In this document: positions 1 to 64,000 of the stretch, piece by piece
Layout: each line of letters begins with the position of its first letter
Numbering within the stretch: the stretch's first letter is position 1
Position numbers and translations under genes: made by a program
The notes under the pieces: model-generated
Database searches by the model: none
Told to the model about the DNA's origin: nothing
The model's input: only the letters and a program-made list of their open reading frames with translations
Source: Raillietiella orientalis
Lineage: Eukaryota
Direction: 5' to 3'
DNA length: 64,000 bases
Assembly (NCBI GenBank): GCA_036172245.1
Contig: JAYWIR010000032.1
Span: 248,001 to 312,000 of the forward strand

Positions 1-1903
1 TTGGCCTTCCTGAGAGGGCCTATCTGAGAGGGCGTGCTCTTCCAAACAATGAAGAAGCAGCGGGCTTCTCGTTTCAGGCTTTACTCTCTGTTCCGGTGAG
101 GTCGGTTACTTCCGCCTCCTCCGTCGAGTGTTCGGCCTGCGCGATTAGTTTTCGAGATAGCGTCTCTATGTCGACCTTGGCGCAGAAGTTCGCCTTTACG
201 TCGAGAAGCTGTTTGTCTAGCTTCTCGCATTCGGTGACCTCCACAACCTGGTTGACCTTCTACTGTGCATTGCAGAACTCCTGCAAGATTTCCTCTTGCT
301 AGGGAATGCTCTGCACCTCTATGACTTCATTAGCCAGTGATGTCAGCTCCTCCGTAGATTGCAGGGCCTTTTGCATCACCGGAGTGGCTTCGGCTATTTC
401 TTCTTCCGCGCCTTCCTGCGCTACCTCCATCTTCTAGCCTTGTTGCTCTTCACCTTCAAGGAGAAGAGGGGTTTCTTGCTTCTTGACGAGCATCCTTTTC
501 TTTCCTTTCTTCCCTACCTGTATAAAGCCGTCTTCCGATACAGGGACGGCTTCTTTCTCCTTCTTTGGGCTTCCTGCCTCCTGAGGCTGTTTCGCCTCCT
601 TGGTGTTTCTCTCTCTCAAGGGAGAAAGACCTCGAATCCTTCTGCAGTTTGCAAACTCCGGACAGCTCCATTTGGCATGTCCGTGTTTCTTGCAGAAGGA
701 GTACACCTCCGGCTTCGGGCAGTTCCGGACTAGATGTCCTACTTTGCCGCAGGAGAAACAACGGCATGTTGGGCAAGTGCCGGCCCTGTGGCCGAACTGC
801 TTGCACCTTTGCAGAATACCGGTTGATGTTGGTAGCGCACGTTCACTCCCTGGGATTGTTCGTCAATGAACGTCAACCTAGGTATAACAGCTCCCTCCTC
901 CATCTTCATCATGGCGATCATGTCGCCAGAAAATATATTTCCAGAGAATTTCTGGAATTGAAGGTCCAGAACTTCCCCATACTGCTCCAAAAAGTTCCAC
1001 ACCGTTAGTTGCGGTGTGAGGATGGAGATGCCGTTCAGAAAGACGGTTGTGTATGGCATTTAGCCAATACCAAAAACCATCCTCCCTTGTATATTGATCC
1101 CTTTCTGGATCAATCGCTCTCTAAGATTTTTACAGTCTGTGAAGACTGTGAACCCGTTGTTTGCCGGTATGATCGCCTGTATGCGATCAAAATTGATATC
1201 CGTTTTATCGAGGGACAGATACACCTCCCTGATATTATTAAATTTGATCAGCCCAGTCTTGAAACTGATTTGCTTCACATTCGGTCCTAAATCTACGATT
1301 GGCCGATCCACCTTTTGGACTTTGCCGCATAGCGGCTTACCGAATTTTCTTGGTGGGTGGACACTCTCTTGTCCAGCCGCCACCGACGCATAGGAAAAGG
1401 GCTGCGCCGCCGCAGCCGAACAAGATGGCGTCTCGCCCTGCACCGCGTGGACGCCCGCGGGTCCTGCCTGGGACGCCGCCGCCGCGAGCGCAACCCTCGA
1501 TGTCGCCAACGTTGCCACCGCGGGCGGCACCCTCGGCATCGCCGCGGTAGGCGCGACCTTCTTTGCTGCGGGCACGATCCTCGGCGTCGCCGCCGCGGGC
1601 ACGACCTGCGCCGTCGTCTCCGCGGGTACGACCCTTGGCATCGCCGCCGCCGGCGCAGCAAAGCCCGCCACGGGCGCCATCCTCGGCATGCCTGCCACCG
1701 CCTCGCGGTTGCCGCACGTTATCTCCATGGCTTCCATGGGGGACGACGGTCTCTCCACTTCTCCTTCAGGTGCCAGCATCCTGGCAGCTGGTCTTGCTGC
1801 ACGGGACGACTGCAGGTCTTCCGCCGTGATAACCTCAGCGCTTCTTTTGTTGTTTTGTCTGGAAAGTTTTCTTCTCCGGACACACACGAGCACAATGAAC
1901 TGA
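1..1903 (-). mobile_element. M5: 5' end and gag-like ORF1 of an L1/Tx1-like LINE, disrupted, running off the left edge (or an inverted 5' part of P1)
   Basis: Joined minus-strand ORFs 1060..1893, 739..1059 and 434..706 give an Ala/Pro-rich N-terminus, an RRM-like region and three Cys/His knuckle-like motifs (roughly C-x2-C-KQFGHRAGTC, CFSCGKVGHLVRNC, SFCKKHGHAKWSC) across stops and frameshifts. An acidic tail continues to base 1. Confidence 0.8.
1440..1715 (-). repeat. Degenerate ~33-bp coding tandem repeat in M5 ORF1 (AAA[MT]PR[VI][VP]PA-like units)
   Basis: Repeated units in ORF 1060..1893 (AAAMPRVVPA, AAATPRIVPA, AAMPRVPPA); recurring cctcggcatcgccgc-like motifs on +. Confidence 0.75.
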
Positions 1904-1906
1904 TTA

Positions 1907-2636
1907 ATCGTCGCCGACTCGGCAGGAGAGGAGCAATCTGCCTACTGCCGCGGAGGTTGCGCTTTCGCCGCCATTTAAGATTGCAACGAAAGCTGCGCTC
2001 CAGGCGGCTGGGGAGGCACGTTCGGAGGCGTCCCTCACGAAAGTCACGGAGCGCCCAGAACGAACGGACGTCGCGTGTACGGTTGCGGTGGAAGGGAGAA
2101 AAATAAAATCTTTTAAAAATTCTCCGCAACCTAGTTCCAAGAGACTCTCCAAGGCAAAGAACAGTGGCGCGATGCTGAAGACACGCTCGAAGGTTCCCTC
2201 TGCCGCTGCAGAGGCTACCGCGGCGGTCGCGAATGGCGCGAAAGTTGCGATCGCCAGGGACAATGTTCCGGTGATCGCTAAAAAGGAAGTGTCCGCGGTC
2301 ATATTTGGGAGCACCTCCAAACCGACAGCGCAGGTGAGGCGCGAAGCGTCTGCGCTTCAATCAGACTCTCAAACGGAGTCTGGGATCACCGACGCACGTC
2401 GGATCACACGCGCGGAAGCCGTAGCGCGACGGGCTAAGGCCCTAAGGCGCGCAGCGCAGGCCGCGAAGGAGCGAGAGCTCATCCCGGAGCGTCAAAGGAC
2501 GTTACGCGGAAATGAGCACTTCATTTCGTGCAGCGCCAAGGAGGACAGTGGCGACCGTGATCTCCAGTCAGCAATGCTGCTCACCGTCCGCTCCCCGCGT
2601 AAAGCGGGTAAAATGCCGCCAAGATCCCAGCATTAA
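1907..2636 (+). pseudogene. P1 ORF1 C-terminal part (basic, Ala-rich)
   Basis: The frame of ORF 2088..2636 is open from ~1907 and ends in TAA overlapping the ORF2 ATG (cat TAATG). Confidence 0.7.
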
Positions 2637-5600
2637 TGCGGGGAATCGCGTCTTCTCGTTGTCTGTGTGTTACGTGTTGGAACGTGAACGGACTGCAGAA
2701 CGACGAGAAGAGGCGATTGGTAGCACACTCCATGCGCTCCTTTGACCTTGCGCTCCTGCAGGAGGTTTACGTAATCTCCGACGAGCAGGCAGCCGATATC
2801 GAGGAGCGCGCAGGCGGAACGCTGCTATGGCGGTGCGGCGACCCACACACGTGCGGCGTCGCGTTCCTCGTAAGAGGAAAAATGGCGGAAGCGGTACGTA
2901 GTGTTCGTTTTCACGACGACGGACGCGTGGGCCGAATTGTTGTCAAGTGGTCCGAGTCCATAGATCTTGTCGTAACGAACATCTACGCTCCGAGTGGCTC
3001 TCGCTACTTCGAACAAAGAATTGCGCACTTCGAGGAAGTGAAATGCCACTGGCTCAACAGCTCCGGCTTCCAAGTGGCGCACCTCGTCGCTGGGGACTTT
3101 AACGTCCTCCTGCTCTCCGACGATTGGAGCCCCCCGAGGGAGCGCGCGCTGCCCATCGAGATGTGCGCGTCCGTGCACGCCGCCAACTTGATGGTCAGCG
3201 AACGTGAAATGGAAAGATCGCTCGATCACGTTTTCCTCCATGAAAATGCATTCGCGTGTGGGTAGGAGAGGAAGATTGTTGACTAGGCTTTCTGACCACC
3301 ACAGGTTGGAGTTTGAGATCCTTCCGCCAGGCAGGGGGCCTCCGTTGCAAAGCTGGAGGATGCAGGCGGATTGGCTTAGCCAACCGGAAGCTGCGGGGCA
3401 TCTACGTGGATACCTCCGAGGCTTTGCCATTCAAGAACTTGCGGACTGGGATGATCTCAAAAGATCTGTCCGCGAGTTCTGTTGCCAATTCCCCTTGCAC
3501 CGGCTTCCATGCGGTTTCGGAGAGGGCGTGGCCAACAGTAGAGACTTTTTGCAGGCCCGCACGTTTTCGAGACGCGCGGATGTCGGGCGTCTTGCAGAGT
3601 ACAAGGCGAGGGCCGAGCGCCAGGTCTGGCAGTCCGGAGCAGCATGCCTGTTGGACTACAAGGGCCAGGAATATTCCGCCCCAGCCGAAGTACGCCGCAT
3701 TGTGGGACGCTACTACTCCTCGCTGTACGCGGAATCCCCGACAGAGGATATTCTTTCTGACATACTCCTGTCTCAGGATGCTCGTGTTGTCGGTGAGGAG
3801 GAACGCGAACGTCTCGACGAGCGCTTCACGGCGGATGAATTTTCGACCGCCATCGCTGGGCTGAAGAGACGAAAGGCGCCAGGCGAGGATGGGCTCCCTG
3901 CACAGTTTTATCAGTGCTTTGCATTGGAGCTCATTCCCTTGATGCTGAAACTCGCGACGCTGATGAGTGAATCCGGGAATGTCCCGGATTCCTTCCGCTC
4001 AGCGAAGGTGCGTCTCCTGCCGAAAGGCGGAGACTTGCGCCAACTTAACAACCGGCGTCCGATCACCTTGGTGAACTCGGACGTCAAGTTGTTTTCCAAG
4101 CTGTAAGTCGCGCGGTTAGGAAGTATCGCGGAATCTGTGGTGAGCCCGGAACAAACCTACGCGGTTCCGGGACGATCCATGGAGGCGAACATCCTTTTTG
4201 CGCGTACATGGATGCAGCTGCAGGAAGTTGTGGCGCAGCAAAGCCAGGCTGCTGCGAAAGTCACTGCCGCAGGCACGAAGAACAGGCGCCGACGGCAGGA
4301 GGGAACGCCAGGTGCCTTGGCGGTCGCGGTCGATCTCCACAAGGCGTTCGACTGCGTAAACCAGAAGCTGCTTTTGGAGCTTATGGAACGCCTTGGGTTC
4401 CCGGCGCAACTCCTGCTGTATTTGCGCGCGTGCTGGCGCCACGCGCTTACCTACATTACTTTCAGCGGCTGCCGCGTGTATGGTATTCCCGTTCGTAGGG
4501 GCATCCGACAGGGCGACAGCTTAAGCCCGTTGCTCTTCAGGATCTTCTTTGAGTTGGTGCTAAGAGCATACAGGCTGACGCTGTCTCACTTGCCAAGCTC
4601 CTGCCCGGGAACGCCTGCCGTGGCCGCCTACGCTGATGACCTGCTTCTTCTGCTCCCCATGTCCACCCCGGCGTCCAGTGTCGAGGATTTCTTCGACCTG
4701 ATTCGTCGGGGAGCGGGCGTGAGCGTGAACAGAGAGAAGAGCGTGGTCGTTCCTGTGGGTACGTCGTTGGAGGGGCAGTCCGACTGAATCCGCCTGGGGA
4801 TCCCCACGGGCGGGTACTTTAAGTACCTTGGCGTTCCGTTGGGCGCTTTCGGCGCAGCCGAAGCGTGGGCGGACTGTCTTCAGAAAGCAGAGTTGGACAT
4901 CAGCCCGTTCTTTAACGGCAAGTTTACCTTGCAGGAACGGGCGACTATTTGGAACACCTTTGTGGCCCCCCTCCTCCGTCCCCTGTTTTTTGTTTTGGAC
5001 CCCCCCTATGCGGCAAAACAGCGGGCTAAGCGCCTGCTCAGGAACGCTCTTTGGGGTCCGGTGAGATCCAGGATCCGCCTTAAAGATTTGTCAGCTCCGC
5101 GTCGGGATGCTGGTTTGGGTATCCTGACAATGGAGCGAATCGGACTGCAGGTGCAGTTCCGACTGCTGGCACTGTGTGTCCAGCTATGGACATCCCCCCT
5201 GTGTGTGCCAGCTCGCATTCTCCTGCGGAGATGCGCCGGCAGCGGAGGATTTCTCTCGCTTTTGCCGGGCACTCAATACAGGAAGCGGGGTTTCGGTTTT
5301 CCATTGCGGCAGTTGACCGCACTTCTGGAAGCACACTCTTGGATCTCCTGCCGCCCAATGAACTTTGAAGCTTGGCGGCAGGAGTCTGTTGAATCCTGGG
5401 CGGCGTTCCAAGGAATACGCCCTGAAGATCTTCGCCCCCTGCGTCAATTTTTTCCACGATCCTTGGGAGGAGTACTGCAGGACGAGGTGAAGTTTTCTAC
5501 CCTGGCTGCCACGCCTCTTGCCGCAGCGCTGTCTGCCCTCAGGGCAAGAAACGACAGTTACCAACCGGCGAAGTGGGAGGTTTCCTGCACGATAGCGGGA

Positions 5601-6226
5601 ACAACCAAACTCCTTGGCACCTGGAAGACAAGTGAGTTGGCGGACGCCGCCACTCCTCGTGTTACTGCAAAGGGACTCCTCCGGTGGGCAGAAGAACTTG
5701 CTGTCACCCCCGAAGAACTTGTAGTCCCTCCACAGTGTATGGACAGTTCGCTGCTCCCCTTGCTTGGAAACAAGCCGTGCTGCTTCTCGTTCACTGGGGT
5801 TTTCAGTGCAACGAGCGTTGGCTTCGTGACTCCGGGGGACTTGCGTCTCCGAACTGCGTTCGGTGCGGATCGACGGAGTCGATTCCGCACCTACTTCTGG
5901 ACTGCGGTGTCCTACAAGGACTGTGGCGTAGGCTGGCAACAGCACTATTGCATCCCGTGGACACCGCAAGAGACTTGCTGCGACGATTCTTCACGCCGAG
6001 CGGGCTTTCACTAAGCGCAAGGATTGCAACCATCGGTTGCATACGCGCGATAGTTTCCGTCCGCCAGGCGTTGGTAATCAACGGACAGCACCAAGAGGAA
6101 ATCAGCAAAGCATCCTTCTTCATGGGAGCATCCGCTAGATGGCCTCATTTGTCAGAGGAGACAAAGAGGAATCTCGCCGCAATACACCGCCGGTTTACAC
6201 ACCCTCATCAGCGGCCAACCCGGTGA
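2636..6226 (+). pseudogene. P1 ORF2: APE endonuclease - reverse transcriptase - CCHC finger (2 frameshifts, 2 stops)
   Basis: WNVNG, LQE, NIYAP, GDFN, DHV and SDH (EN); KAPGEDG, LLPKGGD, RPITL, DLHKAFD, GIRQGDSLSP, YADD and KYLG (RT); CVRCGSTESIPHLLLDC. Spread over ORFs 2636..3265, 3204..4106, 4137..4787, 4839.. and 5684..6226. Confidence 0.93.
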
Positions 6227-6538
6227 TCATTGCCCTACCCTCCATAAACTAAATTTGTATTTTCTTTTTACACCCGCGTCCCCATAGGCTCCGGAACATT
6301 TTAGGTGCTCATCCTATAAATCCCCGTGAGTACGGAGCCTAACCAAAAACCCGTTACCCTTCCCTCCAGTTTTTAATTTTTGTTTGTTTCCCCTCATTCC
6401 CCCCACGCTGCGAGCGGTTTGTTTACCAGGCCTGCGTGCCGGTAATTTTTCTATGTTCTCTGTCGTTCTCTTGGTTGGAACATTGTCCCTGACCAGTTTA
6501 TTAATACTAATAAACGCCCCGGCGTGACCGGGTGATAA

Positions 6539-6881
6539 ATTTCAATCTCCGCCTGCTAACAGGTGAGCCCGAAACACAAGAGTACGCGATGATCGAGTTG
6601 TTCGCCGCCATGAGTGCGCGCAACTTGTTCGCGGGTGACAGGGTAATGGTCCGCAGCATCGACCACGTCTTCCTCGACGCTGACCTGTGTTCACGGGTCC
6701 GCAAATTGGAGAAGATTGCCTCCACGCAGTCGGACCATTCCCGGCTAATTTTCGAGAAGCGGTCTCGCGACAATGGACCGCTATCCAGGGACTGGCGTCT
6801 CCCCGAGGTCTGGAAGCGCCTCTCAGGTGCGAAGGAACACCTTCGCGAATACCTGAGAGGCGTCACGCTCCGGAATCTCCA
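6539..6881 (+). mobile_element. P2 piece 1: endonuclease C-terminal half, from (D)FNLRLL to LRGVTLRNL
   Basis: ORF 6532..6885 has FNLRLL...SIDHVFLD...SDH...WRLP; its reading frame resumes at 12397. Confidence 0.88.
6865..6881 (+). repeat. Target-site duplication of M4, left copy (ACGCTCCGGAATCTCCA)
   Basis: Identical 17-mer at 12397-12413. Confidence 0.93.
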
Positions 6882-7094
6882 TTGAAACCCGGGTGCGCCG
6901 GGACGTTTATTCTCACGAATAAACCTATACAATCTGTGTCTGGACCAGTAGTCCAGCCACGCCGTGGAAAGATATAGCTTGCCGGGCTACCGGTGCGCAG
7001 ACCGGCGCGGTCGACCTCGGCAGCAGAGAAGAGGGGGAACGAAACAAAAAGAAAACAAAAAATAAACAAAAATCAGGGAGGGAGCGGGAAGGGA

Positions 7095-10000
7095 TCACAG
7101 TCTGCTGGGAGGGTCCGTCATCCTCTGGAGGATGCCGGCAAGCTATTTCTGCTTGTGTGGTTCCAGAAGGGGCCATCGCGTCGCCATCCTGAGGAAACGG
7201 GCGGCATACACGTTGGCATCCCTGTCGCTGGATCCTCCCGTCGCTTTGCTCCATGCCACTACGATCCCGCGTAGGCAGCACAGGGCTGCAAGCGAGGCCG
7301 CTGGAGGCAGGGCGTCACGGACGAAGAGGGGGCGCAAAGCGTCTCTGGAGTTGCCTCCGGGGATCCCCGGGGCTGCGGCAAAGCGTTCCCACAAGGGACG
7401 GAGGGCAACACAATCCACTAACAGGTGGGGGAGGTATTCCCTCTCCCCACACCTGACACAATTAGGGTTGACACCCCCCCGCGTCCAGTGGTGTCGGCGG
7501 GCGTTGCAAGGAAGCCCCCAATGCAACACCATCAGTGCCGACTGTTGCCACTTCATGGGGAGGGTGCGCGAGTCCATGAACACCGGGGGCCACTCGAGAT
7601 GTTCCTCTGGAACATCCAGTAGCTCTCCCCAGCGCAACAGTCCATTTGGGGTGGTCCTCGGGGTCGCAGCGTTGGTGAGCTGACCCGTTCTCCAATCCAC
7701 GATCTTCTTTGCCCTGCTGTCGATCTTGACAGTAACCTCCCATTGTGCCGCGACGTCGCTGCCCAGATGTTCCCGTAGGGTAGGCAGTACCGCAGCAAGG
7801 GAGGTTCTTTGTGCCCACGCTCTCTTTCGGGGATTCTCGATGATTTCTCGGAGCGTGCGGCGGGCATGCGGCCCGAACAGAGCTATTCGCTCGTGTTGCA
7901 GGCTCTGCTCCTGAATCATCGCCCACGTGCGGACGGTTTCCTGCAACCAGGCAGGACCGTTCGCGGAGCGTACGAGGATCCGCTCCGAGTTGTTCTTCAG
8001 GAGCTTGGCCGCCCTCCGAAGTTGAAGTCCGCAGTGGCAGATGGGGCTTCGGAGTGCAAAGTAGGACGAGAGTCCCGCATTGCCGGTGGCCCGCTCGACG
8101 AGGAGACGTGCAGGGAGGCACCAAGGGGTGCACCAATTTTCTGCCATAAAGGCAACAACTCGGAACTGGAGCTGTAGCTCCAGCCGCTCCAACGTCAGGA
8201 GGGCCAGACCACCATCCCGACCAGGAGCGCACAAGTCCGAAAGACGGACTCGGGGCCTCCCTCTGCCCCAAAGGGCGATCCTCAGGAGGTCCTCCGTCCT
8301 CTTCTTTGACTCCGCTGAGGGGGGGCAAACAAAAAGCAAGGGGCGAAGGAGGGGGGCCGCAAACGCGTTCCACGCCGCGGCCCGTTCCTGCAGGTAGAAC
8401 CTGCCTTCCTGGAACGGGCCGATCGCCTCCTGAGCCTTCTGAAGGCACCCGGACCACGCTTCCGCAGGGGAGTAATCCCCCAACGGCACACCAAGGTACT
8501 TGAAGTACCTCACCGTGGGGATCCCCAAAACGGACCCAGTCCTGCTGCCCTGCCCACGCCGCTCCGACTGGCATTACGGAAGACTTCGCCCTGTTCACCG
8601 TCAGTCCTGTTCCCCGACTCAGCAGGTCGAAGAACTCCTCGACCGCCGCAGCCGGGGTGGACATAGGTAGCAGCAGCAGAAGGTCGTCCGCGTACGCCGA
8701 AACCGCAGGCGTACCGGGGCAATCGCACGACAGGTGCGCAAGAGTCTCCCTGTACGCTCTCAGCACCAATTCGAAAAAGGCGCTAAATAGCAGGGGGCTC
8801 AGGCTGTCTCCCTGCCGTATGCCCTGTCGCACCGGTACTCCGTGCACGGTTTGCCCGCTGAAAAGAACATTAATGAGCGCGTCGCGCCAGCTGGAGCGCA
8901 GGTAGGCCAACAAAGAGGCCGGGAAGCCCAAGCGTTCCAGAAGCTCCAGCAGGAGATTCTGGTCGACGCTGTCGAATGCTTTACGCAAGTCGACAGCGAA
9001 CGCAAGGGCTCCCTTCCCCACCCGACCGTTCCGTCTCCCGCCAAGGGACGCACCGGAATTCCGGCTGCTCAATAAGCCCCTTCCTTGTTGGAGCTCTAAC
9101 CATGTGGAAGCATGGAACAGGTTCGCCTCCATGCTCGGCCCGGGAACAGCATAAGTCTGTTCCGGGCTGATGAAGATGTTGGCAACCCGTCCCAGACGCT
9201 CTGCCCACATCTTGGTTATCAACTTGGCGTCCGCATCCACTATTGTGATGGGACGCCAGTTGTTCATGCTCCTTAGGTCTCCTCCCTTCGGGAGGAGCCG
9301 CACCTTTGCTGAACGAAACGAAGTGGGAACGTCACCTGTTTCACGGATCAGCAAGGTGAGCTGATGTACCAGGGGAGTAAGCTCAGCCGCGAAAGTTTGG
9401 TAAAACTTCGCGGGCAGGCCGTCCTCCCTTGGAGCCTTCAACCTCTTGAGCTTTCCGATGGCCGAGAGGATCTCGTCCATCGTGAAAGGCTCGTCGAGGC
9501 TTCTTTTCTCCTCCTCCCCGATCGCTGGAGCACCTTCCGGAAGCAGAATTCGTGAGACGTCCCGCTCCGGAGGCGCCCTGGCGTACAGGGAGGAGTAAAA
9601 TTTCCTGACTATCCCGCGTTTCTGAGTGCGAACCGAGTGCTCCCGGCCTTGGTCGTCCAGCAAGCTGGCCGACCCGGATTGCCAGGCTTGCCTCTCGGCT
9701 CCCGCTCGATACTCTTCTAACCTGCGCATGTCGGGGGTTATCGCGTAACGTCGGGCCTGAAGATAGCACCTTTCGTTACGCGGCCCCTCCCCAAATCCCG
9801 CAGGTAGGCGATGCAGGGGGAACTGATCGCAGAACTCCTGGACCGACCGCTTGAAGCGGTCCCAGTTCTGAAGTGTCTGCATCCTGAAGCTCCGAATAAA
9901 CGCGCGGAGGTGCTCCGCCGCGTAGGGAAACTTCAGCCAGTCCCCTGGCAGACGCCACGCTGACGAAGGGGTCCTTGTCGCGCGGACGCACTTCGAACAT

Positions 10001-10675
10001 GATCCGACCATGGTCCGACAGCTTGGATGGTACCTTGCCGCGCCTGCCAACCCGAGAGCATAGGTGCTGATCAAAGTACACGTGATCGATGCTGTTTTCT
10101 ATGGCCGTCTCCCCGGCCAACAAGTTGCGCGTGTTCATTTCTGCGCACAACTCGTTGACGCGGTCGTTCAGTGTATCCGGCGCACCTGAAAGCAGGCGCA
10201 GGTTGAAATCACCTGCGATCAGGTGCGCTTTGCGTACTCCTGCATCGGTCAGCCAATCGCGTCTCAGGGCAAGGTAGAATTCCCTTCTTGCCTTCGCCCT
10301 GAACGCGTTGTTTCCGCTAGGAGCGTACAGGTTGGTGACGACCAGGTCGATAGTGTCGGACCAGCTGAGAGTCAGCTGACCGACGCGACCTGCGTCATCG
10401 AACCGAACGTCCTTTATTGCGGTCTCGATGGCTGGCCGAAGCAGGAAGGCGACACCGCTTGATTTCGCGGTGCCGCAACGCCACAACAGCCGCCCACCCG
10501 AGATCCGTTCGATCTCCCGGGCTTGATCTGCGGAGATCACGTGGATCTCCTGCAGCAGCACCAGGTCGAAGGATGCCAGGGTGGCGGCCACGTCACGCCT
10601 CTTGCCGTCGTCGCTTAGCCCGTTCACGTTCCAACAGGCGATCAGAAGACGACGGCGAGAGGCGATTCCCGGCAT
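7095..10675 (-). pseudogene. M4 ORF2 (EN-RT-CCHC), 2 frameshifts and a late premature stop
   Basis: ORFs 9776..10675 (WNVNG, LQE, NLYAP, GDFN, IDHV, SDH), 7462..10074 (DLRKAFD, QGDSLSP, YADD) and 7143..8528 (KYLG, CVRCGEREYLPHLLVDC). Confidence 0.93.
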
Positions 10676-12314
10676 TATGGCTGGGAAAGTGGCGTCGCGA
10701 CACCTGCCGCGGGGCAGGTGTCGGAAAGGTCCATCGGTACGAGGACGGAGGCCTCTTCAGGCGCCTGGGGTACCTGATCGGCCTCCATCCTCACCATCCC
10801 CTCCGTGTCCGAGCGTGGAATTCTCTCGGGCGACGGGTCCCGGGAGTTTCCCACGCTCATGGCACCCTCGCTACCGGAAGCCATCTCTTCCCCTTCGTCG
10901 GGGGAGACGATCTTCCGGGGCATTGTGGACTTTCGTCCTGCCTTTTTGCGGGGTGCCGCGGAGATGGATGCTGTGTTTCCGGCCTTCACCTCGGGATCGG
11001 AAGTGGCCGACTCCTGAGGGGAAGCCGGACGCCTGACGGCCTTCTTGCCAGCCTTGGGGGCAACCGGCTGCAGCGAGGCAGCCAGCTCCTCCGCGGCGCG
11101 CTCGAAGGCGACGTCATCGAGCGTGGGCTCGATGACGGACGCCGCCGCCTCTCTCCCCTCCTTCTTGACTTTGTCAACGGAGGGTTGAGCAGGGGCAGCA
11201 GCGAGTTCTTTAGCGCCGCATCCGTCGATGGCGGGAATCCGCTCTACAACGACGCAGCAGCTTTTAATTTTTTCGCGGCGCAGAGCGGTTTCGCTCCGTT
11301 TCGCCACGTTCTTTCCCTTCTTATGGGAGTTTTTCTTGGGGTCGACCTTCTGCCACCCTGGCTCTTGACCCTCGCCCTCGACCTTTTCGCCGTTTTTCGC
11401 CGAAGTCTCGGGGCTGGCCTTCGCCTTGGTGGCGGTGACCTCCTTAGCAGCAGCACGAGCTGCCAGCTTCTTTCTCTTTTTTGCCGCGCGCTTTCTCGCG
11501 TTTTTCGCGGACACGACGCGGACTGTGTTTTAAGGGCACACCAGACGGGTGTGCCCCGCTTGTTTGCATTGCTGGCACTGCACGCTCGGACACCTCATTT
11601 TAAGGTGATTAAAGCTGCTGCAGCAGCCGCAAAACTTGGGTTTCCCCACGTACCACACGTCAACGGATTCACCGTTGACGGTAAGTTTGTGGGGAAACTC
11701 ACATCCCTCGCGAACCGTCACTCGCGCTGTACCCAGGCCGCCAAGCACCCCGTCGTAATCGACAAAAGGAGTAGGCTTTCCGCACAGCGCGTGGACAGTT
11801 GCAAACTTTTCTAATTCGTTCCGGACGGCCTCCTTCGTCATCCGGAACGTGATACCGGTCAGGTGAATGATCACCGACCGGTCTTCAGTAATGGGGAGAA
11901 GCCTCTGGCTGCCCATAATTACGGGGGTTCGCAGAAGTCTCTGCGCAAGAGTTGCCTCCTTGCAGATAACTTCCACAAATTGACCCCCGCTTCTGACGGA
12001 CATAGCCAGAAGCTCCTCTTTTTGTACACCGAGAACGCGCATCGCCTGCGAAAAGGCGCGCGCGTTCTCAGGAGAATATAAACCGCCTACCTTATATAGA
12101 AGGGGTGGGTTATACCCCTCCTCCAGGTAAGCGCGCATTTCCGCCATAGCCGCTGGCGTAGGTGCCGCAGCCACGGCGTTCCAAGCCCTGGGTAGGGCCG
12201 GGGGCGCATCCATGCTGGCGGAAGCCTCCACTGATGCGGGAGCCCCCACCTCCATCTCCTCCGGGGCAATGAGGTCATCGCCCCCGGATCCTCACCGGTG
12301 GTGGTATCAGGCAT
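10675..12314 (-). pseudogene. M4 ORF1 gag-like protein (RRM-like region + 2 CCHC knuckles)
   Basis: CGCCSSFNHLKMRC and CQQCKQAGHTRLVC in ORF 11530..12255. An in-frame TAA is followed by ORF 10675..11514. The N-terminal ATG at 12314 is frameshifted. Confidence 0.88.
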
Positions 12315-12396
12315 TGCTGCCTAATCCTCCACCCACACCACGCACAAGCACCAACGGAAATGAAACTCAGGAGCAACGAAAAGACACGTCCGCTCG

Positions 12397-13322
12397 ACGC
12401 TCCGGAATCTCCAGGACTGGGACCTTTTTCAGGAATCGGTCTGCGAGTTCTGCGAGCAGTTCCCCCTGGATCGCCTGCTTCCCGGATTTGGCTAGGGTGT
12501 TCGCAACCATCGAGCCTATTTCCAGGTTCGTTGTTACGAGAGAACCCCTAATGTATGTCGCTTGGCCGAGTACCGCGCTGGGGCCGAACGCCAAGCCTGG
12601 CAAACCGGGTCGGCCAGCTTTCTGGACGACCAGGGCCGGGAATGTTCGTCCCCGGCGTCGGTACGGCATCTCGTGAGAAGATTTTATTCATGCCTTTACG
12701 TCAGGACGCCTCCGGACCAAGATGCCTCTCGGCGCTTGTTCCCGGATGGTACCCCGCCCATAGGGGAAGAGGAGTCCGTAAGCTTCGACGAGCCTTTCAC
12801 TTCCGTAGAAATTCTCGCCGCTATCAGGAGGCTCAAGAGGCGTAGGGCGTCAGGTGGGGAAGGCTTGCCCGCGGAGTTCTTTCAGTGCTTCGCGGAAGAT
12901 CTTGCCCCCCTGCTGCTCGTGTTGACAAGGCTGATCCGAGACGAAGGCGATGTTCCCGCCTCGTTTCGGTCAGCCAGAGTGAGGCTCCATAAGAAAGTGG
13001 GAGACCTCAGGAAATTGCACAACTGGCGTCCGATCACCATCGTGAACACGGACGCCAAGTTGCCTGCAGGATTATAGGCTTCGCGTTTGGGGCAGGTGGC
13101 AGAGTCCATAATTAGCCCGGAGCAGACTTATGCTGTTCCTGGGCGAAGTATGGACGCCAACCTTTTCTTCGCAAGCACGTGGATGCACCTGCAAAGGAGA
13201 GAAAAGAAAGGAAAAGGGAAAATCGGCAACCCCACATTGGTGCCGCCAACGGGGCTGGGAAGGAATCCCGGCGCGGGGAAGGGAGCCCTAGCGATCGCAA
13301 TCGATCTCCATAAGGCGTTCGA
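12397..13322 (+). mobile_element. P2 piece 2: EN-RT linker up to RT motif A (DLHKAFD)
   Basis: Continues TLRNLQDWDLF... from piece 1; ORFs 12562..13077 and 13087.. run to AIDLHKAFD. Starts with the right TSD of M4 and ends with the left TSD of M3. Confidence 0.9.
13312..13322 (+). repeat. Target-site duplication of M3, left copy (AAGGCGTTCGA)
   Basis: AAAGCGTTCGA at 18894-18904 (one mismatch). Confidence 0.75.
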
Positions 13323-13541
13323 TCTTCACCCGGATTTCGCCGGGGCGTATATTGTAGAAGAAACATTTACAAAGACGTTCGGTGGCTGGACCATTGCTCC
13401 AGCCACGCACGAAGAAATACAGAGACTGCCGGGTCACCGGTTCGCAGACCGGTACGGTCCACCACGGCAGCAGGGGGAAAAGGGAAAAAACAAAAAACAA
13501 AACAAAAAAGAAAAGAAAAGTTGGGAGGGTAAGGGAAGGGA

Positions 13542-16500
13542 TCACAGTTGCTGGTGGGGCCGTTGCATCCTTTGCAGGATGCCGGCAAGCTCCTTCTGTA
13601 TTCCTGGATCCAGGTGGGACCATCGGGACGCCCTCCTCAGGAAGTGGGAGGCTGGCTGGATGGCACCCTGGTCGCGTTGTCCTCCCGTAGCCTTGCTCCA
13701 AGCGGTGACGATCCCGCGTAGGCAGCACAAAGCTGCTAACGATGCCGCTGGCCGAAGGGCGTCGGCAACGAAGAGGGCTTTCAGTGCGTCCCTGGAGTTG
13801 CCGCATGGGATTCCGATGGCCGCGGCAAAGCGAAACCAAAGGGGCCGAAAGGCAACACAATCCACTAGCAGGTGGGGGAGGGACTCCCGTTCCCCACACC
13901 TGACGCAATTGGGGTCCACCGCACCCCAGATCCAGTGGTGTCGACGGGCGTTGCAGGGGAGTCCCCAGTGCTGCAACAGGAGAGCCGACTCCTGCCATTT
14001 TGAGGGAAGGGCGGAAGTGTTCATGTGCACCGGGGGCCACTTCAGATGTTCAATGGGAACATCGAGCAGCGCGCCCCAGCGCAGAAGTCCATTGGGAGGC
14101 GTACTCGGGGACGCAGCGTCTGTTAACTGGCCCGTCTTCCACTCTAATGTCTTCTTCTTCTTTCCGGAGATTGTAACTGAAACCTCCCACTTCGCCGCAA
14201 CATCGCTGTCCAGATCATCCATCAGGGAGGGCAGCGCAGCAGCGAGGGGGGTTCTTCCTGCCCACGCTCTCTTCTTTGGATCCTCCAGGATCTCGCGGAG
14301 CGTGCAACTTCTGTAACCCCCAAACAGGAACCTTTGTTCCTGTTGGGAGCGTTGCATGCCGAACTGTCCCCACGTTCGAACGGTTTCCTGCAACCAGGCA
14401 CTACCGTTCAACAGGCGACAGGTGAGCAATCGTGGGTTTTTGCGATATAGCGTAGCCACCCTCCGTAGCTGGAGTCCGCATCGGTTGACGCAGCGACGGA
14501 GTGCAAGAAGCGACGTCAGTCCCGTCTTGCCGATAGCTTGCTGGAGAAGGAGACGTGCAGGGACGCACCAACAGGTGCACCACAACTCTGCAACGAGTGC
14601 CGACAAGCGGAACTGCAGCTGAAGCTCCAGCCGCTCCAGCGTCAGGATGCTCAGACCACCATCCCGACGAGAAGCGCACAAGTCCTTTAAGCGGACTCGG
14701 GCCCTCCCGTTGCCCCAAAGGGGGATACGGAGGAGGTCCTTAGTCCGCTTTTTGATCCTCTCTGTGACGGGGCAAACAAAAAGCAGGGAGCGGAGGAAAA
14801 AAGCCGCGAACGTGTTCCAAACCGCGGCCCGTTCAGGCAGGAAAAACCTGCCGCCTCGAAACGGGCAGATCGCCGCCTGAGCCTTCTGAAGGCAGCCGGA
14901 CCACGCTTCCGCAGGGAAATAGTCCCCAACGGTACACCAAGGTACTTGAAGTACCCCACCGTGGGGTTCCCCAAACGGACTCAGTCCTGCTGCCCTGCCC
15001 ACGGCGCACCAACTGGCATCACGGACGCCTTCACCCTGTTCACCGTAAGTCCGGTTCCCCGATGCAGCAGGTCGAAGAACTCCTAGACCGCCGCAGCCGT
15101 GGTGGACATGGGGAGCAGCAGCAGAAGGTCGTCCGCGTATGCTGAAACGGCCGGCGTACCCGCACAGTCGTGCGGCAGGTGCGCCAGAGTTCCCCTGTAC
15201 GCACTCAGTACCAGCTCAAAGTAGGTACTGAAGAGCAACGGGCTCAGGCTGTCTCCCAGCCGGATCCCACGCCGCACCGGCACGCCGTGCACGGTCTGCC
15301 CGCTAAAAGTAACCTTGATGAGCGCGTCGCGCCAGCTAGAGCGCAGATAGGCCACTAATGAGGCCGGGAAGCCCAAGCGTTCCAGAAGCTCCAGAAGGAG
15401 ATTCTGGTCGACGCAATGGAATGCTTTACGTAAGTCGATTGCGACCGAAAAGGCTCCCTCCCCCACCCGACCATCCAACCCCCTGCCGGCGCACGCACCA
15501 AAATTCCGGCTGCGCACCAAGCTCCTTTGATGTTGGAGCTCTAGCCAGGTGGAAGCGTGGAACAGGTTCGCCTCCATGCTTCGCCCGGGAACAGCATATG
15601 TCTGTTCCGGGCTGATGAATATGTTGGCAACCCGTCCCAGACGCTCTGCCCACACCTTTGCTGGCAACTTGGCGTCCGCTTTCACTATTGTGATGGGACG
15701 CCAGTTGTTCATGCTCCTCAGATCTCCTCCCTTAGGGAGGAGCCGCACCTTTGCCGAACGAAACGAGGCGGGAACGTCGCATGTTTCGCGTATCAGCAAG
15801 GTGAGTTGCTGTACCAAAGGGGTAAGCTCAGCCGCGAAAGTTTGATGAAACTTCGCGGACAGGACGTCCTCCCCTGGAGCCTTTCGCCTCTTGAGCTTTC
15901 CGATGGCCGAGAGGATCTCGTCCATCGTAAAAGGCTCGTCGAGGGTCTTTCTCTGCTCCTCCTCGATCGCTAGAGCGCCTTCCGGAAGCAGGAGTCGTGA
16001 GATGTTGCTCTCCGGAGGTGCCCTGGCATACAGGGAGGAGCAATTACTCCGCAGCAGGCCGCGGATTTGGGCAGGTGCCGAGCGCTCCTGGCCCTGATCG
16101 TCCAGTAAGCTTGCCGATCCGGACTGCCAGGCTTGCCTCTGGGCTCCCGCTTTGTATTCCGCCATCCTGCCGATGTCGGGGGTCCTGGCGTAACGACGGG
16201 CCTGCAGGTAGGCTCGTTCGTTACGGACCACGGTCCCAAAACCCGTAGGTAGGCGGTGCAGAGGGAACTGGTCGCAGAACTCCTGGACCGACCGGTTGAA
16301 GCGGTCCCAATCCTGTTGTGTCTGCAGCCTGACGCTCCGTATGGACGTGCGGAGATGTTGCGCCGCGTCCGGGAGCTTCAGCCAGTCCCCTGGGAAACGC
16401 CACGCTGACGAGGGGGGGCCCCTGTCGCGCGGATGGATCTCGAGGACTAGCGGGCGATGGTCGGACAGCTCGCACGGTAACTTGCCGCGCCTGCCCACGC

Positions 16501-17122
16501 GAGGGCACAGGTGCTCGTCAAGAAACACGTGGTCAATGCTGTCTTCCATCCCCGGTGCACTGGCCAACAAATTACAGGTGTGCACCGCCATGCACACGTC
16601 GTTGACCAGGTCACTCTCGGGATTCTGCTCATCTGGTTTCAGGCGAACGTTGAAATCGCCTGCAACCAGATGGGCATTCCGCACGCCTGCATCGGTCAGC
16701 CAGTCTCGCCGGAGGGCAAGGAAAAACTCTTTCCTCGCGCTCCTGTTCATCAGGTGCTTGCCGCTCGGTGCGTACACGTTCGTGACGATCAGATCGATCG
16801 AGTCGAACCACCTGAGGGTCAGCTGGCCGACACGACCGTGATCGTCGAACCGCACGCCCCGAGCCGCGGTCTCGACGGCTGGCCGAAGCAGGTAGGCGAC
16901 ACCGCAACTTTTCGCTCTTCCACACCTGTACCATAGCCGCCCTCCGGAGATCCGTTCGATCTCTTGCGCTTGTTCTGCAGAGATCACGTGGATGTCCTGC
17001 GGCAGCGCAAGGTCGTAGGACTCCAGAAGGGCGGATATGTCTCGTCTCCTGACGGCGTCTGTCATGCCGTTCACGTTCCAAACGGCGATGCGCAGACGAC
17101 GGCGGGAGGAGATTCCCGGCAT
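13542..17122 (-). pseudogene. M3 ORF2 (EN-RT-CCHC), with stops and a frameshift near 15.0 kb
   Basis: ORF 15083..17122 (679 aa, EN through YADD) and ORF 13542..15002 (CVRCGERESLPHLLVDC). Confidence 0.93.
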
Positions 17123-17136
17123 TACTGCTGGGAAGA

Positions 17137-18798
17137 TTAAGGTGTGGGGGAGCCCTCCTCTTGCGAGGCAGGCGAAATGTCCATGGGGGTTTCGGCCTTC
17201 TCAGGCACCTGAGGCACCTGTTCGGCCTCCACCCCCTCCATCCTTTCCGTGTCCGCGCGTGGGAGTCTCTCGGGCGACAGGTCCCGAGAGTTTCCCACGC
17301 TCATGGCTCCCTCGCTTGCGGAAGCCATCTCTTTCCCCTCGACAGGGGAGATGGACTTCATCGGCTTTGTGGACTTACGTCCAGCCTTCTTGCGCGGTGC
17401 CGTGGAAACGGAGGCTGCTCTTCCGGCCTCCACCTCGGGGTCAGAAGTGGAGGACTCCTGAGGGGAGGCCGGACGCCTTACGGCCTTCTTGCCAGCCTTG
17501 GAGGGTTCTGGCTGCAACGAGGCTGCCAGCTCCTCCGCGGCTCGCGCGAAGGCTGCGTCATCGATGGTGGTGTCGATGACCGACGCCGCCGCCGGCTCGC
17601 TTCCCTCGCTGTTGACAGTGTCAACAGAGAAGAGGTCGTCGGTAGCGGCGAGTTCTTTCCTGCAGCGTTCGGCAACATCGAGAACACGTTCGACAACGAC
17701 GCTGCACTCTTTAATTATCGCGCTACCCTGCTCTTCCTTCTTTTGTTGGTAGGCGATTTTCTTTTCCATCCTCCTCTCCTTCTTTGATTTTTTGGCCGTT
17801 GCCACTTGCCACCCAGTCTCCTGGCCGGCTCCCTCAACTTTTTCGGCGTTGGTCGCCGGGGTCACGGGTGCGGCCTGGGTCTTGGGCGCGGGTGGTACAG
17901 CCTTCGCGGCAGCTTTCGCCGCCAGCCCTTTCTGCAGAAGCCGGGCGCGTTTTTTAAGGTTTCTCTTGGAAACCACCCGCACTGCTGCTTTTGGGCACAC
18001 CTCCCTCGTGTGGCCCATTGTGCCGCATACTTGGCACTGCACATTGGGACACCTCTTTGTAAGGTGGCCTGACGTATTGCAGAAGCCACAGTATTTCGGC
18101 TTCCCCACATACCAGAGGTCGACGGTTTCGCCTTCGACCACCAGTTTGTGGGGAAGAGTGCAGCCCTCCCGAACGGTCACGCGCGCAGCAGTAAGGCCGT
18201 GTTGCAGCCCCGTGTAGTCCTCGAAAGGACTAAATTTCGTCCATTGCGCGTGGACCGTTCCAAACTGTTCGAAAGCGGCGCGAACCTGTTCTTTGCGCAT
18301 TCGCGCGGTCACGCATAACACGTGGACCACCATGCTGCGGTCCGCCGTAGTGGGGAGAAGCCTACGCGTGCCCATCACAACGGGGGTTTTAAGCAGTCGT
18401 TGGGCCAGCTCTGCATGTTTGCAGATGACCTCAACGTACTGACCCCCGCTGCGGATGGTCATAGCGCTGAGCTCCTCCTTTTTCACATCGAGAGCGCGCA
18501 TAACCTTCGAGAAGCCGCGCGCGCTCTCTAAAGAATATAAATTGCCTACCTTGTAGAACAATGAGGGGTTGTACCCCTCCTCTACATAGGCCGACAATTC
18601 CGCCGCGGCTGCAGGCGATGGCGCCGACACAACGGCGCTCCACGCCCGCGCTGCAGCGGGGACCGATTCTGTGGGGGCGGATGCCCCCACCTCCATCGCC
18701 TCTGAGGGTGAGGTTGCCGCCGCCCCCTGGCTCTCCATCGCCTCTGGGGGCGGTGTTTCCGCTGCCCCCTGGCCATCTCTGGTGGTCCCGTCAGGCAT
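17137..18798 (-). CDS. M3 ORF1 gag-like nucleic-acid-binding protein, nearly intact (RRM-like + 2 CCHC)
   Basis: Open frame from MPDGTT; CGFCNTSGHLTKRC and CQVCGTMGHTREVC. It stops 5 codons before the conserved TAATG. Confidence 0.85.
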   Translation of the reverse strand: MPDGTTRDGQGAAETPPPEAMESQGAAATSPSEAMEVGASAPTESVPAAARAWSAVVSAPSPAAAAELSAYVEEGYNPSLFYKVGNLYSLESARGFSKVMRALDVKKEELSAMTIRSGGQYVEVICKHAELAQRLLKTPVVMGTRRLLPTTADRSMVVHVLCVTARMRKEQVRAAFEQFGTVHAQWTKFSPFEDYTGLQHGLTAARVTVREGCTLPHKLVVEGETVDLWYVGKPKYCGFCNTSGHLTKRCPNVQCQVCGTMGHTREVCPKAAVRVVSKRNLKKRARLLQKGLAAKAAAKAVPPAPKTQAAPVTPATNAEKVEGAGQETGWQVATAKKSKKERRMEKKIAYQQKKEEQGSAIIKECSVVVERVLDVAERCRKELAATDDLFSVDTVNSEGSEPAAASVIDTTIDDAAFARAAEELAASLQPEPSKAGKKAVRRPASPQESSTSDPEVEAGRAASVSTAPRKKAGRKSTKPMKSISPVEGKEMASASEGAMSVGNSRDLSPERLPRADTERMEGVEAEQVPQVPEKAETPMDISPASQEEGSPTP

Positions 18799-18893
18799 CG
18801 CTGCCTGATCGACCACCGAACCACACGATGCTTGCACTGGGAGACTTCCTGGCACGAGGAGCACCGAGAAAACACGTCCACCCTGAAGCACGC

Positions 18894-20955
18894 AAAGCGT
18901 TCGACAGCGTAAACCAGGACCTCCTTCTGGAGCTTCTGGGACGCCTAGGCCTTTCGACGCACCTCATCGCCTACTTGCGCTCCTGCTGGCGCCACGCGTT
19001 ATGCTGTATCTCTTTCAGCGGGCGCCACGTGTACGGCATACCCATACGGCGGGGTATCAGGCAGGGAGACAGCTTAAGCCCCCTGCTCTTCAGCATCTTC
19101 TTTGAGTTGGTGCTGAGGGCGTACAAGCTGACGCTGGCCAACCTGCCGAGCTCCTGCCCGGGAACACCGGCCGTGGCCGCCTATGCTGACGACCTTCTCC
19201 TGCTGCTGCCCATGTCCACCCCGGTGTCCAGGCTCGAGGACTTCTTCGAGCTCATCCGTCGGGGAGCGGACCTGAGCGTCAACAGGACGAAATCAACCGT
19301 TGTACCGGTTGGCTCTACGTGGGAGAGGCAGTCCGACTGGATCCGCCTGGGGATCCCCACGGGCAGGTGCTTCAAGTACCTCGGCGTTCCCTTGGGCGCC
19401 TTCTGTCCAGCAGAAGCGTGGTCGGACTGCCTTCAGAAGGCCGAGACTGCTCTGGGCCCGTTCCATGGCGGCAGGTGTCTCCTGTCGGAACGGGCCTTCG
19501 TGTGGAACAATTATGTTGCCCCTCTCCTCCGTCCCCTCTTTTTTGTTTGTCCCCCTCCCTAATCGGCTAAGCGTTGGACGCAACGCCTGTTGCGTAACGC
19601 CCTGTGAGGACCGGCGAGGTCCAGGATCCGCCTGAAGGACTTGGCGGCTCCTCGGCGGGATGCAGGATTGGCCATCCTGACGCTGGAGCGGATCGGACTG
19701 CTAGTGCAGTTCCGCATGCTGGCCCGTTGTGCGCAGCTCTGGACTACTCCCTGGTGTGCTCCAGCGCGGCTGCTGCTGCGGCGCTGCACGGGTGCCGACG
19801 GACTACGTTCGTTGCATCTGCGCACGGAGCGCGCCCAGAGAGGATTCGGTTTCCCTTTGAAGCAGCTCGCCACGCTTCTGGGAAAGCATGAGTGGATCTC
19901 CTGCCGAGCGACGAACTTCAACGCCTGGAAGCAGGAAGCCCTATCGTCCTGGGCAGCGCAACAGGATGTGTCCGGTTTGGAACTCCGTTACGTGAAACTT
20001 TCCCCATACTGTCCAGTGGGGGAGGTGCTGGGAGACCAGGACCAGTGGACACGCCTAGCCGCTACGCCACTCGCCGAAGCACTGTGTGCACTGATGGTGC
20101 GACATGACAGTGACCAGCCGGCGAGGTGGGAGATCACTTGCGAAATCGCAGGCGAAACCCGACTGCTGGGCGGCTGGCGGACTTGCGAAGTGGCAGATGC
20201 TGCCACACCTTGCATTCTTGCAAAGGGGCTTCTCCGGTGAAGTGAGCTCCTCGGGGTGCCCATCGATGAACTTGTGGTCTCTTCTACGTGTTTGGACGCG
20301 ACTCTCTTCCCCCTTCGGTGGAAGCAGGACGCTTTTCTGCTGGTGCATTGGGGTTTGTACTGCAACCAGCGGGTGCACCTGATTTCCGGGGGAGTTGCGT
20401 CCCCTAACTGTGCCAAATGCGGAGCGGTGGAATCGCTTCCGCATTTGCTGTTTGAGTGCTGTGCCTTCCAGGAGCTGTGGCGGCGGCTGTCTTCAGCGCT
20501 CCTGCACCCTGGACACACCGCACTGGATTGGATGCGCCGCTTCTACAAGTGTGGCGGACTTTCTCTTGGAGCGGTCTTCGCAATCATCTGCTGCGTCCGC
20601 GCCATTGTCAGGGCCCGCCACGTATTACAGATGCGAGCAGTCCCAACATCGGTCCCCGATACCGCAGCCTGCAACCTGCAAATGGCTGCCGGGTGGCCAC
20701 ATCTTGGAGCAGTAGAGGACGGAGATCGGCGGCATGCACCGCCAGTTCTGAGAATAGGAACGGTTAGACCGTATACCCCTGTCCCCGCCCTCCCACCCAA
20801 TTTATTTGTTTATTGTCCAACCCCCTCCCGTTCCGAACTCTCAGTTGCTCGGACTGCGTTCAGGGAAATCTGCTCCCCATTTTCTGTTTCCCTTGCCTGG
20901 GAACACAGTTCCCAGTTGATATTATAATAAACGTCCTGGCGCAACCGGGTAATAA
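18894..20955 (+). mobile_element. P2 piece 3: RT from KAFD to the 3' terminus
   Basis: KAFDSVNQDLL...QGDSLSP...YADD...KYLG; CAKCGAVESLPHLLFEC; ends AATAAACGTCCTGGCGCAACCGGGTAATAA. Confidence 0.9.
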
Positions 20956-22113
20956 ACGACAACGCTGCATTCTTTAATTTGCTCGCTTGCCTGCTCTTTT
21001 TTCTGGCGGTCCGCGAGCTTTTCCTCCATCCTCCTCTCCTTCTTTGATTTTTTGGTTGTAGCCACCTGCCACCCTGGCTCCTGGCTAGTTCCGTTGACTT
21101 GTTCGGCGTTTTTCAGCGCGGTCTCGGATGCGGACTTGGCCTTGGGCGCGGGTGGCGTAGCCTTCGCGGCAGCTTCCGCCGCCAGCCTTTTCTGCAGAAG
21201 CCGGGCGCGTTTTTTAAGGTTTCTCTTCGAAACCACCCGCACTGCTGCTTTAGGGCACACCTCCTTCGTGTGACCCATTGTGCCGCATACTTGGCACTGC
21301 ACGTTGCGATACAGCGTTTAGAGGTGGCCGGACGTATTGCTGAAGCCGCAGCATTTCGGCTTCCCCACATACCAGAGGTCGACGGTTTCGCCTTCGACCA
21401 CCACTTTGTGGGGAAGAGTGCAGCCCTCCCTAACGGTCACTTGGGCATCCGTGAGGCCGTGTTTCAGCCCCGTGTAGTCCTCGAAGGGACTAACTTTTGT
21501 CCACTGCGCGTGGACCGTTCCGTGTTCCTCCAACGCGGTGCGAACCTGTTCCTTGCGCATCCGCTCGATAACACCTAACAGGTGGACCACCGTGCAGCGG
21601 TCCGCCGTAGTGAAGAGGAGCCTGCGCGTTCCCATCACCACGGCGGTTTTAAGCAGTCGTTGGGCCAGCTCTGCTTGTTTGCAGATGACCTCAACGCACT
21701 GACCCCCGCTGCGGATGGTCATAGCGCTGAGCTCCTCCTCTTTCACATCGAGAGCGCGCATGCCCTTCGAGAAGCCGCGCGCGCTCTCTAAAGAATATAA
21801 ATTGCCTACCTTGTAGAACAATGAGGGGTTGTACCCCTCCTCTACATTGGCCGACAATTGCGCCGCGGCTGCAGGCGATGGCGCCGACACAACGGCGCTC
21901 CACGCCCGCGCTGCAGGGGTCACTGATTCTGTGGGGGCGGATGCCCCCACCTCCATCGCCTCTGGGGGCGACGTTGCCGTCGCCCCCTGGCCATCTCTGG
22001 TGGTCGCCTCAGGCATCGCTGCCTGATCGACCACGGAACCACATGACGCTAGCACTAGGGGAGACTTCCTGGCACAAGGAGCACCGAGAAAACACGTCCA
22101 CCCTGGAGCACGC
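20956..22113 (-). mobile_element. M2: 5' end and most of ORF1 of the M3 subfamily, interrupted by the 3' end of P2
   Basis: Near-identical by eye to 17700-18893; ORFs 21318..22115 and 20922..21302; breaks at KECSVV. Confidence 0.9.
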
Positions 22114-24195
22114 AAGGCGTTCGATTGCGTAAATCAGGATCTCCTGCTGGAGCTTCTGGAACGTCTCGGTCTCTCGGTGCACCTCGTGGCGTATTTGCGC
22201 GCTTGCTGGCGCCACGCGATCATTTCCATCTCTTTTAGCGGCTGCCACGTGTACGGCGTGCCGGTGAGGCGGGGCATCAGGCAGGGCGACAGCTTAAGCC
22301 CGTTGCTCTTCAGCATCTTCTTTGAGTTGGTGCTGAGGGCGTACAAGCTGACGCTGGCCAACCTGCCGAGCTCTTGTGCAGGAACGCCGTCCGTGGCGGC
22401 CGATGCTGACGACCTGCTTCTCCTCTTACCCATGACCACCCCGGCGTCCGGTCTCGAGGATTTCTTCGAGCTGATTCGCCGGGGAGCGAGCATGAGCGGA
22501 AACAGGAGCAAGAGCGTGGTCGTACCTATTGGTGCGGCGTGGGAGGGGCAGTCCGACTGGATCCGCCTGGGGATCCCGACCGCTTCCTCCATGCAATATC
22601 TGGGCGTTCCGCTGGGGAACATCAGCCCAGTGGAAGTGTGGTCGGACTGCCTTCGGAAGGCTACGAGTGCGCTGAGCCCGTTCCACCATGGCAGGTTCGT
22701 CCTGCCGGAGCGGGCCACGATATGGAACACCTTCGTTGCCCCCCTCTTGCGCCCCTTGCTTTTTGTTTTCCCGCTCCCCTGCTCTGCCAAGCTCCAGGCG
22801 CACAGCCTTTTGAGGAACGCTCTGTGGGGACCTGCGAGGTCCAGGATGCGCCTCAAAGACTTGGCGGCTCCGCGTCGGGATGCTGGTTTAGGCATCCTGA
22901 CGCTGGAGAGAATGGAGCTGCAGGTGCAGCTTCGGATGTTGGCCCTGTGCGCCAACGTTTGGTCCACTCCGTTGTGCGCTCCCGCGCGCCTGCTTCTGCG
23001 GCGCTGCACAGACAGCGATGGATTTCTGTGGCTGCGGCCGCAAACGGAGCGCGCCACGAGAAGCCTCGGTTTCCCCTTGAAACCGCTCTTCCGGTTCCTG
23101 GAAGCCCAGGAATGGATCTCCTGCCGCCCAACGAACTTTCAAGCCTGGCGGCAGGAACCGTTTTATGGCTGGGCAAAGCAGCAGGATGTTTCCCTCCTTG
23201 AACTCCGTTGCGCTCACCTCTCCCCGTACTGCACGGTGGATGAGGTGTGCAACAGCCAGGAGAAGTGGACCAGCCTGGCCGTCACCCCCCTCTTCGACGC
23301 AGTCAGCCCTCAGGGCAAGAGATGACAGCTGCGAACCGGCGAGATGGGAGGTCGCCTGCACCATCGCAGGAACAACGCGACCTATTGGCGGCTGGAGGAC
23401 TTGCCAGCTGGCGGACGCCGCCACGCCTCGCCACGTTCCGAAGGGACTCCTTCGGTGGTGAACACTTAAGTGTGGCCCCCGAAGAACTTGTGGTCCCTCC
23501 CTCCTGTTTGAACACTTCTGTGTTCCCCCTTTCGTGGAAGCAGTACGTCATCATGCTGGTGCATTGGAGTTTTCACTCCAACCAGCGCACGAACCGTGTT
23601 TCCGGGGGAGTTGTCTCCCCAAACTGTAAGCGGTGCGAGGAAGTGGAAACGCTCCCGCACCTGCTCCTGGACTGCAGTGTTCTCCAAGGACTTTGGCGGA
23701 GGCTGGCCTCAGCTCTCCTGCACCAGGGGGACACCGCGAGAGACTTGATGCGCCGCTTCTTCACGCCAGGTGGCCTGTCTTTGGGTGCTGTCGTTGCAAC
23801 CGTGTGTTGCACCCGCGCCATCGACAAGGCCCACCGAGAGTTGAAGAAGCTGGCCATCCTTCGTCAGCCCTGAGGATTAGCCAGCGCAAGCATGTCGTCG
23901 GCTGCCGAGTGGGCCCACCTACCAGAGAGCGTGAGGAGAGAGATCGCCGGCATCCATCGCCGGTTCTGAAAGGAAGGAACGGCCGAACCAAAGACCCCTG
24001 TCCCCTGCCCTCCATATTTGTCTTTTTATTTTTTATAGTAGTGTATTTGTGGTCCCCTCCCTCCCGTTCCGGACTTTCGGCATACCGACCTGCGTGTCGG
24101 GGATCCCACCCCCTTCGTCTCTTGTTTTCCCCTTTGTCCAGGAACTCTGTTCCCGGATAGTTTTTAATAAACGCTCCAGCGCACCCGGGTGATAA
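22114..24195 (+). mobile_element. P3: LINE from RT KAFD to the 3' terminus (defective, DADD in place of YADD)
   Basis: ORFs 22177..23325 and 23247..23873 (CKRCEEVETLPHLLLDC); ends AATAAACGCTCCAGCGCACCCGGGTGATAA. Confidence 0.9.
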
Positions 24196-24570
24196 CCAGC
24201 CCACCCTCCGCGATCGTTTCGATCTCCTGGACGTCTGCCGCGGTGATCACATGGATCTACTGCAGCAGGGCCAGGTCGAACTCACGCAGGGTGCCGGCCG
24301 CATCTCGTCTGTTGCCGTCGTCGCGCAGCCCGTTGGCGTTCCAACTGGCCACGCGGATCCGACGGCGACAGGCGAGCCCAGGTGTTATTCCTGGGAAATC
24401 GGCTCTGCGGCTTGCGCCACCTGTTGGGGCGGGACGCAAGGAGGAGGAGGGGCAGGTGCGTCGAGCACCTGCTACGTACATGGAGGTGTGTTCCTCGCCC
24501 CGTCCGGCTAGGCATTAGCCGGTAGCACGGCGGATGGGGGAGCCCAAGCACACCCCGTCTCTGCTGCAGG
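24196..24570 (-). mobile_element. M1: 5'-truncated LINE (ORF1 tail + start of endonuclease), outermost element of the nest
   Basis: PGLACRRRIRVASWNANGLRDDGNRRD...FDLALLQ. Abrupt switch to AT-rich DNA at ~24570. Confidence 0.82.
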
Positions 24571-27500
24571 ACATTTCACTGTTCACAATTGCGCTCTCAA
24601 TCACTCAGGGCACAAAAATGCACTCTTCTGTTGAATGTCCACAGATTGCTCCATGCCTCCATCTCATTAATTCAAATTAGCCCACATAAGATGCAGTAAC
24701 TAGTGGACTGAAAAACGAAAAACAATTTCATCCCGAAAAGCAAAACACCCAAATGTCATGCTCTTGATAGATATGGATGGTCAGTTATAGAATGCGTGGT
24801 CTCATGTAACATGCACGAATCACCAAAAATTGCGCACACGACTACACTCAACTTTCCAAAGAATTTCCTTTAACATTTGCAAGAAGTAGAATTACAATAC
24901 GCCATTATGAAAGTATCACTAGGAAAAAAAGACCAAACATTTCTCTTTCCAAGCATTTTCGTTCATGTGTTCTAAGAACTAGGTCTTTGATCTTGGTATG
25001 GATCTCCCAACCCAGTTTAGATTATCTAGTCAATTTGCTGCAACTTTATTGCCATTTCATGTCACCAGAGCTCCCCAAATCATAAAACTGCATGCACCAT
25101 CTACCCATTTCCAAGGTTACTCCTGTGTTCTTGTATGAAACCGAGCACAGGATCACCCATTTTAATAACAAATATATCTCCCCAACATTCAATTTAGTAT
25201 TTAAATACGACTGACATTGCTTGTATGCATGAAGTCCTAAACATCATACCAACATTCTTGATGTCCCTGCATTAGAAAGCAATAACACGTCAAAGTGCAC
25301 ACACAAGGTTCTTCTTGCTATTTTAAAAGACCCAGCAGATATCTCAACATTGCACAAGTTTCAGCTTTGGTCACATTTATAAATGAGTAACTCGTCTGAG
25401 TCTAAATTTATCCCTACCTCCTAGTGCAGCCTGAATTAAAACTCCATCAATATTATCAACAAATTCACATGTTATTCTCAAATGAACAAAACAAAAAAAT
25501 GACCAAGGTGTTCAGTTCAAGCTTGCAAACTAATCCCTGGGCAGCATCTTCCAGAAAAAAGATTAAAACATCTCTTTTCTCAAACCCATGTTCTGAAAAA
25601 TTACTAGACACAGACAATAATACAGTTGCTTGACCAAAAGCCCTAGAAAAGCAAAGCCAGTATCCAGTAACCAATCGCATCTTTCTTCCAATACAATCCT
25701 CCATGGCTTCAAGTGAAACCACAACATTACTATGTAACATGAGCCAATGTACAGACTGCAATTTAAGTGCATGCAGTGATACCAACTCTTATTAGCTTTC
25801 CTCATGTGAAGATGTGGAATTGCAAAGAAAATACTCTAAAACAATGAATCACCTTCCGCATCCTCTCAAATCCATACTGGAAATTATCATATAGATAATT
25901 CACCACATAGCAGTCCTCTGCTGCAAAAACTCCTGCAACACTCAACACCAGTCATCAACTCTCTCACCTTCCCCTTGTCATCCTCAGCCAACAGACATCA
26001 TGACCCAATGTGCTGTAATACAATGCATTTTCGTACCAATCAAAAATGAGTAATTCACATTGTGAATTACATACTTTGATCAAAGCAAACCAAAAATCTT
26101 TCAGTAAACTTCCAAGTGAAAAGCTGAAAACCAATATACACTAAACCTAAAACCTGAAGCACCCATAACAGTTGCAAGCTTTTCCCATAGTAAAGGATTT
26201 TGCAAGTGTATGCTCTTCTCAAGACAACGGCAACTGGCACTTTGTTCAGAGGATGTCATGTGAGACATTTCCCAGAGACCAATGCAATAGCACAGTTCTA
26301 GTTTTGTCAGAGGAACAGGAACCATGAACTCCACTACTCATGTAATTGCAAATTGGAAAACATGTTCGCATCATATGCATAAATGGATTGCACACCTTAC
26401 ATAAAAAACAAACCATGCTTTGACAACATCTTGGATAAATGAAAACACAGGAATTCACAATACTTTAAAAATGCTACAAGTATTCAAAAGTTTCACAACC
26501 AAACACACCATAATCCATTAGCTGCCAAGTCATCCTGAACGACGCAATCATAGTAACCATTCCATTCGAGTTACCTTCCCTTTTCCCATCCATTTACTCT
26601 TCCTTCTAGAATTTCCATCGATACCAAATGTACCAAGAGAAACCTCATGAACTTTGACTCGCGAAATCCATCAGTGGTTCATCCCAAACTCCATTAGTTT
26701 TCCTGGCTCCGAAAGAGAACAGCATTCCAGATGTGGGAGTACCCATCTTCGCGTAACAAGATCAACAATCCATCCGATTGCTCAAGGATTCTTACGTATC
26801 CATCGTTTATTCCAAATCACTTACACGAGTTAAGAAGAATCCGAACACTCGGTGGCTTCCCCATTTACCCAACAATTAAGAAGCATTTCCAAGTACTTAC
26901 TCTGCCACTCTCGTCACAGTGCTAGCCGTATATTCTTTTAATCTTCAAGCATCCACAACGGGAATAGATGACTGCGTAACGACTACAGGATTCGCACATT
27001 CGGCAGCGATTTTCCTTGACAGCACATTTGTTCACGTCACGAAAACTAAATGGTGCAACTTCATTTCTGCAGCACTTTGCACTGCCATCGCCCACTTCCT
27101 AAACAAAACAGAAAGCACCGGCAGGGCCGGCAAGCGTTTGACAACAATGCATCCTACCGGAAATGGGTTTGTTTTCCTCTTCCAGAGCCCCGGACAAGCG
27201 GTTTAGACGATTTACAGGCTTAACTTGTACAACCAAGGTGATTTATTCAATCCCGTTTTAATTATTTGCATTCTCTAGACAGTTGAAGAGCTTTCTCCAT
27301 TCATTCAAACAGACATCGAATATTTTTCCTCATTTTGAAATATGCAAACATCAGGGCACCACCCATTTTATTTTTTGGGTTTCACAGTACACATCATGGC
27401 TCTGACCAGCAATTCAAGACGTCTTTGAAATTACAGCATTTTTCAAAAAATGGCATGCATACATGACCAAATTGCTATTGCGCAATCATTAAGTTTAATT

Positions 27501-30500
27501 AAGGACGGTAACCACCTTCTTCCTTTGGAAATGACCTCTCAGCCTTTGAAAGACCGCTTTCCACAAAGAAAGATTCTTCTTGTGATCAAAGTTGCTAGAA
27601 GTGAAACATTCAAAGTTCTCGATGCAACGATTGACAATTTGGCCCGGTTTGCTTTTGGGTGGATCAAGATACAAAATATGACTGGTTTCCAGCATTAACA
27701 AACTGTCAACGGCCACAGTTTAGTTAGAAGTCGGGAGAATCCGTGCGATGCACTAACTTAAACAAATAGGCACTTTTCAAGAAAACCTTCAATGGTGTAT
27801 GATTTTAGACACATACCTCACGTCCCTGAAAAATTATGATCACTATGGCATTGGAATCATTCTAGAAGTTGACATTTTTTTCTGGTTTGCTTTGATTGAA
27901 ATCTGGCTATCAAAAAACTTGGGATATCGTTTAAATGGCCTTCCGCGAAAAGACTACATTATAAGCCAACAAGGAACATAAGAGAAGTGCTGCTAGTTGA
28001 GAACCTTTCAGGAAACCCTGAGCTAAAAATGAGGGACCATAGACAGAATATCAGATGTTATACTGCGTCGAAATCTTTTCTAGTTTTTAGAGATTTCTTG
28101 GAACATGAATGCATTTCGGAACAGGTGAATTATTCCATTTACTTCTCATAAAGGGACTTAAGCCCAGAAGATGCACTGATCCGATCAAATGAACTAGGAA
28201 CCGAGGATAGCTCAAGTAATAGAATTAGCACAGTTCTTTGACACACATCGAGAATATGTAAGCAATTTTCCACCTCATATTCAAGTTTCTAAAGGTCATG
28301 CATAGATTTGTTTCACTTGTTGACTATTTCTCTGGTTTGCTGTGTCTTCTATGACATAAGCCCTTAGGCTGCAATAACATTTGATTTGGAAATCAAGATG
28401 CAATTACAACATTCGTGAAGATCGAGCAGTACTTTTTTTTCTGATTTCTTGCGAAAAATTTCGGCATTCAAATTGCGCTCTGTCTTTTATGAAATGCAAA
28501 AATTAATGAAGGAAATAGTGGCACCTTATTAAAGATGTTCTTCTGCCGTTAGATGACACATGAAATGACTGCCATAAAATATGTCTCTAAGCTGCAAAGA
28601 TATCTAGGATATAAATTGCAATTCACCCTTAAGGAGTGTTGAAGCTGAACATGTAAATAAAGAGTCAGTACTCCATTGCTCAAATCTGTTCGTATTGCTC
28701 GTAAATCTATATACATTTTAATCCTTTGACATCGTCTCCTCGTCGTTGGAGAAGGAAATGATATGCAAATTGAGAAATAACCTCTTTCATCTGCAAGGTA
28801 GATTGCGGCGTAGGTATCAGTCAATAGTGCTCCCTTCCGAGAATCTTAGTAAGTTCTATGTGTTTGCTAGAGTGAATGTGTGCGACTGCGAAGGCAACGA
28901 AAGTGGAACTCGGAAATCCCTCATTCTCTCAGACTTTCCTATCATGCTAACCCTTTGAGTTTCGTAATCCCCGGTGTCGTGGACAACGAATTAGAAGAAG
29001 CTAATAAAAAAAGGAAAAAGAAAAGAGATGATATTAACGAAACTGATTTGGTAAGTCAACTTTTGTTGGATGCACGCCCAGATCTATCCTCTAAGATGGT
29101 GTGAGAAATTTCTGAATGTTGCCGATAAGCTGTGTCTTGGCACATGTTTTCCGTTAACTTCAGAAGAAATGCTTGTCACAGGAGAGACAAGAAAGGCTCC
29201 CCGATTCAAGCATTCCTGACGGAGCTGGTATTGCGCAGAAGTAAAAATCCGATCCCACGAGATGCTTGGTTAACCATTGCAATATGGAATCCTATGTCTG
29301 AGAGATCATGTGAATTTCTTCGCTTCCAGTCTGATTCGTTGGAGCCAGGTACGAATATCTACTAGCGTCGGAGCGAGACAACGTGAACGACGATGAATAC
29401 AACCGGGTTGACGTATTGCACGTAGACCAATATGGGGTATGCGTACGCTGAATGTGGTCAGCGTAATTTATTTGTACGACTATGGGACGCAATTTCTTTT
29501 TCCGATGAGTGTAGTTCCAAGCCGCAATTTCGAAAAGTTTTGACGTCCTCAGAAGCTGGAAAGCTAAATGCATTTCTGATGATGAATTCCCTTGTCTTCG
29601 AAGTCTAGCATTTCTACACAATAGAAACACAACAATGGGAGAGTATTGCCGACATATATCAGCGTGTCCTCATGGATGTCTGAAAATTACGTCGATATTC
29701 CCCTCCTTTGACAGGAGCGTCAGAAGCATATAGCGTGATCAGTGCTCCTGGAAAGCAGTGTTTTGGTTGAAGTGCAGCAAAGATGGATCAAAACTGCTGA
29801 TACAAACTTGTCGGGACTTCCGTGAATTCAAAAATCGGCGAAGTTCGGGGTTCTCACATTACTGCAGGTAATCATCAGATCTTTAAAGACTGTGCTTTTG
29901 AGAAGTGCGCTAGGAATGGAACTTGATGGGAATCTTGCAGCAGAACCAAAGTGGTGTGGGGTTTTGATAGATTACCTGATGGTGCATTCCTGCTGGCTTA
30001 TTCTGAATGACTGCAGCACGCCAAGGTTGAACGGCCTCCAGATTGAGGTCCTGTTCAAGTTTGTACCAATACGCTTGACTTTTCTGCAGCGTTCTGCATT
30101 CGTGAGTCCACCATTTTGTAATCGGTCTCACTGGAAGGTGTCGTAGCCTCTGAAGCGATGCGCGCATTGTAGCCTGATCTCACCGAACCACCTTCCGAAA
30201 TGTGGAACCGCGAATATAAAGATCCGTCTCAATATTAAGATAGGTTCTTGCTGCACTTGTATAAAAATTTATAATAGATTTTGCAGGAACGTGAGGACAA
30301 GTGGATATGCGTGTGCAATTCTACGCAAAGGGGAGGAACTACCAGCTCTGCTGAGCACACACTAAGCAAGTTCCTGCTCGAATGTCCTCCCTCAGCGAGC
30401 ACCTGCACAGTAACCAGCCAGCCAAATGAGAGGTCAGTTGCAGAATAGGTCTTCGGACGAAGAAATTAGGTGGCTAGAGCACGAGCCAACTCATGGACGT

Positions 30501-30639
30501 TGCGACCCCAAGTGCCTCGCCGAAAGGATTGTTGCGCTGAGGTGAGTTGCTGGAAATCCCACAGGGCGACCTCAAGTGGCTTGCAGTGCTGAAGAACAGC
30601 CTTCGTCTGAAGTGGCAGTAGTCGGCACTTCTGCTGTTG

Positions 30640-31006
30640 CACCGGGGCCTACCGGAGACTTAGGATCGACTGAACCATGCTCAAAGGCTGTTCGTATGGA
30701 ACCCTTCTCCACATCAGACCTCCAGGATCTTACTGGAGTATTTGCTACTACCACCAAGATCTTCGCCAACGGCGGCTCCAGGCGAGCTCGCGCCCAAACC
30801 CTTCTGCGCGCACCGTCACGACCCTCCTACTCTCCGGAACCTGAGAACCTGCCGTCCTCCGGAACGCGCTCGGAAGGCAGGAACGGCTGTGTCCTGGCGG
30901 TTGGGTATAGGCTCGACTCTTGAGCGCCATCCATTTTCAGGGCTAGTTGCTTCGGCAGGTGAGTCGTTACAGATTCCTTAGCGGATTCCTACTTCTATGG
31001 CCACCG
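30640..31006 (-). rRNA. 28S (LSU) rRNA fragment, dispersed pseudogene
   Basis: Reverse complement contains conserved LSU blocks CGGTGGCCAT..GAATCCGCTAAGGA, CTCACCTGCCGAAGCAACTAGCCCTGAAAATGGATGGCGCTC, GATCTTGGTGGTAGTAGCAAATA, GTGGAGAAGGGTTCCAT and CAGTCGATCCTAAG. Confidence 0.93.
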
Positions 31007-31520
31007 GCCCACAGCGCAACGCCCTCCGGTCTCACCGAACGCGGGGGGCTGTGGACCCTAACTATTGCTGGTGAGAGAAATGGGAATTCCTCCCGCACTT
31101 GTTTGTAGGCTGTTGCCCTTGGGCCCCTGTGGTTGCACTACGCTACAGCCCTTGGCGCATCGACAAACAATCCCAGAGACGTGATGAAGCTCCTCTTGGT
31201 GCGCGATGCCCTTACGCCTACCACATCCCCAGGACTTCTTTGCTGCTGGCTACGCAGGACTGTGGCGGGCTGTAGCTATGCGAGAGGAGGACGACGCGAT
31301 AGGGATGTCATCTGCTTTGCCCTGAGCTCCATGAGGACGGCAGCTAGATGATCTCACCTGAGAGATAATCGGATGGAACTTGCCAGCATCTTCGAAAGGA
31401 TGCAGAGGGTGCCCTTCAGCACCCGATGATCCTTTCCCAAACCCTCCCAATTTTTTGTATGCCTCCCAATTTGCCATTTTCAACTCCTGCAGTGTTGCTG
31501 GATAATTCCCACCTCGCCGG
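31007..31520 (+). mobile_element. Decayed 3' fragment of an M-type LINE (ORF2 C-terminus + part of 3' UTR)
   Basis: Translates GPQRNA...GAVDPN...LPHLFVGC...NPRDVMKLLLVRDAL...MRTAAR, matching the M3/M4 ORF2 C-terminus. Confidence 0.8.
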
Positions 31521-31539
31521 CTAGCCGTCTCTTGCCCTG

Positions 31540-32275
31540 AGGGCAGATAGCACCGCGACGACTGATGTAGTGGCCACAATTTTGTCGTTTCCTGCATGAC
31601 CAATTCCAGCGGTCGTTATAGGAAGTGTTGCAAGAGGCAAAGAACCTCGTGGCTCAATCCATGGACTGCAGTCCAAGACTCAACAGGCTTCTGTTTCCAG
31701 GCATTAAAGTTCATTGGCCTGCAGGAGATCCATGACTGGCTTCCAGTAGACAGACGGGTGCCTCTAGAGGAAGAAAAATCTTTGCATCCTGTAATCTTGC
31801 GACAAGAGGGACCACCTCGCTGAGGTCCTCACAGAGGACAGCTGAACAAACTTGTTGCGGTGTTCCTTCACACAAGCAGAATTTACGGCAGGGATCGTGA
31901 TTTCAACGAGATATTATTGCATTCACACCATCGCCACAGCCCTCCACGTGCTGGAGTTTCTAGCGCAGCGGAGCGAGGTGCCAATCCTCGGCTGCTAGGT
32001 GGCCTTACCCTCAAGAAGTCTCCAGAGAGATCACCAGCATTTAGCGCGAGCTCTAGGGAAAAAAAGGATGGCTCACATCAAATACTCCTGTCTCTATCCC
32101 TCCTTCCCTTTTCCTATTATTTGCTGCTCCTTCCTCCTACTCCAGGCTTCCTTAGCAGCCGGTCTGTGAACTTTGCTTTTTTGATTGGTGTTCTTGTCTT
32201 TTAGGAACTCAGTTCCCAGTGACTTGCATGATTATTTATTGTTAAATAAAAATCCCGGTATCACCGAGTTAAAAA
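31540..32275 (+). mobile_element. Highly decayed, internally deleted LINE remnant with 3' end
   Basis: LQEIH-like and DFN-like EN traces; GGAACTCAGTTCC hairpin and AATAAA..CCCGGTATCACCGAG terminus. Confidence 0.5.
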
Positions 32276-35200
32276 CCGTCGGCTCAGTCTTTCTGTCATA
32301 TCTTTCTGTCCGCATGAGATCAACAGTACTTTGTTGGAAAAGTTTACAAACGTTTTAAAGAAATGATTCCTTCGGGAGAAATCGCAGCCATGCCTTGTGC
32401 AATGGAAGGGAGAACAGCTCATAAGGAGCATAATGAAATGTTTGCAATATGAAATTTGCACTAATTTTCATATTGAGCAAAATCTGAAAATCTACGATTC
32501 CAACTCTGAACATCGTTATATGAGTATGCTACTTTTGAAAACAAAGTAGGAAAATACATTTCCATCTATCTGTTTTACTCAGTATTTTGTGGAGACCTTT
32601 TGCAACCATTTCTAAAACAATGTTTTTTCCTCATCTAACCAGAATCACGTTTAGCAGTTTAATTTCCACAGGAGATGTGGCAAAAAGTGTGCTTTATGAA
32701 TTTGGCATGTGATACGTTCCCAATTACGAAGTTTCTCCTTAGTCGAATCCCTATTATAGATCATTATGATCACTTAGTAGATAGACAACTGACTTAGCCT
32801 TTATTTTTAAGCTTAACTAAGGGAAGCTTCTTCAATCTATCGAATAAGAAAAGTTTGTATTAAGAGTTGGCAGGCTATCTTTCCCGTGGATTACTTATTT
32901 ACTATTTAAAATTTATTTGGCAACCATTAATAATCCTGCACGATAGCTGCGTATACCTCAAGAATAATGAAGCACATTTCACGGAATGCCATCAGCACCA
33001 GCAGAAAGTACAGTTTCGAGACTCACAATTGAAGACACGGCTTTTGTTCACCGAACTACGCTTCTCATCAATTGTGCTTGCTTTTGAGATCGGCATTAGC
33101 TTGCACTTGAATTCATTTTTTTTGTTCCATATTTTACACAACTGCTTGTTTAGTTGTGTCTGGGAGCACGTGTTAGCTCTTGAAAGGATCTTTTGCAAGG
33201 GCAGTGCTCTTTATTAGTATCACCCCATTTTTAGCAGATCCTTCTAGGAATGCACTGACGATCTGGATAATTGCAGAAGAAGTTTGTTCAAATGATTAAA
33301 CCTTAAAAAATTCCTTGCGTTTTCAATTTGAATATACTTTCAATTTGAGAAATCATGGATCCCTTTCAGCAGTGAGCTGAAGATGCATTTGTTCTCAATT
33401 CTCCTCAAATTAAAGTTCAAGAGATGGAAAACAACGGTTAAGAGTTTTGTGGTCTTCACGGTTTATGAAGTACGGTAGCAAAAAAGCACCGTTCTTCAAT
33501 CGAGTTCAACCGAACAAGATTCATGAGCACCGAAACCCCAAGTTGCTTTTTAAAATTCATGCATGAGAATTTGGAGTTCTCAAGTTTGAAGTTCTACACT
33601 TGATGCAACCATGGCCTCTTGAATTAATCCTAAGTATGAACGGGATGCGTTAAGAAGAATGGTTAATGATCATAAGGTAAAATATTTGTTAATTTGAAAA
33701 CTTTCTGACGCTCCAGTTTATTGTGTTGCATTTTAGTAAGCTGATCTACTGGAATGCGTTTCTAGAGTTTTCAAACTGTTCACTCATTTCTTTGATGAAA
33801 CAAAGTAGTCACTTATTTCTTTTCTTTCAATCAACATCAGTAACTCGGATAGAAACTACTGTCAATTCCAAACTCATTTCCTCCTACTCGTTTTTTTTTT
33901 TGTCTACTTTGTTTCTTGTTTCCAAGCTCGTTTTTTTCTGCCCGGTTTAATGACGCCATAATTACTCTTTCAACTTAGCAGTTGATCTTGTTTCTCTGTA
34001 AAAGCATATTTCAAAATATGCTTTCACCAGAATTATTGGCAAAAAGTAATGAATGAATTTATTTCGTTTTCTTTGGCTATTTGAATTTTCGTCTAGGTAT
34101 ATCACCTTGATCCAAGAATGATGGATTAATTCCACAGTTAGGATGAAAGATTAACCTAATACACAAGCTTGCAATTAGTGATTTGAATGTAGAATGTGCA
34201 GTTTCAGACCATGAACTGTTATCGGTGTTTTCAATAAAGTAATGAAATATAAGGAATTCAGTCTTTCCTTAAGAATCCTTTTCCATAAGTTTCTCCCGAC
34301 ACTTGTGCTTCATTGCAATGTTTTAATAAGAATATATTAAAATTTAAGTGCTTTTTTTTCCTTGCAACTGGCATTGTGGATTGTTGTGGATGTTCCACAG
34401 ACACTGGATCCAAGAACTCTTACAGTCTGGAACAACTGCATCAAAGACTGGTTTTAGGGAATGGTGTATCAGCAGTGGATTTGAATTTAACACTTTATTG
34501 ATGGAAGTAGCAGCTTAAGTTGGATGTTCTGAAACAACAGGTGAGGTGGTGCATTTTCAGCTGGGAACATCTGCCAAGCTTTGTGAACTGTATCACATTT
34601 TGCATAGTTCATACACTTTCAGTACGTGCTGTTGCAGTAAAAAGGGAACCTTTTAGAAGTGTTTGGAATGTGATAAGATATATGTTTCTGTGCATCAAGT
34701 AGTTGAAATGTTTGTTGAGCATGTGGATCCCAAGTGTTCAGTATTTGTCAGTGATCTTTCAGATTATTGACAATGCAAATCCAAATTTCAATTTGGGAAT
34801 ATATTTTGAAGCAGAATGAGGATAGATTTCGTAATTATTTAAAGTTTGATTTGGGAAGGAAATTTTCATACTTGAATAAAAGTGCATCTTTCCTACAATG
34901 TAATAAGTAAGAGATTTACGAAATGTTAAAGTATTCAGGAATAATATTGGTATGCATATGTGAATGAAGATTTGAAATTTCGGAGGGTAGCATGCCAGTA
35001 TTATTTGGGGACATAGAACTTGAAGATCTTTCATCTTAAATGAAGAAGAAACAGTTAGTGTGCATTATACATTAAAGAACTGCTTTGCCACTGTTTGTTG
35101 AACGGCACTTTATAAAAATTGAGATTGGTTGCTATACTGCTTTACTTTGTCAACTTAGACTTGTGATCAAAGTTGAGACATGCATGACATTTTACATGCA

Positions 35201-36599
35201 AGAATGGACTGCAAGTTGGTTTTAGCTCAAAATTTCATTTCCGTGTTTACTTTTGAAAAATGTTGATTTGGGATGGAAAAGTGTGTGATACATCCTGATT
35301 TTCTGCTTATGAGGCTAAGGTGATGTTTTTACTTATCAGATACAGGTCTTCATAATAAGGTTATGAACACAGCATTTGTTTCCCTACATTCGAAATTGTT
35401 CATCCTATATTTTATCTGAGGCACTGTTTGTTTCTTGATACTCACAGTTTCAAGTGGCATTTCTTATTCCCATCTTCCATATGAATAAGTGGAAATGGAC
35501 TTTACAGGTAAATTTCAACAAATGGATGAGTTTTGTGTACTCTGAGATAGAAGATAAGAAACTCGGATGAATTTCTTGTTTGTAGGAAGGAATGTGCTTT
35601 GGGGAGATTGAAAATGCTTGTGCTACACAGGCAGTGTCTTCTCAGTAATGACTGGGAAGTCCTCTATTGACCACTTCAGATGCACTTACAGTGGAAAGGT
35701 TCCTCAACATCTATGAACTATTAAAGATAGCAAATAGGATTGTTACTATGAGCACTCCCCTATCTTCATTCTGTGTATATAAGAAAAGGTCTCTTGGGAA
35801 CAAACCTAGAGAGGGACAGAAATAACAAAGTAGTACCTTTGCTTCATCATGTAGCAAAACTTTGTCAACTGCTGTAATTAGCTCATCAGGCTGAGAGACT
35901 TGTATACAAACAGTTGAAACCACCATGAGCTGGCACTTGGCTGCATGATCTCTTAGGAATAGTCTTAAGCTTACCCAAAAGCCAGTCTTCAGCATGAGGT
36001 TTTTCCTAGAGAATATTCCCTAAAAGAGTCAAAAAAACTTCCTCAGGAGCAGAATTGGTATATATGCTACTGGGAAAAATGTAAAAGGTGGAACTCTTCT
36101 AGAAGCTTTGAAACCTCTCCAGATGCAGTAGGTTTCACACCAGCATGTCAATAAAATGCATCGGTATGCTAAACAGATGATATCAGTAATAAATGTTGGC
36201 TGATTGCATTCAACTGTTAAACTCATTTCCTTGAAGATCCTTGTGGCGAGAAGGTATTCAGTAGCCTCGTCCTTGAAGAGCTTTAAATCAACTTTAAATT
36301 TGTGTCAATTTCTTTGTCTTTGGGAGCTAACTAGTATAACTAGTATAAGTTTCCTACATGCAAAGGAGAATGATAAGGGCTGATGGAAAGGAACAGATGA
36401 TGTTGAAAGTTATTTATCGAGATACAAAGATTCATCAATCTGAACAGGATTGTCAGTAGGGTGAAGCTATCCACCAAATGAATTGTGTTGTGAGTGGTAT
36501 GTGGGTATAAGATCCACATACCACACCTTTCGGATGACATCCATTGACGAGCAGAGAAATGAATTTGGTATTGCTAAATAATGTTGGTAGTTATTTCCG

Positions 36600-36900
36600 A
36601 TCTACTAAGAAGGATGGTTTAACAGCACTGCATTTTGCTGCTATCCATTGAATTCAAGAAGTGATTTCCACTGTGATTGACCATGGCGCAAATATAGAAG
36701 CGAGAACAATATTTGGGTGTACACCCTTACTTTTGACTGCTAGTTCTAAAAGTAGTAACGCAAACGTAATTAAGTATTCCATCGAAAGAGGAGCATACTT
36801 AAAAGTGGTTAGCAATACACTATGCAACTCAAGGTAGAATTTGGATGTTGTAAAGTATCTTATTGGTGAGAAGGAAACTTTGGAAGCGCGAACTTTGGAA
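36600..36900 (+). pseudogene. Ankyrin-repeat coding fragment with in-frame stops
   Basis: Translates KKDGLTALHFAAIH*IQEVISTVIDHGANIEARTIFGCTPLLLTAS...VIKYSIERGA...*NLDVVKYLI. Confidence 0.75.
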
Positions 36901-39099
36901 ACGCCAGGCACCCAACGCTTGGATCCTGGTCACCAAGGTGAACATCCGCGACGTCATGGAACAAAAGGGGGAAAGAGACGTCCTCGCCATGGCTGCCAAT
37001 CGCTACGGCTACACATATGAGAGAGATCAACGTGGTGTTGATTTTTCGTGTTTGCCGTTCTGGTGGTGGAGTGCATCGTAAATGTCGTTCCTTTTCATTA
37101 ATAGTAACGCTTTCCACCTTGTCTCAGCACTAGTAAGTGCTAATGGCAAAGTGGACTGAGGTTCGGAGCCGTGCGTCCATTTCATTGGAATGTTTGATAT
37201 CATTCAATTATGCTCTTTATCTCTGGATGCAGGCACTTTTCTTTTGCCATGGCCTTTTACTGATTGTCGAGAAGGATAGAAACAGGAACATCAAGATACG
37301 ATCAGCCTCTGCTTTTCAATATTCCGCTTCCATTTTGTGGATGTGCTGCCAATAAGCAGCAGAGAAATACGGAAGCGAAACAAGGAAGTGGCTTGTTGCT
37401 GCACGCCCTCTTCAGCTCCATCGGAACACAAAGAACAAGAATCCTTTTAAGAGTCTTAGCACATAAGGAAAAGAAAAGCAACCATTATTCAAAAATGTGT
37501 TAAAAAAGGTGGTAAGAATTGAGAGATGGCATGCTTCGGCGAGAAACGAAACTATTTATGAAGTTACATGACAGTGAAAGTTGAGATGGAAACCGTCACC
37601 TTGTCTTGGTATTTCTGAACAAACGTACAATCGTATGAGGTCATTTCCTCATACGATTGTACGTTCGCTTTGGTTTTGTTACGATAGTGCGTTGCCACAT
37701 GCTTTCGTATTGCACAGTTCTCAGTTAGACGTATTGCTGACGAACTCTTGTTCTGCGAAACGGATTTTGGTGCTCAAGAAGTGCTTGATTCACAATCTGG
37801 ATCAATTTGCTCCATGTGCTCCTGAAAACATTCGTACGAGTTTCGTTGAAGTGTCACGAGTAAAAGTATGGTACAATCAACTGCCCATTCACTATCGGTG
37901 TTTGGGTAATACAAACCTTATTGGGCAATGAGGTGTGTATAGAGGCTGGATGCTTTCTGAGCCATACGGATTAGAAGGAACACGAATCAAAGAATGACTT
38001 GTAGTACTAGAACAATGATGACTTCCTAACAACAGTTTTTATTGACATAGCAGTTTGCAAGACCGAATGTTGGATGATGAGGTCATCGACTCACCCCTAA
38101 GGAGGCTGCAGTTCAACATCAGAATGATCTCGGTTATTTCTGTCCGCACCTCTGAGAGTCTTTCGACTGCAAAAGAAAAACTCCAGATGAAGTATCAGAT
38201 GGTGTGATTAATCACAAAAAAACTGCCATCTTGCTCTTTGTGTTTTCAAATTTGTCAGCATCCAAATGCGGGGATTTTCGTTTTTTTCTGGAGGACCAAA
38301 CTATAGAACGAAGAAGAATAAGGGGAAAGTGCATCTGTAGCATCTCCTCACAGTCAGATACATGAATTTTCATTAGAGAAGCTATTCATAGAAAGTTTGT
38401 GGGTATTTTATCCAACATCACCGTTTCACTGTACCGTTTTGATTGTAATGCGTAGCGATTGTCGATGAAAGTGCAGATACGGCTCATGCAACGCCCCTGT
38501 GATCGCAGTTAAACCACAACGCTGCTCGGTGCTCTTTCGAAGTCCTGTTAAGGAGCAGAGAAAGAAATGAAACACCGAGCAGTACGACGATCTTTCTTCT
38601 GATAGAAACAATGACCTTAGAGCTGCATGCTACTCTTTTTCTTTCCGGTCTGCTTTCTGAACTGCGACAACTTTTGCTCTCTCTATTCTGCTGAAGAAAG
38701 CGTTTTCAATAAATAATCTTCAAACCGCTTTCTCATTATTTCCCGTGATAGACCTCCCTCATTCTCCTGTATTTATCTTTTGATGCGTATCATTCTTCTG
38801 TCGTCATTTGACCATTTGGATGACTGAGGGGCATCATTTCTACTTGATTAAAAATGAAGGACAATCTGCATAATTCTTTTCTGCTTGCCTGGACTCTCTT
38901 ACTGCATGCTTTCATGTGTGGAAATCCTGCATCAGAAGCTCTTTTTTCGTGCTAGATGACTTTGGCTTCCTCTCTCGTCATTCAGAGAATTCTGAGAGAC
39001 ATTCAGCAGTCCAGAAGACCTTCAGACTGAAGTTCAAGAACCGTCTAATCATCGGGATGTTCAGTATTTTCAGCTCGCAGTTACTCTGAAAGCTCAAGA

Positions 39100-40450
39100 T
39101 GATGATGAGTCCGTAGTAGCTGTTTGGTTTCTTTGCCTTTCCTTGCAGATCGCAGAACTTTCGAGCACCAGCATGTTCTTTCACGTCACATGTGCTTCGA
39201 GTTCTGAAAACAGAGACTAATTGTAATTTTGCTTTTCCAAGCAGTTATGGGACTCTGAGTCCGTGTATCATCCACACACGACAGAGGTTTGCTGCATGGG
39301 CGCCATGCTTGGTGGTGCACATTCAGTAGACTGCAATAATGGAATCTTTTGGGGTTTACGGGTTCTCATTCAGCTGCATTTTGTGTACCAACCGACTGGA
39401 AATGTGCTTAAAGGATACTCTCTCACAATTCCTCTGAGCTTCATTACTTTTTTCTCGGCTTGCTCCAAATCCCTCTAGAACCCTTTTCCGCCCTTGACCG
39501 ACTCCTAACGTTGAAACGGATCCTCTTTATAATTAGAATACCCTGAACTTAAGGACCTGATGGCTCCCTCAGAGATTTATCTTCTCCCATCAAGAAACAC
39601 ATCCTGCCTTCTCGGTGGAAACCTGTGCTGATGCATCTTTGTATCAACAAAGCTCAGTCTTCCATATGTCTCTTCTGGTGTAAAATAATGTACTAAATCT
39701 TTGTGGCATCCTCATCTTCCTTTCGGCTACATACTTCTACTATCTCAGCAGCATCCTTATTCTTCCGATTCATGGCGGAATCTGCTTAAAGGCGTGTCGT
39801 GAGATTCGAGACTTACTATGACTCCGATCCCGAACAAGTGATCGGCATGCCGCTCGGAAAAGTCATCAACAAGGTGCTTCGAGTTTTCATGCCTGAGCGG
39901 AAGTAGAAAAAAGACCCCTTGCCTTTATACGGGGCTTGGTCACCTCTCCCAGCAGAGCCAACAAAGCGACGAAATCCGAGAAGAGTTTGACCATGGCATG
40001 CGACACCGTTCGATAGAAGTTCGTGGATGCACGTAGATAGCAAAGCCTGGGTAGGAAAAGAATTAGTACGAACTGGCTTACCCTTGCTGATTCACTCCGA
40101 TCTGTTCCCCTAGCATCAGGAAGGCAAATCCAATGTATGTCTACTTCTTACGGTAAGGTAAATCTGTGATCCCCAATCTCCAGACCTTAGCTGGGAGGAA
40201 ATCGAACGGAAGCATTTTCATCTGGAAGAATCCAATCACATCCCGGAGACTTCTCCATGGAGATGCCTTTCCGATCCTTATGTATCGCCTGTGCTGCAGC
40301 TCGTAGGCTGGAAACGAACAAGGATTCCAAGTGTCTGGAGGAAACGCAGGGCGTCTATCGGTGCCATGGCAATCCGTGATGCACGAAGTGATGTCCTCTG
40401 GCGCTAATGCGACCTCGATCAGTTACACGGATCGAAGAAGCGGCAGAGTC
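39100..40450 (-). mobile_element. Very decayed RT remnant of a different LINE clade (Jockey/I/CR1-like)
   Basis: Only blurred motifs in the expected order (G.D..PA, SGMP for SGVPQG, KFRGI, AWRP). Confidence 0.35.
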
Positions 40451-41059
40451 GCACCTACCTCGTTTGTCGCGAAAGAAGTGGTTTCCACGGAGGAATCGAC
40501 CGCGTTACAAAAAGCTTGGACGCTGATTACGGGAGAAGATGCTGAAAGCTCCCGTGGATTCCCCGGAGGCGGAAGCGGGGATCGATCGACTTTTCCACAG
40601 CGGTAAAATCCTCGTGTGAGGAAGTGAAGGCCGGACGCGCAGGTCGAGGTGACCGAGGCGTGAGAGTCTCAGCCGAAGGGAAGTGCAAGCCAGGAGTGAT
40701 CATTGGTCCAGAACAAATGAATGGAGGAGATATCTGAGGTGATCCAGAATGGTTTTCCAGAACAGATCGAGAAACCACCTCATTCACCACTTGGCCACCG
40801 CGTGTTTCTGTGGTCCGAAGCCGAAGGAATGGCTCGAGAACGAGCTCCTCTCCCCTTCGGCGCTTGCCGAGAGTCACTATGAGCACTTATGAGCCCGGTT
40901 CGGTCGGTTCGCAGCTAGCTATCGTACCAGGTCAAGCCTGCGTTGGACGCTGACCCAGCGTTCAGGTTTATTAGCAACAGAACGAGGTCACTACAGGTCA
41001 CTGCTTAACCTGAAGAGTTTCAGCCCTGGAACGCTGTCCATGGTCGGAAGGAAGCAAGG

Positions 41060-41270
41060 GAACAGAGGACGTAAGGAAGGAAGGAGAAAGTATTGAGGAA
41101 GGAAGAGGTGGAAGAAGAGGACTAACGAAGGAAGAGCAACAGCAGCATCAGCCGTAGTAGTAACAGCAGTAGTGAAAGCAGTAGCACTAGCAGCTGTAGT
41201 AGTAGTAGTAGCAGTAGTAGTAATAGTAGTAGTAGTAGGAGGAGGAGCAGGAGGAGGAGTGGAGGTGGTT
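41060..41270 (+). repeat. Purine-rich low-complexity tract with (GTA)n/(GCA)n/(GGA)n microsatellite
   Basis: Directly visible: gtagtagtagtagtagcagtagtag...ggaggaggagcagga. Confidence 0.9.
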
Positions 41271-42312
41271 GCCCAGCATTCCAGAAAAAGTTCAGTGTGG
41301 GGATCGGATACAGCGGAGAGATTTTGTGAAAGGGGAGGCTACAGGAAGAGCGGAGGACGCGCTACCCTCACGTCGGGGCATCGTTTTTTTACATCCCCTT
41401 TTCTTTCTCCGCAGCGCTTGCCACTCCTTTCTTTCCCAAAGTTCCCTGCTTAGCTCTGCCGCCGGAAGGATTTGCACAGTGACCCGAGGTTCTCCTGTGT
41501 CCCTGCAGCGGCCGTGAGAGTTCCTCGAAAGAAGCGATACTGGAGCCTTGAGAAAACGAAAGCGGAAATGGACTAGTGGAGCGCATCACTAGAAAGTGGA
41601 TAGAGGATCCTTCCTCCCACTCTTTATGGAACGTGCGCCTCTCTGTACCCACTCAAAATCTTCCCGAGTCACCCGACAAAGACGGAGTTCCGATGGGAGT
41701 TCTCGCCCTTTCGGCGGCGGACCTCGTGGTCGACCCATGTCTTGCTGATCTCAACGTTCTTTTGGTCCTGGTATGAGCTTGTCCTTGGGGACAAGGGAAG
41801 AGAGGAGAAAAGATTTCTAGACCGCCCTTACTTCCCAACACTGCCCTCATCTTTGGGAAACTTCCTGAGAGGCTGCCGATCTTTTGTGTCGCAAGGGAGA
41901 AGGATCGAAGGGTTCGCCAGCTCTTGGAACTCGATCCCTTTATTCATCTATTTTCTAAATAGGTAAACAAGCCACAATAAGAAGCTATTATTCCGAAACA
42001 GAAGTGCAAAACGTCCCTGGGGACGCCATTAGGGAAAGATCCAGCGCATAAACGACTGGACACGGCCCCACGGCACCGAGGACGGTCGATGCTCCTGGCG
42101 TGCACAACGGCAGGTTCTCAAATCCCAGACTCCTGGCCAACACGGGAGTGCGGGGAGAGCACTCGGCAGCAAGCTACCCTGTCCCTCGTGCGCCGCTTCC
42201 ACTTGGCACTCCTGTGAGGGGATCCATAGCATCTCCGAATCAGCAGGTCGCCGAGATCGAGAGATGTGGAGCGTTCTATTCGAAAACGAAGGACGAGTGA
42301 TCGCGGCCAACG

Positions 42313-43360
42313 TTGTTCACCAGGATTTGCTGGTGTATTTATTATTTAAATTTTTAAACAAAGATTTCATAACAAAGTCGTCACTAATGTACGTGGTCCC
42401 CTTTCTAACGCATAGTTCTTTCGCCTTTTACTGATGTACGTTACGTGGTAGAACCAAGTGCTCGGGTGACTTGCCAGAAACCGGTGCGCATACCGGTGAG
42501 TTCCACTCCGATGGAGACGAGGAAGGTAAAAACAAAGCAAAAATTAACAAAAAGAGTTGAACAGGGGATGAAAATGTTTTTTCGGAGAGGAAGGGCAAGG
42601 AAGGGATCACTGCTCGCGTGTATTGGTCCTCAGAATCCTGTTCTGGATGTGGACAAGTACTGCTTTGGCAGTATTCCGATGGAGCCATCTCGACGCGGTC
42701 TTTAAAAAGATCGTCGTCAAGTGGATGGCTCCCCTGCTGTTTTGGCCTCATCTGTTCGCGGCCCACCTTGCCGCGATTCCGCGTACACAGCAGAGAACTG
42801 CTAGAGACTCTACGGAGGGTAGGGCATCACATATGAAGAGGCGCCGGAAAATGTTTTTAGGGTCGTCTACTGGAATATTCAGGATAAACAAGAGTCGATC
42901 CCAAAGTTCACGGAGGGCGACACAGTCTATTAAGGGATGCGGGAAGTTCTGAATTTTGTTTCTTCTTTCTCTTCTTCTTTCTCTGAATTTTGCGCAACGG
43001 ACATCCACACTTCCAAGTATTCAGTGTGAGACGTGCTCTGCATAGGATTCCCCAATGCAAGAAGAGCAACGCCGTCTCTTGCCACTCCATCGAAAGGGTG
43101 CCACTATCCCAATACGTTGGGGGCTTCTTCACCTCCTCTGGAGGTTTTTTGAGCAGCTCGCCCTAGCGCCGAGTCCTTTAGGCGGGTCGCTCGGGTCTCA
43201 GCGTCCGCTAGCTCTCGAGTCGTCCACGCCATTAAAAGTTTTCTCCTGCCTCCGATGAGGCATGGCACTTCCCACAATGGCCATTCGTTGCTGTCCCTAG
43301 CGTTCCCGAGGGAAGGAAGCACTGGGGCAAGGGGGGTAAAAGAAGTCCACAGCGGCAGAA
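42313..43360 (-). mobile_element. Decayed 3' part of a related LINE subfamily
   Basis: WQETALLFLHWG, PHPLIDCVALRELW and LAVLCCVRGI; 3' UTR with ACCGGTATGCGCACCGGT; terminus AATAAATACACCAGCAAATCCTGGTGAACAA. Confidence 0.78.
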
Positions 43361-43362
43361 GT

Positions 43363-43850
43363 TTATCACCCAAATATGCCAGGGCATTCATTTTAAAAAA
43401 TTTTTTCACAAACATTCCATAATAAAGTCGTCAATAATGTTTTCGTGGTAGCACACTAGGTGCTCCCACACTCGGGAGACTTGTCATCAACCGGTACTCA
43501 TACCGGTACGATCCTCTCCGACAGCGGAGGGAAGGGGAAAACAAAACAAAAAGAAACAAAAGGAATTGAAAAAGGAGGGAAGGAAACGTTTTCAGGGGAA
43601 GGGAGGGAAAGGAATGGATCACTGTTCGCCTGGATCGGTCCTCGGCATCCTGTTCAGGATGCTAACAAGTGCTGTTTTTAAATTCTTCCGGTGGACCCAT
43701 TTTGACATGGTCTCCAAGAAGGTCGTTGTCTAGTGCATGGCATCCCTGCTGTTTTGCCTTCTTTTGGCGTTCCATCTTGCCACGACTCCGCGAACACAGC
43801 AGAGAACTGCTAGAGACGCGGCGATCATGTCAGGAACAGAGGATGTCAAA
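43363..43850 (-). mobile_element. Second, shorter 3' fragment of the same subfamily, in tandem
   Basis: Parallel to 42313-42810 (aaagtcgtca.taatgt, acacagcagagaactgctagagac); ends ...GGGTGATAA. Confidence 0.75.
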
Positions 43851-43879
43851 GGTCGGCGCTGTCCGATCATCGCACGGTC

Positions 43880-45200
43880 CAGCTGGAAGTCGTGTCTACT
43901 GGAAATGTGACGCCGGTGAACACCTTTCGACTCTCAGGGGACTATGAGCCGAGCCAAACGGTACCCCTTCGAAGTTTCCTGTGGCTTTGCCATCTTCCAA
44001 CTCCGCTTTGGAACCGTTTCATGGGTGCCATCCGGGAGTTGTTTCCAATTCCATGAGCCGTGGCCGCACGCCCACCCCGGGGAAGTATCGAGGAACAGCA
44101 GCGCCTCCCCTCAGTTGCGCTTGTTTTCTCGGAGCGCTGACACCCAACTTCTGGAGGAGTACCGAGGCGGGACCAAATTCCGGACGGTCTCGTCTGGAGA
44201 ACAGTACCTTCTGGACAAACAAGGTCATGGACTATCGGTTCCGGAGATGTACGTACTCAGCAGCAACCGGGGAGACGAGCTCCCAGCAACTTCCTCCGGA
44301 AGCATCTCCCACCATGTCTGAGGTGCAACCCTCAATCCTCCAAGAGCTCCTGATGATTGCTGAAATTTCGGATGTCATCTCAACGATTAAGAGAAAACCA
44401 CCAGGGTCAGAGAAGGCTTCACCAGTGCCTAGCGGTGGCCTGTTACTGCCTCCTGTTACTGCAGCTGACAGAGCTGATCAGGAAGATGGATGACGTGCCT
44501 TCCGATTGGGGAGAGTTCGTTTGCTTCCCAAAGGGGGAAGATTCTTGAAGTCTGAGCAGCTGATGCCGGTTCATAGTTGTGAATCAGATCCCTGGACTGT
44601 ACGAGTGGGACGGACAGCAAGCTCCGCTTTTGGCCCAAGGGCTCGCTGCTTGAGCTGCTCCCGAGCGAACTGCGGAGAGCAGCCTTTGCTACGCGCCGAT
44701 CCCGGCTCAGCTGCGTCGTGCTGCACAGCCTCAAGGTTTCTTCCAACTGCACGAGGACCAGGAGCTCCTGGTCGCCGTTTGCTGGCGCCTACCGGCGCTC
44801 CGCGTTGGGGCCATGTGATTGGAAACATCTGCCGCAGCAGCCGCGGCGAGACTGGCCGACCTGTTTGGAGGAGGATCCGACAGGGAGGCAGCTTCAGCCC
44901 GTTTTTCTTTCCAGCCCCCTCTTTGAGTTCATGCCTGACGGCTTTCGGAACGCTCTGGCGGCCCTGCCGTTGCCCTGCCCCTGCCGTGTCGGCTTGAGCA
45001 GACGAGCTCTTTATTCCGCTCCCCACCTCCACTCCATCGTCCGAGGAATTTCCCCGTGTCGACACTCTGGAGAGCGGGCGTGGGAGTCAACAGAACGAAG
45101 TCGACGGTCACTCCCCTAGGAGCAGAAGGGTAGCCAGAACGGATCCGTTCAAAAGTTCCCGAGGGTAGTACCTTTCAGCACTTCGCTGTACACACGGGCT
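43880..45200 (+). mobile_element. Decayed ORF2 (linker-RT) of the same LINE group
   Basis: LEEYRGG, YLLDKQG, VRLLPKGG and RRIRQGGSFSPFFF across frameshifts. Confidence 0.7.
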
Positions 45201-46799
45201 ACTTCTGCTTTGAAGAGTTGGTGATGTGACTACCTCCAGAACGCGGTCCATGGGTCACTCTAAACATTAATCTGAGAAAAGAAAAGTAAAGCATGCAAAG
45301 GCAAGCAGCAGAGTTCCATGAACAGCAAAGGAAGAGCTTCGCTAGTCTCCGGAAGCTGGACAAGAGATGTTGGTTGGAATGCTCGCTTGACCCTTCAAAA
45401 AGTTTGATGCGAAGAAAAAAGGATAGGGGAAGATCTCCACCGATTAGCAGATTCGCGACTCACAAGTAGACTGAGGGATAATAAACCTAAAAAGGGAGGA
45501 AGGAGAAGGAGTCACTGGTCACTCTGCTGTGCCGGGGTGAGCTCTTCAGAACCCCAGGAGACATTCTGGACATGCCCCCAGCTATGGCGGACGGCTCGTC
45601 CCTTCTCACGAAGTGGCAGGACTCGGCCTCGCGACTATTGATCGGGTTCCCTTTTCGCTCGGTTGCCCTGAGGAATTTCTTTTCCAAACGAAGAAAACCA
45701 AACAGAAAACGTGGACCGGTGGGTCCACTACAGTGCTGGAGTCGCAGGCCGGTTTCACCGAGGTAGACGAGGGAACAATAAATAGGTCCACAATAGTCCC
45801 CCAAAAGCGAGGAAGGCAAAGGGACCAATAGTCACACCCGATGTGTCTCCTGAAACCCACGTGCGACGTAGGCGATAGGCGACCTCTTCTTCGACTCCAG
45901 AGTCCTGCAAAGGTCTCTTGACTCCGCATTCCTCATCACTGCAGAGCTGACCCGCGCGGTCCTTGCTGGCTCGCCTCCCGCATGCTCCAGGACTGCAACA
46001 ATCTCCTGACCTAGCACAGGATGAGGCGATCGAGACAGCAGGCGGAAGCCGTCCAGCGTGAAGGAACGCCGCGGAAGCCCCCTTCCGGAGGGCCTATAGT
46101 TCGAAAGCCCTCCAGAATGGGGTTCGGTTCGAAGAGGGGCAGGACTGCGAGGCCTTTTCGCAGGATTCGGCGTTCATCGGGGTCAGTGGGGCCTGATTCT
46201 GAGGGAGGTGCTGCCTTCGTCCGGCGCCTAAGCCGCTGAGTTGCGCGGGAGCCCTCAGTGCGCTAACAGCAAGGTGGCGTCGCCTGAAGGAGAGCAAGAG
46301 GCTGCCTCCAGGTGGAGCGTATGGGTGACAACCCTCCGACAGCGGGATGTGCAGATATTCTTCCCTATGGAGGAACCCTCTGGAGAGAGCACTGGACATT
46401 GCCTCCGCGTCGTCAGCCAACCGGTCTCGCTCCGCCGGCCCCTCTACGGATACAAGAGGTCACCCATCCTACCTGCTGGCGACTGTTACTTCGCTCCCGT
46501 AGGGAGAACAGAGCTGTTACTAGAGAGTGGTAGTGTCTCGGACCCACTCGTACTGGTCTTTATGGTCCCTTTCCACTTGCTCCAGGGAGGCTGCTCCCAA
46601 GCCCGTAGATGGTACGTATCAACGTTGAGTCAGTGTGCGTGTTACAGATCCAGGTGCCACCAGGCGTTCCAGTTTGCGGGGGCGGCACGAGCCCTACTGA
46701 TGGTCTTCCCACAGGGAGCACTCTGCCTCAGTGGGGTCGAAGCGCCTTCATGAGGCCTCAGTCGTGAGTTGTCAGCGACGCCGCGTCCTTTCCCCTCTG

Positions 46800-47606
46800 A
46801 TTTCGCGCTCAGGAAGGCACCAATGCCGCATTCGGTTCTTGGTCACCAACGCCGTGATTCCCAACTGGAAACTGTGGCTTCATGTCCACTAGTGTGAGGA
46901 TGCCGATCTCGTCGTGCCCTTCATGAAGCGACGAGATCTTCGAGGAGAAACTTCGCAGTCCGTCCGTCTTCTCGGCCATCGAAGAGGGAAAGTGTTTCGA
47001 GCCAAACTGCTCCAGGTGCCGAAGACGGAGTCCTTCTTGTGAGTGCTCGTGCTCTGTGTTGCCCTCGGGCATTATGGAGATGCTTTGCAGCGATCCTTGG
47101 TACCCCTGGCAACAACGCCAGGGACGTTTTGAAGCGCCTCTTCCTGAGCGACGCCCTCACTCTGGCCGCATCTTTAGCAGCACTGCGCTGCTGGCGGGAT
47201 CTTGGCTACATGAAGCAACGACAGAGGAGGCCACCGCGAGAGGAAAGTTACCTATTTTGCTGTTTCCTCCATGAAGACAGCATCAAGAGGTCCAATCTGG
47301 GAGTCTTGAAACAGGAACTTGCGGGCATCCTTACAAGGAAGCAGAGGACACTCTCTAGCACCCAGTGATTAGTTTCTGAACCTTCCTCCCCCTATTTTTT
47401 TGACTGTATGCTTTTAGTTTTAATTTTTTTCTTCTTGTTTGTGTCCCCTTTCCTTGTGCTTAGTCGAGGCGAACTCACTGACTTGCATGTAAGTTCCCAG
47501 CAGGTTCCTTCTCGTATTTATAAGTAACGTGGCACAGTCAAAACTCCTGCCACAGACGTGTATGTTTATTTTATAAAGAAACGCCCCGACGTGACTGAGT
47601 GTCAAC
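46800..47606 (+). mobile_element. Decayed ORF2 C-terminus + 3' end
   Basis: PNCSRC, RALWRCFAAILGTPGNNARDVLKRLFLSDAL and KQELAGIL; terminus AAGAAACGCCCCGACGTGACTGAGTGTCAA. Confidence 0.78.
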
Positions 47607-48329
47607 CAGAGCCAAAAGCCCATGGGCCATGTATCGTGGGAGAGGGAAGAACCAGAAAACTACAACGCTTGATGCCAGTGGGAGTGGTGTCCCTCTCAGG
47701 GGCCATCAGCTGCCGATCGTTTCCCGGCGGCTCTCTTGGTAAGGGACTGCCGGTCCGTCGTGTCTTTCAGCGATAGTAGTTTCATGACTGATCCGCCGAT
47801 GGCGTATTCGTGAGGGTGGTTCCTTCATCGCCGCTGATTGCAGGTCGACTCGCTCTTCGGGATCACTGGTGCCTCTTTTCTCGTGATCTGTAGAGGAAGC
47901 TGCCAACTTCCACAGTCACAAGAATGATCAAGATGGAAGGGTGTGGTAGTTAAGTCCTCCGCCGCACTCAGACGGGATTCGGATCTCATGCGAAATATGC
48001 TGATACGGGAATCAGGGATCAGAGAAATAAGGGATAGACTCGACCGTAACCGGTGATGGCATCCCAGCTCGTATTCTCCCTTTCTTCCAACCGCTCAAGA
48101 CCCTGAACAGGTACTTTCTGCTGGCTATCGAGATCCTTAGAGAGGACTTTAACGAGAGGACCAAAGAGTCATCGGCGCCCTCAAGAGTGCTTCTTCCCTC
48201 CCACGAGGTGGCCGAATGCCTGTCTCTTTCTCAAGGAGGGTGTGGTTTTCCGATTGTATATATCCAGCCTCCGAACAATGTCGATCCCTTACCACGATGG
48301 AGGAAACAACGGAGTTGTCCAGGTGGCGT

Positions 48330-48757
48330 TTCAAACCCCGCCAGATTGAGTACCAAGGGATTCGGCTTCGCGGGATCGTGGCCGAGTGGAAGGCCAGAAG
48401 AGGGCCGGAATGCCCGGAACGCCATCCACTGGGCGCGGATCTTCCTGAGGAACGCCTCGATATGGCACCACCTGGGAGAGATACGGACGGGACTTGCGGC
48501 ATCCTGAACAGGATGCAGAGGACGCCTGGCGACGTACCGTTGATCCCTTCTTTGTTCCTTCTACCTCTTCTCCACGTATAATTTCTCCTCTCCTGTTTTG
48601 TTTTGCTTTTTTTTTTTTCTTCCTCCCCTACGGTACCAAAGGTGGATATCGCCAGTTTATGCGCACCGCTCTTCAGCAGGTTTATTGCGCTTGGTAGAAC
48701 CAACGGCCCTACCACACCAATGAGATAAATAAATGCCCCAGAATGACCGGGTGATAA
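48330..48757 (+). mobile_element. Short 3' fragment of the LINE group with intact terminus
   Basis: LRGIVAEW, GILNRMQR; ends AATAAATGCCCCAGAATGACCGGGTGATAA. Confidence 0.78.
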
Positions 48758-49069
48758 TCATTCTGGACCAACAGCAACGATCTTTCCATGATGTCGCTAT
48801 TGGCTTTTTTTTTTTTGTTTCAAAAAAAAAAAGGATCTGATGGACGTCTTCCAGAGAAATGCAATCCGATCCTCAATCCCTCCCACTCCTTCAGCGAAAC
48901 TTTTCGCTCCCGCTTTTCTTTGTTTTTTTTTTTTTTTTTTTCCGGTTTTCCCTTCCCCGTAGCCGTGGAAACAGACCTTACCGGCATACGTACCGATCAC
49001 GGCAAGTTCCCGGCACGTGATTCAAACAGGTGCTTCACCACACTTGAACATTTAGTGCACTTTTGAAAG

Positions 49070-49700
49070 GAACACCTCGATCCAACAGTCGTGGGGCCGC
49101 GTCCTGCCACTTCAGGGAAAGGCACGAGCTGTCCGTCATCGCTGGGGCCACGTCCCGAATGTTTCCTGGGGCTCTAAAGAGCTCACCCGTTGGATATGGT
49201 CATTGGCTGGCTCCCGAGCCATCAAGAGGTTTTCCTGCAGCTCGAAATCTCGCAGGAAACCTCCAGCCTTGCCGGTGATTTGGCGTCGGGAACCTCCTAA
49301 ACGGCGGACACCTCTGTGGAGAAAATAGTGGCTGTCGAGAAAGCCAAGAGCTACGGCTCACTGCTCACCGTCTGTACGGATCGACTGGCGCCTCAGGGCC
49401 GAGGTGACTTCATGCGCAAAGAAGAAGGGGACTTTTAGGCATCGTGGACTGGCTTTGGAATGCAGGAGGTGATGAAGCGTTTAGGGCCTCGAGAATTCCC
49501 AAGGGTTCCCGAGACCTTGCCCTCCCTAGCAAGATGGTACACCCGAGCATCCAGGATCTCCGGGATCTGCAGTGACGTCATCAGATGGGAAATCACCCCC
49601 AGCGAGAGAGCAGGCCGCCTCACCGCTTCACCAGCTACTTGATCCCGCGAATGCGCTCCCTGGCTGATCCGCTTGCTGACGGAGTGACAAAGCTCCTAGG
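49070..49700 (-). mobile_element. Decayed ORF2 C-terminal fragment (a homologous + strand piece lies at ~45510-45660)
   Basis: GELF..P...PAM.D...LKWQD-like sequence; LQIPEILDA resembling LREILED. Confidence 0.55.
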
Positions 49701-52700
49701 TAACTGTGGAATGGGTGGAAACATCAGCCGACTTGGTTGTGAGTCTCACGAAGATGAGGCTCGTCTTCGTGAAAAGATCTGCACTGACCGAGATGCTCGC
49801 TTTCGATGGCACCGCCTGACTTCAGGACGCTGGTGCATGTTTTTTTCCCGGAAATTGGGGTTTGACGACAAGCGATGCCGGAACATGCGATTGGGAAATT
49901 TCCACAGCCGGGAATTCTCCTGCTGGCAGTAGGGGAAAAGTACGGAAGTTGCTTCATCAGACTAAAATGCAAGCGGGGGTGGAAAAAGAATGTGCTGCTT
50001 TTGTCTCCTCGCCTGCCTCGAGCCGGTTGAAGGGATTACTGGGAGTGCTTGGTGTAACCAAGGGCCATGAGGTCAATACTAGCGGCTCGAAAGGTGGTAG
50101 AAAAGGAAATTTGGTTCGAGACGAAAGTGCTCCGCCCCTTCATGATACGAATCTGCTTGTCGACGGCTTTCCTGGTGCACCCACGTGAAGACATGCACGG
50201 ATTCCCGATTCTAGTTTATTCGGAAGAGAGCACGACTTCCATCAAATTCATTGACCAATGTCGGTGGAGGTTCGATGGTTTCCCCACTTCCTGGTTGCAC
50301 AAGCTGCCGCTTTCTGCTTCCTTTGGATGCTCAGTGCTGATCTTCGCGATGCGATGCGTGCAGACGGTGAAGAAAAGCGTGTGCTTGCTCTTCTCGGTGA
50401 CAGTTGGCTTGAAATTTCTGGAAACTTCCCGTTAACGCTGCTCTTTGTGTAGTATGCGGAACGTGATAAAAGCTCTTGATATTGATAAGTGCGATGTCTC
50501 ACCCACGTTCGAGGACCCACACCAAAGAGTAAGGATTCCCCCTCTGGAATCCCCGTGCTTTGCACAGTGAGCTGCAGACATCTCTGTTGTCATTCTAGGA
50601 GCGAAGCCTTCCGTACACAGCATTAATTACCTGGCTGTGCAGGCCAGAGAGGTCATCATCATGATAACTTCGTACTGGTATGGGAGTCTTTTCATCAGGG
50701 CTTCGGCCCATCGCGCTTGGTTCACCTGCCTCCGAACATCTTCGTTCTCCTTTTCAGAACTGACAGAACACCTCGGAAGGTCATTCAATCAGGATGTTGC
50801 TGAGGCAGCACGTCTCGGTTTTTTTTTTTTCGGGTCTATTTGCACGCTTTACCTCAAGTCCTGTTTCTCTGCAAGGAGAACTCCATCGTCCATCCAGGAC
50901 AAAATGGAATCTTCCAGCTTTCGTGGAATAACTCAGTAGGCACACTGAGTAGCAGAGGATATAGTCCCGGGACTTCTTAATGCCTCTACGGATCTCAGTG
51001 CAGCAGAGGTTTCAGAATCTGAACGTGTAAGCGTGGGGTGCGGTTTCGAAGGCGTTGGCCAAGCCCACGACGGGAAATCAAGTATTTTTCCAATGCCTCC
51101 TCCAGCCTCGTTCTTCTAATCTTCTCCTCGTATAGCCTGGTTTGGAGGACAAAATTTTGCTCAATGACCCTATCAGAAGGCAGGAATCCTTTCTCTTTCG
51201 TATGAGTGATGTTCACGACCCACTTGTGGGAACACTACATGCAAACGTAGTATGGGGTCAACGGTGGCAATCGGTTTGTGATTTCATTGGACGGCAGAGC
51301 TGCTCAGTTAGCAGGAACGATCCCACTTCCATTTTGGTCTCTCTTTCAGTCCATTCCTCCCACCCTCATTCTCTCCCTTTTTCGTTTCCTAAGAGATTAC
51401 AAGACTGAGGGAAAGCAAAAGAATGCATTGAAGCATAAATAAGAATTCCTACTGATAGATGTAGCAACCAAGATGACCACCCTTCGCCATTCACGACAGC
51501 CACAAGCCACTGACCGTTCCATTAAAGACGGCGAAACTCGCTTTCATAGAATTGCTAACGATTTCGCATCTAAAGCTACTTGGGATGACTTGCTTTATAG
51601 AGAGGGCTTCCTCCACAGACGGACTGTGAACTTCGAAAGGCATTTTAGCATCGAAAGCGTCTCTCTTCGAAAGGCATTTTAGCATCGAAACTCTCTTCAT
51701 GGGATCTCCATTAAGACGCGGAGAAGACCGCTCGGTGGCAACACTCGAGTGATTAAGCCCAATGGAAATGCGATACTATCACTAATAGCAGCCATTATTG
51801 TGTAATATCTAGACAGACGAGTTTCTCATAAACCTCAATGACTATTGGTTACGCGGAGCAGCTTCTGTTTTTGAAACCAAGAGTTTTACACCTACATATA
51901 CATGGATTGAGATGTGATTCGCTGCACCAGAAAATCTTCTTTTGAGCAGCAAATCAAACCTTCGCACCGGAATCCTGAGAGAAATAAGCAGGTCTGAAAG
52001 TAAAAGTGACCGTTTCTCGAGCAAAGCTCTTTTCAGGCCATCATATTTTCTGCATTACACTGAGAGCTGCTGAATTCATTTGTTTGGTCTTCGTTTGCAC
52101 GTTCTAAAGAGTCTGCTGTGTCCCAATGGAAACATGATCATTTCCCTCTGCTCATTCTAAAGACCATAATTTCCTCGAAGCAACATCATAATCTTTACGG
52201 AGTTCCAAAAAAGCAAAGGATCTTGTAGAAATTCAACAGCAGTCGGCAATACCTGTTCATCAAGAAAGTATCTTAAGCTGAGTTTAAGATATTTGTATGC
52301 AAAGTGTAGGGTTTGATAAGTTAATTTCCTTTTCGTAATAGAGTCCTCGTAGTCATGGAGAGTGTTAGCGGTGGCAGCAAGAAGGCTGAACCCAAACTTG
52401 AGGGACAAGATGACAACTGGATTTCAAATTATCTCCCGAAGCCATCCCGCAATTCATATCTGTGCTGATTCTCGCTACTCTTGCTTCACTTCTCGTGCCA
52501 GTTGCAGCGAGCGATCAAAAAGCAACTATGGTTAAAGAAGTGGCAGTGTAAGATGAAATGCTTTTCCCGCTTGTCTGGCTCCATACTCTTTTTGCCAATC
52601 GGACATCTTGATCTCATGTAACTCTGATGGAAGACAAAGCAAACTCTATCCCCGCGCCTCGGAGTGATTTCCATTTTCCACATTCGACATCAAGTCCACT

Positions 52701-52949
52701 GAACAACTTGTGGAAAATTTACACAAAGCAGAGACTCCTTTCTACTGTTCATCTTCCAGATAGTGCAAACTAAATTCCCATGGAAAGTCCGTTTGTACAC
52801 TCGTCATGCGGTGCAAGCGAACCTCGTGCTCCAGAAAGACGAGCTTGTGTACAGGGTCTTCCTCAAGATCGAAGCACGAAACAAAAGTGTCTCATGCGTG
52901 TTCATTTCTTGCTTGTGCTGCTGGCCCGGTGCAGATCGGATCAGTTGAT

Positions 52950-53870
52950 AGCGCTATGAGAGCAGTCCTTTCTCTTCCGAGGTGGCTCATTTTCTCTCTC
53001 GTCACTCCGAGTTAGAAATGCCCTCTGAATTACGGTCCAAGAAGAAAAATAAAGGTGCCGGGGTACACTGGGCAAAGGAAGACTACGCGCATGAGCTTCA
53101 ACCCTTTGAGTGCTGTTAACGCATAGATGCGTCTGGCAAATGTTTTTTATCTTATACTCGTGACATGAGTTAGCACAGTAAACAGAATTAGCCTTATAGT
53201 TAGCAAAATTTAACAAATAGTTAACAAAATTAACCGAGAATAGTTATAAATATCGGCTAACTGTTCCCGGTTTTTCAGAAGGTCACCTCTCTGAAAAACG
53301 GGAAGAGCACAATGTTATAGTCGAGTCGTATACAATTTATTACACTGTAGCACGCCCAAATGAATCATTGATTTTATTGGAATTATAGTTATAATGTTAA
53401 TTATAGTTAAAATATGTTTGGGAAAGAAGAGAACTTTATTAATTACTTTATTTAATGTGGTGTAAGTGAACAACTGCAATGGTAACTTTAATGAGCACTT
53501 TTATACAAAGTCAGAAGGTACCCACGAAAAAGCGTTCCGCCCACGGAGGTCGCAGCTACGACCCGCGTGCCGTCAGCACAGAACGTCGTTAATGATGATG
53601 AGCTCCGCACCCAAAGGGTTAAAATGTGCACTGAAGTGAGACGTCCGTGCAGAGTGCGGTACGAAAGGACAGCATGCAGAGGGCAGCTAGTAGTGGCAAC
53701 CAACCGGTCTCCAAAGTCCGATCTTCCGCGCTCCCTGACTTTGTTGTGAGAAAGAAGAAGAACGCCATCATTCTGGATGCTGCCTGCCCCACTCGAAAAT
53801 AGAGAAGACGCGTTTAAGGAGGAGTCCTATGAGGACAAAGAACGAAAACAGGAAGCCATTGGAAGGTAAC
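52950..53870 (+). mobile_element. Decayed RLE-type LINE C-terminus (NeSL/Utopia-like), split by a MITE
   Basis: LPDFVVRKKKNAIILDAACP..ENREDAF at ~53730-53820; knuckle-like traces flank the MITE. Confidence 0.55.
53102..53618. mobile_element. piggyBac-like non-autonomous element (MITE, 517 bp)
   Basis: TIRs CCCTTTGAGTGC / GCACCCAAAGGG (11/12 match), flanked by TCAA and TTAA. AT-rich non-coding interior with an internal hairpin at ~53264-53304. Confidence 0.72.
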
Positions 53871-56800
53871 CGGCATGTCGAGGGGCGCCGTCATGTTAGA
53901 ATCCAGCATTCTATCCTGATGACCGACGAGAACGAAGAGGACGACTTTGAGATGGTGGAGAGAGATCCGTCCCATTTATCCCATGAGAACATAGCAAATA
54001 TATAAAAGGAATCTGTGAAAGGCCCACTTTTTTAAAGAGATCATGTGAGATCATAGCGAATGCATGGAGGCTGAAGGCTTGCTCCCAAGGGATGGATTGA
54101 CCGCAAAAATGTGTTTCAATTGGCTGCAGGCAGTCATGACAGAAATGCACGGAAAAGTTTCTAAAAATACATACCACATCAGAGTTTTGAGGATTTTGCC
54201 TTTCCGGATTCCCGTTGGAAATATTCTGTCGTCGATGACGTGGCCATGCGCAGCATTGCCATCTCCGCTGTAGCGAAAATCTGCTGAATAACCCATGCGC
54301 GTTCCAAGAGAGCGTTGCGACCTCGAAGTCTCGCACACTTGCTGTGGGAGAACTCCCCTCTCTCTAAATTTCCAGCCGAAGCAATAACATAGAGTGTCTT
54401 TTAGACGGGAATAGTCTTTCTAATACTTGTCTAAGAGCAGTTTCAGGTTTCAAGTGAAATGTGACTTGTTTCCATGAGGTAAGCCTGAATTTGAGGAACC
54501 GGTTCAGAGCTTGGACCCAGTTTGACTTTTCCGTTTTCAGAAGAAATGTCCAATCAATTATTCCTGCTTAGGAAAAAAAGTTCGCATCAAAAAGTGCTAG
54601 TAAAAATGCTGAAGCATCAAAGATTTCCAGTATCTCACTGCTGATAAGAGCTTTGCTTCCATCGTTAAGATCAGTATGAGTAGCAAATTTATTGCTCAGT
54701 AGATTAGAATGAAATACAACCATGCATCCTAGGTTCCAAGAAGGGAAAGAAGTTTGGAAAACATGTCTGCAGGACAGAAGGATCTCTTTCTTAATTCCTT
54801 AATGGTCTCCGAGATTTCCAACACGTGGATAATTTACAGAATAGTAACTGCCGTGGTACGGAGCAGCGAAGAAAATCGATGACACAAATGCACTGAGTAT
54901 GCTCTTGCATGTACAAACGTTTCGTTTCATGGGATAAGCAGGTTTAATTACACGTACCTTTTTCTTCACGGTGGGAACTGTCAGCAATGTATCCAAAGAT
55001 TTGGAAAGCGCGCTACCTGTTGTGATGGAAACGCTGAACCGTTAGCGAAAGCACACACCCTAGACTTTGCCATCCCTTGAAATATAATTGATGCTTAGAT
55101 GAGCGGTGAAGTCTCGCATCCTGTTCTGCTGAAATGTTTCTTTTTTGCTAACCATGGAGCTCACGCCAAGCCGTCACGTTTTTTAAAAAGCGATCTCGGT
55201 TTCTCTCTTGTCTGTCCAGATTCCAGCTTTTCGATTCGTCTCTGCTATGTTAGAGCACCGAGCACTCCATTTTCAGGAAACCCAGTCAGTGAAAAAAGTC
55301 CTTGCAGTATCGCGAAGGGAGTCCTGGGGACAGCTCGCTGCTTGACTGTCTCAGGCTTGCCCGAAGGTCACTTGCGTGCAAACGTCGTCTTCGCATCCCC
55401 TTAGCAGAGAAACATTTGGCCACTGATGTCAAGCGAAAAACGAGGAAATCAACCCGAGGCATTTCATTGGTGAAGAAAGTTTTGGAATTTCCCCCAGGAA
55501 CAGCAGCAAGCTGGTGTTTGCTCATTTCCATGAATCTCTATTTCAACTAGGTTGCTATGCTGCTCGACTCATAAACAAGTCTCTCTGCTGATTTTCTGAG
55601 CCGACTGGCATCGGAACAAGGCATCCACTGTAGCAGTTTTCCCAAATAAACCTCTCGATGATGTATCTATACCGTCCGGGTGGATGAGTTTCTGGAGATG
55701 ACTCCAGAAACTCTTTGCATATACATCAACAAAGTAAATCACTGTAAAAACAGAACAGATACTGCTTGTGCCTCTGAAGAGGCAAGCTTCCACATCGACA
55801 AAATTAATTTTTACGCTCAGAAGCCCAGAGGCAAAAGAGTCGCATCAGGCAAGATGGGAAGATCTTCTAAAGCAGGAAGAGCAAACGTCTGAAAATTGAA
55901 TAAAAGACCGAACCAGAAGAAACAAATGGAAAACGAAAAGGAAGAGTCAGGCAACAGCAGCCTTGGGAAACAAAGGCCTTCTCGATCGTTCCAGCTGCGA
56001 AATAAAGGGCTTCCCGAAATTCCCGTGCATGTGCTTAGCAACGATGTCAAAAAAAGTAGCAGTATTTAGCGGGAGAGGGGGAAAAGGCACGCGGACACAT
56101 TGGGTTTAGGGGTTCTCAAAGTTCCTCTAGGCCGGGGTTGATTCATCACATTCTGACGTAGGGGTGCACCGAGTACAAGATGGACACGCAGGGTGGAGGC
56201 AAAAGATTCTGTAGAACATCATTGTATCTCGAGACGATTTCGCTGTTGCTAACCGCAGTGATAGACTAAAAATTAGTGCTACCAGGATGAAGACATACCT
56301 GACTGAAAGCGACCAGTCGACTGGAGAACTGGTCAGCTAACTCGTTAGGCAGTTGGCTTCCACGATGTTTGTGTCTTTCTACTCCGTCTGCGATGAAAGA
56401 AAAAGTGTATCTTCTTTTTCTATCAGCCAATTTCGGAAATGCAAAAAACACTCTGCAGTAGAAAAATGGCCATCCACCTGGGAATAATTAAGAACAAGAA
56501 ATTCGGATCGGTTTCTAGGCAACGTCGGACTATTCTGCTTGTTAAGGACGCTTCCTTCATCCATCTTACGTGAAAATTTCCATCTAATTGGGAAGTTGCG
56601 TTTCCTAATTATGCAAGATTGATTGAGAAAGAGTTTGCAACGCGAGCATTTGAAGTTGCAAGCCACAAGCATCGAAGAACATGGAACTACCATAAGGAGC
56701 GACGGGGAAAAGAAATGGAAAGAAAAAAAAACACACTTTGATTTATGAACGCCAGAAGTGCATAGGATATTGACACACGTATATTCCATATTTTAATAGG

Positions 56801-58699
56801 ATGATCGAAATGTATGTGCAAATATCATTGGAAATCGAGCGAAGAGAAAACGCTGTCCCTCATAGTTTTTGATTTACTCATTTACCAATTAACATCAGTA
56901 CAAATATTCAGCATTAAACACCGAAATTCATGGTATTTGATGGCAAAATTTCTAAAGGGAGCAAAAAGGCCATCAACAAACGTATCCCGACGCTCAGCAG
57001 GATACGTTTACAGGTTGCTCTCCACTAGACGTTTAAGCATTGCTTCTGCCAGACATCGGATGTCTGGACTGTGATCACGGTGACTGAGTGCCAAGACAAG
57101 AAGAAACAAAAACGTGAAAGTCTGCCTCGGCGATAGGTTCGAAAAGATCGAACACGGGCCACGGGATTAGGGTAGCCCGAGGAGCAGTGGAGCATCGGGT
57201 TCTGGCTTGCCACTTACCTTTCCTGGATTCTCTTTTGTCTGTTTCGGTGGCAACTGGTCATTCACGCTGGGGGCGGCTGCTGATCAGAAGCCTACAAAAC
57301 GAGCTAAGAGTTCTTCCGCAACGCTTACGGTAAGGATGGAGATCCTGATCCTCATTTCTCGTGTCCGAATTCGGCAACGCGTAGAGGTCACAGGATCGAC
57401 ATGGCCGTGCAACCGTTAACTACAGCTTCAAGTGGGAGCAGAGTGAGTGTTCTACCAGGCTTTTATTCTATTTTTTCGGCTTGCATCCAGTCTGTAGACT
57501 CTAAAAGTGCTGGCTTTCCTGGAGGGTCCCTTTCTTTCCTTGTGATTACCAAAATACCAAGGCACTCGGAGTGCATTCGGCGACTCAAGATTCCGGTAGC
57601 TGCGTGGCTCTTTGCAGGGACCAGCTATTCAGGGCACCCTACGCCGAAAGCAGAAATCGATCACCTCTGAATCTTCTCGCTCTCCAGCGCGGCGTCCACC
57701 CGTCAACGTGGGCCACGTACTCCTGGTGGTAGAAATCGCTTGTTGGGGAGCCCAGGAGACCGTTCTCCTAAGCTTGCTGCAGACGTGGGTGGCAAGGCCA
57801 AACGCACCTTCCTCCCCGCTCTCGAAGCACTTGTTTCTTGTGGAAGTTCAAACTGCTACTCGCCGTCTGCCTCCATAAGAATATCTGGAGCCATCAGAAC
57901 GGATTCTGGATACCGAGATCCCAGAGCCAGAGGGCTTCTGTTTCTTCTTCCGGAGCTCCTGAGTCCGATAAGCCACTCCGGAAAGGTCTAGGAATCCTGG
58001 AAAATTCCCTCAAATCGCGTTTCACAGGGAATACGGGCAGCATGGAAACCTCGGTCCAAGCGCTTTCTTCTGTGCCAGCTCTTCCCAACAGTCTTTCTTC
58101 TTCTTTTTTCTTTATCCGCTAAGATTTTTTTCCTTTGCTGTCCTTTGCGGAGACGGCGGCGGCGAGCTGCTCGACGAACCGGAACCGAGATTACCTCGCG
58201 GTGGTAGGAAGTCCCTGGAGCATCCCTGGCGCTCAGCTTCAGACGGCTAGGCCTCGTACCTCCTTAGACGTTGGCACACACCAGGCAAGCTCGGGAAGGG
58301 GCCTTCCAGGGACTCCTCTGCTTCTGCTCTTCGCGACTTTCTCCAGGGAAAAAGGATGAAGGAAGGTACGGGGCATCGAAAGAAGGAAGAAGAAGACCTT
58401 GGAGACGAGGCCATCCAAGACACTTGGAAACACCTTCCCTCTGGCACTTTGGCAGAGAAGGGAGGAAGGGGCACGGCAATCTCCTTTTTCGGCTATGGGA
58501 GTCATAAGTGGAACCACCAGACCGGCAGGTGGCAGTGCACCTACTCACTTTCGAAGCTTCGTCCAGGAAGTGTTCCAAGATGGACGTGGGACTGCGAGAC
58601 GACGATAACCTCCGGCTCACGGAAGTTCCTCCTCTGGTCGCGGGATCCCCAACCGTGCTGGTCAACGGCAGTGGGGCCGGAAGGTAGGGTCCACCTGCT

Positions 58700-60250
58700 C
58701 CTGGTGCTGTAGCCGGAGGTCGGCATCCTGCTTGGTCTCACTCCACGACGTCCTTTGCTTGCTCGTGAAGGCCATGCTCTTCACTGAGCTGAGCGCACTA
58801 GATCTCCTGCTCGCAGCGGAGTCCACCGATGCGCATTTTGACCTCTCCTTCGTCTCGCAGGTCACGGGGAGTGCGAGTGCACGACAGCGGAATTTCGCGT
58901 GAGTTGGGACGAGACAGGCATCTTTTCCCGGATTTTCCACGTTCTTCCAAGCCCCCTTGTGGATTTCGGAGAAAGGATCTCAGAATAGCAATCATTCGTA
59001 GCGATCCCCTTCCGGTTTGCTACTCGTATCCATCTGCACGTCATCTTGTATCAGCCATTGCAGAACATGATTTAATCCTCCATCTTGAGAACTGGATCTC
59101 AGAATTTCCTTTTTTTTGTTCGTTTTTTTCAAATAAGAAACAAGGAAAAGCACAAAATAAAAACTCTCTGGAGATTCTTCAAGCGTTCGAAAGGGACGAT
59201 GCTTTCCGAAGGTTCTTAGACCGTCCGAAATTTCCAGCATTCCGGAATCATCCTGCACGAAAGCATCCCGGACTCCTGAGAGGATGTAAATTTAAGCTTT
59301 ATGATGTGAATTTCGGGATTGTGATTCGTGCATCTTCGAGATGCGAATTATCCTCAAAAGGCGATTCGCCTTTTGAGAAACAGCCGTTTTCGAAGGCACC
59401 ACTTTCCGCCTAACGCGAACGACCTCGTGCATTTCAACGAGTTCCTACAGGCGTTGCTTCTCCCACGTGGTACGAGGCTCATTTCAAAAGCAAAAGCCGA
59501 TCGGATACAAAGAAAAAACAACAAGACAAACAAAGATGTATTCGCTGTTCTAAACACGTACATCCCCAGGTCATTTTTCTACGTAGTCACCATTTTTTTC
59601 CGAGCACTTTTGATACCGTGGATGGAGCATTTTGGAAACCCTCGAGTCCAATTCTGCCTCCTGGGAGTTCAGCCAGTTCGGCAGCGTCGCAGTTTTCCAC
59701 TCCTTACTTTTCCCCCTCGAATCGTCGAGCCACTTCTGGAGATGCAGGAAGACGTGGTGGTCACTAGACTCTAAGGTGGATGATCAAAATGTTCCCATTT
59801 GAATTTCCTAATTGTCTGGAATGTGCGGACAGCATGCATTGCCAAAGCGCCTTTACTTTTCAGATGCACCTCGTATTTTGGGAAAGACAGGAGAAAAGTA
59901 AGTATGTGAAATTCTCCAGCAGCTGGATGCGAGGAAGCACTCTGTCTCGTGTTGATTCGGTTTGCAGGACTTCGAGTGTTCATCGCACTGCTCCCATGTG
60001 AAACTGAATGATGATGCATATCCCAAGCATTCTGTCTCTCGATTCAACAAATGACCATGGTCTCTCCTTTCCCTCTATTCCGTCTCCCAGTGGAGTCCAT
60101 AAAAGAACTTGGAAGATTTCGTATGCATCAAGAAATGTAGATGCAAGGTACAGCCAGGAACAACTAGTTGCATAAACAGGATTGCGTAGATAAACATCAA
60201 TAAGCACGGGTTAAACCGAAAAGGATTTCAGTTCAATCGAGCGCAAAAGT
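58700..60250 (-). mobile_element. Very decayed EN-RT remnant of a Jockey/CR1-like LINE
   Basis: Ordered traces: LIDVYL, IPECWK, ILSP..GKRCLS, SKCASVD. Confidence 0.4.
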
Positions 60251-61369
60251 TCTTAATGCTGACGGGCATATCTTCATCTGATATCAAATTAAGCCAATTC
60301 AATTCTGTGAGATCCACTGCTCTTTGCTATTTGTTTCTCGGAGAGCTGATTGCTGCGTTTTCCGTAGAAGCTTCCAGGCTGCTTGTGCTTTTATGCCTGT
60401 ACTCTGAACTTTTTTTTCTTCATTATTATTATTTACTGCACTAAGAAGTAGGTCTTCCATCCTACCAAGCCACTAAAATGTTCGGTTCCAACCAAGGAAT
60501 TCGAAACTCGAAATCACACCCCGCCATCAATCGAAAGGGCACATCCAATAAATGTGCTCTTTCAATTGATAGCAGGGTGAGATTTCGAATTTCGAATTCT
60601 TTGGTCGAGACCCAGAATCATTTTATGTCTCAAACTCCTTGTTCCCTATCTAAACTTGCTCATTTCAATCAGATTTATGGAACGATTGGGTCACTTCTGG
60701 AGTGCATCCATTCCAACTCTGTGTCTTCTCTACTCAGATTTCCACAATGAAAGAGATGGAATGCGGGATCTTTCTCGATTTTGGATGGAAACTCATGCCG
60801 CAGATTAGATTGAGTAAAATGTGTTTCTTCTTATTTATTTATTTATTTTTTTACCAGCAGGATTTGTGGGACGATTTATTAGACGCCGTAGAGATTATTT
60901 ATGAGAAGCCGTAGTTTCTCTGAAATGCCCGGATCTGCTTGTGTTTGTGTTTCCTATGAGACGTGGATGAAGTCCATGTGGATCGCTCAGGCGGACTTCG
61001 ACTTGCTGCATACATTCTGATTACGTCAGATGTGGTTGTCTCTAATGGCCTCAGTTCAAAGGTTCCTCGAATCGTAGTAGGATGGGCTCGTCCAAATAGA
61101 AAAATTGTTCCTTCACTTTGGATCAGTCGTTGCTCTTCGTAAAATATCTACGAAGGACGTTGTTTGTTCTTTTTCCCATTGTGCTTATCGTGATGCTCGA
61201 GTTTGTTTTCCGCTTCAGCACTTTCTTGGGATTTGTTCTTCGACATCCTAAGGCTTTTTCGAAGAGTTTCCAAGGTAACATCCGAAGGCTCTTGACATGA
61301 GCATGTCGCATCCACGGCTTCCTGTCCTCCGTTTCGCGAAAGCTGATCTCTGCATCTAGCCGTTGGTGT

Positions 61370-61950
61370 CCCGTGTGACGTGGGCTGCATAGATGTCCCT
61401 GGCATACCGGATGCAAGAAGTCACCACTTTGTGCCTCATTATCACCAAGTGCTTATTCGGAATTCCAAGAGCCTGCAGCACTTTTTCGTTATCTGGGTCC
61501 CAGACTCCCAGAGAGCCAATGATGAAAGCATGCATCCTACATTTCTTCCCCTCTCTGCCTCTCTGCCTTCCTTGTGCTTTTCCTGACTACTCCGAACGCC
61601 TCTCCTCCACCCTTGTACGGGAGGCAGGTGTCCAGCACTATGAACCAGTTTCCTTTTTTCATACCAAAGTCCGTTCTTAAGAGGAAGTTCGTTCCTGAAA
61701 CTTTCTGGTTAGTTAGTGGAAACTGGGGTCCACTTTTCTTCATTCACTGCGGCCTTGGTGATCACCTCTTGCATCGCATCGTGTCGCGCACGGACAGACG
61801 GAAGTGTCTCTTGCGTCTGTTCAATATGTGAGGCAACGTTTCGTCTTCCGTCCGGCAGCGCCAACACGCACGTTCTTCTGGTTTCATCCTGGACCCAGCC
61901 CTGACTGGGAGGGCGCTTAGCCTGGCTGAGTGGATGTATCTGTATTCCTG
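61370..61950 (-). mobile_element. RLE-type non-LTR retrotransposon C-terminus (NeSL/Utopia-like): CCHC + restriction-like endonuclease, defective
   Basis: CWRCRTEDETLPHILN..RHDAMQ; LRTDFGMKKG..VLDTCLPYKGGGEAF; GSLGVWDPDNEKVLQALG...RYARDIYAAH. Confidence 0.8.
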
Positions 61951-63399
61951 GTGGTTTCAGTATCGGGCATAATCACAGAACTGATGGTTATTAAAATAGA
62001 AGGCCTTTTTTGGACGCCTGAGTCCCGTCTTTCTGGTAGCTCAACCAAGAAATTCTTGGTCTAAAATAGCATATTAGGAACTTCCACTTTTTTAGAAATT
62101 CCGTGGGAATTCTTCTTCTTCCATCGTCTTCATTAAAAATTCCATTTGTTCATGGTGTTGTTGTTGTTGTTGTTTTCTCCTTCTTGCTATGGATCTCCAT
62201 TTGCTGAGAATATGGAAACACGGGATCCGACGGAGACGCAAGAGACAGTAGTCATGAGTGTGAAGAATGCGTTTTAATTTTAAGGACCGCTGGAGACGGA
62301 AGGATGTGCCAGGAGACCAAACTCGCTTGAAGAATCTCCGAGAGGCTGAGAAACCCGGTGGGAGAGCGAACCCAGCGGAGTCCCGGTCGCTAGCGGTTCT
62401 TCCGCGCGGCGGAATTCAAATCGAGAAAGTTAAATTCGGATAAGTTGGGAGAAAACGAAACTTCCAGTAAGCTTTCAGAGGGAACCACCATCTCAGAAGT
62501 CTGGAAACGAGAGGACAGACCTTTTGAGCACATCGGTCCACGTGGATCGTGGTCACGTGCACCATCCTGGTATCGGAGACTGAGTGCACAGGTAACGATG
62601 GCTTCCCTAGCAGAAGGGAAGACAGAAGCAGCGGGCTCTGGAAGCGGTACAAGCGAGAATGTAGAAAGGGAAAGATGAGGGGGCGGTCGGGATGCTGCCA
62701 AACGCTATTCTTCAGCTTCCGCGAAAAAGGAGAGCAAAGAAAGATGAAACGAGAGTTTTCAGTTCTCTGTTCGTAGATGCCGGATGCTGTGGGAACAGAA
62801 CTGTTTCCGGGTTCGATTTTTTCCGCCGTTCGTAACAGGCAAGCGATTTTGGGCGAGCGCACAGCTGCTCCTGGATTATCAGGGAACCCGTGGGGATGGA
62901 ACTTCCGAGACTCGCTGATGCGTGCTGCACGCGAACCCCCGTTGCCAGGTGCTGCGATCCGAAAAGAGGGGAAAGCAAGCTCCTTGGAAGCACCCGAAGT
63001 GAAGCCCCAAAACTTCTAGTCCTGTTGTCGAGGGACTTCTGGCCATCAGCTACCGCATCGACTGGCAGATGTCGATACGTTGAGCTGAAGGTGACAGGGA
63101 ACGGAAAGGGAAGGAGAGAACCGAGTCTCATCCAACGAAGAGATCGAGTTGAAGAGGCTTTGGGTCTTGAGTGTGGAGGATTGCCTTGGCAATCATGGCT
63201 CGCTCTTCAAATGGGTGAGAAGTCTGTTATGCTGAGTCGTTGAACCTCGGACAAATTCACTCTCTGCAGAGGAATGGCATGGAAGGATCCTTTGCACCAT
63301 TTACCCGCCACCTGATGTGTCCCATTCACTTTTAGTCATTTGAATTCATGAGAAGAGAGGTTCAAAGCCAACGACGCCGGAACATTTCTTTAAATAAAA

Positions 63400-63720
63400 A
63401 AGAAAATGCAAGGAAGAGGGGAAGAAGAGTCCCCTTCAAAAAACAACGAAAGCCAAAAAAACGGGGATTGCCACCGGCAGTCGGGCCGGCTTCCAAAAAG
63501 TAGGGAATGGAGAGAAAGAGCAAAAAATAAATAAGAGAAGTCGGAAGAGTGGGAACATGGGTCTTTACTGAGAGACATTCCTTCCCTCTGGAAGCGGCTC
63601 TAGACGGTGCCGATCTCCCCAACGAATTCTAATGGCAGAGGCCACCTTGTTGCTGTCCTCATGAGGACCGCAGCCATGCTGGTGGCTCTCTGCGAACCTG
63701 ACTCCAACACGTGGCGGACT
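63400..63720 (-). mobile_element. 3' fragment of the Tx1-like LINE group
   Basis: LMRTATRWPL followed by a T-rich 3' UTR. Confidence 0.6.
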
Positions 63721-63859
63721 GTCACCATGGCACGGATCCACCCAATTCTTGCCATCACGGAGTCCTTCTTCAGTCCGCCTTCTGTGAAGAAGCGCTACAG
63801 CAAGTCCGAAGCGGGGGATCCTGCGGTTATCAGGACGCCGAAGCGACTCTTTGTTGGGC

Positions 63860-64000
63860 TGCAATTCTCGAGGGCATGGTGAATCCGCATCTGCTCGTAG
63901 ACTGTGTTGCCCTCCGGCCCCTGTGGTTGCGTTTCGCAACGGCCCTTGGTGCACCGACGGACAATCGCAGGGACGAGATGAAGAGCCCCTTCGTGCGCGG
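63860..64000 (+). mobile_element. ORF2 C-terminal fragment of the Tx1-like LINE group, running off the right edge
   Basis: PHLLVDCVALRPLWLRFATALG. Confidence 0.75.

Follow-up and report, generated by a model that had tools for sequence, protein, structure and literature searches.

Nests of transposable elements of the Russian-doll kind are known as maize LTR nests, Drosophila heterochromatin TE networks and HeT-A/TART arrays, and these piles have mostly been attributed to survival in permissive DNA or to end-targeting. Sequence-specific APE-type LINEs are known from the Tx1 group (Tx1L in the Tx1D transposon) and the R1 group (R1 in 28S rDNA), where full-length copies with precise 5′ ends reuse the same site in a fixed orientation, in a target that is multicopy and conserved. 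In several green algae, nested LINE islands are candidate or proven centromere DNA; Zepp, which carries poly(A), and ZeppL are characterised by one cluster per chromosome, at the centromere and bound by CENH3. Four studies describe Zepp (Chlorella, Coccomyxa) and ZeppL-1 (Chlamydomonas) as L1-clade elements that form nested clusters by targeting existing copies (PMC8226300, PMC3446292, PMC9940879, PMC11005252). Zepp arrays are presented as tandem, with mostly 3′ ends left by frequent 5′ truncation (PMC8226300), and Coccomyxa Zepp as having a GC content of 61%, against 53% for the genome (PMC3446292).

We analysed a 64,000-nucleotide stretch of DNA, the whole of which is called the window here. 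Positions 1-24572 are made up of 10 pieces from 8 L1-like LINE copies with an APE endonuclease and a reverse transcriptase (RT). The closest known behaviour is that of the Zepp/ZeppL nested clusters, and the likeness drawn in the preliminary description is apt as an analogy. The locus is a nested, localized LINE island in which two insertions are proven by duplications. Like the Zepp/ZeppL clusters, it consists of nested copies in a gene-free, GC-rich island of tens of kb (GC 0.55-0.62 in the nest, compared with 0.35-0.56 outside). Unlike Zepp, 3 of 3 M-type copies (named below) have complete 5′ ends, the strands alternate, and two sister lineages are interleaved.

Composition and lineages of the nest

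The piece map was obtained by tblastn with M4 proteins, by junction reading and by string look-up. In this nest the minus strand holds every M-type copy and the plus strand every P-type copy:

1..~1960, minus strand: M5, LINE 5′ part that continues beyond position 1 of the window; right border approximate; from ORF translations
~1961..6538, plus strand: P1, P-type, with an ORF1-tail-like region, ORF2 (EN q23 to C-terminus q556) and 3′ UTR
6539..6881, plus strand: P2a, first visible piece of P2, endonuclease q182-294; from tblastn
6882..12396, minus strand: M3, full-length M-type (5′ end, ORF1, ORF2, 3′ hairpin), antisense in P2
12397..13322, plus strand: P2b, second piece of P2, RT q281-594; stops at the KAFD codons
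13323..18893, minus strand: M4, full-length M-type, antisense in P2 at AAGGCGTTCGA
18894..20955, plus strand: P2c, third piece of P2, from the KAFD codons of RT through the C-terminus into the 3′ UTR
20956..22113, minus strand: M2, M-type 5′ part, with 5′ end and ORF1 q1-424
22114..24195, plus strand: P3, P-type 3′ part; first bases exactly AAGGCGTTCGA (KAFD)
24196..~24572, minus strand: M1, M-type endonuclease fragment (q15-89) and GC-rich stretch; outermost shell

The right border of M1 was placed where GC drops, and M1 is 72% identical to M3 vs 56% to P1. The most intact copy is M4, with an ORF1 of 608 aa and an ORF2 of 705 + 557 aa separated by one frame change, while ORF2 of P1 is fragmented into at least 4 ORFs. 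The nest of eight LINEs over 1..24570 that had been proposed is borne out by domains, junctions, duplications and the reading frame of P2. It had also been proposed that these 24.5 kb hold no non-LINE DNA, and this stands for the stretches with LINE homology and is probable for ~1961-2611, 6215-6538 and 24422-24572, where no homology supports it. Each of these three stretches is bounded by coding sequence on one side and by a canonical element terminus on the other.

Within 1-24.5 kb, ORFs of either strand matched Exo_endo_phos (PF03372), RVT_1 (PF00078) and, weakly, zf-RVT. M3 and M4 were above the cut-offs for PF03372 (E 2.8e-16 and 5.7e-10) and PF00078 (E 2.4e-20 and 9.6e-15), and RVT_1 was also matched in P2c and P3; zf-RVT (PF13966), which would mark a CCHC region at the ORF2 C-terminus, scored 20.4 and 17.0 bits, below its cut-off of 27.5. 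Judged by these sequence matches, the nest elements are APE-type L1-like non-LTR retrotransposons, with a predicted N-terminal APE followed by RT in both lineages. The best solved relative was human LINE-1 ORF2p (E 6e-34), with R2 reaching only E 2e-10, and the elements resemble this protein in their N-terminal APE and in an RT at the corresponding place (query 364-696 vs 392-708). They differ from human LINE-1, to which they are only ~30% identical, in the CCHC knuckles of ORF1, in a 3′ hairpin that lacks poly(A) and in an apparent preference for certain targets. In an exhaustive HMMER search the top match was P0001 (72%, metagenome), and LINE proteins of turtle and fish (31-38%) came first among the named matches.

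Because the 5′ half of P2 is nearer to M (63-67%) than to P1 (50-60%), the two-family picture is a simplification. ORF1 of M5 contains an RRM-like region and three CCHC knuckles (zf-CCHC, PF00098, 24.4 bits, cut-off 20.8). We rejected M5 as an M-type element, as its tblastn similarity to M ORF1 is confined to the knuckles (36.6%); it may be a P-type ORF1 or belong to a third lineage.

Junctions, insertion order and element ends

M3 and M4 are the two insertions with both ends visible, and both have directly duplicated target sites. The duplication of M3, ACGCTCCGGAATCTCCA, lies at 6865-6881 and 12397-12413 (17/17 identical), and that of M4 reads AAGGCGTTCGA at 13312-13322 and AAAGCGTTCGA at 18894-18904 (10/11). 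When P2 was rejoined by coordinates, with one duplication copy dropped per join, a single frame ran across both joins (...GVTLRNLQDWDLF... and ...IDLHKAFDSVNQDLL...) with 7 stops in 3.3 kb, confirming the earlier statement that P2 can be stitched from three pieces in a continuous frame. Empty-site joints were found in contigs of public run X1 for both sites (6879 to 12415 for M3, 13322 to 18972 for M4). All one-sided junctions coincide with canonical element termini. The flanking strings named in the preliminary description were all found in place: ATTTCAAT at 6539, where the start of P2a falls inside the endonuclease GDFN codons (ATTTCAAT encoding D-FN), ACGACAAC at 20956, where M2 is interrupted by the P2 3′ end, AAGGCGTTCGA at 22114 and CCAGCCCA at 24196.

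The junctions fit an insertion order in which M1 received P3, P3 received M2, M2 received P2, and P2 received M3, M4 and P1. The order given previously was the same, with M5 placed in P1, and the junctions within the window agree with it, the outer shells through one junction each. For the shells M1, P3 and M2, and for P1 in P2 and M5 in P1, one junction each is visible; the missing halves of the outer copies (P2 5′, M2 3′, P3 5′, M1 3′), predicted in the preliminary description to stand in mirror order to the left, would lie off the window. The order can be read from the interruptions as in the maize, Drosophila and HeT-A/TART piles; unlike those, a coding-motif site in a sister element is reused here.

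P-type 3′ ends of the form ...CCGGGTRATAA were found at 6538 (P1, ...AATAAACGCCCCGGCGTGACCGGGTGATAA), 20955 (P2c, ...CCGGGTAATAA) and 24195 (P3, ...CCCGGGTGATAA). The three M-type 5′ ends, in M3, M4 and M2, are complete and conserved; M2 has the same form as M4 (...ACACGTCCACCCTGRAGCACGC), and M3 has a shorter one (...ACACGTCCGCTCG(ACGC)). Both lineages share one 3′ signal in 5 of 5 visible ends: AATAWACG, followed by a GC hairpin of 5 bp and a short terminal tail (GATAA, AATAA, TTCAA or GAAGA). A 3′ poly(A) tail is typical of mammalian and most plant L1. None of the 5 visible 3′ ends of the nest has poly(A) or an A run, and in this the elements also differ from Zepp.

These exact ends bear on the possibility that the contig is a chimera of mis-joined reads from many similar LINE copies. 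Similar copies are abundant, with 544 contigs of run X1 at least 85% alike on this stretch (41 at 99% or above), and among the X1 contigs listed, which are short, none bridges a window junction with at least 31 letters on each side, so that the assembly is without independent confirmation. Mis-joins, however, switch copies at homologous positions, and would not yield exact termini with 17- and 11-base duplications or a resumed host frame. We therefore regard an assembly artefact as highly improbable.

Reuse of the KAFD site

M4 in P2 and M2 in P3 occupy the identical 11-base site AAGGCGTTCGA (AARGCGTTCGA), in the RT codons for KAFD, in the same orientation. Between the two, 1030 of 1156 positions agree in the M parts (89.1%) and 1483 of 2053 in the adjoining P parts (72.2%), with identity falling from 0.94 to 0.80 at the M/P junction (z ~11). 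Since identity steps at the junction, the comparison argues for two independent events rather than one duplication. A single junction between an M 5′ end and P could have been doubled, either when ~3.2 kb (17693-20955 to 20956-24195) were duplicated in tandem or segmentally or when an M-bearing P retrotransposed, in which case rearrangement would account for some of the nest; the two blocks are indeed adjacent and collinear over 3.2 kb. Such copying is very unlikely, given that divergence is uneven between the M and P parts, that the supposed border is the canonical P 3′ end to the base, as in P1 and P3, and that M4 is flanked by a separate duplication, with the frame carried on in P2b.

By rough arithmetic, two out of three M insertions would coincide in position and strand within a host of ~6 kb with a chance of about 3/12000. 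Use of the KAFD site by 2 of 3 M insertions is a small sample of two events: the target of M3 is a different, non-conserved site, the KAFD 11-mer of P1, at 4341, is intact and unoccupied, and no shared nick-site consensus was found among the 5 distinct targets. As in Tx1/R1-type elements, a nucleotide site is reused in one orientation by full-length copies, and Tx1L likewise targets another transposon. The differences are that the target here is formed by the catalytic codons of a sister LINE, not by an RNA gene, microsatellite or DNA transposon, and that specificity is not strict, M3 lying elsewhere. What is new is that the entry site is resolved to the base, and that both entries fall on one 11-base stretch within a conserved RT motif of a sister element.

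Target preference and orientation

All insertions seen (6-7 of 6-7) sit within LINE DNA. At other loci in run X1, an element 3′ end is joined to an antisense M-type endonuclease, with short sides of 21 and 30 letters. Together with the double use of the KAFD site, these joints and the confinement to LINE DNA make the previously suggested preference for inserting into relatives probable. We believe that the LINE nest arose by repeated insertion in which target choice, and not passive accumulation alone, was probably at work. Passive accumulation would mean near-random insertion followed by survival in gene-free, rarely recombining DNA such as heterochromatin or a centromere, the shared site being a hot spot or luck. 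In its favour, the right part of the window is without recognisable genes (in the adjoining 40 kb, a Pfam scan covered 150 ORFs, each 81 aa or longer, out of 189 of 75 aa or more, and none reached a cut-off) and contains older LINE debris (30.4-31.7, 42.6-47.3 and 63.9 kb), M3 sits at another site, the P1 11-mer is empty, and PMC11005252 proposes a survival explanation for green-algal centromeric TEs. On the other hand, the same nucleotide and strand were hit twice independently, the young insertions are all in LINE DNA despite ~40 kb of equally gene-free neighbouring DNA, and the product of length fractions is about 4e-4, a rough figure biased by the choice of region. Passive accumulation as the whole explanation is thus rather unlikely.

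Under the preferred reading of target choice, the nest would have grown through successive rounds of target-primed reverse transcription, in which two or more sister L1-like lineages inserted into each other, first M1, P3, M2 and P2 in turn and then M3, M4 and P1. At least the M2/M4 sublineage would pick the 11-base AAGGCGTTCGA in the KAFD codons of the P-type RT, entering full-length and in a fixed antisense orientation. Selection on RT would keep this site constant, and active or recently active sister copies would all offer the target; with the site conserved in every active sister copy, LINE DNA would therefore draw in more LINEs. We infer that the recurrence reflects site choice by the endonuclease or guided by RNA. 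Annealing of 3′ read-through RNA has been reported for R1-type elements, and our preferred guess is that 3′ read-through RNA from a donor in the same site might anneal to the target. At the mismatch in the M4 duplication, the copy beside the M4 3′ end reads as P1/P3 and the other copy is P2's own, which loosely fits read-through RNA guidance and could equally be a point mutation.

If the pattern holds genome-wide, it would give a concrete and testable case of LINE-in-LINE targeting, by sequence-specific nicking or by RNA-guided homing into codons that cannot drift, and the catalytic codons of another LINE would be a new target class for site-specific non-LTR elements. Otherwise, the locus would be an ordinary transposon pile in gene-free DNA.

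Insertions antisense to their host are P3 in M1, M2 in P3, P2 in M2, M3 in P2 and M4 in P2, with P1 in P2 in the sense direction; M5 in P1 adds one more antisense case, provided that M5 is an insertion of its own. We read the same directions as the preliminary description, which had counted at least 5 of 7 as antisense (6 with M5 separate) and only P1 in P2 as sense. The bias is not significant alone by a one-sided binomial test (5/6, p = 0.109; 6/7, p = 0.0625). As M-type copies are all minus and P-type copies all plus, the antisense pattern is confounded with the alternation of families, and 'strongly alternating orientation' is not supported as a general rule with n = 6-7 and p of 0.06-0.11. 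Under the preferred reading of target choice, the apparent antisense rule would be a by-product of site- and strand-specific nicking rather than an independent rule.

A further reading, speculative and in our view improbable, is that the two sister lineages home into each other's catalytic-motif codons, in a self-sustaining and possibly read-through-RNA-guided LINE-in-LINE parasitism that builds GC-rich islands. M would enter the KAFD codons of the P-type RT, and enzyme codons fixed by selection would serve as a permanent landing pad. Were such mutual homing true, it would produce GC-rich LINE islands like those serving as green-algal centromeres. The GDFN codons of the endonuclease are joined to a P-type 3′ end at one place in the window and, weakly, in one contig of run X1.

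Coding content and order of the nest

Over its first 24.5 kb the window has a GC content of 55-62%, against mostly 35-56% in the remainder. Stop-to-stop ORFs on both strands of this first stretch matched Exo_endo_phos and RVT_1, together with a weak zf-RVT match. The best-preserved copy, M4, which has an ORF1 of 608 aa and an ORF2 split into 705 and 557 aa, was used as the ruler for mapping, and tblastn with its proteins gave the parts listed below.

LINE copies of the nest from left to right (M, minus-strand copy; P, plus-strand copy; q, position in the M4 protein)
1 to ~1960, minus strand: M5 (leftmost 1.96 kb), ORF1 with an RRM-like region and three CCHC knuckles
~1961-6538, plus strand: P1, endonuclease q23 to the C-terminus
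6539-6881, plus strand: P2, first piece, q182-294
6882-12396, minus strand: M3, ORF1 q62-608 and the whole of ORF2
12397-13322, plus strand: P2, second piece, q281-594
13323-18893, minus strand: M4, complete
18894-20955, plus strand: P2, third piece, q586 to the end
20956-22113, minus strand: M2, ORF1 q1-424 only
22114-24195, plus strand: P3, q591 to the end
24196 to ~24572, minus strand: M1, endonuclease q15-89 only

The zf-CCHC match of M5 exceeded the Pfam cut-off, and its likeness to the M-type ORF1 was confined to the knuckles; a 27-bp tandem repeat of 3.2 copies lies at 1568-1654, within the Ala/Pro-rich N-terminal part of this ORF1. The 5′ region of M4 carries a 42-bp tandem duplication (18691-18773, 2.0 copies, 85% match) which is missing in M2 and accounts for a 40-base offset between two blastn blocks.

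P-type 3′ ends were alike in all three cases (6538, 20955 and 24195), consisting of ...AATAAACG, a GC hairpin and then TRATAA. M-type 3′ ends are a close variant of this signal, and all five ends (5/5) could be aligned, with a 5-bp hairpin and without poly(A); covariation among them gave no support for the hairpin, since its pairs are almost invariant. The M-type 5′ end, GGAGCACCGAGAAAACACGTCCACCC, was found exactly twice in the window, in M4 and M2, and the 5′ end of M3 is a diverged version of it.

Target-site duplications were matched at 17/17 positions for M3 and 10/11 for M4. When both elements and one duplication copy of each were removed, P2 was in a single frame across both joins, with 7 stops in frame, as the preliminary description had claimed. 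The junctions, these duplications and the continuity of the P2 frame bear out its nest of eight LINEs in the first 24.5 kb. Judged by the host that is broken at each junction, the insertion order, with each host to the left of its insertion, is M1 <- P3 <- M2 <- P2 <- (M3, M4, P1), proven for M3 and M4 only. One junction each lies within the window for P1 in P2, P2 in M2, M2 in P3 and P3 in M1, and every one of these one-sided junctions coincides with a canonical end of the incoming element. From right to left beyond the left edge, this model predicts the remaining P1 sequence (should M5 be an insertion), then the 5′ portion of P2, closing on a copy of ATTTCAAT..., the 3′ portion of M2, following ACGACAAC..., the 5′ portion of P3, closing on AAGGCGTTCGA, and the 3′ portion of M1, following CCAGCCCA....

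The weakest junction of the nest is the head-to-head one of M5 and P1 (~1960). M5 may have inserted into P1, as the preliminary description proposed; alternatively, we suggest that M5 may be a P-type ORF1, not otherwise seen in the window, that a 5′ inversion (twin priming) reversed at insertion. No inverted repeat was found between 1-600 and 1960-2600, which counts weakly against an overlap of the M5 and P1 parts. The segment ~1961-2611 was also considered as a homologue of the M ORF1 tail and rejected, as a two-sequence search gave only low-complexity likeness (E 0.001).

The search for sequencing data gave a single public run (X1; share of words, 0.06), and 544 of its contigs had at least 85% likeness on the nest stretch (41 at ≥99%, 135 at 95-99%, 162 at 90-95% and 206 below 90%), indicating that these LINE families are abundant in that genome. 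Contigs with joints 6879->12415 and 13322->18972 represent P-like copies without M3 or M4, the empty sites expected from the insertion model. None of the X1 contigs listed bridged a window junction by at least 31 letters on both sides, which carries no weight either way, and the assembly thus rests on its internal logic and not on independent reads; record 2 spans 6538 by only about 20 letters. At joints 6533->16655 and 6538->16959 an element 3′ end stands beside an antisense M-type endonuclease, the shorter sides being only 21 and 30 letters. Another joint, 14773->22273, has 26 letters resembling the M 5′ end in between. A word-based protein search with the ORF crossing the M4/P2 junction at 18893 found no second copy of that junction, all 29 matches covering the RT part only, and a metagenome scan with an RT alignment gave 3 loci, all only 31% identical and of no use for junction analysis.

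Two insertions at one site of the reverse transcriptase

An addition to the preliminary description is the double use of one site. The insertions of M4 into P2 and of M2 into P3 share the site AARGCGTTCGA, 11 bases that encode the RT motif KAFD, as well as the orientation and the M 5′ end. The identical 11-mer is intact in P1 at 4341, and the KAFD codons of the M elements themselves differ from it at two bases.

A repeated junction might also be produced by 5′-transduction or tandem duplication. A single duplicated event would give even divergence, and is rejected because identity steps at the junction: in a global alignment of 17693-20955 with 20956-24195, the M part was 89.1% identical (1030/1156) and the P part 72.2% (1483/2053), with windowed identity falling from 0.94 to 0.80 at the M/P junction. 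The would-be duplication border is, to the base, a canonical P 3′ end, and the exact termini together with the identity step led us to reject both sources. With M4's own duplication and the resumption of P2 beyond M4 also considered, we read the aligned sequences as the outcome of two independent events, in which M copies that are closely related entered two P copies that are less so. By our own arithmetic, the chance of such a double same-site insertion is about 3 in 12,000.

Weaker pointers in the same direction are the entry of P1 into P2 within the endonuclease motif GDFN, an X1 joint at which a 3′ end lies at GDFN of an M-type copy in opposite orientation (a 21-letter side, with 16 unexplained letters between), and the point at which P3 entered M1, 24 bases away from a further X1 joint. 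No convincing nick-site consensus was shared by the five distinct targets. The hexamer ATCTCC (plus-strand positions 6875, 12407, 13304, 6545 and 24222) lies no more than 26 nt from the element 3′ junction in 4 of the 5 distinct targets; it has no consistent orientation with respect to the inserted element, and these ORFs contain it often (30 sites on both strands of 24.6 kb).

Lineages, orientation and targeting

M1, M3 and M4 cluster at 72-83% DNA identity, and P1, P3 and the third P2 piece cluster in the 3′ half at 69-73%. Orientation coincides with lineage, so that an antisense insertion is also an insertion into the other lineage, and the single sense insertion is P in P. Antisense insertions numbered 5 of 6, or 6 of 7 counting M5 (one-sided binomial p = 0.109 or 0.0625, our arithmetic), which is not significant. 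The strongly alternating orientation proposed earlier is thus not established as a rule. The lineages are not clean: the 5′ pieces of P2 (6539-6881 and 12397-13322) have 63-67% DNA identity to M3/M4 versus 50-60% to P1, whereas its 3′ piece (18894-20955) groups with P1 and P3, and this suggests a mosaic formed by recombination or template switching between LINE lineages.

The closest relative, found by an exhaustive HMMER search (72% identity) and by word-based protein searches (71%), was a metagenomic protein (P0001). Beyond it the word-based searches gave only distant relatives, and those of the HMMER search had no more than ~38% identity; of ten that were inspected, the ones with a name came from one turtle and two fishes. 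ESM Atlas matches were to generic EN/RT clusters only, and the best solved relative was human L1 ORF2p.

Target-primed reverse transcription is established for the combination of APE-type endonuclease and RT, and the LINEs described here would insert by this route, their RT presumably recognising the 3′ hairpin common to both lineages, as the conserved ends suggest. Clustering would most likely arise from a preference for LINE sequence, which in the M2/M4 sublineage may have narrowed to a single stretch of 11 bases within a motif kept constant by selection; the site could be chosen either by endonuclease specificity or by annealing of read-through RNA from a same-site donor. The pile might instead reflect mere survival in permissive DNA without targeting, a credible though rather unlikely account. 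The rest of the window is likewise gene-free, with none of 150 scanned ORFs of 24.5-64 kb above the Pfam cut-off, and contains older LINE debris, as survival would allow, but survival leaves the double same-site insertion unexplained. Of the earlier proposal that these elements prefer relatives as targets, the nest stands and the preference is probable, with the same 11-base site occupied twice independently.

The Tx1 and R1 groups are site-specific APE LINEs and offer the closest mechanistic analogy. In a non-exhaustive literature search, we found no report of a LINE targeting the catalytic-motif codons of a sister LINE. Zepp of Chlorella and Coccomyxa and ZeppL of Chlamydomonas are described as GC-rich islands of nested LINEs, which are directed at existing copies and mark centromeres (PMC8226300, PMC3446292, PMC9940879, PMC11005252). 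The nest elements behave similarly. In the published description, Zepp/ZeppL islands consist mostly of 5′-truncated tandem 3′ ends, whereas here full-length copies occur, strands alternate and two lineages are interleaved.

Remainder of the window

Rfam and tRNA scans gave a single LSU rRNA fragment and no tRNA. The fragment (30905-31062, minus strand, 158 nt; RF02543 model positions 1179-1347, 86.7 bits, eukaryotic) sits amid old LINE C-terminal fragments (30376-30654, plus; 30992-31408, plus; 31485-31741, minus), and may be either a retrocopy of part of an rRNA or what is left of an rDNA-associated insertion. Older, more decayed debris of the same LINE superfamily, with 27-68% amino acid identity to M4/P1, was located at 30376-31741, 42616-47347 and 63885-63998, where pieces on opposite strands again adjoin each other; the right end of the window may enter another LINE cluster. 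A 350-bp direct repeat pairs 42461-42808 with 43471-43817 (77%).

CpG observed/expected ratios of about 0.8-1.2 in the nest speak against a genome with heavy CpG methylation, as in vertebrates. The AT-rich blocks 24571-28570 and 32571-36570 (36-39% GC) had ratios of 0.40-0.55 and a TpG/CpA excess of 1.27-1.33. CpG has thus decayed in the flanks and not in the nest (0.40-0.55 versus 0.84-1.22).

Follow-up and report, generated by a model that had tools for sequence, protein, structure and literature searches.

Two LINE families nested antisense in one another, with two junctions at the same reverse transcriptase codons, in Raillietiella orientalis

A cluster of retrotransposons in the genome of Raillietiella orientalis raises the question of whether one LINE lineage has been directed to a fixed site in the reverse transcriptase (RT) gene of another. 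The window, which is the whole stretch of 64,000 nucleotides analysed here (contig JAYWIR010000032.1, positions 248,001 to 312,000), begins with a GC-rich nest of LINEs carrying APE and RT (1-24,560), composed of a family P on the + strand and a family M on the - strand (Table 1). The GC content of this nest is 0.55-0.62 (about 0.59) versus 0.35-0.55 elsewhere in the window, and lower-GC, non-LINE DNA lies beyond M4. In this locus the two LINE families are inserted into one another, in every case antisense: at least five nestings are present within 24.5 kb at four different sites, namely M1 and M3 into P2, M2 into P3, P2 into M2, and P3 into M4.

Table 1. Elements of the LINE nest, with positions counted from the first nucleotide of the window
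Element	Positions	Strand	Description	Basis or remarks
X0	1..1915	-	5' part of another LINE	translations; weak tblastx matches to M ORF1
P1	1916..6538	+	P-family LINE: ORF1 C-terminal part, APE, RT	Pfam APE/RT, tblastx map
P2 piece 1	6539..6881	+		tblastx, M3-equivalent positions 2237-2577
M1	6882..12396	-	M-family LINE, antisense in P2	non-KAFD site, 17-bp duplication
P2 piece 2	12397..13322	+		ends ...IDLHKAFD, M3 duplication left copy 13312-13322
M3	13323..18893	-	full-length M-lineage LINE, 5,571 bp, antisense at P2 KAFD codons	
P2 piece 3	18894..20955	+		KAFD codons (right duplication copy 18894-18904) to P-type 3' terminus 20945-20955
M2	20956..22113	-	5' 1,158 bp of M3-lineage element	5' end at P3 KAFD codons
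P3	22114..24195	+	P-family element	KAFD codons (22114-22124) to 3' terminus (24185-24195)
M4	24197..24421	-	M-like fragment	74.8% identity to M1 10487-10688; directly after P3 3' end

The left part of the nest is formed by X0, the ORF1 of which combines an RRM-like region with three CCHC knuckles. X0 joins P1 head-to-head, its right boundary being approximate (+/-30 bp) and judged by eye. P1 terminates in ...CCGGGTGATAA at 6528-6538, and the 5'-truncated P2 begins immediately after this 3' end. The first piece of P2 closes with the left-hand copy of the duplication around M1, which is perfect over 17 bp (17/17; ACGCTCCGGAATCTCCA at 6865-6881 and 12397-12413). M3 contains an ORF1 with two CCHC knuckles, APE, and RT, and runs from its 5' end GCGTGCTTCAGGGTGGACGTG... 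to its 3' end ...CCGGGTGAAGA. It entered the same P2 as M1 but at an unrelated site, and the P2 sequence beyond it continues as a single reading frame carrying three in-frame stops. The 3' terminus of P2 abuts M2 at 20955/20956 with no extra bases, as would be expected from an insertion of P2 into M2, which would explain why M2 is present as a 5' fragment. Neither the remainder of M2 nor the 5' half of P3 falls within the window, and M2 is seen from its 5' junction alone.

Both M and P elements are APE-type non-LTR retrotransposons. PF03372 and PF00078 both match the M3 frame at 15083-17200, and APE and RT are also found in the M1 and P1 frames. Altogether, eight of the 20 scanned frames match PF00078 and/or PF03372, while a ninth has a sub-cutoff zf-RVT match only. 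The best relatives of solved structure are human LINE-1 ORF2p (E 6e-38 and 6e-34), with R2 proteins at E 1e-10 or weaker, and ORF2 accordingly appears L1-like, with a probable place within the L1/Tx1 group. P and M represent separate clades, as identity is 70-74% among P elements and 75.7-77% among M elements (M1-M3), and 59-60% between P and M. Tree support is 100% for the M1-M3 pair and 75% for the P2-P3 pair. Searching the protein database with the RT of M1 returned 36 matches, all of them at most 33% identical except P0001, which is M-like rather than P-like (72% to M1, 62% to P1). The 3' ends of P and M have a short terminal hairpin motif in common, with unremarkable fold z-scores (-0.5 to -2.5).

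The site at issue is the stretch of K-A-F-D codons in the RT motif A region. The 11-mer AARGCGTTCGA occurs exactly four times, at 4341, 13312, 18894, and 22114, all on the + strand, against 0.07 expected from shuffles. The first-pass annotation of this DNA had placed the 5' ends of M2 and M3 at one and the same nucleotide of this 11-mer (18894 and 22114), and the 3' end of M3 against a further copy at 13312-13322, giving a target-site duplication. Both observations hold: M3 is flanked by AAGGCGTTCGA and AAAGCGTTCGA, an 11-bp duplication matching at 10/11 positions. P2 is colinear across M3 in tblastx, M3-equivalent positions 3407-3475 lying at 13252-13320 and positions 3458-3970 at 18885-19397. 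The empty site proposed in P1 at 4341-4351 is indeed an uninterrupted KAFD site, and the corresponding motif of the M elements themselves, which had also been singled out, reads AAAGCATTCGAC in M1 and AAAGCATTCCAT in M3. Junctions of the M2/M3 lineage fall at the 11-mer in two of two cases at the 5' end and one of one at the 3' end, and the related M1 went elsewhere (1/1), all at one locus. The sequence GCGTTCGA next to the junction is unique within P1 and within the P2 pieces.

Such a pattern could arise from two insertions or from a single one that was copied, and the divergence of the parts bears on this choice. The two M copies had been described as near-identical; in fact M2 and M3 are 89.1% identical (1027/1152 aligned bases), with 48 of their last 50 nt identical. 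The P parts of the same two units are identical at 1484/2054 positions (72.2%; Fisher p=6e-31 against the M parts), with a sharp step in identity at the M/P junction. Within the first 100 nt past the junction, P2-P3 and P3-P1 each agree at 81/100 positions, and over the first 100-300 nt P2-P3 identity is not above P3-P1 identity. Differences between P2 and P3 concentrate at third codon positions, as had been claimed (131/90/221 at positions 1/2/3; p=5e-14), and this bias persists without CpG sites and without transitions, non-CpG transversions being distributed 46/34/70 (p=3e-4). The dN/dS comparison proposed at that stage gave an omega of 0.27 in the true frame versus 0.99 and 1.81 in the wrong frames. 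For M2-M3, omega is 0.43 and the codon-position differences are 42/25/51 (p=0.012), a signal lost for transversions alone. With an omega of 0.27 and only three indel events in 1.7 kb, P2 and P3 diverged under purifying selection, as separate live elements before being hit.

The equal neutral divergence along the M/P unit that is expected for a tandem duplication was not found. The suspicion that the M/P junction might travel as a single composite unit is correct to the extent that there are two adjacent units, colinear across the junction (17693-20793 vs 20956-24013, 78%), but a simple duplication is rejected by their unequal divergence (89% vs 72%). Two independent insertions rather than a duplicated composite, as first suggested, remain the best explanation, given this inequality and the coding-type divergence of P2 and P3. 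Two other origins of the junctions were considered and rejected. Twin priming or 5' inversion is out, given that M and P belong to different families and that a separate duplication surrounds M3. So is the 5' transduction of flanking P sequence by M, since the end of the P3 segment coincides exactly with a P 3' terminus, to which M4 is joined.

The explanation that we prefer, and hold to be somewhat probable, is that one M lineage inserted twice, independently, at one site by sequence-directed targeting. The older M2 and the younger M3 would each have integrated antisense by target-primed reverse transcription, M2 in P3 and M3 in P2, both at one phosphodiester bond within the K-A-F-D codons. 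The P-sense strand was opened after ...GCGTTCGA and the other strand 11 nt away, an offset resulting in the 11-bp duplication around M3. Each insertion splits the RT gene of its P host. Read from the nesting, the order of events is P3, then M2, then P2, then M1 and M3, and with this order the site preference would have persisted through about 11% divergence of the M lineage. The agent directing the lineage to the KAFD sequence would be its own APE endonuclease, possibly aided by pairing between the target and the 3' flank of read-through M transcripts. Pairing of this kind has been described for rDNA-specific LINEs. The data point to targeted insertion by the M2/M3 lineage, with a specificity that derives from two events in adjacent colinear units at one 24-kb locus, a narrow base that speaks against targeting. 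Also against it are the entry of M1, of the same family, into P2 at an unrelated site, and the 3' flanks of P1, P2, and P3, which are unrelated to each other, so that the wider clade is not sequence-specific.

A more far-reaching version of targeted insertion, which we find doubtful, makes the M2/M3 lineage a dedicated parasite homing antisense to the codons beside the catalytic aspartate of a rival RT. The rival P could not easily change such a target sequence, and M would escape its own targeting through synonymous or neighbouring differences (GCA vs GCG; LR vs LH codons upstream). Each re-insertion into a new copy of P would be guided by read-through transcripts that include the flank of the target. 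Hyperparasitism, self-immunity, and competitor inactivation as a strategy would be inferred roles.

Instead of targeting one sequence, the elements may nest by region with a loose motif preference (TCGA or TTCGA), the shared site in P2 and P3 being a coincidence among few preferred sites. The LINEs would then accumulate in LINE clusters already present, in the manner of Zepp/ZeppL or Celine. This is unlikely, but in its favour the 24.5 kb form a GC-rich nest throughout, with at least five nestings at four sites. Moreover, the junction of the P2 end in M2 is likewise at CGTTCGA, as read from the M3 homologue at 17687. P1 contains TCGA 15 times per strand and TTCGA six times in sense and twice in antisense, so the chance of hitting the same site would be about 0.03-0.12 (for TTCGA alone about 1 in 8). 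Without any preference, the same base and orientation would be hit by chance about once in 10,000 (P about 5.5 kb, two strands). Against a loose motif, the insertion sites of M1 and P3 are not TCGA, hence there is no common short motif, and a comparison of the junctions found no nick motif common to all insertions in the locus. Furthermore, two of the three P-family KAFD sites within the window are occupied by the M2/M3 lineage.

Improbable, in our judgement, is a single insertion followed by copying of a composite of M and the P 3' part, whether as a tandem duplication or through retrotransposition of a transcript that began in the M 5' region and extended into the P 3' end, with later gene conversion or template switching creating the difference between M and P. 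Besides the adjacency and colinearity of the units, M2 is present solely as the portion inside its unit, and a 14-nt GCGTGCTYCAGGGT stands at the 5' ends of M2 and M3 (13/14 bases common to both) and is absent from M1. If this leader was an untemplated addition, it would argue for a single event. The unequal divergence with its sharp step at the junction, however, is hard to reconcile with copying, and the signature of purifying selection with almost no indels between P2 and P3 is impossible for a dead composite. P2 and P3 differ already inside the 11-mer, from its third base on, so that recombination would have had no P tract common to both to act on. Additionally, the left edge of the second unit is exactly where P2 terminates at its 3' end, the outcome expected from an insertion of P2, and M3 carries its own duplication.

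An assembly artefact, in which repeats of 60-90% identity were mis-joined into false junctions, is conceivable in a region made up entirely of related repeats, but the clean junctions, the in-frame duplications of 11 bp and 17 bp, the colinearity of P2 across both insertions, and differences of 11-40% between the elements, too large for collapse errors, make it highly improbable. Among sequencing runs there was one match, X1 (share 0.18), which has parts of the region; no RNA run was among the matches listed. Of 421 X1 records compared with the window, the evidence comes from eight contig pieces and six of 280 loose ends listed. None of the X1 pieces listed bridges 13322/13323 or 18893/18894. 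One X1 contig of 259 nt matches P2 at 18892-19113 with five differences and then departs from the M3 sequence, and another joins 13322 to 18972; both appear compatible with uninterrupted P copies. In a further X1 contig, 20960 is connected with the position in M3 that is homologous to the start of M2, and hence the junction between the P2 end and M2 is not peculiar to this assembly.

Searches for further copies yielded little. The pattern of the M 5'-terminal 23-mer gave no stretches in metagenomes, and the M ORF1 alignment gave 451 pattern stretches there, none confirmed. The RT alignment gave 85 pattern stretches in genome contigs, of which one was confirmed as an unrelated, 24%-identical RT on a 1.8-kb contig, and 20 stretches in viral contigs, none confirmed. 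The junction-spanning + frame (residues 30-135 of 18504-19562) had 206 candidates in the protein database, none of them significant.

Among known systems, the rDNA-specific R1 and R2 elements insert precisely and repeatedly into a conserved multicopy sequence and inactivate the host unit. The M2/M3 insertions would resemble them in all these respects. The target of R1 and R2 is an rRNA gene, however, and the R2 endonuclease is of a different type from that of M. Furthermore, nothing resembling a ribozyme turned up at the 5' end of M, where a search of the region 18300-19100 for ribozymes and known RNAs gave only two sub-threshold matches to unrelated families. Target-specific LINEs are known from rRNA and snRNA genes, microsatellites, and DNA transposons, and in the literature searched no report of a LINE directed to the RT codons of another LINE came to light, which is not proof of absence. 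If true, such aim at the RT coding sequence of a rival would represent a direct conflict between retrotransposons, with a target that the victim replenishes through its own activity and that the function of its enzyme keeps under constraint, and would provide a natural endonuclease with a defined target on the 11-bp scale.

LINEs of the Tx1 clade offer a parallel by insertion habit. Excerpts of Kojima (2015, PMC4494074) describe Tx1 in Tx1D (piggyBac), Tx1-Mar in Mariner-N4_AMi, and Tx1-9_AMi about 300 bp into Harbinger elements. As there, an APE-type LINE would occupy a fixed position inside another mobile element and have a renewable multicopy target. In these excerpts the targets are DNA transposons, snRNA or rRNA genes, and microsatellites, whereas here it would be the RT coding sequence of another LINE, hit antisense; the specificity is drawn from two events rather than many copies, and the likeness implies no phylogenetic placement. 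Celine, a centromere-targeting LINE of poplar, lies mostly inside other retrotransposons, and its authors used the duplications to settle whether the LINE rides on the host element (PMC11288735, in part). Its copies each have a unique duplication, indicating regional targeting, in contrast to the one site common to two copies in the present locus.

Even in the weaker reading, the antisense cross-nesting of two families informs how LINE-only clusters of a Zepp-like or centromere-like kind are built. Zepp and ZeppL are L1-type LINEs of green algae that form clusters by targeting existing copies (Blanc 2012, PMC3446292; Craig 2021, PMC8226300). The parts of these sources drawn on here give cluster sizes of 1.5-42 kb and a GC content of 61% for Zepp versus 53% for the genome. 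The present nest likewise is GC-rich and built by insertions into pre-existing LINE copies. Zepp arrays, as described in those parts, consist mostly of the 3' ends of 5'-truncated copies of one family, whereas the present nest alternates between two families on opposite strands, with M1 and M3 near full length at about 5.5 kb and two insertions at one nucleotide; the likeness meant here is one of cluster structure.

The first 24,560 nt of the window, with a GC content of 0.55-0.62 against 0.35-0.55 across most of the remainder, consist throughout of non-LTR retrotransposons with APE endonuclease and reverse transcriptase (RT) domains (Pfam PF03372 and PF00078). Human LINE-1 ORF2p is the nearest solved relative of their ORF2 (E 6e-38 and 6e-34), R2 proteins being far weaker. 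ORF1 of the minus-strand elements carries two canonical CX2CX4HX4C knuckles, read directly from the translation, for which no Pfam call was obtained. The families P and M were separated on the region of about 1.7 kb from the K-A-F-D codons of RT motif A to the 3' end. Here, identity is 70-74% among P copies, 77% between M1 and M3, and 59-60% between P and M, with grouping support of 100% for M1-M3 and 75% for P2-P3. The strand split is total in positions 1-24421, every P copy lying on the plus strand and every M-type copy on the minus strand. P1 and P2 meet head-to-tail at 6538/6539, X0 and P1 head-to-head near 1915, and non-LINE DNA comes after M4.

Retrotransposon copies of the block and copies of the shared terminal motif (window positions)
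Feature	Position	Strand	Description
X0	1 to about 1915	-	5' part of another LINE
P1	about 1916-6538	+	intact KAFD site at 4341
P2	6539-6881, 12397-13322, 18894-20955	+	three pieces, 5'-truncated
M1	6882-12396	-	within P2; perfect 17-bp duplication
M3	13323-18893	-	within P2
M2	20956-22113	-	M positions 1 to about 1197 only
P3	22114-24195	+	KAFD through 3' end
M4	24197-24421	-	fragment, M-like
3'-terminal motif	13323-13348, 6882-6907, 6513-6538, 20930-20955, 24170-24195, 48732-48757

M3 is a bona fide insertion into P2 with an 11-bp target-site duplication, as the first-pass annotation had read it: its flanks are AAGGCGTTCGA (13312-13322) and AAAGCGTTCGA (18894-18904), and P2 is colinear across it. 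The 5' end of M2 joins P3 at the nucleotide used by M3, both junctions reading ...TCGAACGCYTT followed directly by GCGTGCTYCAGGGTGGACGTG... in M sense, in agreement with the proposed fusion to the KAFD codons at one base. Four copies of the 11-mer AARGCGTTCGA are present where 0.07 would be expected, each forming the K-A-F-D codons of a P element, and P1 indeed retains the empty site. The motif-A codons of the M elements themselves read AAAGCATTCGAC in M1 and AAAGCATTCCAT in M3, with Asp changed to His. M2 has to be redescribed as only a 1.16-kb 5' fragment of an M element. A single base (AAG vs AAA) separates the left and right copies of the M3 duplication, though M3 is nearly intact, while the M1 duplication is perfect; the left copy has the P3/P1 form. 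The mismatch may have arisen by later mutation or be a flank trace brought in by a read-through M transcript. In the N-terminal region of ORF1, a 42-bp unit is present in two copies in M3 (18691-18773; TRF score 124) and one in M2 (21950-21990).

Self-comparison revealed that the 5' part of M3 with the 3' part of P2 (17693-20793) is colinear with M2 and P3 (20956-24013) at 78%, the units being adjacent. As a single composite M/P unit had been named as contradicting two insertions, a duplication was tested. Such adjacent units do exist, but identity is 89.1% (1027/1152) in the M parts, earlier called near-identical, as against 72.2% (1484/2054) in the P parts (Fisher p=6e-31), so the comparison of the two pairs that had been called for found P the more divergent. 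The step coincides with the M/P junction: the final 50 nt of M agree at 48/50, P2 and P3 are already unlike at base 3 of the 11-mer, and their identity over the first 100, 200 and 300 nt from the junction (81/100, 161/200, 253/300) about equals that of P3 and P1 (81/100, 161/200, 241/300). Differences between P2 and P3 fall mostly at third codon positions, as first noticed (131/90/221 at positions 1/2/3, p=5e-14), also among non-CpG transversions alone (46/34/70, p=3e-4). The true frame gives an omega of 0.27, against 0.99 and 1.81 for the two wrong ones, only 3 indel events occur in 1.7 kb at 26% divergence, and the 3' part of P2 is a single frame with 3 stops. This coding signature would be impossible for a dead, M-interrupted composite, and P2 and P3 thus derive from different live P elements. 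Constraint between M2 and M3 is weaker (42/25/51, p=0.012; omega 0.43) and fits two source elements apart in time. Unequal divergence, the P coding signature and the weaker M signature thus argue against a simple duplication; the M2 and M3 insertions were very probably independent events.

By our own arithmetic, hitting the same base and strand twice in an element of roughly 5.5 kb has a chance of ~1e-4 in the absence of any preference, and a short-motif preference makes coincidence more likely than that. In P1, TCGA occurs 15 times per strand and TTCGA six times in sense and twice in antisense. GTTCGA is found once per strand in P1 and once, in sense only, in the P2 pieces; the 7-mer CGTTCGA and the 8-mer GCGTTCGA are unique in both. 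The M1 insertion into P2, away from the KAFD site, lies at ...AATCTCCA^GG, the P3 insertion site lacks TCGA and the P1 flank is unrelated; with sites so disparate, the whole clade is not sequence-specific. The site specificity proposed for the M subfamily would concern the two same-base junctions and would not extend to M1. For the M2/M3 lineage, with n=2 events, sequence-directed targeting is the best explanation and a reasonably probable one. The locus anatomy is real; the adaptive "hyperparasite" role proposed for it is an inference. The P2 entry point in M2 (17680-17700, 20950-20965) reads ACACGTTCGACAACG in M3 and contains CGTTCGA(C), as in the KAFD target, and P3 entered M4 ~25 nt from a further CGTTCGA, which may reflect a shared nick motif or chance.

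The P2 3' terminus (...CCGGGTAATAA, 20945-20955) abuts M2 sequence (ACGACAACGCTGC...; M3 homologue ...CGTTCGACAACGACGCTGC at 17687) without extra bases, a seamless joint of the kind produced when P2 inserts into M2 by target priming. M4 is joined directly to the P3 3' terminus. From the nesting, M4 would have come first, then P3, M2 and P2, with M1 and M3 last, and the absent halves (remaining M2, 5' half of P3, 3' part of M4) would be expected left of the window. A contig of the public sequencing run X1 links 20960 with 17771, which in M3 corresponds by homology to the M2 start; it spans the P2-end/M2 joint, which is thus present in independent data. All five clear nestings are antisense (M1 and M3 into P2, M2 into P3, P2 into M2, P3 into M4; two-sided p=0.06), and X0/P1 are likewise head-to-head. 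At 6528-6545, no more than about 8 nt separate the P1 3' terminus (...CCGGGTGATAA) from the start of 5'-truncated P2, and no shared duplication was found at this junction. Template switching could have produced the joint as a chimera; alternatively, a second element could have inserted at the 5' junction of the first.

Two metagenome scans gave no match, and other sequence collections and the protein database yielded nothing with a junction. The one close relative of the M1 RT in the protein database, P0001, is a 619-aa intact RT on a 2.9-kb metagenome contig; at 72% identity to M1 and 62% to P1, it is classed as M-like. All remaining relatives from the database stay at <=33% identity; public protein sets therefore cover this LINE group poorly. 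Run X1 contains related contigs; among the matches listed, none bridges an M/P junction and two are compatible with uninterrupted P copies. Tx1-clade LINEs are described as inserting at set positions within DNA transposons, microsatellites and small RNA genes (PMC4494074), Zepp/ZeppL LINEs as aiming at existing copies and so building up nested, GC-rich clusters (PMC3446292, PMC8226300), and Celine as nested in centromeric retrotransposons, each copy with a unique duplication (PMC11288735). The literature search found no account of a LINE directed at the RT codons of another LINE.

Both families share a 3'-terminal hairpin motif, CCCGG-N5/6-CCGGGTGA(T/A)(A/G)A. Their 3' termini are alike (AAACGYCCCGGCG...CCGGGT with a short A-rich tail) despite only about 60% identity between families, and an older LINE at 43.8-48.8 kb also ends in this motif. 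Its sharing by P, M and the older LINE hints that their 3' ends are recognised in a common way and that the elements may mobilise one another. Elsewhere, an old plus-strand LINE fragment at 30654-31062 has an interruption of about 360 bp between M3-equivalent positions 4938 (at 30654) and 4940 (at 31016). Within it, on the minus strand, lies a fragment of eukaryotic LSU rRNA (30905-31062; 86.7 bits to Rfam RF02543 over model positions 1179-1347), and rRNA-like sequence may, judged by eye, reach back to about 30660.
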